Positions 1 through 64,000 of a DNA stretch of 64,000 bases are shown here, piece by piece (the first letter of the stretch is position 1; the number at the start of each line of letters is the position of its first letter). Both the position numbers and the translations under genes were made by a program. Origin of the DNA: Planctomycetota bacterium. GTDB taxonomy: Bacteria > Planctomycetota > JAJSAM01 > JAJVHW01. Under the pieces are notes generated by a model. That model was not told the origin of the DNA and made no database searches. It saw only the letters and a program-made list of their open reading frames with translations. The DNA is taken from contig JAJRVY010000360.1 of assembly GCA_024277065.1 (NCBI GenBank), positions 3,450-67,449 of the forward strand, given 5' to 3'.

Positions 1-40
1 GATCGCCGCCGCACTGGGGCGCGAGCGCCCGGCGGGGGGC

Positions 41-700
41 GTGGACGATCTCGTCTCTCCCGAGCGCTTCGCCGTGGCGCGCGCCGGTGCCGTGCTCGTC
101 GCCGCCGTGCTGTCCGCCGCGCTCTGGTGGCGCGCAGGGGCGATCGTGAGTCGCAGCAGTCGTCTGGTCGCCGCCGCCGGCGACATCCGGCGCGCCGCCG
201 CCGCGCGGTTCGCGGCGTTGCCCGCCCTCGAGCGCTGGACGTGGGGGCTGCTGCTGGGAGGCTTCGCCCTGCAGCGCACGGTCGATGCCCTCACCGTACC
301 GCTGCATCCCGACGAGGTGACGTCGTTCCTCGCGCTCATCCGCCACGGCCCGCTCGTGGCGTTCACCGTCTACACGAGCCCCAACAACCACGTGCTGCAC
401 TCCGTGCTGTCGAGCGTCGCGGTCGCGCTGCCCGTGCCGACGACGTTTGCGATCCGCCTGACGGCGATCGTCGGCTCGATGGCCGCCGTGGCCGCGCTGG
501 CCGTATTGCTGCGGACGTCGGGCCGCGCCGTCCCGGCACTCCTCGGCATGCTCACTTTCGCGGCCCTGCCACCGGTGGTCTACTACGGAGCGAGCGGGCG
601 CGGCTACGGCCTGGTCCTCGCGGCGACGGCGCTCGGCATCGCGGCGACGGTGCAGCTCGGCTCGACGCCCGCGCGGACCGCGTCGCGTCGCTGGCGCTGA
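41..700 (+). CDS. polytopic membrane protein, GT-C/PMT-like N-terminal region; possibly 5'-partial
   Basis: 219-aa ORF with several hydrophobic helices and an HPDE loop motif reminiscent of GT-C glycosyltransferases. The frame stays open back to nt 2. TGA stop. Confidence 0.4.
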   Translation: MDDLVSPERFAVARAGAVLVAAVLSAALWWRAGAIVSRSSRLVAAAGDIRRAAAARFAALPALERWTWGLLLGGFALQRTVDALTVPLHPDEVTSFLALIRHGPLVAFTVYTSPNNHVLHSVLSSVAVALPVPTTFAIRLTAIVGSMAAVAALAVLLRTSGRAVPALLGMLTFAALPPVVYYGASGRGYGLVLAATALGIAATVQLGSTPARTASRRWR

Positions 701-769
701 GACGGTGCAGAGGTGAACGGAGGGGGCGCCGGCCGCTCTGTGCGGACACCGCAGGTACGGCGCAGCCGC

Positions 770-798
770 TCACCACCAATCCCGCATCACCACCAATC
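770..798. repeat. 12-nt direct duplication (TCACCACCAATC x2, 5-nt spacer) covering the stop codon of the 787..1197 gene
   Basis: Read directly: 770-781 and 787-798 are identical. On the minus strand both read GATTGGTGGTGA (DWW-stop). Confidence 0.6.
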
Positions 799-1197
799 GT
801 AGTGGCGCTTCAGGCGGTAGAGGCCGTAGAGCGCCCCCGCCGTCAGGAGCACCGGCGCCACCCAACTGTAGTCCGTGGGTTGGTGGACGTAACCGAGGTT
901 CTGCCCCTCTGAGGTCGGGTACCACGGGTACGGGTAGATGCCCTGGCTCTGGAACCAGGCGCGGCGTTCGCCCTCGGACATCTCGCCCGGAGGCCGTGGC
1001 CCGTGCGTCGTCGCCGGAGTCGGCCCCGGGGCCGGTGTGGCCTGCGACGCCGGCCAACTGTCGAGCGCCGGCGACGGCGCTTCCTCGGTGCGATAGACGA
1101 TGCGGTCGGCCGGAGGACCCGACGGGCTGGTGCAGCCGCTCGCCGCGAACGCGAGTGCGGCCGCGGGGACCAGAGTCGAGATGAGCCTGTTGCGCAT
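787..1197 (-). CDS. lipoprotein, Pro-rich, function unknown
   Basis: MRNRLISTLVPAAALAFAASGC gives a signal peptide plus lipobox. Start placed at the internal ATG of ORF 787..1230. TGA stop. Confidence 0.55.
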   Translation of the reverse strand: MRNRLISTLVPAAALAFAASGCTSPSGPPADRIVYRTEEAPSPALDSWPASQATPAPGPTPATTHGPRPPGEMSEGERRAWFQSQGIYPYPWYPTSEGQNLGYVHQPTDYSWVAPVLLTAGALYGLYRLKRHYDWW

Positions 1198-1257
1198 GGG
1201 GACCTCCCGGACCGGCCCAGCCCGGCCCATGCGGCCCAGTCTACATCACAGTCTGCA

Positions 1258-1572
1258 TCACCGCTCGTCGGTGATGTCGCGCATCCACGTCCACGCGGCC
1301 ACGCAGCGTGGCATGCCCAGCGTGCTCGCGGAGAGGGCGACGACCTGTTCGAGGTCCGTGACGTCGCACCCCGCCGCCAGCGCCTTGCGCGTCGCGGAGT
1401 GCACCGGGCCCTCCTGGCGGCTGCCGATGGCGAGGGCGAGTTTCACGAGCGCCACCGTCTTCGCGTCGAGCGCACCCTGGCGTGCCGCCGTCCCGAGCTG
1501 CTCCCAACCCGCGGCGAGGCCCGGGAAACGGGCCGTGAACTCCTCGTACTGCCTGGGGAGCGAGTCACCCAT
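1258..1572 (-). CDS. carboxymuconolactone decarboxylase (AhpD-like) family protein
   Basis: About 104 aa with CMD-family features. GAGGAGG Shine-Dalgarno lies just upstream of the ATG at 1572. TGA stop. Confidence 0.6.
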   Translation of the reverse strand: MGDSLPRQYEEFTARFPGLAAGWEQLGTAARQGALDAKTVALVKLALAIGSRQEGPVHSATRKALAAGCDVTDLEQVVALSASTLGMPRCVAAWTWMRDITDER

Positions 1573-1643
1573 CGCGTCACCTCCTCGTCGCACCCGACGC
1601 GCGACCGGGACAGGCTACGCAATCGGCGCGGCGCAGCCCCGTT

Positions 1644-3446
1644 TCAGAGGGTGCGCTCGAGAACGTCCGGCTCCTTGTCGTTGTCCATGCGCAGCAGGTG
1701 ATCGAGTGAAAGCGGGCCCGCGCCGCGCCAGACCTGCAGCACCAGCGTGAAGAAGATGAACGCCGTGAACTGGAAGCTCAGGTTGTCGCCCACCAGCGCG
1801 CCGCCGGCCGGGCCCGCGATGTGTACGACGACGGCGCCCAGCAGGATGATGGCGTTGACGGCGGCGGAGAGCCGCGTCACGAAGCCGAGCGCCAGGCTTG
1901 CGCCCCCGATGACGTGCGCGAAGACCACGGACCACGCGATCAGCGTCTGTCCCTGTCCCAGATCCTGGCCCAAGGAGAGCGTGTGTTCGAGATCGGACAT
2001 GTTGACGATGAAGTACACGCCCTTGATGACCAGGGCGATGCCGAGGTAGATGCGCAGCACGTCCATCGGCCGCACGTGCTTGAGACCGGGGATCAGATCG
2101 CGCAGCGGCTTGCGGCCCTCGAGCGCCTTGCGGCGCCGTGCGACCGCGGTGTCGAACTCCTCGGCGGCGGCCGCCTCGGCTGCCGGGCTGAAGCGCACGG
2201 CGAAGGTTGCGAACGAGCACAGGAAGACGAGGCCGCCCAGGATCAGCAGCGCCTGCGGATACGAGATGGCCTCGGCACGGAACAGGAAGCCCGCGCCGAC
2301 GGCACCCATGTTGCCGCCGGCGCCGACGATGCCGGCCACGGCGCCGATCGCCTTCTTGTTGATGAACGGCACGATGGAGTACGTCGCGCCCTCGGACATC
2401 TGGACGAAGAGGCTGAAGATGATCATCACGGGGATGGCGAGCGCCAGCACGCGCATCTGCGAGAAGAAGATGAGCGCGACGCCCTCGACCATGAGCGCGA
2501 TGAAGAGCCACCTGACGCGACCGCGGAGCCCGCCCTTGCGGACGAACCGGTCGCTGATGAAGCCGCCCAGCGTCCGTGCGAAGATGTTCATCAGGCCGAA
2601 GAGACCGGCAACGAGCCCGGCGGTCTTGATGCCGAGGTCGAAGTAGTCCATGTAGTAGAGCGCCGCGATGTTGTTGATCGTGAGCTCGATTCCGAAGCAC
2701 GCGGCGTAGATCACGAACAGCGCCCATACGCGGGGGTCGCGGAGCGCCATGCGGAAGCCGCCCTTGGTCCTCTCCTTCGTGGGCATCTCGCCCTTGGCCC
2801 GCAGTTCCTTGAAGTTGCCGTCGGGCAGGTCCGTCGTGAACGCGTAGTAGGCCAGGCCGGTGACGAAGCAGACCCCGCCGGCGACGACCATGGATGCGCG
2901 CCAACTGAACGCCTGGGAGTAGTCGAAGGCCACCCACGCGCCGAAGAGCAGCGGCATCACCATCTGGGTGACGCCGCCACCGAGGTTGCCCCAGCCGGCG
3001 GACGTGGCGTTCGCCGTGCCGACACAGTTCGGCGCGAACATCACCGACGTGTGGTACTGGGTGATGACGAACGAGGCACCGATGACGCCGATGCCGAGCC
3101 GGAACAGCAGGAAGCTCTGGTAGCCGGTGGCGAACCCGATGCACATGACCGGGATCGACCCGAACACCAGCAGTCCCGTGTAACAGAGGCGCGGACCGAT
3201 GCGATCGCACAGCCAGCCGATCAGGAGCCGCGCGAAGATCGTGATGGCGACCGAGGCGATGATCGTGTTGCCGATCTGCTCCTTGGTCAGGGAGAGTTCC
3301 TCGCGCACGACCGCCATCAGCGGCGCGATCCCGAACCACGCGAAGAAGCACAGGAAGAATGCGAACCACGACATGTGGAAAGCACGCATCTGCCGCGTCT
3401 TCAAGGAGAAGAGATCGATGCTCGTGGCCTTGTTGCGAACGTCCAC
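1644..3446 (-). CDS. narK: MFS nitrate/nitrite transporter (NarK/NNP family) fused to a C-terminal DoxX-like 4-TM domain
   Basis: Residues 1-420 resemble NNP-family MFS transporters (FHMSWFAFFLCFFAWFG, GWGNLGGG, GAGGNMG). Residues about 458-585 (nt about 1692-2075) show the DoxX pattern (LRIYLGIALVIKG, GGASLALGFVTRLSAAVNAIILLGAVVVH, GAGPLSLDHLL). AGGAG lies 6 nt before the GTG start. Confidence 0.85.
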   Translation of the reverse strand: MDVRNKATSIDLFSLKTRQMRAFHMSWFAFFLCFFAWFGIAPLMAVVREELSLTKEQIGNTIIASVAITIFARLLIGWLCDRIGPRLCYTGLLVFGSIPVMCIGFATGYQSFLLFRLGIGVIGASFVITQYHTSVMFAPNCVGTANATSAGWGNLGGGVTQMVMPLLFGAWVAFDYSQAFSWRASMVVAGGVCFVTGLAYYAFTTDLPDGNFKELRAKGEMPTKERTKGGFRMALRDPRVWALFVIYAACFGIELTINNIAALYYMDYFDLGIKTAGLVAGLFGLMNIFARTLGGFISDRFVRKGGLRGRVRWLFIALMVEGVALIFFSQMRVLALAIPVMIIFSLFVQMSEGATYSIVPFINKKAIGAVAGIVGAGGNMGAVGAGFLFRAEAISYPQALLILGGLVFLCSFATFAVRFSPAAEAAAAEEFDTAVARRRKALEGRKPLRDLIPGLKHVRPMDVLRIYLGIALVIKGVYFIVNMSDLEHTLSLGQDLGQGQTLIAWSVVFAHVIGGASLALGFVTRLSAAVNAIILLGAVVVHIAGPAGGALVGDNLSFQFTAFIFFTLVLQVWRGAGPLSLDHLLRMDNDKEPDVLERTL

Positions 3447-3470
3447 GCGGTGACTCCTGCCGGGGGTGGT

Positions 3471-4685
3471 TCAGGCGGCCGGTACGGCCGCGGACGAGGG
3501 CGCCGCTGAAGGGGCTGCCGCAGACGCGGCGGTCGCGACGGACGGAGGAGACGGGCGCGTGGCGCCCATCGCGGTGCGTCGCAGCCCCTCGATGGCCACC
3601 AGGAAGAAGAGCGCGACGAGTCCGACGACCGGGGCGAGTTCCCAGACCCCGGCGCGCGGCGTCTCACCCATGAGCGGGGGGCCGGCGAGGACGTAGAGAT
3701 CGACGAGCCGGCCGATGAGGACGAGGACGGATATGCGCACCAGCGCAGTGCGGCTGCGCCGCAGCCTGCGGAAGAGGAGCAGCGCGAACGGGAGTGCGCT
3801 GCAGAGCAGGCACGAGAGCTTCGTGAGCAGCCCCCACTCGTTCGACAGCCGAGCGATGTACCAGGGCGTCTCCTCGGGCAGGTTCGTGTACCAGACGAGG
3901 AGGTACTGGCTGTACCAGATGTAGCCCCAGAACAGGCACAGCGACATGAGCAGCGCTCCGAGATCGCCGTACTGCGCCGCCGTCACCTCGCCGCGCCGGT
4001 CGGCGGCGACGACGAGCACGATGGCCGCGGCCATCCCGGCGACGCCGAGTCCGGCCAGGGTCACGAGGGCGTAGATCGTGCTGAACCAGTGGGGGTCGAG
4101 GGACTGCAGCCAGTCGATGCTCGCGAGCGACCACGTCGGCGCGAAGAGCAGCACGAAGATGGCGGCGGTGCGCAGACGCCTGTGGCGGTCACCGGGTGCG
4201 TCGTCGCGGCTCTGCTCGGAGACGCGCACGAGGGCGCGCGTCGCCAGCAGCCACACGGTGAAGAACACGACGAGCCGCACCGAGAAGAACGGCGCGTTCA
4301 GGTACGAGCTCTTGGCGGTGAGGATCGGGTCGATGTCCACGATCGCGGAGTGCGACCACTCGTAGAGCGAGTGCACACCGGCGACGAGCACGAGTCCCAT
4401 GACCGCCGCAGCCGGCAGAGCGCGCGCCATCGCACGCGGCACGGACTCGAGGCGCCGCGACCAGCGCGCACCGGAGAGGCTGAGGAAGGCGAGCCCCACG
4501 GGGCCGGCGAGCGCGAGCCCCGTCAGCGCCATGAAACCGATCAGGAACCCGCTCCAGCTCCGCTGCGGGGCGATGAACAGCCCCGCCACGAAGATCGCGG
4601 CGGCGAGTCCGCTCACCCATTTGAGGGACGTGATCGTGGACCGCGCCCAGCGCGCGTCCGGGGGGCGCAGGAACGAAGAGGTCAC
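3471..4685 (-). CDS. actF: Alternative Complex III subunit ActF (NrfD-like polytopic membrane protein)
   Basis: 404-aa polytopic membrane ORF, last gene of the act cluster. ATGA overlap with actE. Confidence 0.75.
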   Translation of the reverse strand: MTSSFLRPPDARWARSTITSLKWVSGLAAAIFVAGLFIAPQRSWSGFLIGFMALTGLALAGPVGLAFLSLSGARWSRRLESVPRAMARALPAAAVMGLVLVAGVHSLYEWSHSAIVDIDPILTAKSSYLNAPFFSVRLVVFFTVWLLATRALVRVSEQSRDDAPGDRHRRLRTAAIFVLLFAPTWSLASIDWLQSLDPHWFSTIYALVTLAGLGVAGMAAAIVLVVAADRRGEVTAAQYGDLGALLMSLCLFWGYIWYSQYLLVWYTNLPEETPWYIARLSNEWGLLTKLSCLLCSALPFALLLFRRLRRSRTALVRISVLVLIGRLVDLYVLAGPPLMGETPRAGVWELAPVVGLVALFFLVAIEGLRRTAMGATRPSPPSVATAASAAAPSAAPSSAAVPAA

Positions 4686-5359
4686 CTGTTCTCCTCCTTG
4701 CCGGGAGCGGTCTCGCCCGGCGCGCCCTCCTGCGGCGGGGTGGCCTCCTCGGGCGCCGCCGCCTTGGCGGTCTGCAGCGCGCGCACGTGACGGATGACGG
4801 CCCAGCGATCGGCCGCGCTCAGACGCGTGCGCATGGCGGGCATGTTCCCGCTGCCCAGCGTGAGCACGTGGAACATCTGTCCGTCCGGCATCTGCATGGC
4901 GTTGATGCCCTTGAGGGGGGGCGGCGGCAGCATGCCGCGCAGGACCGCCGTGCCCTGTCCACCGCCCGCCGCGTCGTGGCAGGGAACGCAGTGGATGCGG
5001 AAGACCTCGGCGCCGCGCGCCTGCGCCGCCGCGTCGTCGGCCGCGAAGGGCGACGACAGCTCGCGCCCGGCGCGCTGCGCCTCAGCGTCGTCCGGGCCGT
5101 AGCGGAACGGCGTCACGCCCCGCGGCACGACACCGGCGACGAGCGCCTGCTGCGAGTAGCCGCCCGGGAGCGCGCCGGCGACCGTCTGCGACTCCGTGGC
5201 GGGCGACACCGACATGTCGGGCATGAACTCGAGGTTGCGACGCGAGTGGTCGGGCTCGACGATCCACCGCACGCCCACGAGAGTCACGACGACGAGCGCG
5301 AGCAGCGCAGCGAAACGGCCGACCAGCGGTGGCCCGGTCCGGGCGGCGGTGGGCGTCAT
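4682..5359 (-). CDS. actE: Alternative Complex III monohaem cytochrome c subunit ActE
   Basis: Single CVPCH haem motif, N-terminal membrane anchor, position after actD. ATGA overlaps on both sides. Confidence 0.8.
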   Translation of the reverse strand: MTPTAARTGPPLVGRFAALLALVVVTLVGVRWIVEPDHSRRNLEFMPDMSVSPATESQTVAGALPGGYSQQALVAGVVPRGVTPFRYGPDDAEAQRAGRELSSPFAADDAAAQARGAEVFRIHCVPCHDAAGGGQGTAVLRGMLPPPPLKGINAMQMPDGQMFHVLTLGSGNMPAMRTRLSAADRWAVIRHVRALQTAKAAAPEEATPPQEGAPGETAPGKEENR

Positions 5360-5885
5360 CGGTCGCCCTCGCGCTCGACGATGTCACGGTGCTCGACGGC
5401 GCCCGTGTCCCGCCAGAGCTGTGCGAGTTCGGTGTCGGTGACCGCCGCGTCGGGGCGCGTCACGACGAGCGCGAAGCGGTCGTCGGTCACGCGCAGGTCG
5501 CGGATCACGCCGCTGCGTCCGGGCAGCATACCGGAGCGCAGCAACAGTCCGAAGATGGTCGCCAACCCGGCGAACAGGATCGTCATCTCGAAGGCGACCG
5601 GGGCGAACGCGGGGAGCGAGTTCCAGGGCTTGCCGCCGACGTCGATGGGCCAGTCCACGGACGACGTCCAGTACTGGAACCACAGCGCGAGACCGAGCCC
5701 CAGCAGGCCGCCGGCCAGGCACGCTGCCGGGAGACGCGAGCGCGGAATGCCGACGAGGTCGTCCACGCCGTGGATGGGGTAGGGCGACATCACGTCGAGG
5801 ACGGTCAGTCCCGCTTTGCGACTCGCCCGCAGGGCGCCCAGCAGTTTCTCCTCGCTCGTGTAGAGCGCGACGTGGATGCGGCGAC

Positions 5886-5889
<4 letters not shown>
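5356..5889 (-). CDS. actD: Alternative Complex III subunit ActD (DUF3341-type)
   Basis: 177 aa with a soluble N-terminal domain and two TM helices. Sits in the conserved position between actC and actE. Confidence 0.75.
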
Positions 5890-7290
<1,401 letters not shown>

Positions 7291-7301
<11 letters not shown>

Positions 7302-7932
7302 GGCGCTCTCCCGAGGCGTGCTGCGGCCTGTTGCGCACATCGGCGAGGTACGTCACGCCGGGATCGACGTTCAGCTCGGTGAGGATCGAGTACGCGCGCG
7401 GTCCGCGCGCGAGCCCGGCGGCGGCGCTCTCCGTATCGTGCAGATCGCCGAAGGTGATGGCGTCGGCGGGGCAGGACTGCTGGCATGCCGTGCGAATGTC
7501 GCCGTCCACCAGCGGCACTCCGGTTCGCGCCGCCTCGGCTTTGGCCTCCTGGATGCGCTGCACGCACATCGAGCACTTCTCCATGACGCCGCGCGAGCGC
7601 ACGGTGACGTCGGGATTGAGCGCGAGGTTCTGCAACTCGTCGGCGCGGGGGTAATCGAACCAGTTGAAGCGGCGCGTCTTGTACGGGCAGTTGTTCGCGC
7701 AGTAGCGCGTGCCGACGCAGCGGTTGTAGATCTGCTGGTTCAGACCGTCCGTGCTGTGCACCGTGGCGAGCACGGGGCAGACGGTCTCGCACGGCGCGTT
7801 CGCGCAGTGCTGGCACATCATCGGCTGGTGCACGGCCTGCGTGTCGTCGCCCTCGCCCGTGAAGTAGCGATCGACGCGCATCCACGTCATCTCGCGGTGG
7901 CGCCGGACCTCGTCCTTGCCGACGCAGGGCAC
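7291..7932 (-). CDS. actB: ActB C-terminal part (4Fe-4S ferredoxin-like B2 module); continues in frame from 7966..10314 across a TAG
   Basis: Fe-S motifs [26 protein letters not shown] and CSMCVQRIQ...CQQSCP. Homology actually begins right after the TAG ([17 protein letters not shown], nt 7965 downward). Same reading frame as 7966..10314. Confidence 0.85.
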
Positions 7933-7965
7933 GTTGTTCTCGGACTGGCACGCGACGACGCAGCC

Positions 7966-10314
7966 CTAACAGCCGTTGCAGGCCGTGAGATCGACGACGA
8001 GGCCCCAGCGCGGTCCGTCGTTGTCGTGGTCCCGCGTCCAGAGCGACGCCTCGGGGCCCTCATGGCGCGGGATGGCGTGCGCGGGGTTCTCCTGCAACTC
8101 GGAGAGCGTCGTGACGACCGCCACGCGGCGCGTCGAGTCGCGCGCCGTCGCGAGGTGCGCGGGAACTTCCATGCGGTGGTGATCCTGCGTCGTGGCCAAC
8201 TCGACGGAGTCGCCCGTCGCCCGGACCGTGACTGCGCGGCCGCTGCGCCGCAGACCCTGTTCGCGAAGCTCGAGGAGCGCGGCGGCGCGCGCCCCGACGG
8301 TCTCCCCCTCGCGGACGGTGAGGCGACCCTCGAGCCAGCTCGGGCCGATCCTGGAGAAGCGGTCCGTGCCGCTCACGCCGTAGCCCGCGGCCACGGCGAC
8401 GACGCCGTCGTGCTGGCCGGGGACGAGCGTCGCCGGCAGTTCCACCGCCGCCCCGTCGTCGGCCACCACGCGTACGACGTCACCGTCGCTGACGCCGAGC
8501 CGCGCGGCCGTCGCCGGAGAGAGCTGCGCGCAGTTGTCCCAGACCAGCGTCGTGATGGGGTCCGGCATCTCGTGGAGCCACGCGTTGTGTGCGTGGCGGC
8601 CCTCCGGGACGCCGACCTTCGCGTGGACGACGAGTTCGAGCGCGCCCCCGTCGGTGGGCGTGGGGCGCGGCGCCGCGGCGAGCAGCGCGCGTAGTCCCGC
8701 ATCGTTCCACCGCGGCGTCGCGCCGGGTGCCGGCCGGGCCTGCACGAAGCCGGACTCGAGTGCCCGGTCGAAGAGCACGCCGGCCGCGCCGGCGCCCTGG
8801 GTGCGCCGCGCGAGCACACTCTTCCAGTGGTCGCGCACGAGGGCGTGGTCGTCACGGGAGTCGCCGCTCCAGCGCGCCAGCGAGGCGCGCAGGGTGCGCG
8901 CGGAGCGCAGCGGCGGCACGGTCGGCTGCGAGAGACTCAGTTGCCCCGTGATCGCCTCGGCGTCGTTCCACGACTCCAGCTCATGCGGGGCGGGGGCGTT
9001 CGCCGCCGCCTGCGCCGAGGTCTCGTCCGGGGCGCAGGCCGTCGTCACGACGAACGGGACCTTCGACAGCGCGTCGCGGAAGCCCGCGCCGTCCGCGAGT
9101 TCGTAGACGGGATCGAGGTCGTGGACGATCAGCACCTTCACGGCGCCCGACCGCATCTCGTCGATGAGGCGCCGCAGCGCGCCGTCGTCGCCGCGGCGCA
9201 CGAATGACGGCCGCGCGAGATCGAGCGTCGCGCCGTAGCTGCCGAGCATCTCGTTGGCGAGCACGGCGAGAGCCTGCGCCCCGGGGTCGTCGCTCCCGCA
9301 GATGACGAGCGCGCGGCCCTTGGCTGCCCACAGCTCCGCGGCGAGCGCGAGGAGCGCTTCCGCGTGGGGCGCGCCGTCGGCCTCGGCCGCCAGATCCACG
9401 CGGCGGCCGGCGTGCCCGGCGATGGCGATGGTGAGCGTGGCGAGGGCGGCGCGCAGCTCAGACGGCGTCACCACGAGGCGTTCGTCCGCGGCGCTGCCCG
9501 TGATCGACATCGCGGACTCGAAGTGCACGTGCCGCGACATCGGCGGACTCGGCGTCGCGGTCACCGCATCGTCCGGCCGCCGCCGCGCCGCGTAGGACTT
9601 GGCGAACTCGACCGGCGACAGCCACGTGCCGAGGAAGTCGGCGTCGAAGGCCGCGATCACGTCGGTGCGCTCGAAGTGCATGCGCGGCAGCGCGCGCACG
9701 CCGAACGCGGCATCGTGGGCGTCCAGGAGCGCCGACGCCGAGCGCGGATCCCATTCCACGTGCGTGCCGCCGTGCTGCGCCAGGAAGCGCCCGATCCAGT
9801 CGCGCGTGCTGGGGCTCGTGACGGTGCGCGAGAGGATGCGCACGCCGCCGCCCGCGCTCGCGAGCGCCTCCGTGACGGCCGCGTCGAGCGCTTCCCACGT
9901 CGCGCTCTCGCCGCGTAGCACGGCGCCGTCGGTGCGGCGGCCGTCGTAGAGGTCGAGCAGCGACGCCTGTCCGACGGCGCAGAGTCCGCCGCGCGAGACG
10001 GCGTGATCGGGGTTGCCCTCGAGTTTGATGGGGCGCCCGTCGCGGCAGCGCGCGAGCACGCCGCAACGCGCTTCGCAACCGGCGCACGTCGTCGCGATCC
10101 AGAACGGCCGGCCGGCCTGGACGCCTTCGGCGGCGTCGAGGCGCGGGACGACGAGGCGCACCGGGCCGCGCGTGCAGCCGGCGAGGGTTGCCGAGGCGAC
10201 GCCGAATCCGGCGAGCTTCAGGAACGTCCGCCGCGAGGCGTTGTCGCGCTCGACGGGCAGCACGATGTCGTCGCAGCGGGCGGGATCGGTGGTGGAGCCG
10301 TTGGGGTCACGCAT
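7966..10314 (-). CDS. actB: ActB N-terminal part (molybdopterin-oxidoreductase-like B1 module with Tat signal), ended by an in-frame TAG
   Basis: SRRTFLKLAGFGVASATLAGC Tat-type signal and a molybdopterin-oxidoreductase-like fold. The ORF ends ...DLTACNGC followed by TAG, inside a CxxCxxCxxxC cluster motif. Confidence 0.85.
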   Translation of the reverse strand: MRDPNGSTTDPARCDDIVLPVERDNASRRTFLKLAGFGVASATLAGCTRGPVRLVVPRLDAAEGVQAGRPFWIATTCAGCEARCGVLARCRDGRPIKLEGNPDHAVSRGGLCAVGQASLLDLYDGRRTDGAVLRGESATWEALDAAVTEALASAGGGVRILSRTVTSPSTRDWIGRFLAQHGGTHVEWDPRSASALLDAHDAAFGVRALPRMHFERTDVIAAFDADFLGTWLSPVEFAKSYAARRRPDDAVTATPSPPMSRHVHFESAMSITGSAADERLVVTPSELRAALATLTIAIAGHAGRRVDLAAEADGAPHAEALLALAAELWAAKGRALVICGSDDPGAQALAVLANEMLGSYGATLDLARPSFVRRGDDGALRRLIDEMRSGAVKVLIVHDLDPVYELADGAGFRDALSKVPFVVTTACAPDETSAQAAANAPAPHELESWNDAEAITGQLSLSQPTVPPLRSARTLRASLARWSGDSRDDHALVRDHWKSVLARRTQGAGAAGVLFDRALESGFVQARPAPGATPRWNDAGLRALLAAAPRPTPTDGGALELVVHAKVGVPEGRHAHNAWLHEMPDPITTLVWDNCAQLSPATAARLGVSDGDVVRVVADDGAAVELPATLVPGQHDGVVAVAAGYGVSGTDRFSRIGPSWLEGRLTVREGETVGARAAALLELREQGLRRSGRAVTVRATGDSVELATTQDHHRMEVPAHLATARDSTRRVAVVTTLSELQENPAHAIPRHEGPEASLWTRDHDNDGPRWGLVVDLTACNGC

Positions 10315-10315
10315 G

Positions 10316-10981
10316 TCAGTAGTGACACCTCGCGCAGTCGATGGAGACGTGGTCGCCGCCGGGCGTCGCCGCCGGGGCGGCGTTCCTGTCGGCGGGTGTC
10401 GTGCGGTGGCAGTCCATGCACCAGCCCATGGAGAGGTCCGCGAACTGACGGACGCGCTCCATGGACCTGACGGGGCCGTGACACTGCGCGCACGCCAGGC
10501 CGCGGGCCACGTGCACGCGGTGGTCGAAGTAGACGAAGTCCGGGAGCTGGTGCACGCGCACCCACTCGATGGGGCGCCGTTCCCGTTCCGGGTCCGGCTT
10601 GAGCTCGTCGTCGAGGCCCATTGCGTCGTACAGCTTGCGCATCTCCGGCGACACGATCAGGCGCGGCTCGCGCTCCTCGGCGGCGGCCAGTTCACGCTCC
10701 TCGAGGATCGTGTCGAACGGGGCCGTCACGTGCTGGTGGCACTGCATGCAGACCTCGGCTGGCGGGATGCCCGCGTGGCGGCTCTTCTCGGCGCCGTAGT
10801 GGCATGCGAGGCAGTCGATCTGCAGCTCGCCCGCGTGGATGCGGTGCGAGTACGCGATGGGCTGCAGCGGCTCGTAGCCCTGGTGGTTGCCCGGCAGCCG
10901 GATCTCGGTCTCCGCGAGGACGGCGCCGAGTCCGACCACGAGCGTGCAGGCGGCGAACGCGATGGGAGCGGTACAGGACAT
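10316..10981 (-). CDS. actA: Alternative Complex III pentahaem cytochrome c subunit ActA
   Basis: Five CxxCH motifs (CLACH, CMQCH, CAQCH, CMDCH, CARCH) and an N-terminal anchor MSCTAPIAFAACTLVV. The ATG shares 1 nt with the narK stop (TGATG). Confidence 0.85.
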   Translation of the reverse strand: MSCTAPIAFAACTLVVGLGAVLAETEIRLPGNHQGYEPLQPIAYSHRIHAGELQIDCLACHYGAEKSRHAGIPPAEVCMQCHQHVTAPFDTILEERELAAAEEREPRLIVSPEMRKLYDAMGLDDELKPDPERERRPIEWVRVHQLPDFVYFDHRVHVARGLACAQCHGPVRSMERVRQFADLSMGWCMDCHRTTPADRNAAPAATPGGDHVSIDCARCHY

Positions 10982-12618
10982 CAGCAGGGCACCTCGGCTC
11001 CCTTGCGTGCGTAGAACCACCAGTTCACGACGAGGCAGGAGGCGTAGTAGCCGGCGAAGCCGTACAGCGCGTACTGCGGTGTGCCGGCCTTGATCTGCGT
11101 GGCGAAGATCTTGGGGATCAGGAACGCGCCGTAGGCGGCGATGGCGGAGGTCCATCCGAGCACCGGACCCGCCTGCTCCTTGGGGAAGATGATCGGGATC
11201 ATGCGGAACGTCGAGCCGTTGCCGATGCCCGTCGTCGCGAAGAGGACGATGAAGAGGATCAGGAACGGGAAGAAGTACTGTTCGGGCTGCGCCGACTGAC
11301 TCGCCAGCGAGACGAAGTACCCGGCGCCGATGGTCGCGGCGATCATGGCGAGCGTGTCCCAGTGGGTCACGCGCGCTCCGCCGAGTTTGTCCGAGAGCCA
11401 GCCGCCGACGGGCCGGATGAGTGCTCCGACGCCGGCACCGAGCCATATGTAGTTGGCGGTCACGGGGGCCGCCGGGTTCGTGATCGCCTCGGCCAGCGCC
11501 TGCCCGTTGGCATCGACGCGGATCACGCCGAAGACGTCGTCGAGCAGCTTGGGGAAGGCGTTGGCGTAGCCGATGAACGAGCCGAACGTCATCGTGTACA
11601 GCCACGTCATGATCCAATTGTGCTTGTTGCGGAAGATCGAGAACTGGCCGAGCAGGTTCTCTTTCGTCTCGCGCGGCGTCAGGAAGCGCATGGCGGCCAG
11701 CGTCACGAGCACCGCGATCACGAGGATCACGAAGATCTTGAGCAGCACCGGGAACCCGCCCCACGGGACGATCAGCAGGATGATGCCGACCGTCGCGCCG
11801 ACGTATCCGAGCAGCGTCAGCCACAGGTACTTGGCGACCGCCATCGGCGTCGCGCCGCACTTGTGCTGCGGCAGGTTGTTCATGAGGAAGAACGCCAGGA
11901 CCAGGAAGAAGGCCAGGATCGGCACCCACACGAGGCCCGCGTTCTGCACCCAGATCTGCTTGGCGACGCCGTCCTTGACGATCTCGTAGGGATCGCCACC
12001 CAGCTCTCCGAAGATCGAGCGCGTGATGGCCCACGGCAGCAGGAACTGCATCACGCTGACGCCGAGGTTGCCGAGACCCGCGTTGAGTCCGAGGGACAGC
12101 CCCTGCATGCGCTTCGGGAAGAAGAAGCTGATGTTGGACATGGACGACGCGAACGCGCCGCCGCCGACGCCGGAGATGGCGGCGAGGACGATGAACACCC
12201 AGAACGGGGTCGTCGGGTCCTGCAGCGCCAGGCCCGCGCCCATGGCGGGAATGATCAGCAGCAGCGTCGTCATGAACTTGACGTTGCGCCCGCCGCAGAT
12301 GGCGATCATGAACGAGTTCGGGATGCGCAGCGTGGCGCCCGCGAGACCGGCGACGGCCGGCAGCGTGAACAGCAGCGCGCGATAGTAGTCGCCGACGTAC
12401 GGCTGACCCTCGTGCATGAACGTGAAGTCGAACAGCGACGTGTCGGCGAAGTGCAGTGCCTGGATGAACTTCGCCAGCATTCCCCAGTAGAGCCAGACCG
12501 AGAACGCGCAGAGCAGGTTCGGGATCGAGATCCACAGGTTGACGTTGGCGATCTTCTTGCCGGTGGACTCCCAGAACGAGTCGTCCTCGACGTCCCAGTG
12601 CTCGAGCGTGCGGCTCAT
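10981..12618 (-). CDS. narK: MFS nitrate/nitrite antiporter NarK
   Basis: 545-aa MFS protein immediately after narI (4-nt overlap). NarK-like N-terminus and 12+ TM pattern. Confidence 0.85.
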   Translation of the reverse strand: MSRTLEHWDVEDDSFWESTGKKIANVNLWISIPNLLCAFSVWLYWGMLAKFIQALHFADTSLFDFTFMHEGQPYVGDYYRALLFTLPAVAGLAGATLRIPNSFMIAICGGRNVKFMTTLLLIIPAMGAGLALQDPTTPFWVFIVLAAISGVGGGAFASSMSNISFFFPKRMQGLSLGLNAGLGNLGVSVMQFLLPWAITRSIFGELGGDPYEIVKDGVAKQIWVQNAGLVWVPILAFFLVLAFFLMNNLPQHKCGATPMAVAKYLWLTLLGYVGATVGIILLIVPWGGFPVLLKIFVILVIAVLVTLAAMRFLTPRETKENLLGQFSIFRNKHNWIMTWLYTMTFGSFIGYANAFPKLLDDVFGVIRVDANGQALAEAITNPAAPVTANYIWLGAGVGALIRPVGGWLSDKLGGARVTHWDTLAMIAATIGAGYFVSLASQSAQPEQYFFPFLILFIVLFATTGIGNGSTFRMIPIIFPKEQAGPVLGWTSAIAAYGAFLIPKIFATQIKAGTPQYALYGFAGYYASCLVVNWWFYARKGAEVPC

Positions 12619-13304
12619 CGTTCACCCCGTGCGGCCGGTCCGCCGCGGTTCCATATGACGACCTGCGGGCGTCGCCACAGGTACATGTTGGGAATGACAA
12701 GGACGTGCACGAGGCGCGTGAACGGGAAGAACGCGATCAGCACGAACGCATTGACGATGTGCGTCTTCACCAGCCACGGCAGGGGCGCCACGAAACTGAC
12801 GTCCGGCGAGAAGGCGACCAGCGACCACAGCCACGGGCTGGCCGACGTGGCGAACCACGACGAGCCCCAGCCGTGGAAGTAGGCGATCAGTACGCCGCTC
12901 ACGACCTGCACGAGGAGCAGCGCGTACACGACCCAGTCGGCGAGCGTGCTCACCCTGCGGACGCGCGAGTTGCGCAGGCGCCGCACGACGACGAGCACGA
13001 GGCCGACCAGGGTCATCAGGCCCAGCATCAGTCCGGTCGCCTCGAGCAGGAACAGCCGCCACGGAGCGGCGTTCCAGCCGAGGATCAGTTGCGGCGTGAG
13101 GAACGCGACGACATGCCCCGTCAGCACGGTCAGGATGCCGTAGTGGAAGGGCACCGAGCCCCAGAAGTGCTGCTTGTTCTCGAGGAACTGCGAGGACAGG
13201 CTCGAGTACGTGAACTTGCTCTGGCGGTAGCGCTGCACGGTCACGACCAGGAACAGCACCACTGCGACATACGGCAGGACGCCGAACAGGAAGAAGTCAC
13301 TCAC
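12615..13304 (-). CDS. narI: respiratory nitrate reductase gamma subunit NarI (dihaem b, quinol oxidising)
   Basis: 229 aa, 5-TM pattern with conserved His residues. Typical position after narJ. Confidence 0.9.
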   Translation of the reverse strand: MSDFFLFGVLPYVAVVLFLVVTVQRYRQSKFTYSSLSSQFLENKQHFWGSVPFHYGILTVLTGHVVAFLTPQLILGWNAAPWRLFLLEATGLMLGLMTLVGLVLVVVRRLRNSRVRRVSTLADWVVYALLLVQVVSGVLIAYFHGWGSSWFATSASPWLWSLVAFSPDVSFVAPLPWLVKTHIVNAFVLIAFFPFTRLVHVLVIPNMYLWRRPQVVIWNRGGPAARGER

Positions 13305-13878
13305 TCTCCACCTCCCCGCCGTAGTGGCGTTCGAGGACGCGCGCGGTTGCCGAGAGCAGCCCGCGGTAGGGATTGCCGCCCGCGCCGGCGAGCTTCTCGC
13401 ACATGCCGCGCACAGCCGGGCCCGCGAAGCGCACGGCGAGCGCGCCGGCCGACGGACCCTCGAGTCGCGCCAGAACGCGCAGCACGTTCGGCAGGTGGTC
13501 GGCGAGCTCGGTGCCCGGATCGACGGCCGCGTCGCGGCAGAGCTGCTGCGCGCGCACGAGGAACGTGCCGCGCGCGTACTGCTCGCCGTAGAGCTGCCAG
13601 CCGACCTCCAGCGCGCACACGGGGTTCAGCTCGAACGTCCGTACGTAGAGCTCTTCGCACGCGGCGCGGTCCGACGTGCGCAGGTGCTCCTCCAGCGGCG
13701 TCAGGTCATCTGCGGCGTCCGGGCAGTCCGTGGCGACGACGGCGAGCGCCGCAGCGGCGCCGGCCGCGGCGTCCTCGCGCGGGTAGCCGTACAGCGTGGC
13801 GAGCGCGTCGAGCGCCGGGAAGACGAGCGCCTCGGGGGCGGGCGCCCGAGAGCCGATCGGGAGCGACGTGGCCGGCAC
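13297..13878 (-). CDS. narJ: nitrate reductase assembly chaperone NarJ (TorD family)
   Basis: 193 aa, located between narH and narI, with a NarJ/TorD-like sequence. Confidence 0.8.
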   Translation of the reverse strand: MPATSLPIGSRAPAPEALVFPALDALATLYGYPREDAAAGAAAALAVVATDCPDAADDLTPLEEHLRTSDRAACEELYVRTFELNPVCALEVGWQLYGEQYARGTFLVRAQQLCRDAAVDPGTELADHLPNVLRVLARLEGPSAGALAVRFAGPAVRGMCEKLAGAGGNPYRGLLSATARVLERHYGGEVESE

Positions 13879-13879
13879 G

Positions 13880-15370
13880 TCAGTTCCCCCGCGCCGGGGC
13901 GTTGCGGAAGCCGAAGCCCACCGAGCTGCGGTGTGTGTGCGGATCCTCCATCATCTCGATGGCCATCTCGCGCTGGAACGGCGGGATGATGCAGCGCTCG
14001 TCCATGTTCGCCAGCGTCGTCAGGCGGTAGATGCGGTCGGCCTGCTCCCACGTGCAGTCGGCCTGTGCGAGGGCGCGTTCAGCGGTCTCCTTCGTGACGT
14101 CGCCGACCGTCAGGTGGCGGCGCACCAGGCGCACGGCCCACTGCTTGCGCAGCGCGTAGCGCACGACGCCGTCGTTGCCGCCGCCGAACAGCGAGCCGAA
14201 GTACTGGATGGGCGCGCGCGCTTTCTCGATGTCCGCGAAGAGGTCGTCGATGTCGTTGTCGATGACGTCGTTCTCCTTGCTCGACATCACCGGCAGGAGG
14301 GGCGGGACGTAGAAGAGCATCGGGAACGTGCGGTACTCGATGTGCGGCGGCAGCGCGATACCGAACTCCTTCACGAACGCGTACACCGGCGAGCGCTGCG
14401 CGGACTCGATGATGCCTTCGTGGATGCCGTTCTTGCGGGCCGCCTCGAGGACGTGCTCGTCGAACGGATCGAGGATCATGCGCCGCTGCGCGTCCACGAG
14501 CTCGTCGTCCGGCAGGTTCGCGATCTCGGGCAGCATGTCGGCGTCGTAGAGGACGTTGCCGATGTAGCGGATGCGGCCGACGCAGGAGTGGAAGCAGGCC
14601 GGCGCCTGGCCCGTCTCGAGACGCGGGAAGCACAGGATGCACTTCTCGGACTTGCCCGTGGACCAGTTGTAGTACGTCTTCTTGTAGGGGCAGGCGGCGA
14701 CGCAGGCGCGCCATGCACGGCAGACCTGCTGGTTGATCAGGACGATGCCGTCCTCACCTCGCTTGTAGAGCGCGCCCGACGGGCAGCTCGCGACGCAGGC
14801 CGGGTTCAGGCAGTGGTGGCAGATGCGCGGCAGGTAGAAGAACACGAGCCGCTCGATGGACATCATCTGCAGGCGCTGGTTGGGCGTCAGCGCCTCCATG
14901 TTCGGGTCGTTGCGCGCGTAGATCTGCGAGCCGCCGAGGTCGTCGTCCCAGTTGGGGCCCGCCTCGACGTCGATCTGCTCGCCCGTGATCTTGGAGATGG
15001 GCACGGCGACGGGCTGGTCGTCGCCCTCGGGAGCGTTGAACAGCTCCTTGAAGTCGTACGTCCACGGCTCGTAGTAGTCGTCCATGCTCGGCATGGACGT
15101 GTTGTGGAAGATGTTGGGGATGATGCGGGCCTTGCCCGTGGAGCGCAGGCTGAGCTTCTTGCCGTCGGTCTTCCAACCGCCGCGGTAGCTCTCCTGATCC
15201 TCCCACTTCGTCGGATAGCCCGTACCGGGCTTGGTCTCGACGTTGTTCCACCACATGTACTCCGTGCCTTCGCGGTCGGTCCACACGTTCTTGCAGGCCA
15301 CCGAGCACGTGTGGCACCCGATGCACTTGTCGAGGTGGAAGACCATCGAGACCTGTGAGCGGACGTCCAT
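13880..15370 (-). CDS. narH: respiratory nitrate reductase beta subunit NarH
   Basis: Starts MDVRSQVSMVFHLDKCIGCHTCSVACKNVW. Cys clusters CHHCLNPACVASCP, CRAWRACVAACP and CILCFPRLE...CFHSC. The upstream part of track ORF 13880..16906 is an artefact. Confidence 0.93.
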   Translation of the reverse strand: MDVRSQVSMVFHLDKCIGCHTCSVACKNVWTDREGTEYMWWNNVETKPGTGYPTKWEDQESYRGGWKTDGKKLSLRSTGKARIIPNIFHNTSMPSMDDYYEPWTYDFKELFNAPEGDDQPVAVPISKITGEQIDVEAGPNWDDDLGGSQIYARNDPNMEALTPNQRLQMMSIERLVFFYLPRICHHCLNPACVASCPSGALYKRGEDGIVLINQQVCRAWRACVAACPYKKTYYNWSTGKSEKCILCFPRLETGQAPACFHSCVGRIRYIGNVLYDADMLPEIANLPDDELVDAQRRMILDPFDEHVLEAARKNGIHEGIIESAQRSPVYAFVKEFGIALPPHIEYRTFPMLFYVPPLLPVMSSKENDVIDNDIDDLFADIEKARAPIQYFGSLFGGGNDGVVRYALRKQWAVRLVRRHLTVGDVTKETAERALAQADCTWEQADRIYRLTTLANMDERCIIPPFQREMAIEMMEDPHTHRSSVGFGFRNAPARGN

Positions 15371-15474
15371 GGTGTTGTCCTTCTTGCTTGGTGTTCGAAG
15401 CTCGGATCGTGGCGGGCGGCGAGGGGGCGGGAGCGGGGCGGTGGCGGACGCGGCGAGACGCGGCGAGACGCGGC

Positions 15475-16527
15475 TCACCACACGAGTTCGGGCAGCTTGC
15501 GCACGTAGATCTGCGTGTCGCGGTTGCAGCCCGTCGGGCCCCAGTAGTTGAAGTGGAACGTGAACTGCCCGTAGCCGCCGGCCATGAGGTTCACCTTGAG
15601 GCGCGTGCGGGTCATGCTGTTGTGACCGCCCGCGCGCTTGTGTCCGCGCAGCGGCGACTTCGGGATCGAGTACGTGCGCTCGGGGGAGTGGTACTGGATG
15701 CAGATGCCGCGCGGGATGCGCGCACTGACGACCGCGCGCGTCACCACGACGCCGTTGTCGTTGTGCACCTCGACCCAGTCGTTGTCCACGATGTCGAGGG
15801 ACTCCGCGTCGGTCTCGTTCATCCAGAGCGGGTCGCAGCCGCGGCCCAGCGTGGTCATGCGCTCGTTCTCGCCGTACGTCGAGTGGATGTGCCACTTGCC
15901 GTGTGGTGTCAGATAGTTCAGCTCGAGCGTCGGCCCGACCTTCTCGCTGAAGCGCAGGTCGGCGAACTCGGCCGGCGGCGGCCCCGGCTTGTACGTCGGG
16001 ACGTGCTCGCCGAACTCCAGGTAGAGCGGGTGGTCGAGATAGAGGTGCTGGCGTCCGGTCAGCGTGCGCCAGGGCACCATCCGCTCGCGGTTGTAGGTGA
16101 ACGGCGCGTACGCGCGGCCGCTGTTGGTGAGCCCCGACCACATGGGGCTGTTCAGCAACCGCCGCGGCTGTGCCTGCAGGTCCGCGAACTGCACGCGCAC
16201 GTTGCGGTTGCCGTCCGCGAGATCGGCGAGCGGCAGGCCGACCTTCTCCTCCATGTCCTTGTACGAACGCCACGCCAGTTCGCCGTTCGTGACCGTGGCG
16301 AGCACGAGGATGACGTTGGCGACGTCGCGGGCGCGCTCGAGCGAGAGATGCTCGGCGCCGTCGATGGTGCGCGAGGGGTTCGTCCGCACGAGCTCGTCGT
16401 GGACGTCGGTGATGTCGTAGTGCGTGCCGTGCGCGCCGAGGCCGTTCTTGCGCGGGAGATGGCCGTACGAGATGTACTTCTCGTAGACGTTCTTGTAGTC
16501 GCGCTCGACCACCGCGAACTTCGGCAT
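15475..16527 (-). CDS. narG: NarG C-terminal part; continues in frame from 16570..19116 across a TAG
   Basis: [22 protein letters not shown]... aligns with the NarG region after the GECDLIPGKT segment. Homology continues upstream to nt 16569 ([14 protein letters not shown]). Same frame as 16570..19116. Confidence 0.9.
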
Positions 16528-16569
16528 CGTCTTGCCGGGGATCGGCTCGCACTCGCCGCGGTACCAGTC

Positions 16570-19112
<2,543 letters not shown>

Positions 19113-19116
<4 letters not shown>

Positions 19117-20009
19117 CGGGTGGTTCCCTTCACGAGCGGCCGGCGCACGGCCCGGAAGCGGCGGCGCCATATGAGGTCGAACAGGACGAGCGCGCCCATC
19201 ACCCCGGCGATGCCGGCGATGAGGAACTCGAGCGGCCCCTGCTTGGTCGCGGGCGGCCCGGCCTCGGCGCGCGATTTCAGGTAGGCCACGAGCGCGAGGA
19301 CCTCCTCGCCCTCGATGGGCCGGTCCTTGAAGACGGGCTGCATCGTGAGCCCCGGAGGGGCGGCCAACCACGACGCCAGCGCCTTGCGCCCCTCGAGGCG
19401 CGAGAAGGCGTCGGTCAGGTCGGGGCCGAGGCGTCCGCCCCCGAACCCGCCCGTGCCGTCGATGGTGTGACAGCCGAGGCAGGACGGTGCGCCGGAGGCG
19501 ATGGCCTCGGTGCCCTCGAAGAGGCGCTGCCCGCGGTCGATGTCATGCTGCGTGAGCGGCCGGTCGCTGATCTGCAGGCCCTTGAAGCGCGACTCCTCCT
19601 TCGTGGACTCGTAGGCGATCAGCTCGAGGAGCGCTGCCGCGCGCTGGCGCGTCATCCCCGGCAGCGTCGGCATGTAGAGACCGTTGGCCTCCTTGAACAA
19701 CGCCTGGGCGTCCGCATCACCGCTGTCGATGACGCGCTTGGGATCGACGATGAACGTCGTGAGCCACTCGATCGACTGGCGCTCGGCGACATCCTTGAGG
19801 TCCGGCCCCGTGAGGCGCCCGCCGCCGATCGTGTGGCAGCTCGTGCAGTTGAGCCGGAAGTACTCGACCGTCTCCTCGGAGATGTCGGCGTCCTGCGCCG
19901 CCGCGGTTCGTGTCAGCGGCGCGGCGCACGCGAACCCGGTGGCGACGAGCGCGATCACCAGGACTCTGTGCGCAGCCTGTTGTGTGTGCATGGACGCTTG
20001 CGTGTTCAT
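19113..20009 (-). CDS. narC: membrane-anchored dihaem cytochrome c, NarC-like
   Basis: Signal peptide, two CxxCH motifs (CTSCH, CLGCH) and a C-terminal TM helix ([20 protein letters not shown]). First gene of the nar array, the same position as narC in Thermus narCGHJIK. Confidence 0.7.
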
Positions 20010-20092
20010 GGACCAGGGCCCTCCAGCCTGCACCCCCGCGTCACGAACCGCGTGCCGCGCTCGCGGGATGATCTCCCGTTGGCAACGTAAGT

Positions 20093-20107
20093 CTGTTACA
20101 ATAACAG
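20093..20107. promoter_or_regulatory. AT-rich palindrome CTGTTA-N3-TAACAG upstream of narC (candidate operator)
   Basis: Perfect 6-3-6 inverted repeat inside a roughly 30-nt patch of about 35% GC, 84-98 nt upstream of the narC ATG. Function is inferred only. Confidence 0.25.
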
Positions 20108-20269
20108 GGTTACGGCCATCCCGCGGCGCGTGCCCGGAGGTCTCGGGGTGCATCGCGCGGTATGCGGCGCGGCGCGGCGCCGGCGGTGAAACGCCCGCTG
20201 CGGGCGGTTGCGGCACTGCATACCGCGCGATGCGGCGGGTGCCGCGCCGGTGGCGCCGCGCGGGAGCGA

Positions 20270-21649
20270 TCAGGCGCGGTCGAACGCCGCGCGGTCGATG
20301 CCGAGCTGGCGCATGATGCGCTGGAGGGCCGCGCGCGTCAGGCCGCAGCGGGAGGCGGCGTGGGTGACGTTGCCGCCGCACGCGGCGAGGGCGCGCTCCA
20401 CGAACTCGCGCTGGAAACGTGCGAGTGCCCGGCGCTTGCTCTCGTCGTAGTCGCCGGGGGCGTCGTCCTCGAACGTCCAGCGCTCCTCGCCGAGCCCCAG
20501 GTGGTGCGGGAAGACGTGCTCCCCTGCGCACACGACGACGGCCCGCCGCACGGCATTCTCGAGCTCGCGGACGTTACCCGGCCAGTCGTGGCTCGTCAGC
20601 GCGTCGAGCGCCGACGGCGTCATCTCGGGGGCGCGCGCATCGTCGCCGAGGCAGCTCCTGACGGCACGGAGCATGAAGTGCCGGGCGAGCGGCACGATGT
20701 CGCTGGCGCGCTCGCGCAACGGCGGCAGCAGGATCGAGACCACGCGCAGCCGGTAGTAGAGATCCTGCCGGAACTCGCCCGTGGCGATCATCTCCTCGAG
20801 ATCGCGATTCGTCGCGGCAACCAGCCGGAACTCCACCGGCACGTCGCGCGCGCCGCCGAGAGGCCGCACGACCTTCTCCTCGAGTACGCGCAGCAGCTTG
20901 CCCTGGAAACTCAGCGACATCGAGGCGATCTCGTCGAGGAACACCGTCCCGCCGCGCGCCGCCTCGAACAGTCCGCGCCGAGCGGAGTCGGCCCCCGTGA
21001 ACGCACCCTTCTCGTGCCCGAACAGTTCACTCTCGAGCAGCGTGTCGGGCAGCGCCGCGGCGTTGACCGCCAGGAACGGCCGGTCGGCAACGGCGCTGCG
21101 CCGGTGCAACTCGCGCGCGACGAGTTCCTTGCCCGTGCCTGTCTCCCCTTCGATCAGCGCCGGCACGGGCGCGCGCGCCACGCGTCCCACGAGGTCGAGC
21201 ACCGCACGCATGCGCGGGTGCTCGCCGACGATGCGTCGCTCGCCGTCGGTCGGCGGGGCCTCGCGGGCCGCCAGGATCTGGCGTCCGAGGCGCGTGACGA
21301 GTCCGGTGATCTCCTCGTTGTCGAAGGGCTTCGTCAGGAAGTGCGACGCTCCGTGGCGCATGCACCACACGGCCGTCTGGATGGTGCCGAAGCCGGTCAG
21401 GATCACCACCACCGTGCCGGGCCACTTGGCGCCGATCTCCGCCAGTAGCTCGGTGCCCGACATCTCGGGCATCTGCAGGTCGGTGAGGACGAGGTCCACC
21501 GGCTCTCGCGACATGACCTGCACCGCTTCGCGGCCCGAGGCGGCTGTCGCGACCTGCGCGCCCAGTGGTTCGACGAGCAGCCGCAGGCCGAGCCGGATGT
21601 CCGCCTCGTCGTCCACGAGCAGGACGCGCAGGCCGCTGAGCGTCGTCAT
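20270..21649 (-). CDS. sigma-54-dependent response regulator (REC-AAA+-HTH, NtrC family)
   Basis: REC domain (LLVDDE...[10 protein letters not shown]), Walker [15 protein letters not shown] loop ([15 protein letters not shown]) and a C-terminal Fis-type HTH. ATGA overlap with the kinase gene. Confidence 0.92.
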
Positions 21650-23901
21650 GCCGGCGTGCCCTCCGCTGTGCGTGGCGCGTCCGGAGCCGGCCGTGTCGAA
21701 TGCGCCGAACGCAGGCGGACGCGGAACACGGTGCGCCCCGGTGCCGACTCGACGAGCTCGATGCCGCCACCGTGCAGTTCGGCGATGCGGCGCGCGGTCG
21801 GCAGCCCGAGGCCCGTGCCCTCGCCGCGCGGCTTCGTGGAGAAGAACGCGTCGAAGGCCCTCGCCCGGACGCCCGCCGGGATGCCCGGCCCCGTGTCGGT
21901 CACGTCGGTGACGAGCGCGCCCTCGTCGTTCGACGTCCGCAGGGTCACGGTCACGGGAGCGTCCGCCGCGCCGCAGTCCTCGGCGGCGGCCACCGCCTGC
22001 ACGGCGTTGAGCACCAGATTGACGAACAACTGCCGGATCTGGATCTCGTCGCCGCTCACGACGTCGTCGTCGGCCGTCAGCTCCGTCGTGACGGTGACGT
22101 GCGCGCGCTCGGCGAGAGGCCGCGTGAACTGCGCGACGTCGTGCAGCACGGCGTGGACCGCGACCGGCCCGGCCTCGGGCGCGGAGTCGTTGGCGTAGCC
22201 GAGCAACTCGCCGATGGAGCGTCGGCAGGTCTCGGTGTTGCGCACGATCACGTCGGCGTACTCGCGATACGGCGACTGCGGCGGCAGTGCATCGACCAGC
22301 ATCTGCGCGAACATGCGGATCGCCGTCAGCGGGTTGTTCAACTCGTGGGCCATGACCGCCGCGACCTCGCCGAGTACGCTGAGCCGCTCGCGGTGGATGT
22401 CGCGCTCGTCGCGCGCCAGCCGCTCCGTGATGTCACGCGCGACGAGGACGCGGCCGCGGCGGCCGTCGTCTCCTGGTGGCAGCCGCGTCACGTGGACCTC
22501 GAGCACGCGGTCGTCCACGTCGAGCACGCACGATGCCGTCGTCTTCTCGCGCTGTAGGAGACACGCCGCGCAGTCGCGCGTCGCCTCCTGCTGCCGGCAC
22601 ACGTAGTGCGACGTCAGGTGCTCGTCGCCGCGGGCGAGCATCTCCATCAGAGGCTTCGCCGCGTCGTTGCCGAGGAGCGGGCCGCCGTCGGCGTCGAGCA
22701 CGACGAGGCCGTCGCGCAGCGTGCGGATCACGGTGTCGAGGCGCTCGTGCTGTGCCCGCAGCCGCCGCTGCTGCGCACGGAGCTCCTCGGCGGCGCGGCT
22801 CAGGCTGTCGGTCTTCTCGTGCACGGCCTCGGCCATGTGATTGAACGAGCGCGCGAGGTCGCCGATCTCGTCCGCCGAATCGACCGCGACGCGCACGGAG
22901 TAGTCGCCGGCGCGGATGCGGCGGGCGGCTTCGCGCAACTCGCCGAGGGGGCGCACGAGGAAGCGCATCGGGAAGAGCAGCAGCACCGCGCACAGCAGCG
23001 CCAGCACGATTCCGACGCCCAGGAAGCGGCTCTGCAGACCCGAGACGGGGGCGAACGCGTCGAGACTCCGCAGCCGCACGCGGACCTCCCAGCCGTTCTC
23101 GCGGATCGGGATGCTGCGCGTGAAGCCGCCGTCCGCGCGGCCCTCGCGGGCCGTGTCGCGGCGGACGCGGCCGTGCCCGTCATCGCCGGCCGTCGGGACC
23201 TCGGTGAGGCTCTCGCCGCGGTGATCGACGATGCGCAGGACGATCGGCGTGTGGCGCGCGGAGTCGTCGTCGGGTGTCGGCCGGATGCCCTCGAGCGACG
23301 CGCTGATCCAGACCGACGTGTCCACCCACGCCACCAGCCGTCCGATGGCGTCGCCCCCGTGCAGCCGCCGCAGCGGGGTCGAGATGACCTGCAGCGGCGG
23401 TTCGCCGGGCGCCGCGGCCAGGAGGTCGCTGTGGTGCAGCTCCTCCCTCGCGAGAGCGTCCGAGATCGCCGCCGCGTCGCCGCTGTCCGCGACCTCCCCG
23501 ACATCGATGCGCGCGCTCCTGTCGTTCGAGATGAGCGTCAGCCCGACGAACGCCGGCACGAGCGGGAGCTTGTTCGCGAGGAGATGGCGCGTCAGCTCGT
23601 CGCGCAGGCCACGCCGTGTGTCGTCGTCCTCCGCGGCGACGAGCGCGTCGAAGCGCTCGCGCAGGAAGCCGTCGGACGCGAAGTCCTCGGTGCGCCGCCC
23701 GAGCAGCCGCAGCCCGTCGTTGAGGGCGCGCGCCGACGCCCGGCCCTGCAGGTCGATGCGCGCCTTGATCTGTTCCTCCAGCGCGCTGCTCCCCGACCGC
23801 GAGACCAGGAAGCCGCCGACACCGAACGCGAGCAGGCACACGCTGACGAAAGCGAGCGTGAGCTTGTACTTGACGGACATACAGTGCAGGGGGTCGCGCA
23901 T
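21646..23901 (-). CDS. sensor histidine kinase (periplasmic sensor, HAMP, PAS, HisKA, HATPase)
   Basis: HAMP (IRAGDYSVRVAVDSADEIGDLARSFNHMAEAV), H-box (MAHELNNPLTAI), G-boxes (DTGPGIP, GTGLGL). Start is uncertain (ATG 23901 with a GGGGG Shine-Dalgarno, or ATG 23880). Confidence 0.88.
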   Translation of the reverse strand: MRDPLHCMSVKYKLTLAFVSVCLLAFGVGGFLVSRSGSSALEEQIKARIDLQGRASARALNDGLRLLGRRTEDFASDGFLRERFDALVAAEDDDTRRGLRDELTRHLLANKLPLVPAFVGLTLISNDRSARIDVGEVADSGDAAAISDALAREELHHSDLLAAAPGEPPLQVISTPLRRLHGGDAIGRLVAWVDTSVWISASLEGIRPTPDDDSARHTPIVLRIVDHRGESLTEVPTAGDDGHGRVRRDTAREGRADGGFTRSIPIRENGWEVRVRLRSLDAFAPVSGLQSRFLGVGIVLALLCAVLLLFPMRFLVRPLGELREAARRIRAGDYSVRVAVDSADEIGDLARSFNHMAEAVHEKTDSLSRAAEELRAQQRRLRAQHERLDTVIRTLRDGLVVLDADGGPLLGNDAAKPLMEMLARGDEHLTSHYVCRQQEATRDCAACLLQREKTTASCVLDVDDRVLEVHVTRLPPGDDGRRGRVLVARDITERLARDERDIHRERLSVLGEVAAVMAHELNNPLTAIRMFAQMLVDALPPQSPYREYADVIVRNTETCRRSIGELLGYANDSAPEAGPVAVHAVLHDVAQFTRPLAERAHVTVTTELTADDDVVSGDEIQIRQLFVNLVLNAVQAVAAAEDCGAADAPVTVTLRTSNDEGALVTDVTDTGPGIPAGVRARAFDAFFSTKPRGEGTGLGLPTARRIAELHGGGIELVESAPGRTVFRVRLRSAHSTRPAPDAPRTAEGTPA

Positions 23902-23920
23902 CAGCCCCCGTACTCTCGGC

Positions 23921-24040
23921 GATCCAGGGGGACGCCGCAACTAACACGCTCGAGGGCACGGGAGTCGGCGCGATCCAGGGGGACGGCCGCAACTAACACG
24001 CTCGAGGGCAACTAACACGCTCGAGGGCACGGGAATCGGC
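23921..24040 (+). repeat. intergenic tandem repeat module; three copies of the core GCAACTAACACGCTCGAGGGCA inside two roughly 50-nt units
   Basis: Core copies at 23937-23958, 23989-24010 and 24008-24029. The flanks GATCCAGGGGGACG(G)CC and CACGGGA(G/A)TCGGC are repeated. A related module lies at 36176-36240. Confidence 0.8.
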
Positions 24041-24056
24041 CAGCGGGGTGCCGTCC

Positions 24057-24890
24057 TCAGCCGAGCGACGCGCGCAGCTTGCCGAGCTCCTCCTCGCAGA
24101 AGCTCTTGAAGCCTTCGTCGTCGATCCTCGCGAGTTGGGCGGCGGCCTCGTCGCGGTGGGTCGTGGCCGCGGAGGCGTCGCCGGCGGCATGGTGGCACTT
24201 GGCGAGAACCTCGTGGGCGAAGAAGAGCTCACCGGCGTCGGCGAGTTGCAGCTGGGTGTGGGCGAGGCGGTACTCGGCGCGCTCGACGTTCATCCAGTTG
24301 CCGCTGATCTCCCAGAAGCGGCGGCCGGCCTCGGCCGCCCGGAGCATCAGGCCGTCCTCATCCCGAGTGCGGCTCGTCTTCTCTTCGAGCGCGCACGCGA
24401 GGTTGTTGCCGGTGACGGCGAGAGCCGTGGCGGCCGGGTCGTCCTTCCCCGGGCCGTAGGCGGCAAGCGCCAGCGCCTTCGTGAGCGTGTCGGAGGCCTC
24501 GGCCACGCGCCCCTGGCCGCAGAGGGCGCGTGTGGATCCGTGGTCCGCGATCCCCGTGGGGCAGAGCCCCCGCGACGCGCGATGGGCCGCCCGACGGTCG
24601 GCGTTCACGCGACGTCCCGGTCGCCGCGGGCGATCACCGCGCCGTGCTGCGCCGCGAGGATTGCCTGGCTCCGCGTGGCGGGGTCGAGAACCGACGTCGC
24701 TCCTGGTACCTGTGCTCGTGGCACCTGTACGCGCGTTCGGCACACCGACGCCCTTGAGCGTGTCGATGCGGGGTACCATGCTCTCGTGAGTCATGTTGCA
24801 GCATCGCTCGCCGGTGCCGCGCGGCCCGTGCCCCGTCAGGAAGGGCAGAGAGAGCCGCTTCGCCCGCACTCTCGTGGCGTCTGTGCGCAC
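24057..24890 (-). CDS. hypothetical helical (TPR-like) protein; true start probably internal
   Basis: The C-terminal roughly 165 aa look protein-like (LTKALALAAYG...WMNVERAEYRLAHTQLQLADAGELFFAHEVLAKCHH). The N-terminal third is R/P-rich and may not be coding. TGA stop. Confidence 0.4.
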   Translation of the reverse strand: MRTDATRVRAKRLSLPFLTGHGPRGTGERCCNMTHESMVPRIDTLKGVGVPNARTGATSTGTRSDVGSRPRHAEPGNPRGAARRGDRPRRPGRRVNADRRAAHRASRGLCPTGIADHGSTRALCGQGRVAEASDTLTKALALAAYGPGKDDPAATALAVTGNNLACALEEKTSRTRDEDGLMLRAAEAGRRFWEISGNWMNVERAEYRLAHTQLQLADAGELFFAHEVLAKCHHAAGDASAATTHRDEAAAQLARIDDEGFKSFCEEELGKLRASLG

Positions 24891-25070
24891 GGCGTCGCTT
24901 GCGCGAGACGTCCGCGAGGCGACGCCAGGCTACGGGAGCAGATCGCGACACGGAGCACAGCCAGTCCAGAGGCCCGCCCGGCGCGACCCGGCCACACGAC
25001 GCCGCCGCGTCAGGCCATGGGTACCGGGTTGACTACACCGGCCATCTGCGCGTGGCCTGCGCCAGCTCCG

Positions 25071-25945
25071 ATGGCGCGCCCCGACTTTCCACGCACACTG
25101 CCTGAGTTCATCCGCCGGTTTCCTGACGAGGCGGCTGCTTCGTCGTACGTCCTGCGATCGCGCTGGCCCGATGGCACCGGTTTCGTGTGCCCGAAGTGTC
25201 AGTGCATCGATGGCAAGGCACGCGCGGATCGTTTGGCGATCCAGTGCGCGAACCGGCAGTGCCGCTCGTACACGACCGCGACCGCCGGGACGGCGATGCA
25301 CCGCTCGAAGCTGCCGCTCACGAGCTGGCTGCTGGCCGCGTGGTTGCTCGTCACGGACAAGCGGGGGATCTTCTCCGTCCAACTCGCCAAGCAACTCGGG
25401 ACGACGCAGGAGACGGCGTACATGATGCTGCACAAGCTGCGTGCGGCGATGGTCTCGCCCACGCGCTCGCTCCTCGCCGGGCGAGTGGAGGTAGACGAGA
25501 CGTACATCGGCGCCAAGAAGCGAGGGCGCGCGGACGCGGAGACCCTAGACAAGATCCTCGTCGTCGGCGCTGTGGAACTCAGGGAGCGCAAGTACCGGAC
25601 GAAGGCGGGTGAGGACAAGGTGGCGACGTGGCCCGGTCGCATCCGTCTTCGTCAGATCACGGGACGCACGGCGCTGGAACTGCAGGGCTTCGTGCTGGAG
25701 AACGTCGCCAAGGGCTCGCACGTCGTGACGGACGGGCTCAAGGAGTACGACGACCTCGATGGAGCTGGCTACCTCCACGAGATCGAGAGCACATCGTTCG
25801 GGGACGACCACGATGCCGTGCTCCCGCACCTCCACACCGTCTTCTCGAACCTCAAGGCCTACCTGAAGGGCACCCACCACGGGAGCGTGTACGGCAAGCA
25901 CATCCAGGCGTACATCAACGAGTGTATTCGTTCAGAGGGTGTCCG
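25071..25945 (+). pseudogene. IS1595-family (ISXO2-like) transposase, 3'-decayed
   Basis: Zinc-ribbon N-terminus (RWPDGTGFVCPKCQC...CANRQCRSYTTATAGTAMHRSKLPLTSWLLAAWLL) and DDE region (VEVDETYIGAKKRG...). Similarity breaks at ...KHIQAYINE, where the expected F-x-F-R-F-N-R-R tail is scrambled by indels. Confidence 0.8.
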
Positions 25946-26199
25946 AGCCTGCCGCCCCGTTGGCGGCCGGCGGTCGCCCGACAGACACAAGGATAGCCCA
26001 CGCGCGGGTAGCGGAGAAGTGGCTGGTCTGCGTCGCTGGAGCTGTGCGGCCCGCCGGCCGATGAAGCCGGTGTGGGACCGGCATCCTGCAGCGACCCAAG
26101 ACACACGCACCTGCTCAGCAAGGTCGCCGCGCTGACTGCACGCGTCGAGGATCTCGCCGCTGCGCCGGCGCAGCGCGACGAGGAGCACGCTCGAGATCT

Positions 26200-26342
26200 C
26201 GGAAGAAGAACTCCACGTCGGTGCGCCCCGTGCCGATCACGCCCTCGGCGGTGATCTCGCCGGTGGCGCGCTCCAGCACGCACGCGTGGATCTTGCGGTC
26301 TCCGATGTCCATCCCGATCACGAAACGCGTAGACTTCGTCAT
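26200..26342 (-). mobile_element. possible IS110-family transposase N-terminal fragment
   Basis: MTKSTRFVIGMDIGDRKIHACVLERATGEITAEGV... resembles the DEDD N-terminus of IS110 transposases. Only about 47 aa are present, abutting the decayed IS1595 gene. Confidence 0.35.
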
Positions 26343-26559
26343 GGCTGGTCTCCTTTGGGCGGTGTGCGCCCGATGGTCAACGAGTACCCCCTGAGGGTCA
26401 CTTCGTCCGGGAGACCGGCCTTCTCTTCTCATCAGATACGATCGAGGAGCCGAGTCGTGAGCAACAAGGCGAACATCTTCTACGTTCTTGTCGGGGCAGC
26501 CCTCGTGGCTGCATGAGGAAGGCGCCCAGCAAGCCGTTGGGGCGGAATGGCCTTCGGCC

Positions 26560-27585
26560 CTACTTGTGCTCGGTCAGTCGGCTCGTCTCGTACTTGTTCT
26601 TCTTGTACGTGTTGGGTGTCTGGACGACATCGGGGTCGTACTCGAACTCGATGATGTCGAACCAGCGGCTGCCACGGATCGTGTTGCCGACGACGACGTT
26701 GCCGCCGACGCCGAACGCGATCCCGTACCCGCCGGCCGCGGTGACCCGGTTCTTCGAGAGTTTGTCGCCGGGCTCGTCGATGTCGAACCCCGAGAATCCG
26801 CTGCCGGTGACGGTGTTCTTCACGAACTCGTTGCGCTCTCCGCCCCCACTCTGGAAGCCGTTCTCGGTGATCTCGCTCAGGGTGTTCTTCTTGAGGAGGT
26901 AGCCGGTTGCGCGCCAGAGGTCCACACCGTCGTCCTCGCACCGCGCGAGGCGGTTGCCCACTGCGGCGTTGTCGTCGCCCCAGATGCGTATCCCGTCCTC
27001 CCCGCAGTCCGCGATGTCGTTCTTGGTGAGCTTGTTCTGGTCACCGAGGACGACGATACCGTTCTGACCGCACTCGCCGATGCGGTTGCGCGTCACGACG
27101 CACCGCGTCGCTATTTCGCCGAACTGCATGCCGTCGTCGCCCGCGCCCTCGATCCGCGTGCGCTGGACCTTGACCGCCTGCGACGAATCGACCGCCAGGC
27201 CGTCACGAAGGGCGTTCTCGATCGTGCAGTCGCGGATCAGGACCTTTTCGGAGTCCGAGACGGTGATGCCGTCGAGGGCGCCTTGCAGCACGAGCCCCTG
27301 GAGCTTGACGCGAGATGAACCGGTCACGGAGATCGCGAACCCGCCTCCGCCCGCGTCGATGACCGGCGCCCCGCTTCCCTTGAGCGTCAGTCGCGACGCG
27401 TTCGCGATCGACACGCGCTCGGCGTAGGTGCCGGACTTGATGACGATCGTGTCGCCGCTGCCCGCGGCATCGACGGCTTCTTGGATCGTCGCGTAGTCCG
27501 CCGGAACACGGAGCTTGCCGGCGCTCGCGACTCCGCCCGCCGCTGCGACCCCCACGACTGCCAGCACGATCGTCAATAGGCGCAT
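26560..27585 (-). CDS. secreted right-handed parallel beta-helix repeat protein (NosD/pectate-lyase-like fold)
   Basis: Signal peptide MRLLTIVLAVVGVAAAGGVASA. Periodic repeats of the form xNxIxxxxxdGI. GC is visibly lower than in the neighbours. TAG stop. Confidence 0.75.
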   Translation of the reverse strand: MRLLTIVLAVVGVAAAGGVASAGKLRVPADYATIQEAVDAAGSGDTIVIKSGTYAERVSIANASRLTLKGSGAPVIDAGGGGFAISVTGSSRVKLQGLVLQGALDGITVSDSEKVLIRDCTIENALRDGLAVDSSQAVKVQRTRIEGAGDDGMQFGEIATRCVVTRNRIGECGQNGIVVLGDQNKLTKNDIADCGEDGIRIWGDDNAAVGNRLARCEDDGVDLWRATGYLLKKNTLSEITENGFQSGGGERNEFVKNTVTGSGFSGFDIDEPGDKLSKNRVTAAGGYGIAFGVGGNVVVGNTIRGSRWFDIIEFEYDPDVVQTPNTYKKNKYETSRLTEHK

Positions 27586-27656
27586 CAGAGTTCCCCTGTC
27601 CTGGTTCGCCGAGGGCCCCTGCCGGGGCCCGTCGTACGGTCGAGATCCTCGCGGAC

Positions 27657-28046
27657 GTGGGACGCCGCCGCTGCGACCTTCGTCACACGGGCGGTGAGCC
27701 GCGCCGTGCGTCCCCGTCGGCTCCGGCATCCGGCGTCGAACTGCTTGATCCGCCGCCCCCGCGGCCCTTCGACGCGCTGCCGCCGACCGTGGACGAGCAG
27801 GCGGCGTTCATGCTCGACCGCGCGCCCCCGGAGAACGGGGACGCGGCGCTGCGGCTGGCCGCGGCGTCCGCGGATCCCGTCGCGCGGCTGCGCGCCGCGA
27901 CGGCGGCCCTGCGACGCGGTGGTGACGCGGCGCGCTGGTACGCGGCGGCGCGCATCCTCGCTTCTCTGCGGGGCACGCGCGAAGCGGTCTGGGCGGGGCT
28001 GTCCGCCGGCGACCCGGCGGCGCACCGCGCTCGCGGAGGCGGCTGA
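27657..28046 (+). CDS. hypothetical HEAT-like protein fragment; may continue into the next ORF through a +1 shift
   Basis: Protein-like stretch LDRAPPENGDAALRLAAASADPVARLRAATAALRRGGDAARWYAAARILASL. The frame ends at 28046 while the +1 frame continues in a protein-like way. Confidence 0.3.
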   Translation: MGRRRCDLRHTGGEPRRASPSAPASGVELLDPPPPRPFDALPPTVDEQAAFMLDRAPPENGDAALRLAAASADPVARLRAATAALRRGGDAARWYAAARILASLRGTREAVWAGLSAGDPAAHRARGGG

Positions 28047-28101
28047 ACTGCGGACGCTCTTCGCGACCGCGCCACCGATCGGCGCCGCAGCCCCCGAGCG
28101 C

Positions 28102-28593
28102 GTGCTCGTGCAGGGCGACGGCGGGGCGTTCGTCGCGACGCCCCGTAGACCGGTGGCCGGGGATCCACGCGGCGCATGGTGGCTGACGCGCCTGCCGCCG
28201 GGGAGTCTGCAGCGCGTCGCGGAACACCTCCCGGGTGACGCGCTCCTCACCGCCTCGCGCGACGACGCGGTGGCCGGCGCGGGCGGTGCGTCGAGCGACG
28301 TGCTCGCGCTGGGATTCGTGATCGCCGCGCTCGCGGCCGTCATGGCTTTCCTGGCCTTCGCGTGGGCCGTTCTGCACGAGTCACGCCTCGTGCGCCTGCG
28401 CAGCGAGCTCGTGGCCACGGTGGGGCACGAGCTGCGCGCTCCCGACGCGCTGGAACGCCTGCTGGACGTGGCCGCCAAGGACGGCGACGCGGCCGTGCGC
28501 GCCGAGGCGCGGCGGGCGCTGCTCGCGCTCGGCGCCGGCAGGAGCGCGGTGACGCTCGCGCAGGCGGCGGGCGGGAAGGACGACGGCAAGTAG
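28102..28593 (+). CDS. hypothetical membrane-anchored protein with an H-box-like motif and a HEAT-like C-terminus
   Basis: TM helix LALGFVIAALAAVMAFLAFAWAV, then LRSELVATVGHELRAP (HisKA H-box-like) and DGDAAVRAEARRALLALG. The GTG start is only a guess. Confidence 0.35.
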   Translation: MLVQGDGGAFVATPRRPVAGDPRGAWWLTRLPPGSLQRVAEHLPGDALLTASRDDAVAGAGGASSDVLALGFVIAALAAVMAFLAFAWAVLHESRLVRLRSELVATVGHELRAPDALERLLDVAAKDGDAAVRAEARRALLALGAGRSAVTLAQAAGGKDDGK

Positions 28594-28629
28594 CCGGAAC
28601 CCGTGCATCCGTCGGCGCGTTGATGAGGG

Positions 28630-30219
28630 ATGGCTATCCTCTCTTCCATGCACCTGCGCTGCGCGTTCTCGTTGATCTGCCTCGCCGCCGCCCTGACGGC
28701 GACGCCCGGCGTTCGCGCCCAGGATCTCGAGGATCTTCCGGCCGAGGAGCCCGAACGGGCGACCGACGACTCGACGGCGGACTACCTGGCGGCGCTGGCG
28801 CTCCAGCGCAAGGGGCGCTTCCGGTCGGCGCAGCGGGCGTTCTGGAAGGTGCTGAAGAAGTACCCGGACTCGGTGCACCGGCAGGACATGCTGTTGCGCT
28901 CGGGGTGGGACGACACCGAGAACCACTTCGCCGGCGTCGAGGTGCTGCACGAGAGCGGGCCGCCGTCGCGGCGCATCGACGTCGCCGTCATGGGCGATGG
29001 GTTCACCGTGGCCTCCAAGGACCAGAAGCTCGAGCGCAAGTGGGCGGACCTCTGCGTGGACGTGCTCTTCAGCGAGCCCTCGTTCGATGAGTATCGCGGC
29101 TACTTCAACTACTACTTCGTGCGCCTCGTCAGCGAGGACGAGAAGGTCGATCCCAAGCTGACGGAAGCGGCCAAGGCGAAGATCGACGAGAAGAACAAGC
29201 GCCGCGCGAAGAAGAAGAAGTACGACTACGAGACGGCGCTCGACTGCAAGGCCATGGGGCCGCAGGGGCAGGTCATGGCCGATCGCCGCAAGGTCTTCCA
29301 CTGGCTCGGCGTCGGCGAGCGCGACCGTCCGGGCTGCGGCGACGACGGGCTCGTCATCGCGTTCGCGCGCTTCGGGAAACTGGGCATGGGCGGCGGCGGC
29401 GTGGCCAACGTGGGGCGCCCCGACAAGTCGGTGACGGTGCACGAGTTCGGGCACTCGTTCGTGGGGCTGCTCGACGAGTACACCAACAACCCCGGAGTGC
29501 CGCGCTGGGCGGTCCGCGCGCCGAACGCGACGAGTGACCGCAACGACATCCCGTGGCAGCACTTCCTGGACGCCAAGGTCAAGGGCGTCGAGGTCATCGA
29601 GGGCGGCGCGACCTTCGTGAAGGGCGTCTGGCGCCCGGCCAAGACCTGCGCCATGAACTCCGCCGGGGCCACGGGCTTCTGCCCGGTCTGCCGCGAGGCC
29701 GCCGTGCTCGCCGTCTACCGCTACGTCAGTCCCATCGACACGTCGAGTCCGCCCACGACGACGGAACTCAAGGTGCTCGAGGGCGACGCCGCCGTGCTGG
29801 CCGTGACGCCCATGCGGCCCAAGAATCACGCGCTGGACGTGACGTGGACCGTCGAGCCGGTCGCCGCCGACGCCGACGGCCCGGAATCCGGCGCGGGCGG
29901 GGCGACCGGCGAGGGCTCTCCCGGAATCGGGCCCGGCGGTGCGCCGATACCGCGGCGGCGCTTCCGCGGCGTGCGCGGGCGCCAGGACCGCTCGGCGCTC
30001 GATGCGCCACCCGCCGGGGAACTGTCGAAACTGGGCCGCAAGGCGAAGACCAAGAAGGGCGAGCCCCTGCGTCACGAGTTCCCCGTCGGCAAGCTGCCGC
30101 CCGGACGCTATCGCGTGACCGTGACCGTCAAGGACCCGACGAAGTGGGTGCTGCGGGACGACCGACACCTGCTCGAGGAGCGTGAGACGTGGTGGGTCAC
30201 CGTAGCGCCGCAGTCCTGA
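28630..30219 (+). CDS. secreted M64-family (IgA-peptidase-like) zinc metallopeptidase
   Basis: Signal peptide, VAVMGDGFT, HEFGHSFVGLLDEY zinc motif, TGA stop. Confidence 0.75.
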   Translation: MAILSSMHLRCAFSLICLAAALTATPGVRAQDLEDLPAEEPERATDDSTADYLAALALQRKGRFRSAQRAFWKVLKKYPDSVHRQDMLLRSGWDDTENHFAGVEVLHESGPPSRRIDVAVMGDGFTVASKDQKLERKWADLCVDVLFSEPSFDEYRGYFNYYFVRLVSEDEKVDPKLTEAAKAKIDEKNKRRAKKKKYDYETALDCKAMGPQGQVMADRRKVFHWLGVGERDRPGCGDDGLVIAFARFGKLGMGGGGVANVGRPDKSVTVHEFGHSFVGLLDEYTNNPGVPRWAVRAPNATSDRNDIPWQHFLDAKVKGVEVIEGGATFVKGVWRPAKTCAMNSAGATGFCPVCREAAVLAVYRYVSPIDTSSPPTTTELKVLEGDAAVLAVTPMRPKNHALDVTWTVEPVAADADGPESGAGGATGEGSPGIGPGGAPIPRRRFRGVRGRQDRSALDAPPAGELSKLGRKAKTKKGEPLRHEFPVGKLPPGRYRVTVTVKDPTKWVLRDDRHLLEERETWWVTVAPQS

Positions 30220-30779
30220 ACGTCGTCGTCGCCATGGTGCTCGCGCCGCTGCTGCTCGCCGGCGGGTGCAGGAGCGGGCACGCGCCGTTCGCGCGGCCGA
30301 CGCGCCACGTGGACGCGCCGCCGAGCGTGGGCACGGTCGATGCCAAGGTCAGCCCGGCCATCGCCGAGTTCGGCGCCTTCGAGGTCGCGGTGCTGCGCCC
30401 GACCGGCGATGGCGTCGCCGCGGCAGTGCTCAGCGGTTTCCGCGAAGGGCTGTACGACGCGCTGCTGGGGCGTGGCTACAGTCCGCTCGCGCTGCTGTAC
30501 GTGGACGCCGCCGGCGCCGCGGCGCTCGAGCCCGGCCGCACGTTTCCGCTGCGCGCGCACGTCACCGAGGTACTGCCCGCGGTGGATGGCGGCTACCTCG
30601 TGAGCGGCTGGGCGGGTCTCGTCGCGCCGCGCGGGGACGGCGGCGAGGACACGCTCTACGTCAGCGAGATCACGCGCCTCGCCGTGCTGCCGCAGAAGGG
30701 GCCCGCCGCCCGCGACGGCGGCGCCGCCACGGGGCGCCGCCTCGCCGCGGCCCTGTTGCAGCACCTTCCCGCGCGCTGA
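30189..30779 (+). CDS. lipoprotein, function unknown
   Basis: AVLNVVVAMVLAPLLLAGGC gives a signal peptide plus lipobox. An alternative ATG lies at 30234. TGA stop. Confidence 0.5.
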   Translation: MVGHRSAAVLNVVVAMVLAPLLLAGGCRSGHAPFARPTRHVDAPPSVGTVDAKVSPAIAEFGAFEVAVLRPTGDGVAAAVLSGFREGLYDALLGRGYSPLALLYVDAAGAAALEPGRTFPLRAHVTEVLPAVDGGYLVSGWAGLVAPRGDGGEDTLYVSEITRLAVLPQKGPAARDGGAATGRRLAAALLQHLPAR

Positions 30780-30800
30780 CGTCGTCTCCCCGAGTGCGGA

Positions 30801-31706
30801 CTACGCCGACGGGGGATCGTCGCCGCGCGGCGGGTCGTCCATCTCGATGCCGCGCGCGGTCCGCACCTGCGCGGCGTCCGTCGTGGGCGCGTCGTCTCCG
30901 CCGCCGCCGTCGTCGTCGTCGTCCGCGTCCGCGTCCGCGTCTCCGGCGCTGATCCCCGTCTTCGTCAGGATGCCCTTGAGCAGGTCCACGGGCACCGGGA
31001 AGATGATCGTCGAATTCTGCTCGACGCCAATCTCGGTCAGCGTCTGGAGGTAGCGCAGTTGGATCGCGGCGGGCTCGGTGGCGAGGCGCTTGGCGGCGCG
31101 GGCGAGTTGCTGCGATGCGTTGTACTCGCCCTCGGCGTGGATGATCTTGGCGCGCTTCTCGCGCTCGGCCTCGGCCTGCTTGGCCATCGCGCGCTGCATC
31201 GACATGGGCAGTTCCACGTCCTTGACCTCGACCATCGAGACCTTGATGCCCCACGGCTCGGTCTCCTCGTCGATGATGCGGCAGAGTTCGGCGTTGATGT
31301 GCTCACGCTTCGACAGCAACTCGTCGAGTTCGCTCTGACCGAGAACGCTGCGCAGCGTCGTCTGTGACACCAGCCACGTCGCGCGCTGGTAGTTCTCGAC
31401 GTTGACGATGGCCATGCTCGGTTCCATCACGCGGAAATAGACGACGGCGTTCACCTTCACGGTGACGTTGTCGCGCGTGATGCACTCCTGCGCCGGGACG
31501 TCCAGCGTCACGACACGCAGATCAACGCGGACCATGCGCTCCACGAGCGGGATGAGCAGGACCAGGCCCGGGCCGCGCGTGGCGACGAGCCGGCCGAGCC
31601 GGAAGACGACGGCACGCTCGTACTCCTGCACGATGCGCACGGCCTGGAACAGGATGAAGAGAGCGAAACCGAGCAGGACGAACAGGATCACGACCGGGTT
31701 CGGCAT
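30801..31706 (-). CDS. SPFH/band-7 (stomatin-like) protein with an acidic tail
   Basis: N-terminal TM then SPFH domain ([14 protein letters not shown]...). Partner of the upstream nfeD. TAG stop. Confidence 0.9.
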
Positions 31707-31757
31707 GGAAGCCTCCCAACTGCTACGACGACTACGATCAAGTCCACGTCTTGAACA

Positions 31758-33110
31758 CTACGCGTCAGGTGCGGCGCGGACCTCCAACTGCAGGCCCTGC
31801 ACCGCGGTCACTTCGATCTCGGCGCCCGGCTCGTACGGGCCGTCCGCGGCGCTTGCCTTCCATGTCTCGCCCTGGACGCGCACCGTGCCCTCGGGGGCGA
31901 GGCGCGAGACGACACGTCCCATCGCGCCGACGAGGCCCTCCCGGCCGGTGGTGGCCTTGAGGCCCTGGCTGCGCAGCACGGCGCTCGCCGCGAACGCGAA
32001 GAAAGCGCCGCAGGCGAGCGCTGTCGTCCACAGCACCGCCGGCGAGATGGCGAAGATCGGCGAGTCGAACAGGATCATGCCGCCGATCACCATGGATACG
32101 ACACCGCCCATCGCGATCAGCCCGCCCGTTCCGAGCTTGGCGTCGGCGAAGAAGAGCGCGAAGGCCAGCAGCATCAGCCCGACGCCCGCGTAGTTCGCCG
32201 GCAGGATGCCGAGCACGTACACGCCGAGCAGGAGGCAGATCGAGCCGACGACGCCGCCGAGCCCGAAGCCCGGGCTCGCGAACTCGTACACGAGTCCCAT
32301 CATCCCGAGGGTCATGAGGATGTACGCCACGTTCGGCGAAGCCAGCGCGACGAGCAGCGACTCGGCGCGGCTCATCCGGACCTCGCGTACGACGGCCCCG
32401 AGCGTGTGCAGCGCGACGGGCGCCCCGCCGACGATGGCCGCGCGCCCGTCGAGCTGTGACAGGAGATCGTCCACGTCGCGCGCGAGCAGGTCGATGACGC
32501 GTAGCTCCAGCACCTCCTCGTCGGTCGATGACCGCGCGTCGCGGATGGCGTCCTCGGCCCAGTCCATGGCCTGCGGTCCGCGCCGCTTGGCGAGGTTGCG
32601 CATCTGTGTCACCAGCGTGTTCATCATCTTGGCGCGGGCCGTCTCGCCGAGTTCCTCGCCTTGCGGCCCGATGGGGCTCGCCGCGCCGATCGAGGTGCCG
32701 GGGGCCATGGCGGCGAGGTGCGCGGCCAGTGTGATGAACGTGCCGGCGGAGCCGGCCATCGCGCCTTCCGGTCCGATCCACACGACGACGGGGATCTTCG
32801 ACGCGAGCATGCGCTTCATGATCTCCTCGGTGATCGCGACGCCGCCGCCGGGGGTGTCGAGGCGGATGACGACGACGTCGGTGCCGTCCTCTTCCGCGTC
32901 GTCGAGAGACCGCTCGACGTAGCCCGCCACGACCGACGTGATCGGGCCGTCCACGTGCAGGAGGTCCACCCGCGGGACGGCGGCGCGGCCGCCGTCCCGT
33001 GCGGCGTCCTGCGCCTGCGCCGCCGCGGGGAGCGCCCACGCGCACAGCACCAGCAGCGTCGCGGCGAGCAGCGCGACCAGGTGACTTGCGATGGGGCGTG
33101 GCTGGGTCAT
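31758..33110 (-). CDS. NfeD-family membrane-bound serine protease (ClpP-class)
   Basis: Signal peptide, ClpP-like domain (VVIRLDTPGG...GSAGTFI), TM block and a C-terminal OB-like NfeD domain. Start ATG at 33110. TAG stop. Confidence 0.88.
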   Translation of the reverse strand: MTQPRPIASHLVALLAATLLVLCAWALPAAAQAQDAARDGGRAAVPRVDLLHVDGPITSVVAGYVERSLDDAEEDGTDVVVIRLDTPGGGVAITEEIMKRMLASKIPVVVWIGPEGAMAGSAGTFITLAAHLAAMAPGTSIGAASPIGPQGEELGETARAKMMNTLVTQMRNLAKRRGPQAMDWAEDAIRDARSSTDEEVLELRVIDLLARDVDDLLSQLDGRAAIVGGAPVALHTLGAVVREVRMSRAESLLVALASPNVAYILMTLGMMGLVYEFASPGFGLGGVVGSICLLLGVYVLGILPANYAGVGLMLLAFALFFADAKLGTGGLIAMGGVVSMVIGGMILFDSPIFAISPAVLWTTALACGAFFAFAASAVLRSQGLKATTGREGLVGAMGRVVSRLAPEGTVRVQGETWKASAADGPYEPGAEIEVTAVQGLQLEVRAAPDA

Positions 33111-33279
33111 GGGGGGGGGCTCGCAGGGCGCGGGCGCTCCAAACCTCCATCCTACTCTCCTCGAGGCCGGGGACCGACGGGGTTGCACGAGGAGCGCAAT
33201 TGCGATCGACTCCCTACTGTGGCCACCGACGCGAGCGCACGCGGCGCTTGCGCGGCCCGGGCACGCGAGGTGTCCCCCT

Positions 33280-33786
33280 TTGCTCGCACTCGACTGCGAC
33301 ATACCCGGCGCGTTCCTTCTGGAACTGCTGCTCTGGGGCGTGCCCGTGGCGCTCGCCGCGCTGCTCGTGCGCTCGGCGCCGCCCGGGCGGCGGCTCACGT
33401 GGTGGATCGTCGCGGCGGCCTGCGCGGTCATCGTCGTGGACAAGCTCGTCGATCTGCAGGTGCTCGCGATGACCCGGGGCAAGGCGCTGATCCGCGCCTT
33501 CGCCCCCGGGATGACGCATGGCGGCGCCCATGGTGCGGCCCGCACGGCGCTGCTCACGTCGCTCTTCGTCCTCGGCAGCGCGGTGCTCTGGTTGCTGGCC
33601 CGCCGGGACTGCTCGAAGGGTCCGGGGAAGCTCCTCGCGCTCGCCGGACTGACCGGCGTCATGGGGCTTCTCGGCGCGCGCCTCGTCCCTGGTGTCGGTG
33701 ATCTGCTCCCGGGATCGCTCGTCGAACTCGCGTGCGGCGCGCTGGTCTGGGCGGGGCTCCTGCTCGGGCTGCGCCCCTCCCGCTGA
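33280..33786 (+). CDS. hypothetical integral membrane protein
   Basis: Four or five hydrophobic helices. The start is uncertain (TTG 33280 chosen to avoid overlap with nfeD). TGA stop. Confidence 0.35.
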   Translation: MLALDCDIPGAFLLELLLWGVPVALAALLVRSAPPGRRLTWWIVAAACAVIVVDKLVDLQVLAMTRGKALIRAFAPGMTHGGAHGAARTALLTSLFVLGSAVLWLLARRDCSKGPGKLLALAGLTGVMGLLGARLVPGVGDLLPGSLVELACGALVWAGLLLGLRPSR

Positions 33787-33867
33787 ACGCCTCTCTCGTG
33801 CCGGGCTCGATTCCGGGCGCACTGCCAGAGACCTGCGGCGACACTGGGCGCGAAGGGAGACCCCGAC

Positions 33868-34797
33868 ATGCGCGTTCGCAGCAGCATCCTGGATTGCGTG
33901 GGGGGCACGCCACTCGTCGCGCTCGACCGCTTCGCGCCGCCGTCCGAGGATCGCGGGCGTGTGCTCGGCAAGCTCGAGCTGCTCAATCCCTACAGCGTCA
34001 AGGACCGACCCGCGCTGTGGATGCTCCGTGAGGCGCAGCAGCGGGGCGACATCGTGCCCGGCGAGAGCACGATTCTCGAAGCCACGTCGGGGAACACCGG
34101 CATCGGCCTCGCGATGGCCTGCGCGGTGATGGGCTACGACCTCGTGCTCTGCATGAGCGAGGCGATGAGCGCAGAGCGCCGCCAAGCCCTCGCTGCGCTC
34201 GGGGCGCGCCTCGAGCTGACACCCGCCGCGCTGCACACCAAGGGCGCCAAGGCCCGCGTGATGGAACTGCTGGACGAGATCCCCGGCGCGTTCTACATCC
34301 GCCAGCACGACAACCCGGACAACCCCCTCGCGCACTACGAGAGCACCGCCGCCGAGTTGTGGGAGCAGACCGCCGGCGGGTTGCGCGTGTTCGTGGCGGG
34401 GCTCGGCACGTGCGGCACGCTCTGCGGCGTGTCGCGTGCGATGCGTGAGCGCGGCGCGAACGTCCACGTCGTCGGCGTCGAGCCGGCCGAGGCGCCGTAC
34501 TACCGCACGGGCGAGTTCCGGCAGCACCGCATCCCCGGCGTCGTGCCCGGCTTCACGCCCGGCAACTACGACGAGACGCTCATCGACGAACTGCTGGACG
34601 TGCCCGCGGACGCCGCGTGGGCAGCCGTGCGCGAATTGGCGCGCACCGAGGGCCTGCTCGTCGGCATCTCGTCCGGCGCCGTGGCCTCTGCCGCGCGCGA
34701 GATCGCGGGACGCCCGGAGTTCGCCGGGCAGGACGTCGTCTGTGTCATCGCCGACACGGGGCAGCGCTATCTCTCGACGCCCGGGCTCTTCGAGTGA
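33868..34797 (+). CDS. cysK: cysteine synthase (O-acetylserine sulfhydrylase, PLP-dependent)
   Basis: NPYSVKDRPAL (PLP lysine), TSGNTGIGLA, GTCGT loop, 309 aa. Confidence 0.88.
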   Translation: MRVRSSILDCVGGTPLVALDRFAPPSEDRGRVLGKLELLNPYSVKDRPALWMLREAQQRGDIVPGESTILEATSGNTGIGLAMACAVMGYDLVLCMSEAMSAERRQALAALGARLELTPAALHTKGAKARVMELLDEIPGAFYIRQHDNPDNPLAHYESTAAELWEQTAGGLRVFVAGLGTCGTLCGVSRAMRERGANVHVVGVEPAEAPYYRTGEFRQHRIPGVVPGFTPGNYDETLIDELLDVPADAAWAAVRELARTEGLLVGISSGAVASAAREIAGRPEFAGQDVVCVIADTGQRYLSTPGLFE

Positions 34798-34912
34798 GAG
34801 CCGCGCCGCGAACAAACGGGGCGGCTCGTCGGTTCTACAGGGTGAGGGGCACGCAAGGCGTTGCCGACCGACCGCGCGAGAGAGGAGCAAGCCCGTCGCC
34901 GGGCAGAGAGAG

Positions 34913-36217
34913 ATGTCGCCCAGAGAACCGCCGGCAGAAGGGGATGAGCCGCTGCGCCGTGCGGGGGACGGGAGGGTGAGCGCGCGGGTGCCGGGTGAGC
35001 GTCCGGCCGCTGCCCGGCGGCGGCGGCGCCACACCGCGCTGGTGCTGCCCGGCGGCGGCGCGCGGGCGGCCTACCAGGTGGGGTTCCTGCGCTACGTTGC
35101 GCGGGAGTTCCCCGAGGCCGCCTTCGACATCGTGTTCGGCGTGTCGGCGGGGGCCATCAACGCTTCGTATCTGGCGGCCCATCGCGGCACCTTCCGCGAG
35201 GCCGTGACCGACCTCGAGGCCGTCTGGCGCGATCTGCGCATCCGGGACGTGTTCCGCGCCGACACATACGCTCTCCTGCGGGACATGGCCCGCTGGGCGA
35301 TGCGGCTCGTCTCGGGCGGCGTGCGCACGGCGCCGGCGCCGCGCGGACTCGTGGACACGGCGCCGCTGCGGCGGTTGCTGGTGCGGTGCCTGGACGCTCG
35401 CGCCGACGGCACGATCCCCGGCGTCGAGGACAACGTGCGCGACGGACGGCTGCGCGCGCTCGCGCTCACGACGTCGTCGTACGCCACCGGCGAGTCCGTC
35501 ACCTGGTTCCAGGGCCGCGGCGCCCTGCCGTGGTCGCGCCAGCAGCGCCGCGGGACGGAGGCCGCGCTGACCGTCGATCACGTCACGGCATCGGCCGCGC
35601 TGCCGTTCCTCTTCCCGCCGGTGCGGCTGGCCGACGGCTGGTACGGCGATGGAGGCGTGCGTCTCGCGGCCCCGCTGTCGCCGGCCATCCACCTCGGCGC
35701 CGACCGCATCCTCGCCATCACCACCGGGCGCGCCGGTTGCGCCGCGCCCGAGGACCGCGCGCGGCACCCGCCGCCCGCGCGCATCGCCGGCGTCGTGCTG
35801 GAGTCCGTCTTCCTGGATCTCCTCGATCAGGACGCCGCGCGCATCGAGAAGGCCAATCGCCTGCTGCCGTTCGTGCCACGCGCGCAGCGCGAGGGTATGC
35901 GCCGCATCGACCTCTGCGTACAGCGGCCCGCGGCGGATCTCGGCACGCTCGCGTCGCTGCACGAGATCGAGCTGCCGCGTCTCCTGCGCTGGCTGTCACG
36001 TGGCTGGGGCACGCGTCAGGTGCGCTCGAACGACGCCCTCAGCCTGCTGCTCTTCGAGCCCGGCTATATCGGCCTCCTGATCGGTCTCGGCGAGAGCGAC
36101 GCCGCCTCGCGCCACGCGGAGCTCGAAGCGTTCTTCCACCCCGTCCCCGCCCCCGCCCTCGTCGCCGGAGCCAGAACCCGAGGGACGGCCGCAACTAACA
36201 GGCTCGAGCGCAACTAA
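34913..36217 (+). CDS. patatin-like phospholipase
   Basis: LPGGGARAAYQVG oxyanion motif, GVSAG nucleophile elbow, DGG(V) Asp motif. The last roughly 12 codons and the TAA stop lie inside the repeat module. Confidence 0.85.
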   Translation: MSPREPPAEGDEPLRRAGDGRVSARVPGERPAAARRRRRHTALVLPGGGARAAYQVGFLRYVAREFPEAAFDIVFGVSAGAINASYLAAHRGTFREAVTDLEAVWRDLRIRDVFRADTYALLRDMARWAMRLVSGGVRTAPAPRGLVDTAPLRRLLVRCLDARADGTIPGVEDNVRDGRLRALALTTSSYATGESVTWFQGRGALPWSRQQRRGTEAALTVDHVTASAALPFLFPPVRLADGWYGDGGVRLAAPLSPAIHLGADRILAITTGRAGCAAPEDRARHPPPARIAGVVLESVFLDLLDQDAARIEKANRLLPFVPRAQREGMRRIDLCVQRPAADLGTLASLHEIELPRLLRWLSRGWGTRQVRSNDALSLLLFEPGYIGLLIGLGESDAASRHAELEAFFHPVPAPALVAGARTRGTAATNRLERN

Positions 36218-36240
36218 CAGGCTCGAGGACACGGCGGTAG
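36176..36240 (+). repeat. second copy of the GCAACTAACA(C/G)GCTCGAG direct-repeat module
   Basis: GGGACGGCC-GCAACTAACAGGCTCGAGC-GCAACTAACAGGCTCGAGGACACGG is near-identical in order and orientation to 23981-24036. Confidence 0.8.
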
Positions 36241-36311
36241 TGCGCGGCGCTGCAGTGTGGATGTGTGCGTGATCGTCGCCGGTGTCCTCGGGCCGTAGGA
36301 TGCGGCACTCC

Positions 36312-36949
36312 ATGCGCCGCGTCATGATCGTCGGATGTTCGGGGGCCGGGAAGACGACGCTCGCGCCCTCGCGTACCGTCTCGGCGCGGAGCACGTCGAA
36401 CTGGACGCGATCTTCCACCGGCCCGGCTGGACGCCGCTTCCGCTCGCGGAGTTCCGAGCGCGCTTGACGCAGCGGCTCGGAGCCACGCGCTGGATCACGG
36501 ACGGCAACTACGACTCGAGCGTGCAGGACATCGTGTTGGCCAGGGCGGACACCGTCGTCTGGCTCGACCTGCCGCGCCCCGCCGTGATGCGCGCTGTCAT
36601 CGGACGTACGTTGCGGCGTGTGATCCGCCGCCAGGAGCTCTGGAACGGCAATCGCGAGCGCTGGTCCAATCTGTGCGACCCGCGCCCCAAGCAGAACATC
36701 ATCCTCTGGTCGTTCACGCGTCACGCGAAGTACCGCGCGACGTACGAGCGGAAGAGCGCCGACCCCGCCTTCGCCCACATCCACTGGCACCGCCTCCGCA
36801 GCCGCCGCGAGGTCGATCGGTTCCTCGCGACGGTCACGCAAGCACCGGGGACGACCACGTGGGGTCGCCCCTACCACGAGCTGCGCCGGTGCACATCCCC
36901 GCCGCCGGCCGGCACCGATGCCGCCTACGTCTGCCAATCGCGCGGGTAG
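36312..36949 (+). pseudogene. P-loop NTPase/adenylate-kinase-like (topology-modulation-type) protein with an apparent 1-nt deletion
   Basis: MRRVMIVGCSGAGKTTLA (Walker A) is in one frame. (R)ALAYRLGAEHVELDAIFHRPGW... continues in the next frame. The junction is at 36363-36368 (gcgccctc). Confidence 0.65.
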
Positions 36950-37755
36950 CGGAACTCCCACCCGATCGTGCGGCGCGAGAGCTTTGCGATCAGCGGCCCG
37001 CGGCGCTTGTACTGGTTGCGCACGACGCGCCGGCGGATGGACTCGACGATCACGGGGTCGTGGCCTGCGGCGACGATGGCCTGCGGCGACTCGCGCCTCT
37101 CCACCATGCGCTCGAGCACGGCATCGGCCTCGTCGTACGTGAAGCCCAGGTCGTCCTCGTCGGTCTGTCCGGGCGTCAGGTCGGCGGAGGGCGGCTTGTC
37201 GATGACCGCCTGCGGCACGTCCAGATGCCGGGCGAGCGCGCGCAGCTGGCACTTGTAGACGTAGCCGATGGGATTGAGCGCCGACGCCAGGTCGCCGTGC
37301 ATCGTGCCGTAGCCCAGCAGCAGCTCGGTCTTGTTCGTGGTGCCGACAACGAGCGCGTGCTCGGCGAAGCTGCGGTCCCAGAGCGTGACCATGCGCAGGC
37401 GCGCGAGCACGTTGCCGATGCGGTGCGGCGTCGGCGCGGGCAGCTCGCGGAGCAGTCCCTCGGCCGCCGCCGTCAGATCGACGACGTCCAGAGCGAGCCC
37501 GGCGCCATCGGCGACGAGCCGGCCGTGCACGAGGCTCTCGGGGTTCGAGTCCTTCCACGGCATCGCGATGCAGATCACGTTCTCCGTGCCGACTGCGCGC
37601 GCCGCGAGACAGGCGGCGACGGCGGAGTCGATCCCTCCCGACAGTCCGAGCACCAGCCGGCGAAACGACGCGCGGCCCGCCTCCTCGCGCAGGAAGCGGA
37701 CGAGCACGCGCTCGGCGAGCTCAGTATCGAGGGGCGGTCCGCTCGGCGAGGACAC
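36925..37755 (-). CDS. nadE: NAD+ synthetase, single-domain type
   Basis: LGLSGGIDSAV PP-loop, 276 aa. GTG start overlaps the upstream C-N hydrolase gene by 35 nt. Confidence 0.88.
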   Translation of the reverse strand: MSSPSGPPLDTELAERVLVRFLREEAGRASFRRLVLGLSGGIDSAVAACLAARAVGTENVICIAMPWKDSNPESLVHGRLVADGAGLALDVVDLTAAAEGLLRELPAPTPHRIGNVLARLRMVTLWDRSFAEHALVVGTTNKTELLLGYGTMHGDLASALNPIGYVYKCQLRALARHLDVPQAVIDKPPSADLTPGQTDEDDLGFTYDEADAVLERMVERRESPQAIVAAGHDPVIVESIRRRVVRNQYKRRGPLIAKLSRRTIGWEFRYPRDWQT

Positions 37756-38578
37756 GCTGCAGCTCCCGCAGGATGAGGTGGGGCCGCTCCTCCTTGAGGA
37801 ACGGCATGCGCAGACGCGCCGCGCGGCGCGCCTCGGGGTCGATGTCCACGAGCACGAGGTCCGGTTCCTCGTCGGCGCCGCGGACCAGCCGTTCCCCGGA
37901 GGGGCCGAATGCCTCGGACCCGCCGGCGAACGTCACGCCCTCCTCGACGCCGCCACGGCTGCAGTGCAGCACGTGACACCCGAACGAGCGCGCGTAGAGA
38001 TCGCCGAGCAGGGACACCGACGACGTGCTCTCGAAGCGTCCGGCGCCCGACTCCGCGCCGCGTCCCGGGCTGGCCGAGAGCACGCACATCACGTCCACGT
38101 CCTGGCAGGCGAGCACGTAGGCCGGGCCGAGGTGCCAGAAGTCGCGGCAGACGAGCATCCCGACGCGTCCGAAGCGCGTGTCGAACACGCGCATGCGGTC
38201 GCCCATCGCGAAGTGGCGCGTCTCGTCGAAGAGGCCGTGCGAGGGCAGGTACACCTTGCGGTGGACGTGCAGCAGCTCGCCGCCGTCTAGGAACGCCGCC
38301 GCATTGAAGAAGCGCCCGCCCACGGCCTCCTCGACGAACCCGACCGTGATCGCGGCTTGGCGTGACAGCTCGCGCAGGCGGTCCATGGTGGGTGAGTCCA
38401 GTGTGATCGCCACCTCCGGCGTGGCCTCCATGAGCAGGTAGCCGGTGAGCGACAACTCGGGGAAGACCACGAGTTCGGCGCCCGCGGCGACGGCGCGCGT
38501 CACCGTCTCCTCGTGCTGGGAGAGATTGGCCTCGACGCGTGCGAGGTGCGGGGCGGTCTGAGCGAGCGCGGCTTTCAC
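37721..38578 (-). CDS. carbon-nitrogen hydrolase (nitrilase superfamily), probable glutaminase partner of NadE
   Basis: Glu-Lys-Cys triad contexts FPELSLTGY, HRKVYLP and LVCRDFW. GTG start at 38578. The rest of track ORF 37721..39778 is antisense to gyrA. Confidence 0.8.
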   Translation of the reverse strand: MKAALAQTAPHLARVEANLSQHEETVTRAVAAGAELVVFPELSLTGYLLMEATPEVAITLDSPTMDRLRELSRQAAITVGFVEEAVGGRFFNAAAFLDGGELLHVHRKVYLPSHGLFDETRHFAMGDRMRVFDTRFGRVGMLVCRDFWHLGPAYVLACQDVDVMCVLSASPGRGAESGAGRFESTSSVSLLGDLYARSFGCHVLHCSRGGVEEGVTFAGGSEAFGPSGERLVRGADEEPDLVLVDIDPEARRAARLRMPFLKEERPHLILRELQRVLAERTAPRY

Positions 38579-38691
38579 GCGCCCCGTTCTCTCGCGCCCG
38601 CCGCGATCACCGAACGATTTCGTGCGGGCGGCGCCGGATAGGGGCGGCGGGCGGGGAGGTCGCCTCGGGTGTGCGCGGCGCGGCGTGGTCG

Positions 38692-38976
38692 TCAGAACGT
38701 GAACAGCATGGCGAACGCGACCAGTGTGATCAGCGCGACGATCACCATCCAGAGCGGGAGCGTGCGCCTCGGCGGTAGCGCGCCGATGCTGCGCAGCACG
38801 TCGTCGTAGTCGTCGTCCGTGACCTCGTCGGGCAGGCCGTGGGCCTCGCCGGTGAGGCCCTCGCGGCTCCAGCCCGTCTCGGCGTCGCTGCCGCACTCGG
38901 GGCACGCCGGACGGCCCTCGGGGAACTCCGCGCCGCAGTGCGGGCAGACGTCCGTGCGGCGCGGTCGCTTCGTCAC
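38692..38976 (-). CDS. zinc-ribbon protein with a C-terminal TM helix
   Basis: CPHC...CPEC zinc ribbon, acidic linker, TM helix LWMVIVALITLVAFAMLFTF. Confidence 0.5.
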   Translation of the reverse strand: MTKRPRRTDVCPHCGAEFPEGRPACPECGSDAETGWSREGLTGEAHGLPDEVTDDDYDDVLRSIGALPPRRTLPLWMVIVALITLVAFAMLFTF

Positions 38977-38985
38977 GCCGCCCGG

Positions 38986-41736
38986 CTACTCCTCGTCGGT
39001 CTCGCCGGAAGAGTCGCCGGAAGAGTCGCCGGAGGCGTCGCCCGTGTCGTCGCCGGAAGAGCCATCGGCGTCGGTCACGACGGCTTCGGTCGCCACTGCG
39101 TCGGCGGCCGTGACACCGTCGTCGGACTCGCCCTCGGCGTCGTCGCCCTCCTCGTCGGGCTCGATGAGCGCCACGGCCACGATGCGGTCGCTCTCGGGCA
39201 CGCTCATCACCGTCACGCCCTGCGTGTTGCGGCCAATGGTGCGGACGTCGGCGACGCGCGTGCGCACGACCTGGCCACCCTCGGTGATCATCATGAACTG
39301 GTCGTCCTGCGCCACCGCGCGGCAGCCCACCACACGCCCGTTGCGCGTGCTGACCTTGATGTTGATGATCCCGTAGCCACCACGGTTCTGGACGCGGTAC
39401 TCGTCCAGCGCCGTGCGCTTGCCGAAGCCGCGCTCGCAGATCGTCAGGATCTGCTTTTCGGGCTCGAGGATCACGAGTGAGACGACCTCGTCGTCGTTGC
39501 GCAACTTGATACCGCGCACGCCGGCCGACGCGCGGCCCATGGAGCGCACGTCGCTCTCGGGGAAGCGGATGGACTTGCCGGCCCGCGTCGCGAGCAGGAT
39601 CTCCTGGCCCTCGTAGAGCTCGGCTGCGGCGATCAGGCGGTCGCCCTCGTCGACGCGCACGCCGATGATGCCCCCTGCGCGGGGGCGGCTGAACCCGCTG
39701 AGCGGCGTCTTGCGGATCTTGCCCTTGGCGGTGATCGTCAGGAGGTAGCCCTCCTCGAAGTTGCGCACCGGCACGCACGCCGCGATGCGGTCGTTCTCGT
39801 CCACCTGGAGCAGATTGATCAACGCGCGCCCGCGGCTGTAGCGACCGCCCTCGGGGACGTCGAACACGCGCAGCCAGCGCATCTGGCCGGTCTGCGACAG
39901 CACGAGCAGGTACTGATGGTTCGTGGTGACCATCATGCGCTCGACGAAGTCGCCCTTCTTCGTGTCGGCGCCGCGCACGCCCTTGCCGCCGCGGCCCTGC
40001 GTCCGGTACTCGGAGAGCGCGAGGCGCTTGACGTAGCCCTCGTGGGAGATCGTCACGGCGACGGCGTCGTCGGCGATCAGGTCCTCCATGCGGACCTCGC
40101 TGGGATCGTCGGTGATCAGCGTGCGGCGGGGCTCGCCGTACTTCTCGATCATCTCACGCATGTCGTCACGGATGATGTCGAGCACGCGCTCCCTGCGCGC
40201 CAGGATGTCGGTCAGGTCGGCGATGGACGCCTGGAGCTCGTCGTACTCGTTCTGCAGCTTTTCGCGCTCGAGCCCGGTGAGGCGCGCGAGCCGCATGTCC
40301 AGGATGGCGTCGGCCTGGAGTTCGCTGAAGGTGACCGCCGGCAGCGCGCCCGCCCAGTTCGGGGGGGCGGCGTAGTCGCCCGCCACGAGGCGCGCCTTGG
40401 CCTCGTCACGGGCCGACGAGGCGCGGATCGTCTCGATGATGCAGTCGATGATGTCGAGCGCCTGGAGCAGGCCCGCGACGATGTGCGCGCGCGCCTCGGC
40501 CTTGTCCAGCCGGTAGCGCGTGCGGCGCCGGATGACCGTGATGCGGTGGTCGCGGAACTCTTCGAGGAAGCGCTTGAGCGGCAGCGTCTCGGGACGGCCG
40601 CGCACCAGCGCGATCATGATGACGCTGAACGTCTCCTGCAGGCGCGTGTGCTTGTAGAGGTGCGACAGGACGACGCGGTCGTTCTCGCCGCGCTTGAGGT
40701 CCACGACGAGGCGCACGCCGTCGGCCAGGCTGGACTCGTCACGCACGTCGGAGATGCTGGTCAGCTTCTTCGAGTTGACCAGTTCGACGATCTGCTCGCT
40801 GACGGCCTTGATGCTGACGCCGTAGGGCAACTCCGTGAACACGAGCGAGAAACGATCGGTGCTGCGTTCCTCGAGTTCGCACGGCGCGCGCAGGCGCAGC
40901 TTGCCGCGGCCGGACTCGTACGCCTGGCGGATGCCGGAGGCGCCGCAGATCATCGCGCCCGTCGGGAAATCGGGACCCGGGATCACGTCCATCAGCGCGT
41001 CGAGCGTGAGGTCCGGGTCGTCGAGCAGGGCGATGACCGCCGTGCAGACCTCGGTCAGGTTGTGCGGGGGGATCGACGACGCCATGCCCACGGCGATGCC
41101 CTGGGCGCCGTTCACCAGCAGATTGGGGAAGCGTGCCGGGAGTACCGTCGGCTCGTTGCGCGAGTCGTCGTAGTTGCGGACGAAATCGACCGTGTCCTCG
41201 CCGAGGTCCGCGAGCATCTCCATGCACGACGCCGCGAGGCGCGCCTCGGTGTAGCGCATGGCGGCCGGGGGGTCGTCGAGCGTGCCGAAGTTGCCCTGTG
41301 GCTGCACGAGTGGCACGCGCATGTTGAAGTGCTGCGCCATGCGCACGAGCGTCGGGTAGACGACCTGCTCGCCGTGCGGGTGGTAGTTGCCGGACGTGTC
41401 GCCGCAGATCTTGGCGCACTTCCTGAACTTCGCGCGCGGGTGCAGCCCCAGGTCGTTCATGGCCACCAGGATGCGGCGCTGGGACGGCTTCAGGCCGTCG
41501 CGCACCTCGGGCAGCGCGCGCGAGACGATGACGCTCATCGCGTACTTGAGATAGCTCTCGCGCATCTCGTCTTCGATGAGCAGGTCCTGCACGTTCTCGG
41601 CGGGCGGCAGGAGCGGCGCCGGCGCCGCTGCGGGCGTCTCGGGATCGCGGCCGTCAGGCGCCGTCGCGTCCGGGTCCGGTGTGCCAGGGCCGTCGGCGTC
41701 GGGAGCGTTGGAATCGGGTGTGTCAGAGTCGGTCAT
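38986..41736 (-). CDS. gyrA: DNA gyrase subunit A
   Basis: YAMSVIVSRALPEVRDGLKPSQRRIL, AAMRYTE active-site Tyr region, GyrA-box/beta-pinwheel repeats, acidic C-terminal tail. TAG stop. Confidence 0.97.
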   Translation of the reverse strand: MTDSDTPDSNAPDADGPGTPDPDATAPDGRDPETPAAAPAPLLPPAENVQDLLIEDEMRESYLKYAMSVIVSRALPEVRDGLKPSQRRILVAMNDLGLHPRAKFRKCAKICGDTSGNYHPHGEQVVYPTLVRMAQHFNMRVPLVQPQGNFGTLDDPPAAMRYTEARLAASCMEMLADLGEDTVDFVRNYDDSRNEPTVLPARFPNLLVNGAQGIAVGMASSIPPHNLTEVCTAVIALLDDPDLTLDALMDVIPGPDFPTGAMICGASGIRQAYESGRGKLRLRAPCELEERSTDRFSLVFTELPYGVSIKAVSEQIVELVNSKKLTSISDVRDESSLADGVRLVVDLKRGENDRVVLSHLYKHTRLQETFSVIMIALVRGRPETLPLKRFLEEFRDHRITVIRRRTRYRLDKAEARAHIVAGLLQALDIIDCIIETIRASSARDEAKARLVAGDYAAPPNWAGALPAVTFSELQADAILDMRLARLTGLEREKLQNEYDELQASIADLTDILARRERVLDIIRDDMREMIEKYGEPRRTLITDDPSEVRMEDLIADDAVAVTISHEGYVKRLALSEYRTQGRGGKGVRGADTKKGDFVERMMVTTNHQYLLVLSQTGQMRWLRVFDVPEGGRYSRGRALINLLQVDENDRIAACVPVRNFEEGYLLTITAKGKIRKTPLSGFSRPRAGGIIGVRVDEGDRLIAAAELYEGQEILLATRAGKSIRFPESDVRSMGRASAGVRGIKLRNDDEVVSLVILEPEKQILTICERGFGKRTALDEYRVQNRGGYGIINIKVSTRNGRVVGCRAVAQDDQFMMITEGGQVVRTRVADVRTIGRNTQGVTVMSVPESDRIVAVALIEPDEEGDDAEGESDDGVTAADAVATEAVVTDADGSSGDDTGDASGDSSGDSSGETDEE

Positions 41737-41978
41737 GTGGTTGTGCTCTTCGCGAGGATGCGGGCCGCGTCAGGGGCGGGCAGGGACGCCTCTCCGGGGG
41801 GCGCCCGTGCGATCACGGGGCGATCACGGTGCGGCACGGGACCCGTTCCCGGTGCAGCGCGTCCGCGCGGCGCGGCGGGTGCGTCCTAAACTGTTTATTC
41901 CAATCGACTTACGGCTGGTCAGGGTAGCGGGATTCCAGCCGCCCGAGTGTAGCAGGAGGAGAGGACCGGGACACGGTC

Positions 41979-43712
41979 TCAGTCGGCCGCGGCGGAGGCG
42001 CCTGCGAGGGCTGCCTCGGCGCGCTCCCGGAGGAGCTCGGGCGCGTCCGGCAGAGCCAGGAGATCGCGCCACACGATGGCCGCCCCGCGGGGCCGCTCGG
42101 CCTCGCCGAGGGCCTGCGCGTAGGCGGCCAGCACGTACGCGTCGCCGGGCGACAGTGCGGCGGCGCTGCGCAGCCAGCGCAGCGCGCGTTCGGGCTCGCC
42201 CGCCCGCTGCGCCAGCCGCGCTGCCTCGAAGAACGCGCGCGCTCGCGCCGTTGCGGGCGCGGGGGTCGTCGCGCGACGCAGGGGCTCGAGCAGCTTCGCG
42301 GCCGGGTCGCGCGCGGTGCGCCAGATCACGGGCGCCGCGGCGAGCTCTCCCGGCACGCGCAGCGCCGCCAGCAGCGCGAAGCCCCCGATCAGCGTGATGA
42401 GGGTGCCGCGCAGCAGCCGGATGGAGCGCCGGTAGCGGGCGCGGACCCCCGCGTCGGTCAGGTACGCGCGCACGAACTCCACGCGATCAGCGATCGAGAA
42501 GTGGCGCCAGCCGGTGATCTCGCGGATGCCGCCGGTCTCCGCGGCGATGCGTTCGAGCGCGCGTGCGAACGGGTGCTCGGAGGGATCGCGCGGCGTGCCG
42601 TCCGCGGCCGGCGGGAAGGGCACCGTGTCGATGCCGAACACGTCCGCCTCCTGCTCGAAGCGGCGCGAGACCCAGCCGAAGACGACGCCGATCCAGATCA
42701 GCACCATGGCGATGGAGCGCACGAGCGGGTCCAGGTCCGCCAGCGGCCCGGCGAACGACGCACCCAGCGCGTCGGGCAGCAGGCTCGACAGCACGAGCAC
42801 CGCCGTGAAACCGAAGAACAGCAGCACGTGGCCGCGCCGCGCGTGGCCCGCCTCGTGGGCGAAGACGGCCTCGATCTCGTCGGGGCCGAGCGTCTCGATC
42901 AGCCCGTCGGTCAGGAACACGTAGCGGAAGCGCGGCAGCGCGCCGACGACCGCGGCGTTCATCTGCGCGCCGCCCGTGGGCCAGACGAGCATCTCGCGCG
43001 CGCGCAGTCCGACGCTCTCCGCGTAGGCTTCGAGACGCGTGCGGAGCGGGCCGGCCGGCAGCGGCTCGGCATGCCAGGCGCGCCGTAGCAGGAAGGGCAT
43101 CGCCAGCATCGCCAGGAGGAACACGCCGAGCGACAGCGCGGCCTGCGCCACGGGCAGCGCGACGAACACGTCGCGGACGGCGCCGAGCCAGGAGGCGGGG
43201 TCCGCGAGGAAGACCACGTCCCAGACGACCAGCAGCGGCAGCAGCGGCCCGAGCGGCAGGAGCGCCTGGCGGAACTCCAGTGACAGCGTCGCGAGAAGGC
43301 CCGGGGGCTCCAGCCGCAGCCTGGCGCCGGCGCGGTGCAGGCCGCCGCGCAGGAGCGCCAGGAGCGCGGCGAACGGCAGGAAGCGCAGCAGGTGGGGGAC
43401 GAGCACCCAATGTGCGACGCCGAGCGTGTGCGCGATCTCCTTGGCCTGCAGCGTCTGCGCCAGGAACCAGAAGACGCCCAGCACCGCGACGCGGCCGAGG
43501 GCCATCGTGCGCAGGTACACGGGCACGGCGTCGTCTCCCGCAGATCGCAGGCGCCGCGCGACCAGCGCGCCGATCGTCGTCCACGCCAGTCCGAACGCCA
43601 CGATCGTGAGCAGGATGCCGGCCACGTCGGGCGCGGGCGCGGGCACGTCCGGCGGCGCGAGGCCGCTCGAGGCGATCACGAGGGCGAACAGGTACTGGAG
43701 GTAGGAGAGCAT
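41979..43712 (-). CDS. M48-family membrane zinc metalloprotease with a TPR-like C-terminus
   Basis: HEAGH motif in a polytopic N-terminal half. ATG 43712 lies 7 nt after the upstream stop. Confidence 0.75.
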   Translation of the reverse strand: MLSYLQYLFALVIASSGLAPPDVPAPAPDVAGILLTIVAFGLAWTTIGALVARRLRSAGDDAVPVYLRTMALGRVAVLGVFWFLAQTLQAKEIAHTLGVAHWVLVPHLLRFLPFAALLALLRGGLHRAGARLRLEPPGLLATLSLEFRQALLPLGPLLPLLVVWDVVFLADPASWLGAVRDVFVALPVAQAALSLGVFLLAMLAMPFLLRRAWHAEPLPAGPLRTRLEAYAESVGLRAREMLVWPTGGAQMNAAVVGALPRFRYVFLTDGLIETLGPDEIEAVFAHEAGHARRGHVLLFFGFTAVLVLSSLLPDALGASFAGPLADLDPLVRSIAMVLIWIGVVFGWVSRRFEQEADVFGIDTVPFPPAADGTPRDPSEHPFARALERIAAETGGIREITGWRHFSIADRVEFVRAYLTDAGVRARYRRSIRLLRGTLITLIGGFALLAALRVPGELAAAPVIWRTARDPAAKLLEPLRRATTPAPATARARAFFEAARLAQRAGEPERALRWLRSAAALSPGDAYVLAAYAQALGEAERPRGAAIVWRDLLALPDAPELLRERAEAALAGASAAAD

Positions 43713-43719
43713 GGTCGTG

Positions 43720-44649
43720 TCAGCCTGACGGCGCTCCCGCACCCGCGGCGCGTGCGAGCCGGGTCGCCACCGCGGTGTCGATCACGAGTTGGATGACGTG
43801 GTAGGCCGTCACCGGCAGGAGTGCGAGCGGCGCCTCCGGAAAGTACTCGCCCGCCAGGAATACGCCGATGAAGAGTGTCTTCTGCGAGCCGGCAAAGCGC
43901 ACGGCGATGCACTCGGCCCGCGGCCGTCCGAGGCGGGCCGCGAGCCATCCACCGAGGACCAGCGCGACGGCGTGCAGCACGGCCGCGAGCGCCGCGAACT
44001 CGGCCACGGTCACGGGGTGGGCGCGCACCTCGGCGGACATCTTGCTCACGGCCACGAGCACGATCGTCAGCACGAGCCCGCGGGCCGCGATCGAGATGCC
44101 CGGCTTCCAGCGGTCGGCGCGCGCTCCGAGCAGCAGGCGCAGGATCTGGCCGGCGGCGACGGGGGCCAGCACGACGACGGAGAGATCGCCGAACAACTGC
44201 AGTGCCGGCACCGGTAGCGCGGCGCCGAGGAACAGCAGCAGGTACAGCGGCACCAGCGCGATCGACAGCAGATTCGAGACGACCGTGTAGGTCAGCGCCA
44301 GCGCGTCGTCGCCGCCCGCGAGCCGCGTCCACACCGTGGCGGACGCCAGCGTGCAGGGCAGCGCCCCGAGCACGATCAGGCCGGCTTGCAGGCCCGGCCT
44401 CCCGGCGAAGAGCGTGTGCGCGAGGACGCCGCAGGCGAGCGGCAGGAACACGTAGCCGACGGCGAACGAGGCGCCCAACGCACGCACGTTGCCGGCCGCC
44501 CGGCGCAGGCGCTCCGCGGGCAGCGTCAGCGACATCATGAACATGACGGCGATCACGAGCGCGCGGCGATGCGGCTCGACGGCCAGCCCGGGCGCCGGCC
44601 AGAGCAGGCCGGCGACGACCGCGCCCGCGAGGAGGGCGTTGAAGATCAA
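43720..44649 (-). CDS. bile acid:sodium symporter (BASS/SBF-like) family transporter
   Basis: 309-aa polytopic protein with SBF-like sequence (MFMMSLTLP, GALPCTLASATVWT). Confidence 0.8.
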   Translation of the reverse strand: MIFNALLAGAVVAGLLWPAPGLAVEPHRRALVIAVMFMMSLTLPAERLRRAAGNVRALGASFAVGYVFLPLACGVLAHTLFAGRPGLQAGLIVLGALPCTLASATVWTRLAGGDDALALTYTVVSNLLSIALVPLYLLLFLGAALPVPALQLFGDLSVVVLAPVAAGQILRLLLGARADRWKPGISIAARGLVLTIVLVAVSKMSAEVRAHPVTVAEFAALAAVLHAVALVLGGWLAARLGRPRAECIAVRFAGSQKTLFIGVFLAGEYFPEAPLALLPVTAYHVIQLVIDTAVATRLARAAGAGAPSG

Positions 44650-44790
44650 GGCTGGATTCCGGCGCGGGATCGTTGAGACTGGGGTCGTTGGTTCGGGGTT
44701 GATGACGGGGCGGTCCGGGCTGGCATCGGCCGGGCGTGCGATTTCGCACGATTCCGCGTGGGAGCGGACGCGCCGGTGGTAGGCTCGTTA

Positions 44791-44955
44791 GGGCCCGCGC
44801 AGGAATAAGTTCGTAGGACCGAGGGCGAGCGAGACGGCGCGGGGCAAGGCGCCTCGACGACGCGACTCATTGCGGAGCCGAGTCGGGGAGGAGAGGCAAC
44901 GCCGCCCCGCGGTGTGGCAGCCGACCGAATCCCGAAGTTATTCCTGCGCGGGCCC
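44791..44955 (+). mobile_element. MITE-like element, copy 1 (165 bp, 23-nt terminal inverted repeats GGGCCCGCGCAGGAA...)
   Basis: TIRs at 44791-44813 and 44933-44955 (22/23 complementary), flanked by TTA on both sides. About 90% identical to the copies at 51642 and 56982. Confidence 0.85.
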
Positions 44956-44988
44956 TTACCGCGGCCCGTCTCCTCGGCAGTCCAACCC

Positions 44989-46929
44989 GTGACCAAGCTC
45001 ATCCTCCTCACATCCGACGGCAAGCGGGTCGAGTGCCCGCTCGGTCAGGATGCCGTGTGGATCGGCCGGAGCCGAGAGAACGCGCTCCCGATCCCCGATC
45101 GCCGCGCCAGCCGCCGCCACTGCCGTGTGGAGCCGCGGGACGGCGCCTACGTGCTGATCGACGATGGCAGTGCCAACGGTACGCTCGTGAACGGTCAACT
45201 CGCCCAGAATCGACCCCTCGAGGCGGGAGACGTGATCCAGATCGGCGCCACGCGGATCTTCTTCGATCGCATCGACGAGGGGCGCACGCAGGAGATCGAG
45301 CACTTCGACGACGGCGACGACGAGTCCGGCCGCGGGCAGACCGATCTCCTGCGCCTGCAGCGCACGGCGCGCGCGTTGAACAGCGAGCTGGATCGCAGCA
45401 AGCTCTTCGACCTGATCCTCGACCACGCCATCGACATCGTGCGCGCCGAGCGCGGCTTCGTGCTGCTGCGCAGCGACGGCGGCGGGCTGGAGTTCGCGGC
45501 CTCGCGCAACTTCGCGGGCGACGCCGTCGAGGGCACCGAGCTCGACATCTCGCGCTCGCTCGCGCACGGCGTGCTCGAGAGCGGCGAGGCGATCTGCGCC
45601 GTCAACGCACTCGAGGACGAGCGCTTCCGCGACGTGCAGTCCATCTCGATCCTCGGGCTGCGCTCGGTGATCTGCGTGCCGCTCCGCGAGCACGACGACG
45701 TAGTCGGTGCGATGTACCTCGACAACCGTCTGCAGCGGCGCGCGTTCGGGCCACCGGACCTGCGCATGCTCGAGGCGCTGGCCGACCACGCGGCCGTGGC
45801 CCTGCGCAACGCGCGGCTGTTCGCCGAGACCGAGGCGTCGCGGGCCGAGCTGCTCGAGGCCCGTGAACGGGTCGTGGCCCTCAACTCCCGTCTCGAGCGC
45901 ATCGTGCGCGGCCAGAGCCTCGAGCTCGAGGAGTTGCGCGACGCGTTCCGCACACGCAGCTCGCTGGACACCAAGTACGACTACACCGAGATCTTCGGGC
46001 GCAGCCCCGCGATCCTCGAGACGCTGCGGCTGCTCGACCGCGTCGTGGACTCCGACGTTCCCGTCCACATCCAGGGCGAGAGCGGCACCGGCAAGGAGCT
46101 GATTGCGCGCGCCATTCATCGCCACGGCCTGCGCAAGGACCGGCCGTTCATCTCCGAGAACTGCGCCGCGCTCACCGAGACGCTGCTCGAGAGCGAGCTG
46201 TTCGGCTACGTCAAGGGCGCGTTCACCGGCGCCGACCGCGCGCGCAAGGGCCTCTTCGAGCTGGCGCACACGGGAACGCTCTTCCTCGACGAGGTCGGTG
46301 ACATGAGCCAGGGCATGCAGCGCAAGCTCCTGCGTGCGCTACAGGAGGGCGAGGTGCGGCCCGTGGGCGGTGTCGAGCCCGTGCACGTGGACGTGCGCAT
46401 CGTCAGCGCGAGCAATCGCGACCTGCGCGAGATGGTCGCCAAGGGCGAGTTCCGTGAGGACCTCTACTACCGGCTGCGCGTCCTGCAGATCAGCATGCCG
46501 CCGCTGCGCGAGCGCAGCGAGGACGTGCCTCTTCTCGTGTCGCACTTCCTCGATCGCGAGGCGCGGCGCATGGGCGGGCGGCCCATACGGCTGGCGCCCG
46601 GCGTGATGGACAAGCTGATCGCCTACTACTGGCCGGGGAACGTGCGGGAACTCGAGAACGAGTGCCTGCGCATGGTGGCGCTCTCCGGCGAGATCGTCGA
46701 GACCGACGTGCTCTCCGAGCAGATACGTGGACATGTACCGCAGGCGGTCGCCGCCGGGCCACCCGACGAGGTGCGCGATCTCGGGGCGCTCGTGCAGCAG
46801 GTCGAGGTGGCCGAGATCGAGAAGGCGCTGCGGCTGTTCGACAACAACAAGACGAAAGCCGCCGAGGCGCTCTGCATCTCGCGTTTCGCATTGCAGCGTA
46901 AACTCGAGAAGTACGGGATCGACGTGTGA
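44989..46929 (+). CDS. sigma-54-dependent transcriptional activator with FHA and GAF input domains
   Basis: FHA (WIGRSRENALPIPDRRASRRHCRV...GSANGTLVNG), GAF, AAA+ (GESGTGKE, ESELFGYVKGAFTGA), Fis-type HTH. GTG start at 44989, after the MITE. Confidence 0.9.
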   Translation: MTKLILLTSDGKRVECPLGQDAVWIGRSRENALPIPDRRASRRHCRVEPRDGAYVLIDDGSANGTLVNGQLAQNRPLEAGDVIQIGATRIFFDRIDEGRTQEIEHFDDGDDESGRGQTDLLRLQRTARALNSELDRSKLFDLILDHAIDIVRAERGFVLLRSDGGGLEFAASRNFAGDAVEGTELDISRSLAHGVLESGEAICAVNALEDERFRDVQSISILGLRSVICVPLREHDDVVGAMYLDNRLQRRAFGPPDLRMLEALADHAAVALRNARLFAETEASRAELLEARERVVALNSRLERIVRGQSLELEELRDAFRTRSSLDTKYDYTEIFGRSPAILETLRLLDRVVDSDVPVHIQGESGTGKELIARAIHRHGLRKDRPFISENCAALTETLLESELFGYVKGAFTGADRARKGLFELAHTGTLFLDEVGDMSQGMQRKLLRALQEGEVRPVGGVEPVHVDVRIVSASNRDLREMVAKGEFREDLYYRLRVLQISMPPLRERSEDVPLLVSHFLDREARRMGGRPIRLAPGVMDKLIAYYWPGNVRELENECLRMVALSGEIVETDVLSEQIRGHVPQAVAAGPPDEVRDLGALVQQVEVAEIEKALRLFDNNKTKAAEALCISRFALQRKLEKYGIDV

Positions 46930-46948
46930 TCCCGGCTCTCCGGGAAGC

Positions 46949-48181
46949 ATGAACCGCACCTCCTCCGCCGTCACGCCGCCCGCGGTCACCGTCTCGCTCG
47001 CGGTGCTCCTCGCGGCGCTCTCGATGGTGCTTCTCCTCGGGCCGCTCGCGGTCCTCGGACGCGCCGACGTCGTGTACATGAAGGACGGCCGCCGCATCGG
47101 CGGCGAGGTGCTGTCCGAGGGCTCGCGCCTCGTGCGCGTGCGCATGAACGACGGCCGCACGCGCACGTTCAGGACCGCCGACGTGGAGCGCATCGAGAAG
47201 GGCGTGGATCTCGCCGCCGACGTGGACCTCGCCGCGCGCGACGCGCCCTACATGCCCGGCCTCTCCGAGGAGACGCGCAAGGACGTGCGGGCCGCGGCCG
47301 CGCGCTACGCGGGGCCGCTCGGCGGTGAGCTGCAGGCCGCCGCGCGGCCGCATGCGTGGGTCTTCGGTGACCATTCCCAGGCCGAGCTGTCGCGGGTGGC
47401 CGAGGCGGTGCAGTCCACCGTGCTCGACTTCGTCGCCGTCTTCGGCTGTGAGCCGGGCGACGTGCTGGGGGGCGGGCGCGGCGCGGCGCCCGAGCCGTTC
47501 CACGTCTTCCAGTTCCGCCGCGAGCCGGCGTACCTGCGCTTCGTGGACACGGTCTTCGAGCGCCTGCGCGACGAGACGGTCGATGACGCGCGACTGGCTC
47601 TCATGCGCCGCCAGAAGGGCTTCTGGGTGCTGTCGCCACGTCTCCTGATGGCGCGCTACCAGGGACCGGGAACGCTCGAGACGGTCAGCTCCAACGCCGC
47701 GCACCAGGCCGCGCACGCCATGCTGCTGACGTACCGTCCGGCGGGCGACTGGATGCCGTGGTGGCTGCTCGAGGGCACGGCGACGTGGCAGGAGATCCGC
47801 CTGCGCGGCCACAACCTCACCTACTGCATCGAGGTGGCGCGGCCGGGCGACTACGCGACCGAGGGCACGCCGGACGCCGACGAGGGCGCCAAGGCCAAGA
47901 CGGCCGAGCGCTGGCGGCGCGACGTGAAGAAGCGCGTCCTTGCGCGCGACGACCGCGACTTCGACGCCCTGGCGCGTCTCTCCATCAACGAGCTCGTGCT
48001 CGCGGACGTGCAGCAGTCGTGGAGCGTGGTCGAGTGGCTGCGCGGACAGCAGAAGCTCGTCCCGTTCGTGCTGGCCTACAAGGAGCGCCGCACGCTCGAG
48101 GGCGCGTTCCGCGACGCGCTCGACACGGATCCGGTCCTCGCCCACAACGCCTGGCGCACCTGGGTTCTGGCGAACTACTGA
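46949..48181 (+). CDS. hypothetical secreted protein (DUF1570-like)
   Basis: Signal/TM region (VSLAVLLAALSMVLLLGPLAVLG). 410 aa with a coherent protein-like sequence. TGA stop. Confidence 0.55.
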   Translation: MNRTSSAVTPPAVTVSLAVLLAALSMVLLLGPLAVLGRADVVYMKDGRRIGGEVLSEGSRLVRVRMNDGRTRTFRTADVERIEKGVDLAADVDLAARDAPYMPGLSEETRKDVRAAAARYAGPLGGELQAAARPHAWVFGDHSQAELSRVAEAVQSTVLDFVAVFGCEPGDVLGGGRGAAPEPFHVFQFRREPAYLRFVDTVFERLRDETVDDARLALMRRQKGFWVLSPRLLMARYQGPGTLETVSSNAAHQAAHAMLLTYRPAGDWMPWWLLEGTATWQEIRLRGHNLTYCIEVARPGDYATEGTPDADEGAKAKTAERWRRDVKKRVLARDDRDFDALARLSINELVLADVQQSWSVVEWLRGQQKLVPFVLAYKERRTLEGAFRDALDTDPVLAHNAWRTWVLANY

Positions 48182-48199
48182 CGGGGCGGCGCGCGCGCG

Positions 48200-49711
48200 T
48201 CAGGCGAGCGGCCGGGCGGGCTGGGAGGAGGCGGCGCGGATCTCCGTCAGCACGTCGCGCAGCGTACCGACGATCAGTTCGCGCTCGGCGTCCGTGATGC
48301 GGAAGTGGGGCGTGAAGCGCAGCGCGTTGCGTCCGCCGTGGATGATCCCGACGCCGCGCATGCGGCAGCGTTCCTCGGCGCTCCCCGGCCCGATGGCGCT
48401 CAGCCGCGCGGGGTCCAGTTCCGCGCAGAACAGGAGTCCGCTGCCCTCGACCTCGGTGATGAACTCCGGGAAGTCGGACTGCACGCGGCGCAGATCGGCG
48501 AGGAACCTCTCGCCCTGCTCCCGGATGTTCGCGCGCACCTCGGGCGTCACCATGCCCAGCACGGCGCACGCGATGTCGAGTGCGCGGGGATTCGTCGTCA
48601 TCGTGTTGCCGTAGACGCCGACGACGTACTCGTCCGCCGCGCGCGCCGTCAGCCCGAGCACCGAGAGCGGGTACTGGCCTGCGTTCAGCGCCTTGGACCA
48701 GCTCTCCATGTCGGGCGGGTCGCAGTCCTCGAACCCGGGATAGTCGATGACGGACAGCGTGCCGTGGGCGCGCAGGCCGGCCTGGATGCTGTCGATGACG
48801 AGGAACGCGTCGTGGGCGAGGGTCAGGCGGCGTGCCTCGTCGTAGAACGCACGCGTGACGGCGAGGCCGGGGGAGCCCTCGCCCTGCACCGGCTCGATGA
48901 ACAGCGACTCGATGAACACGTTCTCGGCGTCCGCGCGTGCGAATGCCGCACGCAGGGCGGCGACGTCGTTCGCCGGCACCATCCAGAGGTTGTCCAGCCC
49001 GCGGAAGGAGGCGAGGAAGCGCTCGTACTTGGGGCGCGTGGAGCCCGAGAAGGACGCCGGCCGGTGCGTGCGGCCGTGGAACGCGCGCTCGATCCCGACG
49101 TACACGCAGCGCTTGCCGGCGTGCTCGCCGCCGGGGTCCGTCAGGCGCCGTGCGCGGACGTCGGAGATGCGCGCCGCGACGCTCATCGCCTCGGAACCCG
49201 AGTTCATGCAGAGGAAGCGGTCGAAGGGGCAGCCGCCCGCGTGCGTGTGGCCGAGCTCCCGGCGCAGCGCTGCGACGAGCCGGAGCTGCGCGAGGTTGGC
49301 GGTCATGATGTTCGCCATCACCTGCCGCCGCCCGAGGGCCGCGGCCACCGGCGCCGCGTCGTGGCCGAAGCCGAGCATGCCGTAGCCGCCGCTGTCGTGC
49401 ACGACGGCGCCGTGCAGCGTGACCAGCCACGGCCCCTTCGCGGCGAGGGCGATGAACGGGTTGACGGCGTCCGGCGCGTAGAAGTTCACGAACCCGGCCT
49501 GGATGTGCGCGATGGCGTCGCGCTCGTCCATGGCGACGACGTCCGCGTGTTCGCCTCGCAGTTCCTCGAACGCGGCGGCGGCCGACTCGATGGCCGTGGC
49601 GAGTTCGGTGTCGTGTGCGAGGAACGCCGTGACGGCATCGTCCGAGAGACCCGTGACCTGCGCGGCTCCCGTGGCGGCGCGGATGGCGTGGAGCGTCTCG
49701 AGCTGTGGCAT
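48200..49711 (-). CDS. class-III (omega) aminotransferase family protein
   Basis: MNSGSEAM, IEPVQGEGS and LVIDSIQAGLR motifs match the fold-type I class III pattern. 503 aa. Confidence 0.75.
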   Translation of the reverse strand: MPQLETLHAIRAATGAAQVTGLSDDAVTAFLAHDTELATAIESAAAAFEELRGEHADVVAMDERDAIAHIQAGFVNFYAPDAVNPFIALAAKGPWLVTLHGAVVHDSGGYGMLGFGHDAAPVAAALGRRQVMANIMTANLAQLRLVAALRRELGHTHAGGCPFDRFLCMNSGSEAMSVAARISDVRARRLTDPGGEHAGKRCVYVGIERAFHGRTHRPASFSGSTRPKYERFLASFRGLDNLWMVPANDVAALRAAFARADAENVFIESLFIEPVQGEGSPGLAVTRAFYDEARRLTLAHDAFLVIDSIQAGLRAHGTLSVIDYPGFEDCDPPDMESWSKALNAGQYPLSVLGLTARAADEYVVGVYGNTMTTNPRALDIACAVLGMVTPEVRANIREQGERFLADLRRVQSDFPEFITEVEGSGLLFCAELDPARLSAIGPGSAEERCRMRGVGIIHGGRNALRFTPHFRITDAERELIVGTLRDVLTEIRAASSQPARPLA

Positions 49712-49857
49712 TGCGACCTCGCTGGTGGGGCGTCGTGGCGGTCGTCGAATCGTAGGCCCGATGCACGGCCGGGCGAAGAAGCGTAGACGGGCTGCCGCGG
49801 CGCGGTGCCGTGGCGGCAGGGCATTGACACGCGGCCGCCTGCGGCGACCATGGAGCC

Positions 49858-51642
49858 ATGAAGCCGGGCGCGCTGCGGACGATGTCGAGGAAGCGGCTCA
49901 CGGGGCTGCTCGCGGCCGCGGCGGCGGCGGTCGGTTTCGTGCTCGCTCCACCCGGGCGCGCCGACGAGCCGGGGCACGACGAGCGCGAGGGCAACGTCTT
50001 CTTCCAGCGCCCCGATCGCGCCACGAAGCGCCGTATCGACGAACTCATCGGTCGCTTCGCCGAGGACTCGGTCCGCGCGCGCACCGCCGCCGGCCGCGAA
50101 CTCGAGGACATCGGCTACTGGGCCGTCGACCCGCTGATGACGGCGCTGGCGACGAAGGAGCCCCCGATCCGCGCCGCAGCGGCCCTCACGCTCGCCGCGA
50201 CGATGGACGCGCGTGGCCTTCCCGCGCTGCGCGAGGCCGTCGAGCGCGAGACGTCGCACCCCTTCGTCGCCGGCTTCGCCTGCATCGGCCTGGCTCGGCA
50301 CCGTGACACGTCGGCGATCGACCCACTGCGCAAGGCGCTGCGCTCCTCGAAGAGCATCCACACGTTGCGTGCTGCCGCGCCGCTGATGCTGGCGCGGCTC
50401 GGCACCCCCGAGGCGCTCACGCTGCTGCGGGAGCGCGTGCGTGGGGGCAACGGCAGCTTTCGCGCGCGGGCGGCGCGGCTGCTGGCGCTGGGCTTCTTCC
50501 CGCAGGCCGCCCTCGAGCCCGATCGCCCGGTGCCGTCAGCGGCGCTGCGCGAGGGCCTGCGCTCGCGGCGCCGTGAGCTGCGCCGGGCATCGATCGTCGC
50601 GTTTCTCGTGGCGACGCTGCGGCGCGCCGACACGCGCGATGCGCTGATCGCCCTGCTGGATCGTGAGACGGCGCCCGAGGTGCTGCTGCCCGGTCTCGTC
50701 GGGCTCAGCCGCTTCGAGGACACCGCGACGACGGTGTATCTGGCCCACCGCGCGGCGCGTCCGGGCGACGACGACGTGCGCGCGCGGAGTTGCGACCTCC
50801 TCGCACCGCGTGCCGACGTGTCCGCGCTCGACGATCTCCTGGCGATCCTGCGCCGCTCCAATCCGGCGCGGCTGCGCGCCTCGGCGGTCATTGCGCTCGG
50901 CGGCATCGACCACCCCGACGCCTCCGCGGCCGTGCTCGATAAGCTCGGTGACAAGTCCAAGCTCGTGCGCGCCGCGGCCGCCGTGGCCTCCGTGCGTCTG
51001 CCGCAGGAGGCGGCGCGGCGCGAGGCGCAGGCGCGGATCTCTGCGCGGCTGCGTCGCGGCGAGCCCTCGCGCGCCGTGCGCCCCGACATGAGCGAGGCGT
51101 GGGCCGTGCTCGCCGGCGAGAAGACGACGGGTGCATGGCGCGAGATCGGCGAGGAACGGCTCTTCCGCGAGCTCTTCCGGCCCTACCAGAAGCGTCTGCT
51201 GCGGGAGGTGAACCTCGCCGCCGAGGACGCGCTCGATCTGACGCGCATCACCAACCTGCAGACCGACACCGAGATCCTCGCGGGCGCCGACGTGTCGTCG
51301 CCGGGCGGCGGCGGCGATGGTGACACCGGGGGCGCCGGCGCCGGCGACGGCGACACCGGAGACGGCGACGCGGGCGACGGCGACGCAGGAGATCGGGGCG
51401 GCGGAGGGGAGAGCGGGGACGTCGGGGCGGGCGACGGGAGCGGCGACGCCACGCCGTCGTCCGGATCACCGACGCTGCCGGACGATCAGCCGGCCGTGTC
51501 CAAGCCCGCCGGCGCCAAGGCGCCCGCCGTCGGCTCGCCGCGCACGAACGCATGGCAGGAGCTGCGCGATCTCAAGGTCGATCTCGTGCGCCGCCCACTG
51601 TTCGGCCCCGAGGACCTGCCCGCCGCCGCGACGACGCGTTAG
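49858..51642 (+). CDS. secreted HEAT-repeat protein with a Gly/Asp-rich low-complexity region
   Basis: Signal peptide and repeated xxD(P)xxR(A)xAAxALxxxxD units. The TAG stop is formed at the junction with MITE copy 2. Confidence 0.7.
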   Translation: MKPGALRTMSRKRLTGLLAAAAAAVGFVLAPPGRADEPGHDEREGNVFFQRPDRATKRRIDELIGRFAEDSVRARTAAGRELEDIGYWAVDPLMTALATKEPPIRAAAALTLAATMDARGLPALREAVERETSHPFVAGFACIGLARHRDTSAIDPLRKALRSSKSIHTLRAAAPLMLARLGTPEALTLLRERVRGGNGSFRARAARLLALGFFPQAALEPDRPVPSAALREGLRSRRRELRRASIVAFLVATLRRADTRDALIALLDRETAPEVLLPGLVGLSRFEDTATTVYLAHRAARPGDDDVRARSCDLLAPRADVSALDDLLAILRRSNPARLRASAVIALGGIDHPDASAAVLDKLGDKSKLVRAAAAVASVRLPQEAARREAQARISARLRRGEPSRAVRPDMSEAWAVLAGEKTTGAWREIGEERLFRELFRPYQKRLLREVNLAAEDALDLTRITNLQTDTEILAGADVSSPGGGGDGDTGGAGAGDGDTGDGDAGDGDAGDRGGGGESGDVGAGDGSGDATPSSGSPTLPDDQPAVSKPAGAKAPAVGSPRTNAWQELRDLKVDLVRRPLFGPEDLPAAATTR

Positions 51643-51807
51643 GGCCCGCGCAGGAACAACTTCGGGATTCGGGTCGGCTGCGGCGACGCGGGGCGGCGTT
51701 GCCCCTCCTCCCCGACTCGGCTTCGCAATGAGTCGCGTCGTCGAGGCGCCTTGCCCCGCGCCGCCTCGCTCGCCCTCGGTCCGACGAAGTTGTTCCTGCG
51801 CGGGCCC
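51642..51807 (-). mobile_element. MITE-like element, copy 2 (inverted relative to copies 1 and 3)
   Basis: Perfect 23/23 TIRs (GGGCCCGCGCAGGAACAACTTCG). The interior is the reverse complement of copy 1. Confidence 0.85.
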
Positions 51808-51838
51808 TGATGGCCCCGCGCCCGCCACGGATGACGCG

Positions 51839-52555
51839 CTACTTCGGCAGTTCGTCGGAGCCGAGGTAGCGCACGATCATGCGCCCGTCGGTGTACTCCC
51901 ATTCGATCGGGTGGATCGAGATGATGTACTCGAGGGCCTGCCGGAGCTGGAACCCGGCGTCGAGCTGCAGGTCGATGCGCACGTCTTCGCGAGGACCGAC
52001 GCCGCTGAAGTCCACGGGCGTGCCGATCTTGTGACCGAGGTCCGCCAGCGCGTCCTCGAGCTTGGCGTGGCGCCACTCGATCGCCGGCAGTTCCTGCTCG
52101 AGGAAGGCTCTCATGGCGCGGTCGTCGTTCGGCGGGCGCAGGTGGATGCCGAGCGTGTGGCGTGCGATGTCCACGGCCTCGATGGCGTTGTCGAGTTCGA
52201 GCAGCAGGTAGTGGCGCAGGTGCTTGTCGTTCTTGAGGTACTCGGCGCGGTTCTCGGCGTCCCGTGCCGCATCGCCGGTCGGCTCGAGGGGCGTCAGGCC
52301 CTTGAACGAGTTCTGGGCGATGCGCCGCTGGTTGTGACGGTCGCTCGCCTCCTCGATGATCCAGAGCTTGAGGAGCTTCTCGCGCAGGAATTCGACGTCC
52401 ATCTCCATGATGCCGCCGGACGTGGCCTGCGGCGGCCCGTTCGCGTCGCCTTCCTCGCCGCTCGCACGACCGCAGAACGACTCCGTGAGCGAGACCGCGG
52501 CGAAGCCCGCGAGAAGCGCCGTGCCCGTGAGGAGCAGCGTCGCGGCGCGCATCAC
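51839..52555 (-). CDS. secreted hypothetical protein, C-terminal STN-like module (paralog 1)
   Basis: Signal peptide. C-terminus LEDALADLGHKIGTPVDF...LRQALEYIISIHPIEWEYTDGRMIV. TAG stop. Lower GC than the surroundings. Confidence 0.6.
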   Translation of the reverse strand: MMRAATLLLTGTALLAGFAAVSLTESFCGRASGEEGDANGPPQATSGGIMEMDVEFLREKLLKLWIIEEASDRHNQRRIAQNSFKGLTPLEPTGDAARDAENRAEYLKNDKHLRHYLLLELDNAIEAVDIARHTLGIHLRPPNDDRAMRAFLEQELPAIEWRHAKLEDALADLGHKIGTPVDFSGVGPREDVRIDLQLDAGFQLRQALEYIISIHPIEWEYTDGRMIVRYLGSDELPK

Positions 52556-53259
52556 TTCTTCTCCTTCACGTACTCGCCGCTCGCGTCTTCACGCTCCCAG
52601 TACTTCAGCTTCACGTCGGGGTGCTTGGCCTGGTACTCGAGGAACCGTGACTCGTTCGGCGTCAGTTTCTTGAAGATGACGACCTCGCCGTCCTGGATCA
52701 CGTAGCGCAGTTCGAAGTAGTTGCAGAGCGAGCCGAGGATCGTCGCCGCCTGGGCGCGGCGGAAGCGCATCGTCACCGTGTTCATCTGGACGACGTGGTA
52801 GGCCAGCCGCACGCGCAGCCCGAGCGCCTTGGACAGGTCCTTCATGCACTTGCGGAACGTGGTGTCGTTCCAGTTGATGTCGAACAGCTCGGTGTCGTGG
52901 ATGGTCTGCATGACCTCCTTGTCGCTGAGCCGCACCGGCGGCAGCTCGAGGACCTCGCGCAGGATCCTCTTCATCTCCTGCTTCGAGCCGAGATAGCCCT
53001 CGACGGTCTTCTGGATCTCGGCGCGCGTGGCCTTGCGCTCCGGCGTCGTGAGGCCCTCGTCCAGCCGGCCGACGAGATCGTGCAGCTTGCGGATGGCCGC
53101 CCCGCTCTCGTCGCCGAGTTCGCCGAGGCGTGGCAGCGTGCGCTGGACGAGGCCGTAGTCGAGCAGCTCGTCCTGGCCGCGGGCGTTCTCGCCCGCGGGT
53201 GCGGCGAGCGCCACGCCCGCGGCGAGCGCGGCGACGAGCAGGGTCTTGCGGGATCGCAT
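52552..53259 (-). CDS. secreted hypothetical protein, C-terminal STN-like module (paralog 2)
   Basis: Signal peptide. C-terminus FRKCMKDLSKALGLRVRL...AATILGSLCNYFELRYVIQDGEVVIF. 4-nt overlap with paralog 1. Confidence 0.6.
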   Translation of the reverse strand: MRSRKTLLVAALAAGVALAAPAGENARGQDELLDYGLVQRTLPRLGELGDESGAAIRKLHDLVGRLDEGLTTPERKATRAEIQKTVEGYLGSKQEMKRILREVLELPPVRLSDKEVMQTIHDTELFDINWNDTTFRKCMKDLSKALGLRVRLAYHVVQMNTVTMRFRRAQAATILGSLCNYFELRYVIQDGEVVIFKKLTPNESRFLEYQAKHPDVKLKYWEREDASGEYVKEKK

Positions 53260-53470
53260 ACGGGGTCCTCCTCACACTCCCGATGGCGGCCGACGGTGGC
53301 GCGGCCGACGGGTTCGCGTGCCGCGTGCAAGGGTACTGCCCCCGGCGGCGCGGCGGGCAGAACCGCGCAACGTCGTGGAACCGCTCCCGGGGGGCTTGGG
53401 ATCAAGTCCGGGTGCACGGCGTACCGATCCTGAAGCAGCGGCGTGACGAGCACGCCGATTGGAGGCTTGG

Positions 53471-54991
53471 ATGTCCGTCTGCCGATCGGGACGCCCGGAC
53501 TGCGGTTCCGGCCACGAATGCGTGCGCTGCCGCGCGGAGCAAGCGGCGGCACGGGGCACGACCCCGGAAGAGATGCTGCGCGCCTACTTCGACGTCTCCG
53601 GCCAGGGGACCGAGACGGCCGATCGCGAGGTCGTGCCACGCGCCGAGGAGCCCGACGACCTCGTCGTGATCGAACTCGACATCGACGACGTCGATGTCGA
53701 TACGAGCGCCGACGAGGCCGTGAACGTCGGGATCGACGCCCGCTACGAGTACGCCGGCGCGCCCCGGGACGGCGAGCCCGTCGTCCACGCTCTCCTCGAG
53801 CTGACACCGCGCGGCCGCGGCCTGATGCACGGCGAGGGCGGGCCCGTCTCGCACGTCATCCTGGCGCTCGACGTGTCGGCCAGCATGAACGAGCCGGACA
53901 AGTTCCCGCTGCTGCTCGAGGCGCTGCGGCGCATGCTCTATGACCTGCAGGACCCCGACGCGCCGGACGTCCTCATCTCGGTCGTTGCGTTCGCCAAGGG
54001 GGCCAAGCGCCTCATCGACGGCGTCGCGGCCCGCAATCTCGATCCCCGTGACGTCGAGGCCACGCTGCGTGCGTCGCCGTTGCTCTTTGGACGCTACACC
54101 GACTTCGCGGGCGCCCTGCTCCGCGCCGGACGCATCGCCTTCGACTCCCACGCCGCGAACCGCCGCCTGCCGCTGCGCATCGTCGCGCTGACGGACGGGC
54201 GGCCACAGGACTTCGAGCGGGCGGCGCGGGCGATGACGATGGTGCAGCGCATCCCGGTGGACGTCGATTGCCTGGCGTTCGGTGACGACGCCGACGTACT
54301 CACGATGAAGCGCCTGCTCTGCGGACGCCGCGGCGGTACGGTCAAGCACATCGACGCCGAGTCGATCGGCGACGCGTTCGCGCGCGTCGCGGACGTCGCC
54401 CAGCGCGTCGTCGCGAAGCGCTGCATCGTGGACGTGGAACTCGTCGGCGGCGTCGTCGGTGGCGAGGTCTGGCGCCACCGTCCGGGACGCCACGCGTTCG
54501 GCCGCAGCGCGTTCGCTCTCGGCGTACGCTTCCAGGCGGATCTCGGCACGCTGCAGCGCGGGCGCACGTACTCGCTGGTCCTGCAGCTCCGGCTGCCGAC
54601 CACGGAGGCCGACGAGACGGAGATCGGCCGCGTCGTGGTGCGCATCCCCGGCGAGGGCGGAGCGCAGTCGTTCGAGCATCGGCTGTGGCTGCCGCGCCAT
54701 GCCGGCGGCGCTCTGCCCGAGCCCGATCCCGAGGTGCGCGGCGCCGTGGAGATCGTCAGCGGGATCGACACCGCCGACGTCGAGAAGGTACTGGCCTCCC
54801 TGATCGCCCGCCGCGAGCTGCATGCCGCGGAGAGGCGCTCGCTGCGACTGGTACGGCTGCTGGACAAGGCGATCGAGGCCGTGCGTCGCACGGGCTCGCT
54901 CGACGCGCTCTCGAAGGCGGAGTTCGCGGCGCTCTCGGCGCACACGCGTACCGTCATCGCGACGTCCACCAAGCCGCTGCCCGTCGAGTGA
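53471..54991 (+). CDS. von Willebrand factor A (vWA) domain protein with an N-terminal zinc ribbon
   Basis: CRSGRPDCGSGHECVRC, MIDAS DVSASM ... TDG. GGAGG lies 5 nt before the ATG at 53471. Stop overlaps the kinase start (TGATG). Confidence 0.8.
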   Translation: MSVCRSGRPDCGSGHECVRCRAEQAAARGTTPEEMLRAYFDVSGQGTETADREVVPRAEEPDDLVVIELDIDDVDVDTSADEAVNVGIDARYEYAGAPRDGEPVVHALLELTPRGRGLMHGEGGPVSHVILALDVSASMNEPDKFPLLLEALRRMLYDLQDPDAPDVLISVVAFAKGAKRLIDGVAARNLDPRDVEATLRASPLLFGRYTDFAGALLRAGRIAFDSHAANRRLPLRIVALTDGRPQDFERAARAMTMVQRIPVDVDCLAFGDDADVLTMKRLLCGRRGGTVKHIDAESIGDAFARVADVAQRVVAKRCIVDVELVGGVVGGEVWRHRPGRHAFGRSAFALGVRFQADLGTLQRGRTYSLVLQLRLPTTEADETEIGRVVVRIPGEGGAQSFEHRLWLPRHAGGALPEPDPEVRGAVEIVSGIDTADVEKVLASLIARRELHAAERRSLRLVRLLDKAIEAVRRTGSLDALSKAEFAALSAHTRTVIATSTKPLPVE

Positions 54992-56283
54992 TGCCGGCCA
55001 CGACCCCGTCGCGGACCCGGCGCGAGGACCGTCTCGTGCGGCGCATGGTGGCGCGCGGAGAGGCCGGCCTCGCCGAGGCGCTCTGTGCTCTCAAGGGTGT
55101 CACGTTCGGACATCGTTACGTGTTCCGTTCGCTCTACGCGATCGGCGGCGAGGGCGCCGTCTACGACGTGGACGACCTGCACGATCCGGCGGCGGCGCCG
55201 CTCGTCGGCAAGGTCGCGCTGCACCCGGTTCATCAGCCGTTCGAGCTGACCGCCGAGGGCATCCGCGAGAGGCGGCTGGCGCTGCGTCGCGAGTCCGTGC
55301 TGCTCGCCACGTGCGGCGGCGACTCGATGCCCGCCGACGTGGGGCACTACCAGTTCACGAACCCCGCGCTCGACGCCGGGCGCGGGGACGCGTTCGCCGA
55401 GGCCGAACCCGTGCTGCTCATGGAGAAGCTACCGGGACTGGACCTCGATCGCTGGCTGGCGCGCACGTACCGCCACACTTTCCCGCCGTCGGCCCTCGCC
55501 GCGGCGCTCGACCGCTTCGCCGTGGCGCTGCTCGAGGGCATCGAGGATCTCGCGGACCGTGGGTTCCTCTACGCGGATCTGCGGCCCGGCAACGTGCGCG
55601 TCCTGCCGCAGCCCTGGCGCCACATCCGGCTGCTCGACGCCGGGAGCCTCGTGCGAGAGTCCGAGGTGGGCGAGGGCTTCCCGCACGTTCCCGCGTACCT
55701 GCCGCCCGAACTGTTCGTCGCGACGACCGAGCGCCGGCACGTCGCCGTGTCGTACGAGGTCATGGCCGAGATGGCCGGCCGCTCCCTGTTCGAGATCGCC
55801 ACCGGCGAGCCGCCGTACCCCGGCGAGGCCGTGGACGTCTCGCAGCTCGAGCAGTCGCGTGTGTCCCCGCGCGTGGCCGAGGTCGTGAGCGCGCTCGCCA
55901 CCGGCAGCCTCCGCGGCGTCGGTGCGGCGCTCGAGTACCTGGACGGCGTCGTCGAAGACGTCATGCCGCCGCGCGCCGCACGTCCGCGCTATGGCGTCGC
56001 GGCGGCGGCGGGTGACGACGACGGGGACGCCTCCCCGGCCGAGGACGACGCCGACGACTGGTGCCCTGCCGATTTCCTGTCGCAGGGCGACGTCGCGATG
56101 CCCGGGCGGAGCGCCGCCACTGCTCCTGCGGCGGCGCCCGAGTCGCCGCGCGAGCCCGCCGCCGCCTGCGTCGTCGGATCACCGGCCGACCCGGCCGATG
56201 CCGATCCGCCCGTGGTGCCGGACCCGCCGTCGGCCACGCGCTCGTGGTGGCGGCGCCTGCTCAACCGCATCTTCCGCGCCTGA
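54991..56283 (+). CDS. Hanks-type Ser/Thr protein kinase-like protein with atypical motifs
   Basis: GGEGAVYDV, VGKVAL (Lys), YADLRPGNVRV (in place of HRDLKPxN), LLDAG (in place of DFG), YLPPE (in place of APE). Acidic/Pro-rich tail and an amphipathic C-terminus. Confidence 0.7.
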   Translation: MPATTPSRTRREDRLVRRMVARGEAGLAEALCALKGVTFGHRYVFRSLYAIGGEGAVYDVDDLHDPAAAPLVGKVALHPVHQPFELTAEGIRERRLALRRESVLLATCGGDSMPADVGHYQFTNPALDAGRGDAFAEAEPVLLMEKLPGLDLDRWLARTYRHTFPPSALAAALDRFAVALLEGIEDLADRGFLYADLRPGNVRVLPQPWRHIRLLDAGSLVRESEVGEGFPHVPAYLPPELFVATTERRHVAVSYEVMAEMAGRSLFEIATGEPPYPGEAVDVSQLEQSRVSPRVAEVVSALATGSLRGVGAALEYLDGVVEDVMPPRAARPRYGVAAAAGDDDGDASPAEDDADDWCPADFLSQGDVAMPGRSAATAPAAAPESPREPAAACVVGSPADPADADPPVVPDPPSATRSWWRRLLNRIFRA

Positions 56284-56346
56284 CCCGGCCCGCGCCTGAC
56301 CGGCGCCGCGTTTCTCTTGTCCACACCTTCTGACGCCGCGAGGCGA

Positions 56347-56967
56347 TCACGTTCCCCCGGTCCTGCCGGCGAGGGCGTCGAGGGCGGCGGCGAGACCGGT
56401 GACGAGCACCTCCCGCGCGAGGCACGGCTCGCCCTCGGTGGCCTGCTCGGGGAGCAGCGGCAGGTGTACGAAGCCGATGCGCGTGCGAAGAGCGTGGCGA
56501 TCGCAGTAGCGCAGCGCCTGGTAGAGCACCTGGTTGCAGATGAACGTTCCGGCGTCGTCCGAGCCCTCGGCGGGCGCGCCGGCGGCGAGCGCCGCGTCGA
56601 TCAGGTCGTCCACCGGCACCGTGCTGAAGCACGCCGTCGGACCGTCGTCGTCGATGCGCCGATCGTCGATGCGCGTGCCGTCGTTGTCGGCGCCGGGCGA
56701 TCCGCGGCGATTGACGGCGACGCGCTCGAACGAGAGCGCCGTGCGCCCGGTGCCGAGTCCGAGCATGAGGACGGCGTCGAAGCGCTCGCCGGTGAGCGCC
56801 TCGCGCACGGGCGCGAAGGCGCCGCGGTAGGTCACCGGCAGGATCCGCGTCGAGATGATCGCGCCGCCCGGCGCGGCCGCCGCCAGAGGGCGTAGCACCT
56901 GCTCCGACGGGTTGACGGCGTGCCCCCCGAAGGGTTCGAACCCGGTCAGCAGAATCCGCGCCACCAT
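56347..56967 (-). CDS. pcp: pyroglutamyl-peptidase I (C15)
   Basis: ILLTGFEPFGG and GTFICNQVLY (catalytic Cys context). Alternative ATG at 56976. The start abuts MITE copy 3. Confidence 0.88.
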   Translation of the reverse strand: MVARILLTGFEPFGGHAVNPSEQVLRPLAAAAPGGAIISTRILPVTYRGAFAPVREALTGERFDAVLMLGLGTGRTALSFERVAVNRRGSPGADNDGTRIDDRRIDDDGPTACFSTVPVDDLIDAALAAGAPAEGSDDAGTFICNQVLYQALRYCDRHALRTRIGFVHLPLLPEQATEGEPCLAREVLVTGLAAALDALAGRTGGT

Positions 56968-56981
56968 GGCCTCCATGCTAG

Positions 56982-57147
56982 GGGCCCGCGCAGGAATGAG
57001 TTCGTCGGACCGCGGGCGAGCGAGGGCGGCGCAGGGCAAGGCGGCTCGACGACGCGACTCATTGCGGAGCCGAGTCGGGGAGGAGAGGCAACGCCGCCCC
57101 GCGTCGTCGCAGCCGACCGAATCCAGAACTCATTCCTGCGCGGGCCC
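56982..57147 (+). mobile_element. MITE-like element, copy 3
   Basis: TIRs GGGCCCGCGCAGGAATGAGTTCG and AGAACTCATTCCTGCGCGGGCCC. Same orientation and about 90% identity to copy 1. Confidence 0.85.
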
Positions 57148-57224
57148 TAAGGGTTGTCGCACGGGCGGCGCCGCCGGACCCATTCCTAGGACGCGCGCGG
57201 CGCGGGCATCTACGATCGATCGCG

Positions 57225-57629
57225 ATGACCGAACGCTCCTACACACCGGACGAGGCCAACGCGGCGCTGCCGCTCGTCAGTGCCATCGTCGCCGATCTCG
57301 TGCACCTCGATCGCCTCATCGATGACGCGGCACGGGCCTATGCAGAGCTCAAGGCCGATACGCGCAAGCCGCAGACGGCGCTGAACCAGGCGCGGCGCGC
57401 ACTCGGCGACCTCGTCGCGTCGCGCGACGAGTGCGAGACCGAACTCGAGGAACTGGGCGTGCGTCTCGGCGACGCGGCGCTCGGCATCTGCGACTTCCCG
57501 TCGGATCTCGACGGCCGGCCCGTGTATCTCTGCTGGGGGCTCGGGGAGCAGAGCGTGGAGTTCTACCACGCGCGTGACGCGGGCTTCGCGGACCGCTGCC
57601 CCCTGCCCGTCCCCGTCGCCGCGGGTTGA
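57225..57629 (+). CDS. DUF2203-family protein
   Basis: 134 aa, YTPDEANAALPLV... coiled-coil region then CDFPSDLDGRPVYLCW. TGA stop abuts the convergent gene. Confidence 0.6.
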   Translation: MTERSYTPDEANAALPLVSAIVADLVHLDRLIDDAARAYAELKADTRKPQTALNQARRALGDLVASRDECETELEELGVRLGDAALGICDFPSDLDGRPVYLCWGLGEQSVEFYHARDAGFADRCPLPVPVAAG

Positions 57630-58997
57630 TCAGTCCAGGATGCGTCGCAGCAGATAGTCGCGGATGCCGGTCTGCGTGAAGCGCTCCGGCGCGTGCTCCG
57701 TCGTGTCGGCGATCACCAGCGGTCCGTCGTCGTCGCGGCGCGGCGCCAGTCCGTGGGAGCCGCGGACGAGGGACGTGTCGAGCGGCACGCCGTCGAGCAG
57801 ATTGCGGAAGCCGAGCTTGCGCGCCATCAGCTTGGCGAGGATGCGCGGGCCGGTGAGCGGCCGCGACGGATCGAGGAACAGCTCGCGCGGGTCGTATCCG
57901 GGCTTGCGGTGGATGTCCACGGTGCGCTGGTAGTCGGGGGCGTCCGCAGCGCGCAGCCACCAGTCGTGGGCGAACCAGCGATCGGCCGCCGCGAGCAGCA
58001 CGATCTCACCCGAGCGCTCGTGGTCGAGCGCGATCTCGCGACGCGCGTCGCCGGTCAGCACGCGGTCGATGCCGTCCGCGCCGTGCAGTGCCTCGCGGGC
58101 CGCGGCGACGTCGCCCGGGGCCGCCACGTAGACGTGGGCGAGTTGATGATCCGGCACCGCGAAGGCGCGCGAGGCGCCGTGGTCCAGCAACTCGCCCGTG
58201 ACGTCACGGCGCAGCGCGAGCAGCCCCGCCTCGCGTAGCACACGGTTCGGGAAGACGGCGCCCTGCACCGGCGTGATGCCGTACTCCGACAGCACCACGA
58301 CGCCGTAGCCGCGTGCGCGGTGGGCGTCGATCAGGCGCCCCGCAGCGGCGTCCACGCGCTGCACCTCGGTGGGGATCGACGGGTGCGCCGGGCCGACCTT
58401 CTGCAGCGCGTAGTCGAGGTGCGGCAGGTAGACGAGCGACAGGGTCGGCGCGTGCCACTCGAGCACGCGCAGCGCCGCCGCGGCGATCCAGTGCGTCGAA
58501 CGGACATCCGCCTTCGGGCCCCAGAAGAAGAACAGCGGGAACGTCCCGAGCTCCGATTGCAGACGGTCGCGCAGTGCCGCGGGGTGCGTGTAGCAGTCCG
58601 GGATCTTGCGGCCGTCCGCCGGGTACGCGGGGCGCGGCGTCACCGAGTAGTCCGCCGAGCCGTACATGTTGAACCACCAGAAGAGGTTCGCCGTCGTGGC
58701 CGTGGGTACGCGCGCACGCAGCGCGTCCCAGACCTTCTCGCCGCCGACGAGATGGTTGCTCTGTTTCCAGAACGCGACCTCCGCGCGGTCGCGGAAGTAC
58801 CACCCGTTGCCCACGATGCCGTGTCCCGAGGGGGGCAGGCCGGTGAGCATCGAGGACTGCGCCGTGCAGGTGACCGCCGGGAGCACCGGCGTCATGGGCG
58901 CTGCCAGTCCTTCCCGCGCCAGCCCTGCGAGCCGCGGTGCATGGGGGAGCAGGCCGGGCGTCAGCCCGACCACGTCCAGGACCAGCAGCGGCTTCAC
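57630..58997 (-). CDS. alkaline-phosphatase-superfamily enzyme (type I phosphodiesterase/nucleotide pyrophosphatase-like)
   Basis: 455 aa. LDVVGLTP...TCTAQSSMLTG is the metal/nucleophile region typical of the family. Confidence 0.75.
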   Translation of the reverse strand: MKPLLVLDVVGLTPGLLPHAPRLAGLAREGLAAPMTPVLPAVTCTAQSSMLTGLPPSGHGIVGNGWYFRDRAEVAFWKQSNHLVGGEKVWDALRARVPTATTANLFWWFNMYGSADYSVTPRPAYPADGRKIPDCYTHPAALRDRLQSELGTFPLFFFWGPKADVRSTHWIAAAALRVLEWHAPTLSLVYLPHLDYALQKVGPAHPSIPTEVQRVDAAAGRLIDAHRARGYGVVVLSEYGITPVQGAVFPNRVLREAGLLALRRDVTGELLDHGASRAFAVPDHQLAHVYVAAPGDVAAAREALHGADGIDRVLTGDARREIALDHERSGEIVLLAAADRWFAHDWWLRAADAPDYQRTVDIHRKPGYDPRELFLDPSRPLTGPRILAKLMARKLGFRNLLDGVPLDTSLVRGSHGLAPRRDDDGPLVIADTTEHAPERFTQTGIRDYLLRRILD

Positions 58998-59016
58998 GCG
59001 CGGGCTCCGGCGCCCG

Positions 59017-60516
<1,500 letters not shown>

Positions 60517-60684
60517 GGTGGAGCCTCTCTGGGGTGCTGCGGGGGGTGCGGGGTGGGCGCAAGCGCGGGCCGGCGCGAGAAGCCCCCGAGTCTACGCACC
60601 GCCCGGGGGGCGATCGAGAAGGCAAGCGGCGCGCGCCGCCCGGAACCTTGACCGCGGCGGGGCGGAGGCGTCGCATGAGCGGCC

Positions 60685-61317
60685 GTGTTCATCGACTACC
60701 TGTTCAAGGACCCGTCGTACTACTTCACAGTGGTCATCGTCGTCATCGGCAGCATCGTGCTCCACGAGCTGGGCCACGCGCTGGCAGCGACCTGGGAGGG
60801 CGACCCGACGCCGCAGCAGCGCGGGCACCTGACGTGGAACCCGGTCGTCCACATGGGCTGGCTGTCGATCGGGCTGGCGGCCGTGATCGGCATCGCCTGG
60901 GGGCTGACGCCGGTGACGCCCAGCCGGTTCCGGCACCGGCGCTGGGGCGACGTCATCGTCTCGTTCGCCGGACCGGCCGTGAACCTGGCGCTGGCGATCG
61001 TCGCGGCGCTCGTGATGGTGTTCGTCGTGCGCGGCGACGCCCCCGACCTGCCGCGGCAGTTCTGGTGGGTGGCGCTGATGTTCAACGTGGCGCTGTTCCT
61101 GCTGAACATGATCCCCGTCCCGCCCCTCGACGGCTTCACCATCCTGTCCGGGGCCGTGGACCTCGGCGAGGTCGGCGCCATGCTGCGTCGCGCCCATCCC
61201 TTCCCGCTCATCATCGTCTTCGTGCTCATCTCGCGTGGACCGTTCTGGGATCTGGCGCAGAGCGGCTCGGAGGCCCTGGTTCGCTTCTGGGCGCTGATCC
61301 TGCCGGGAGCGGGATGA
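60685..61317 (+). CDS. M50-family (site-2 protease-like) membrane metalloprotease
   Basis: HELGHAL, NMIPVPPLDG, polytopic. Stop overlaps the next start (ATGA). Confidence 0.8.
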   Translation: MFIDYLFKDPSYYFTVVIVVIGSIVLHELGHALAATWEGDPTPQQRGHLTWNPVVHMGWLSIGLAAVIGIAWGLTPVTPSRFRHRRWGDVIVSFAGPAVNLALAIVAALVMVFVVRGDAPDLPRQFWWVALMFNVALFLLNMIPVPPLDGFTILSGAVDLGEVGAMLRRAHPFPLIIVFVLISRGPFWDLAQSGSEALVRFWALILPGAG

Positions 61318-62390
61318 TGCGCGCGGTCGTCTACCGCGGCACCGGCGACGTGCGTCTCGAGGATCTGCCCGTGCCCGGCTGCGACGCCGGGGAGCTGCTC
61401 GTGCGCATCGCCGTCTGCGGCGTCTGCTGGACCGACCTCAAGAAGGTGGATCACGGCACCGTTGCGCCGCCGCGCGTGTTCGGGCACGAAATGGCGGGCG
61501 TCGTCGATCGCGTGGGCGCCGGCGTGACGCGCTTTCGCGAGGGTGATCGCGTGCAGGTCTACCACCACATCCCGTGCCGGGCCTGCCGCTACTGCGAGCG
61601 GCGGCTGTACGCGCAGTGCCCCGGGTACAAGGAGACGGGCGCCGGGGCGGGCTTCGCGGCGTCCGGCGGCGGCTTCGCCGAGTACGTGCGCGTGGCGCCG
61701 TGGATCGTGGACGGGGGCGGCGTCACGCCGGTTCCGGACCATGCGTCGCTGGAGGCCGCGTCGTTCCTGGAACCCGTGAACACCTGCCTGAAGTGCGTGC
61801 GCACCGCGGCCGTCCGCGAGGGCGACTCGGTGCTGGTCGTGGGCGCCGGCGTCATCGGGCAGATCATCGTGCGGCTGCTGCGCATCGCCGGCGTGCGCGT
61901 CGCCGTCAGCGAGCCTCTGCCCGACCGCCGTGAGCGGGCTCACGGCAGCGGGGCGGAACTCGTCGTCGATCCGCGCGCAGCGGACGTGGCCGCGATGGTG
62001 GCGTCCTGGACCGGCGGCGCGGGCTGCGACGCGGCGGTGGTCGCTGTGCCCGGCCAGGCCCCCCTCGACGCGGCGCTGGCCGCGGCGCGCCCGGGTGGGC
62101 GCGTCGTACTCTTTGCGCACACGCGGCTGGGCGACCCCGTGACGATCGACGCCGGACAGGTCTGCTTCCTCGAGAAGGACGTGATCGGGGCCTACAGCGC
62201 CGACGCCGACCTCAACGAGGAGGTTGCGGAGCTCGTCTTCGGGGAGACCGGGAGCGTCGGGCGCCTACGCGTGGACGACCTGGTGACCGACAGATTCGAT
62301 CTCGCGGACGCCGCTGCGGCATTCGATGTCGCACGCTCCCCGCGGGCCGGTTCGCTGAAAGTGCTGCTGACGACGGGGCTGTTTGTGTGA
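61314..62390 (+). CDS. Zn-dependent alcohol/polyol dehydrogenase (MDR family)
   Basis: CGVCWTD, GHEMAG, CRACRYCERRLYAQC (structural Zn), GAGVIG Rossmann motif. Confidence 0.88.
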   Translation: MMRAVVYRGTGDVRLEDLPVPGCDAGELLVRIAVCGVCWTDLKKVDHGTVAPPRVFGHEMAGVVDRVGAGVTRFREGDRVQVYHHIPCRACRYCERRLYAQCPGYKETGAGAGFAASGGGFAEYVRVAPWIVDGGGVTPVPDHASLEAASFLEPVNTCLKCVRTAAVREGDSVLVVGAGVIGQIIVRLLRIAGVRVAVSEPLPDRRERAHGSGAELVVDPRAADVAAMVASWTGGAGCDAAVVAVPGQAPLDAALAAARPGGRVVLFAHTRLGDPVTIDAGQVCFLEKDVIGAYSADADLNEEVAELVFGETGSVGRLRVDDLVTDRFDLADAAAAFDVARSPRAGSLKVLLTTGLFV

Positions 62391-62467
62391 AGGTGCGTGC
62401 GGCCCGGGGGGCAACGGCGAGAGTGACGACGAGCGCGACGACCAAGATGAGGACGGCGACCACGACG

Positions 62468-63514
62468 ATGCGCGCGGCGCTGTTGCGCGGTGCGCGGCAG
62501 GTCGAGATCGTCTCCGCGCCGCGTCCCGAGCCGGGCCCGGGCGAGATCGTCATTCGCGTCGATGCGGCGCTGACCTGCGGCACCGATGCCAAGGTCTTCC
62601 GCCGCGGCTACCACGCGCGCATGCTGGAGCCGCCCTGTCCCTTCGGTCACGAGTACGCCGGGACGGTGGCGGCCGTCGGCGAGGGCGTCCGCAACGTGTC
62701 GGAGGGCGACGCCGTCGTCGGCGGCAACAGCGCGCCGTGCGGGCGCTGCGACTACTGCCGTGAGGGGCGCGCCGCTCTGTGCGACGACCTGACGTTCGTG
62801 AACGGTGCCTTCGCCGAGTGGATGCTGCTGCCGCGGCGTGTCGTCGCCCACAACCTGCACGCGATCCCACGCGGTCTCGATCCGATCATCGCCGCGGCGA
62901 CCGAACCGGTGGCCTGCGTGCTCAAGGGCATCGAGATGGCCGACGTGCGCGCCGGCGAATCCGTGCTGATCCTCGGCTCGGGCCCCATCGGCCTGATCTT
63001 CGCTGCGGAGGTCGCCGCGCGCAGCGCCCATCCGGTGGTCTTCGCCCGCACGCCCATCGCCGCCGAGACCGCGCGCCGCATGCGCGCTCACGACGTCGTG
63101 CTCGGTGAGTCGCTCGCCGCCTGCCACGAGCGCGTGCGCGAGGCGGCTCCCGGGCGGCGGGGCTACGACGTAGTGATCGAGGCCGCCGGGGCCGAGGAGA
63201 CCACGCAGGCCGCGCCGGCGCTGTGCCGCAAGGGCGGTCGCGTCATGCTCTTCGGCGGCTGCCGCGCGGATGTGCGCGTGACGTGGTCGCCGGCGCCCCT
63301 GCACTACGACGAGATCGCGATCCTGTCGTCGTTCCACCACACTCCGCGGCACGTGGCGGCGTCGCTCGACGTCCTCGCGGCGGGGCGCGTGGACATCGGT
63401 CCCCTGCTCGAGGCGCCGGTCGGCCTGGACGGGCTCACTGACGCCCTCGAGCGGATGTGCTCGCGGGAGCTGCGCGGGAAGGTGCCCGTGCTGCCGCATC
63501 CGACGGGGGCATGA
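62468..63514 (+). CDS. Zn-dependent alcohol/threonine/sorbitol dehydrogenase-like (MDR family)
   Basis: CGTDAK, GHEYAG, CGRCDYCREGRAALC, GSGPIG. ATG 62468 chosen; the track ORF starts earlier at 62387. Confidence 0.85.
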   Translation: MRAALLRGARQVEIVSAPRPEPGPGEIVIRVDAALTCGTDAKVFRRGYHARMLEPPCPFGHEYAGTVAAVGEGVRNVSEGDAVVGGNSAPCGRCDYCREGRAALCDDLTFVNGAFAEWMLLPRRVVAHNLHAIPRGLDPIIAAATEPVACVLKGIEMADVRAGESVLILGSGPIGLIFAAEVAARSAHPVVFARTPIAAETARRMRAHDVVLGESLAACHERVREAAPGRRGYDVVIEAAGAEETTQAAPALCRKGGRVMLFGGCRADVRVTWSPAPLHYDEIAILSSFHHTPRHVAASLDVLAAGRVDIGPLLEAPVGLDGLTDALERMCSRELRGKVPVLPHPTGA

Positions 63515-64000
63515 GCCGCACACCGGTCGTCGTCGTCGCCGCCGCGCTGGCGCTGCTCGTCGCAGGCGTCGCGGCCGTCGTCGTCGCCGCCTCGTCTGCG
63601 GGTGGCGCTGCGCGGGCCGTCACCCCCGCGGAAGCGCACCTGGCCGCGGCGTACCCGCGCGCAGCGGCGGCGGCCTACGGGCGGCGCGTGCTCGTGCTGC
63701 GTGCGCGGCCCGTGTCGCCCGTCGCCGGTGAGATCCTGGAGAGCGCGCGCGCGGGGGGCGGATGGGAACTGCACCCCGGCGCGCCGCCCGGCGCCTCCCT
63801 CTTCCGGGTCGCGCTCGACGAACTGGCGGCGCGGGCCGCCGCGGACTGGGACGCCGGCGGGCGGCTCTCGCCGGCGACGATCGCCCGGCTCGCGCGCGGT
63901 GGCGTCGCCATCGTCGTCGTGGACGACGGGCGCCGCGTCATCGCCCCCGAGCGCGCGGCGGAGGTCGCCGGCGTCTCGCCCGAGCCGAGCGTGCCGGCGC
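63512..64000 (+). CDS. hypothetical protein with an N-terminal TM/signal segment, 3'-partial at the window end
   Basis: ATG overlaps the preceding stop (ATGA). MSRTPVVVVAAALALLVAGVAAVVVAASS... stays open to nt 64000. Confidence 0.45.

Follow-up and report, generated by a model that had tools for sequence, protein, structure and literature searches.

The window, i.e., the whole stretch of DNA analyzed here (64 kb), contains an array of thirteen genes (positions 1644–20009), which are arranged head to tail on the minus strand in the order narC-narG-narH-narJ-narI-narK-actABCDEF-narK::doxX. The order and coordinates given in the first-pass annotation were borne out, and the gene identities across the array are backed by Pfam, NCBIfam and PDB matches. 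From 5′ to 3′ of the array, the genes are as follows:

19113–20009, minus strand: narC, dihaem cytochrome c anchored in the membrane; the protein has a signal peptide, two CxxCH motifs and one transmembrane helix at the C-terminus
15475–19116, minus strand: narG, catalytic (Mo-bisMGD) subunit of a respiratory nitrate reductase that faces the cytoplasm (Pfam), interrupted by a TAG codon
13880–15370, minus strand: narH, four-cluster iron-sulfur subunit with the C-terminal domain specific to Nar (Fer4_11, 9e-36; Nitr_red_bet_C, 2e-13)
13297–13878, minus strand: narJ, assembly chaperone with a weak TIGR00684 match (1e-11) below the cut-off
12615–13304, minus strand: narI, dihaem b membrane subunit (PF02665, 1e-63)
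10981–12618, minus strand: narK (545 aa), NarK-family nitrate/nitrite transporter, the stop codon of which overlaps the actA start by one base
10316–10981, minus strand: actA, pentahaem cytochrome c with five CxxCH motifs
7291–10314, minus strand: actB, fusion of a molybdopterin-like B1 part and an Fe-S B2 part, interrupted by a TAG codon
5886–7301, minus strand: actC, NrfD-like quinol-binding membrane subunit (6btm_C, E 8e-180)
5356–5889, minus strand: actD (PF11821, 1.5e-49)
4682–5359, minus strand: actE, monohaem cytochrome c with one CxxCH motif; the best PDB matches are ACIII ActE chains
3471–4685, minus strand: actF, second NrfD-like membrane subunit (6f0k_F, E 1e-43)
1644–3446, minus strand: NarK-DoxX fusion, consisting of an MFS NarK domain and a C-terminal DoxX domain (Pfam, NCBIfam)

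The junctions are as tight as previously described, including the one-base overlap of narK and actA (TGATG). Overlaps of 4 nt (ATGA or GTGA) were found at five junctions, narJ and narI overlap by 8 nt and actB and actC by about 11 nt, while gaps of 1 nt separate narH from narJ and actA from actB. The distance between narG and narH is 104 nt, and the fusion gene follows actF after the 24 nt, with an AGGAG, that had been reported. An internal terminator or promoter had been named as an argument against a common nar-act unit; in the array, terminator-like and sigma-70-like sites were not in excess compared to shuffled sequence. The co-directional block extends beyond the thirteen genes, with a histidine kinase and a response regulator gene upstream and a CMD/AhpD-like gene downstream. 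Just 5′ of the block lies an IS1595 transposase gene. The 64-kb window was found to contain no nir, nor, nos, bc1 or oxidase (cox/cco) genes.

Residues 16–845 of NarG match E. coli NarG (E about 1e-273). Its N-terminus contains the H-x3-C-x3-C FS0 motif and lacks a twin-arginine motif. In NarI, the four haem-ligand histidines are conserved (equivalents of His56, His66, His187 and His205), and an arginine occupies the position of the E. coli quinol-site Lys86, so that quinol binding and direct quinol oxidation by NarI are plausible from the sequence. Since the haem ligands and a basic quinol-site residue are retained, Nar would be able to do without ACIII. The position of narJ between narH and narI is kept across all related loci, and the NarK-DoxX fusion was recovered as a single continuous match in 13 of them. 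The NarC product shares 32% identity over both haem domains (tblastn) with the c-type cytochrome encoded directly 5′ of narG in Thermus thermophilus; the designation of the first gene as NarC-like thus holds both by position and by sequence homology.

For ActA, ActB, ActC, ActE and ActF the top PDB match is the corresponding ACIII chain, and ActD was assigned by PF11821. Solved structures matching ActA are ACIII ActA chains only. ActB carries a Tat motif (SRRTFLK) and an LAGC lipobox. The same six-gene cluster, located downstream of nar, has been described in 13 Planctomycetota MAGs under the name '5MHC / mbd-4Fe4S / nrfD / actD / ccoP / ccoII' (FEMS Microbiol Lett 2023; PMC10732223). There it was not recognized as ACIII and was proposed to be either a nitrite reductase similar to NrfAH or a respiratory complex of a general kind. 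The location of the six genes straight after nar and the presence of a pentahaem cytochrome would fit a nitrite reductase. However, the structure matches and the ActD family assignment all lead to ACIII, and the five CxxCH motifs of ActA come without the CxxCK motif of a catalytic haem, which leaves a nitrite reductase hardly credible. The identification as ACIII corrects the published reading of this cluster.

The ACIII had been called complete. All six subunits are indeed encoded in the order A-B-C-D-E-F, but the actB frame is broken by an in-frame TAG, so the complex is not complete as assembled. Two such amber codons are present in the array:

16570–16572, minus strand: in-frame TAG in narG (codon 849)
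7966–7968, minus strand: in-frame TAG in actB (codon 783), which interrupts the first Cys motif, C-N-G-C-(stop)-G-C-V-V-A-C

Both codons had been overlooked; if taken literally, they render NarG and ActB of this genome inactive. Of the first-pass annotation, the gene order, coordinates and junctions stand, whereas the completeness of ACIII does not. NarG as assembled ends at residue 848 of about 1213, and the frame runs on for 364 well-conserved codons after the TAG. In relatives, the narG column holds K (17), L, N, R and others, and the actB column S (36) or N (15). Recoding of amber, e.g., to pyrrolysine, was rejected, since the two columns differ in their residues (K/L/N/R versus S/N) and TAG terminates other genes in the window, among them the NfeD gene (directly before a Band 7 gene) and gyrA. 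Neither a tRNA gene nor pyl genes were found in the 64-kb window. As TAG is a normal stop here and relatives carry sense codons at both positions, NarG and ActB are truncated as assembled.

This copy may be a recently inactivated, non-functional relic, given the truncation of NarG and ActB by two nonsense mutations; this is a real possibility although short of an even chance. The point concerns the status of the copy and not the function of the arrangement. The sense codons of the relatives, the normal use of TAG as stop (NfeD, gyrA) and the lack of a tRNA gene in the window fit a relic. On the other hand, no further decay was observed: identity to relatives is equally high before and after both TAGs, and each window protein shows 0–2 unique changes where the alignment is otherwise invariant, a number inside the range seen for the other sequences. 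Two lone stops in otherwise intact genes also fit base-call or assembly errors. Given the amber codons in narG and actB, the module in this genome has either lost its function very recently or contains sequencing errors at two bases, and the ability of this organism to respire nitrate hinges on these two codons.

The following elements were identified next to the array:

21646–23940, minus strand: sensor histidine kinase (HAMP, HisKA, HATPase_c; Pfam), upstream of the array and co-directional
20270–21649, minus strand: NtrC-type sigma-54-dependent response regulator (Response_reg, Sigma54_activat, HTH_8; Pfam)
20150–20233, unstranded: candidate enhancer (UAS), 24-nt inverted repeat I20 with GCATAC/GTATGC hexamers
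20093–20107, minus strand: AT-rich palindrome CTGTTATTGTAACAG, read from the sequence, flanked by the candidate UAS and the promoter-like element
20043–20057, minus strand: sigma-54-like −24/−12 element CGGCACGCGGTTCGT with a non-canonical −12
1258–1593, minus strand: CMD/AhpD-like gene (PF02627), co-directional, 50 nt downstream of the array

Homologues of the kinase and the regulator also flank the array in two related loci (L031 and L027). The GCATAC/GTATGC hexamer occurs two to three times upstream of narC in the window and in L001, L027, L031 and L038, about 30-fold over background for a motif that was picked post hoc, with the data already seen. A search for the sigma-54 consensus allowing up to two mismatches gave no match upstream of narC in the window. 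The CGGCACGCGGTTCGT motif recurs in L001 at an equal distance from the ATG, the exact sequence TGGCAC-N5-TTGC lies upstream of narC in L031 and L081, and near-consensus elements were found 5′ of narC in L027 (GGGCAC-N5-TTGC), L045 (TGGCAT) and L036 (TGGTAC). An IHF or regulator site is common at the corresponding spot of sigma-54 promoters; the palindrome CTGTTATTGTAACAG is thus a putative site of this kind, and L001 has the partly similar string GTAAC..GACTTACG. The array is probably under the control of a sigma-54 promoter 5′ of narC and of the adjacent NtrC-type two-component system, as judged from these motifs and genes. Homologues of the CMD/AhpD-like gene come after actF in L002 and L077, and this gene is possibly the last member of the transcription unit.

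A search for nar-act synteny, as had been suggested, revealed that the linkage is conserved. The same gene order was found in 3 of 24 related genome loci (L001, L002 and L005; two labelled as Planctomycetota MAGs), and actA lies directly 3′ of narK in 45 of 73 informative metagenome loci, a proportion that is not an unbiased frequency because these loci were chosen via NarK similarity. The estimated spacer between narK and actA has a median of about 14 nt and is 100 nt or shorter in 45 of 49 loci. The nar-act loci span 44–72% GC, with NarG identities down to about 62%. The adjacency is therefore not limited to this assembly, as had been considered, but is carried by dozens of environmental loci. 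The remaining 28 of the 73 metagenome loci have a NarC-type nar operon without linked ACIII, as does Thermus. Every act-linked locus with upstream sequence available (15 metagenomic loci and L001) contains narC.

Oxidase genes adjoin none of the nar-linked ACIII arrays examined, whereas COX2/COX1 come next in distant ACIII loci (L006, L009, L014, L016 and L024). A haem-copper oxidase gene neighbourhood is typical of ACIII without being defining. The distances of NarH and ActC are correlated (r = 0.82), i.e., Nar and Act co-diverge. In a neighbour-joining tree, the nar-linked ActC sequences group together, with a nar-less ACIII of Vicinamibacterales nested within the nar-linked clade. The conserved linkage, the co-divergence, the absence of adjacent oxidase genes and the NarC homology, taken together, speak for a functional module of nitrate respiration and not for a chance adjacency. 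The earlier interpretation as such a module is supported in these respects, while the two mechanisms put forward with it, electron supply from ACIII to NarC and a Nar-ACIII supercomplex, are hypothetical. The pairing that it called unusual is not new, since the arrangement has been published for 13 Planctomycetota MAGs (PMC10732223). The array is a new instance of this published but uncharacterized arrangement.

Adjacency without functional coupling appears improbable. In that case, the cytochrome c chain served by ACIII would be an aerobic or unrelated one, and ACIII would only travel with nar, e.g., as a horizontally transferred cassette. The nested nar-less ACIII and the IS1595 transposase just 5′ of the block would agree with this, as would the classically aerobic or photosynthetic role of ACIII and its usual oxidase gene context, as given in the passage of PMC6995999 that cites Refojo et al. 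(2010). However, the overlap or very short spacer between narK and actA is kept over 49 loci with NarG identities down to about 62%, oxidase genes are absent nearby and no separate promoter signal was detected.

A further alternative is the reverse direction, i.e., a Nitrobacter-like nitrite oxidoreductase with NarC sending electrons outwards and ACIII working in reverse electron flow. Clusters of the NarC type are similar to that of the Nitrobacter NXR (PMC7694296), and the direction of Planctomycetota Nar/Nxr genes was described as not assignable (PMC10732223). Yet NarG is very near to E. coli NarG and far from solved NxrA (E 4e-22), and no carbon-fixation or oxidase genes are linked. The flanks of the array vary among loci; among the genes found there are those for Rrf2 regulators and a flavohaemoglobin, families that comprise NO-responsive regulators and an NO-detoxifying enzyme, respectively; beside some related arrays they would fit N-oxide reduction. 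This direction is therefore regarded as very unlikely.

With moderate confidence, the array is interpreted as a single nitrate-respiration operon, probably sigma-54/NtrC-controlled, in which nar and act would be co-transcribed and ACIII would act as the quinol:cytochrome c oxidoreductase of a nitrate/N-oxide chain. The array encodes a cytoplasm-facing, Thermus-type NarCGHI with its NarJ chaperone and NarK transporters, followed by a Rhodothermus-type ACIII with pentahaem ActA and monohaem ActE. ACIII would oxidize menaquinol at ActC, and the electrons would travel over the Fe-S clusters of ActB and the haems of ActA/ActE to periplasmic acceptors with c-type haem. By this route, it would be the 'complex III' of an anaerobic N-oxide chain in this lineage and not of an oxidase chain. 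It may reduce the membrane-anchored dihaem NarC and/or soluble carriers, which could supply nitrite, NO or N2O reductases encoded elsewhere, and NarGHI would still be able to draw quinol electrons itself via NarI. In Phycisphaerales, bc1 is absent and ACIII present, and many members have narGH, nirK and norB yet no cytochrome c oxidases (PMC11266412). ACIII has also been proposed before as electron donor for periplasmic nitrite reductases (PMC5317091). Counted against the operon and N-oxide-chain reading were the lack of nir, nor, nos, bc1 and oxidase genes in the window, the NarC-type nar operons without ACIII (28 of 73 loci), the non-canonical −12, the premature TAGs in narG and actB and the quinol competence of NarI.

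In a second version of the electron route, Nar and ACIII would form a supercomplex with ACIII as main quinol oxidase, and electrons would flow from menaquinol via ActC, ActB, ActA/ActE, NarC, the NarI haems, NarH and NarG to nitrate. In this scheme, NarC would take over the role of the additional haem c by which ACIII is connected to caa3/aa3 oxidases, and a coupling step by ACIII would be added to nitrate respiration. The presence of narC in all act-linked loci with upstream sequence is consistent with this, as is the interaction of NarC with NarI in Thermus (PMC7694296). Among solved structures, haem domain 1 of NarC is matched best by the N-terminal sixth-haem domain of Flavobacterium johnsoniae ActA (6btm_A 34–139, E 8e-9), which has been proposed as the electron shuttle from ACIII to the oxidase (PMC8552683) and which the pentahaem ActA of the window lacks. 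However, this match belongs to a widespread class I cytochrome c subfamily, the next best being a Sco-cytochrome c fusion. After removal of shared divergence, NarC distances correlate with those of ActB, ActD and ActE (0.39–0.49) compared to 0.11 for NarI; these values are from 13 sequences and may reflect shared fast evolution alone. Moreover, NarI seems by its residues able to oxidize quinol directly, and the Thermus NarC-Nar functions without ACIII. The supercomplex is consequently considered doubtful. Its strictest form, a dedicated ACIII-NarC-NarGHI complex in which ACIII instead of NarI would be the principal, possibly proton-translocating, quinol-oxidizing entry and NarC the haem-c bridge, by analogy to the mobile sixth-haem domain of Flavobacterium ActA or the caa3 haem c, is somewhat more doubtful still.

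To our knowledge, work on ACIII has so far dealt almost wholly with partners of oxygen reductases or photosynthetic reaction centres. Here, ACIII was found hard-wired into nar operons in dozens of metagenome contigs of a wide GC range, with overlapping or very short narK-actA junctions, which points to a widespread, uncharacterized anaerobic role. It could serve cytochrome c-dependent nitrite, NO or N2O reduction in bc1-less organisms or, alternatively, feed nitrate reductase itself through NarC. This bears on the inference of denitrification potential and energy yield from genomes. The array is also a concrete target for supercomplex biochemistry; if a supercomplex exists, nitrate respiration would gain a true complex III step with an H+/e− yield above that of the classical NarGHI redox loop.

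Compared to the published Planctomycetota clusters (PMC10732223), the array of the window is alike in the location of nar immediately 5′ of the six-gene cluster, the phylum and the nearby sigma-54 and NtrC-family (flgS) regulators. It differs by an additional NarC gene, two NarK genes (one DoxX-fused) and two amber codons.

The narCGHJIK(T) operon on the NCE element of Thermus thermophilus likewise begins with a dihaem membrane cytochrome c, followed by narG-H-J-I and a transporter. In contrast, it has no ACIII genes within or after it, and it is regulated by DnrS/DnrT and DrpAB instead of the predicted sigma-54 system. The Thermus NarC-Nar is thought to stand in for complex III. According to genetic evidence only, NarC is needed for Nar maturation and passes electrons to Nir/Nor, reportedly under repression of complex III (PMC7694296). 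The cytoplasmic NXR of the Nitrobacter type, compared by description, is similar in that a NarG-like enzyme is tied to the cytochrome c pool by a periplasmic cytochrome c (PMC7694296), but its physiological direction is the opposite one and no ACIII is linked to it.

The characterized ACIII of Rhodothermus marinus (6F0K), Flavobacterium johnsoniae (6BTM) and Roseiflexus castenholzii (6LOD) comprise ActA-F in the same order as in the window, with a pentahaem ActA, a monohaem ActE, a Tat/lipoprotein ActB and two NrfD-like subunits. They deliver electrons to caa3/aa3 oxidases or auracyanin and their genes adjoin oxidase genes, whereas the act genes of the window are located inside a nar operon with no oxidase nearby and an interrupted actB. 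The Qrc complex (QrcABCD) of sulfate reducers, a menaquinone reductase, shares the modular CISM/NrfD architecture, and ActA, ActB and ActC gave sub-threshold NCBIfam matches to QrcA, QrcB and QrcC, with scores far below the Qrc cut-offs. Unlike the complex encoded here, Qrc consists of no ActD, ActE or ActF counterparts and transfers electrons from cytochrome c to quinone.

The window has a GC content of about 70%, so its ORF lists are full of spurious frames, and the true frames were singled out by their third-position GC content. Using Pfam, NCBIfam and solved-structure searches, thirteen minus-strand genes could be identified from 20009 down to 1644, with the identities proposed in the first-pass annotation. 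The co-directional block was found to be longer than described there, both upstream and downstream. It consists of the following genes:

21646-23940, upstream of the array and co-directional with it: sensor kinase
20270-21649, upstream of the array and co-directional with it: sigma-54-dependent response regulator
First array gene, minus strand: narC, dihaem cytochrome c (signal peptide; CxxCH at residues 55 and 177; transmembrane helix at the C terminus)
After narC, minus strand, in this order: narG, narH, narJ and narI
After narI, minus strand: narK, NarK-family transporter of 545 aa
After narK, minus strand: actA, with five CxxCH motifs
After actA, minus strand: actB, Tat/lipoprotein with a molybdopterin-like domain fused to an Fe-S domain
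Minus strand: actC, NrfD-like
Minus strand: actD, PF11821 match
Minus strand: actE, with a single CxxCH motif
Minus strand: actF, last subunit of alternative complex III (ACIII)
1644-3446, minus strand: NarK-DoxX fusion, last array gene, 600 aa
1258-1593, minus strand, downstream of the array: CMD/AhpD-like gene

The junctions are as tight as had been claimed. One base belongs both to the stop of narK and to the start of actA, five junctions overlap by 4 nt, gaps of 1 nt separate narH from narJ and actA from actB, and the NarK-DoxX gene follows actF after 24 nt that include an AGGAG. The gap between narG and narH is longer (104 nt, 15371-15474, minus strand) and contains a short tandem of two copies of GCCGCGTCTC followed by GCCGCGTCC. 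A spacer of about 87 nt lies at the same junction in L001 (L001 to L083 denote related loci from genome and metagenome scans). Terminator-like and sigma-70-like sites were in no excess compared to shuffled sequence. No RNA family reached the gathering score in an Rfam scan of the window, and thus no Moco or other riboswitch was found. The CMD/AhpD-like gene may be part of the transcription unit; a homologue is located after actF in two relatives (L002, 16628-16930; L077, 10091-10384).

The fusion of NarK with a C-terminal DoxX domain is conserved in 13 related loci, in each as one protein (L001 16889-18691, L052 12192-13994, L027 712-2487 and 10 more), and its placement within the nar cluster differs between them. 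No paper on such a fusion was found in the literature search.

The remainder of the window is of a housekeeping type (e.g. gyrA, NAD synthase, a PLP enzyme, peptidases and an NfeD/Band 7 pair), and a second sigma-54 activator and an IS1595 transposase are also encoded outside the array. No nir, nor, nos, bc1 or oxidase genes were detected within the 64 kb. A 33-nt direct repeat (GCAACTAACACGCTCGAGGGCACGGGAGTCGGC) occurs three times at 23937-24040, between the kinase gene start and the IS1595-family transposase ORF (24048-26132), which is divergent from the kinase gene. The right-handed beta-helix/NosD-like protein encoded at 26560-27807 (minus strand) is probably unrelated to N2O reduction, since no other nos genes are located nearby.

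NarG matches E. coli NarG with an E-value of about 1e-273, carries an H-x3-C-x3-C motif and has no Tat signal, which identifies the enzyme as a cytoplasm-facing respiratory nitrate reductase (Nar). In NarI, all four haem-ligand histidines are kept and an Arg occupies the Lys86 quinol-site position; from these residues it is predicted that Nar should have retained the capacity to oxidise quinol on its own. A reverse, nitrite-oxidising role of the enzyme is one of the less likely readings and is considered very unlikely. NarC is 32% identical to the product of the Thermus thermophilus megaplasmid gene immediately upstream of narG, with both haem domains aligned, so that the NarC-like gene of the first-pass annotation is, judged from this alignment, a true NarC counterpart. 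Five subunits (ActA, B, C, E and F) had the corresponding ACIII chain as their top hit among solved structures (6F0K, 6BTM, 6LOD, 8K9E), whereas ActD was assigned by its match to the Pfam ActD family. No CxxCK motif is present in ActA. The cluster therefore encodes ACIII and neither an NrfAH-like nitrite reductase nor Qrc; the NrfAH-like enzyme, against which both the haem motifs and the structure matches speak, is extremely unlikely.

The array is real, but its first-pass description was incomplete, since two premature stops had been overlooked. narG is cut by an in-frame TAG at 16570-16572 (minus strand) and actB by another at 7966-7968 (minus strand), the latter within the first Fe-S motif (C-N-G-C-*-G-C-V-V-A-C). 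In both genes the frame goes on past the TAG, where third-position GC is still high and the sequence strongly conserved. Relatives of NarG have K (17 sequences), L, N, R or others at the TAG column and those of ActB have S (36) or N (15), so that a single substitution separates each TAG from the codon most often chosen (AAG and TCG, respectively).

Three explanations of these codons were rejected. TAG recoding is ruled out because TAG serves as the stop codon of gyrA, of NfeD (immediately ahead of the Band 7 gene) and of several further genes, and because the relatives have unrelated residues at the two interrupted columns. A tRNA scan found no tRNA gene within the window, and hence no local suppressor or pylT. 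A natural ActB1/ActB2 split is ruled out since the stop lies inside the cluster-binding CxxCxxCxxxC motif and the relatives have the fused form without exception. Long-standing pseudogene decay is ruled out as well, as the sequences behind the stops are as conserved as those before them: identity to L001 is 0.87 before and 0.90 after the TAG in NarG, and 0.65 and 0.81 in ActB. Among columns invariant in all other sequences, almost no changes unique to the window were found, namely none in NarG (239 columns), NarI, NarK, ActA, ActC and ActD, and one in ActB besides the stop. NarH has two (P91T and N185H, at columns invariant in 36 relatives), and N185H falls in the CxHC Fe-S motif. With no other sign of decay, the two codons stand alone as lesions in genes that are otherwise intact, and would have arisen either by nonsense mutation very recently or through errors in the sequence. 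That they are real is possible, though somewhat doubtful. Because of them, the copy in the window may be inactive, whatever the function of the arrangement.

Adjacency in one assembly only would have refuted the first-pass reading, and this is clearly not the case: the linkage of nar and act genes was also found in other genomes. The N-terminal part of ActB, searched against one genome per species, recovered 24 ACIII loci. Three of them, which rank first (L001), second (L002) and fifth (L005) among the matches, share the order nar genes, narK and actABCDEF. Two, L001 and L005, carry the label of Planctomycetota MAGs, and the MAG of L002 is unclassified; in L001 the array moreover begins with narC and ends with the NarK-DoxX fusion. 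The other 21 loci (Vicinamibacterales, Polyangiales/Myxococcota and others) have no nar genes, and in the five of them that were checked ACIII is followed by COX2/COX1, which is the textbook context. For the metagenome scan, an alignment of four NarK proteins served as query and the best 80 of at least 451 confirmed relatives were kept. Among these, 73 loci were informative in that their sequence extends downstream of narK by 400 nt or more, and in 45 of the 73 actA directly follows narK, a proportion that is not a population frequency because the loci were picked by NarK similarity. The whole array from narC to actF is visible in ten metagenome loci, the others being cut by contig or locus ends. 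The projected spacer between narK and actA has a median of 14 nt and is at most 100 nt long in 45 of 49 linked loci, which range from 44 to 72% in GC content and down to about 62% in NarG identity to the window.

The flanks of the array vary by locus (Rrf2-family regulators, flavohaemoglobin, tricorn-like protease, beta-eliminating lyase), and no oxidase genes were found among the flanking genes. Pairwise distances of NarH and ActC are correlated (r=0.82, with none of 2,000 permutations as high), as is expected for any two genes of the same genomes. In a neighbour-joining tree of ActC, the nar-linked sequences form one large group in which unlinked Vicinamibacterales are nested; the cox-linked Myxococcota are placed elsewhere. 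The linkage is conserved and almost certainly functional, and a chance or cassette adjacency of nar and act is among the less likely explanations and quite improbable.

Three side observations concern single loci or subgroups. In a lower-GC subgroup, the array is flanked by Rrf2-family regulators (three loci) or flavohaemoglobin (one locus) in place of the sigma-54 two-component system; these genes are located at L053 203-793, L071 19159-19668, L083 548-982 and L081 19689-20918. Just upstream of narC and divergent from it, L045 (654-2348, minus strand) encodes two cytochrome c domains fused to an ethylbenzene-dehydrogenase-gamma-like (EB_dh) haem domain. L047 is a NarC-type nar locus in which ACIII is not directly linked; genes resembling actC and actB are encoded on its other strand, some 4 kb downstream from narK (15657-17508).

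The response-regulator gene is separated from narC by 260 nt. This region contains a 24-nt inverted repeat (20150-20173/20210-20233), an AT-rich palindrome (20093-20107) and, about 48 nt ahead of the narC ATG, the string CGGCACGCGGTTCGT (20057-20043), which resembles a sigma-54 −24/−12 element. In L001, CGGCACGGGATTCGG is located equally far from the narC ATG. A consensus search allowing up to two mismatches gave no match upstream of narC in the window; the candidate has a non-canonical −12 element and was found only through comparison with relatives. Five of these have elements nearer to the consensus TGGCAC-N5-TTGC upstream of narC: it is exact in L031 and L081, reads GGGCAC-N5-TTGC in L027, and has the −24 variants TGGCAT in L045 and TGGTAC in L036. 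Homologues of the kinase and the regulator are also encoded in L031 and L027. In addition, the hexamer GCATAC/GTATGC occurs two to three times upstream of narC in the window, L001, L027, L031 and L038, about 30-fold over background, with a nominal P value that is too strong because the motif was chosen after the sequences had been inspected. The repeats, the sigma-54-like element and the palindrome (20043-20233 in the window, minus strand) are conserved ahead of narC and beside an NtrC-type two-component system, the other regions being L001 1-304 and those of L027, L031 and L038. Taken together, this suggests a candidate sigma-54 promoter, with an enhancer further upstream at which the neighbouring NtrC-type regulator would act.

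The best-supported reading, which we regard as probable, is that of one unit controlled by nitrate and anoxia, in which ACIII would be the quinol:cytochrome c oxidoreductase step of an N-oxide respiratory chain. The analysis shows what the genes are, how tightly they are packed and that their linkage is conserved. We infer co-transcription of the array, its regulator and its electron route as follows: the genes would form a single transcription unit, and electrons would pass from ACIII to NarC and/or soluble carriers and on to reductases of nitrite, NO or N2O that are encoded elsewhere. Cytoplasmic nitrate reduction would be the task of NarGHI, with the NarK proteins exchanging nitrate and nitrite.

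The first-pass interpretation is supported in part, by the conserved linkage. The arrangement has already been published, though misread (PMC10732223). The published cluster, of which 13 were reported, comprises a pentahaem cytochrome, a 4Fe-4S/molybdopterin fusion, NrfD, ActD, 'ccoP' and 'quinol:cytochrome c oxidoreductase subunit 2', with sigma-54/flgS regulators nearby, and is the arrangement seen in the window. Its authors found no matching described complex and proposed a novel NrfAH-like nitrite reductase or respiratory complex (PMC10732223). No paper naming ACIII as part of a nar operon was found in the literature search. The window array adds one member to a known but uncharacterised arrangement. 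Phycisphaerales have ACIII and no bc1, and Phycisphaeraceae mostly have no cytochrome c and bd oxidases, several of them encoding narGH, nirK and norB (PMC11266412). For one planctomycete ACIII, an aerobic role was assigned from cox adjacency (PMC6995999), and in Caldithrix ACIII was proposed as a donor to a periplasmic nitrite reductase (PMC5317091).

ACIII could also feed Nar itself via NarC, possibly as a supercomplex, which we consider rather unlikely. Haem domain 1 of NarC (residues 28-134; 19608-19928) has its best solved match in residues 34-139 of 6btm_A (E-value 8e-9). In Flavobacterium johnsoniae ActA these residues belong to the N-terminal domain with the sixth haem, which is mobile and unresolved. 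This membrane-anchored domain is proposed to move electrons from ACIII to the oxidase (PMC8552683). The ActA of the window is pentahaem and has no sixth-haem domain, whereas that of F. johnsoniae has one, and the match is a weak lead that hints at a possible partnership of NarC with ACIII. In mirror-tree partial correlations, with shared divergence removed before NarC distances were compared, NarC tracks ActB, ActD and ActE more than NarI, a weak lead as well since it comes from 13 sequences only. Against this route, however, NarC-type nar operons without linked ACIII occur in 28 loci and in Thermus. In the latter, Nar maturation needs NarC, NarC binds NarI, and NarC appears to bring electrons to Nir/Nor under complex III repression (PMC7694296). 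The Thermus nar operon is of the NarC type like that of the window, but without the linked ACIII.
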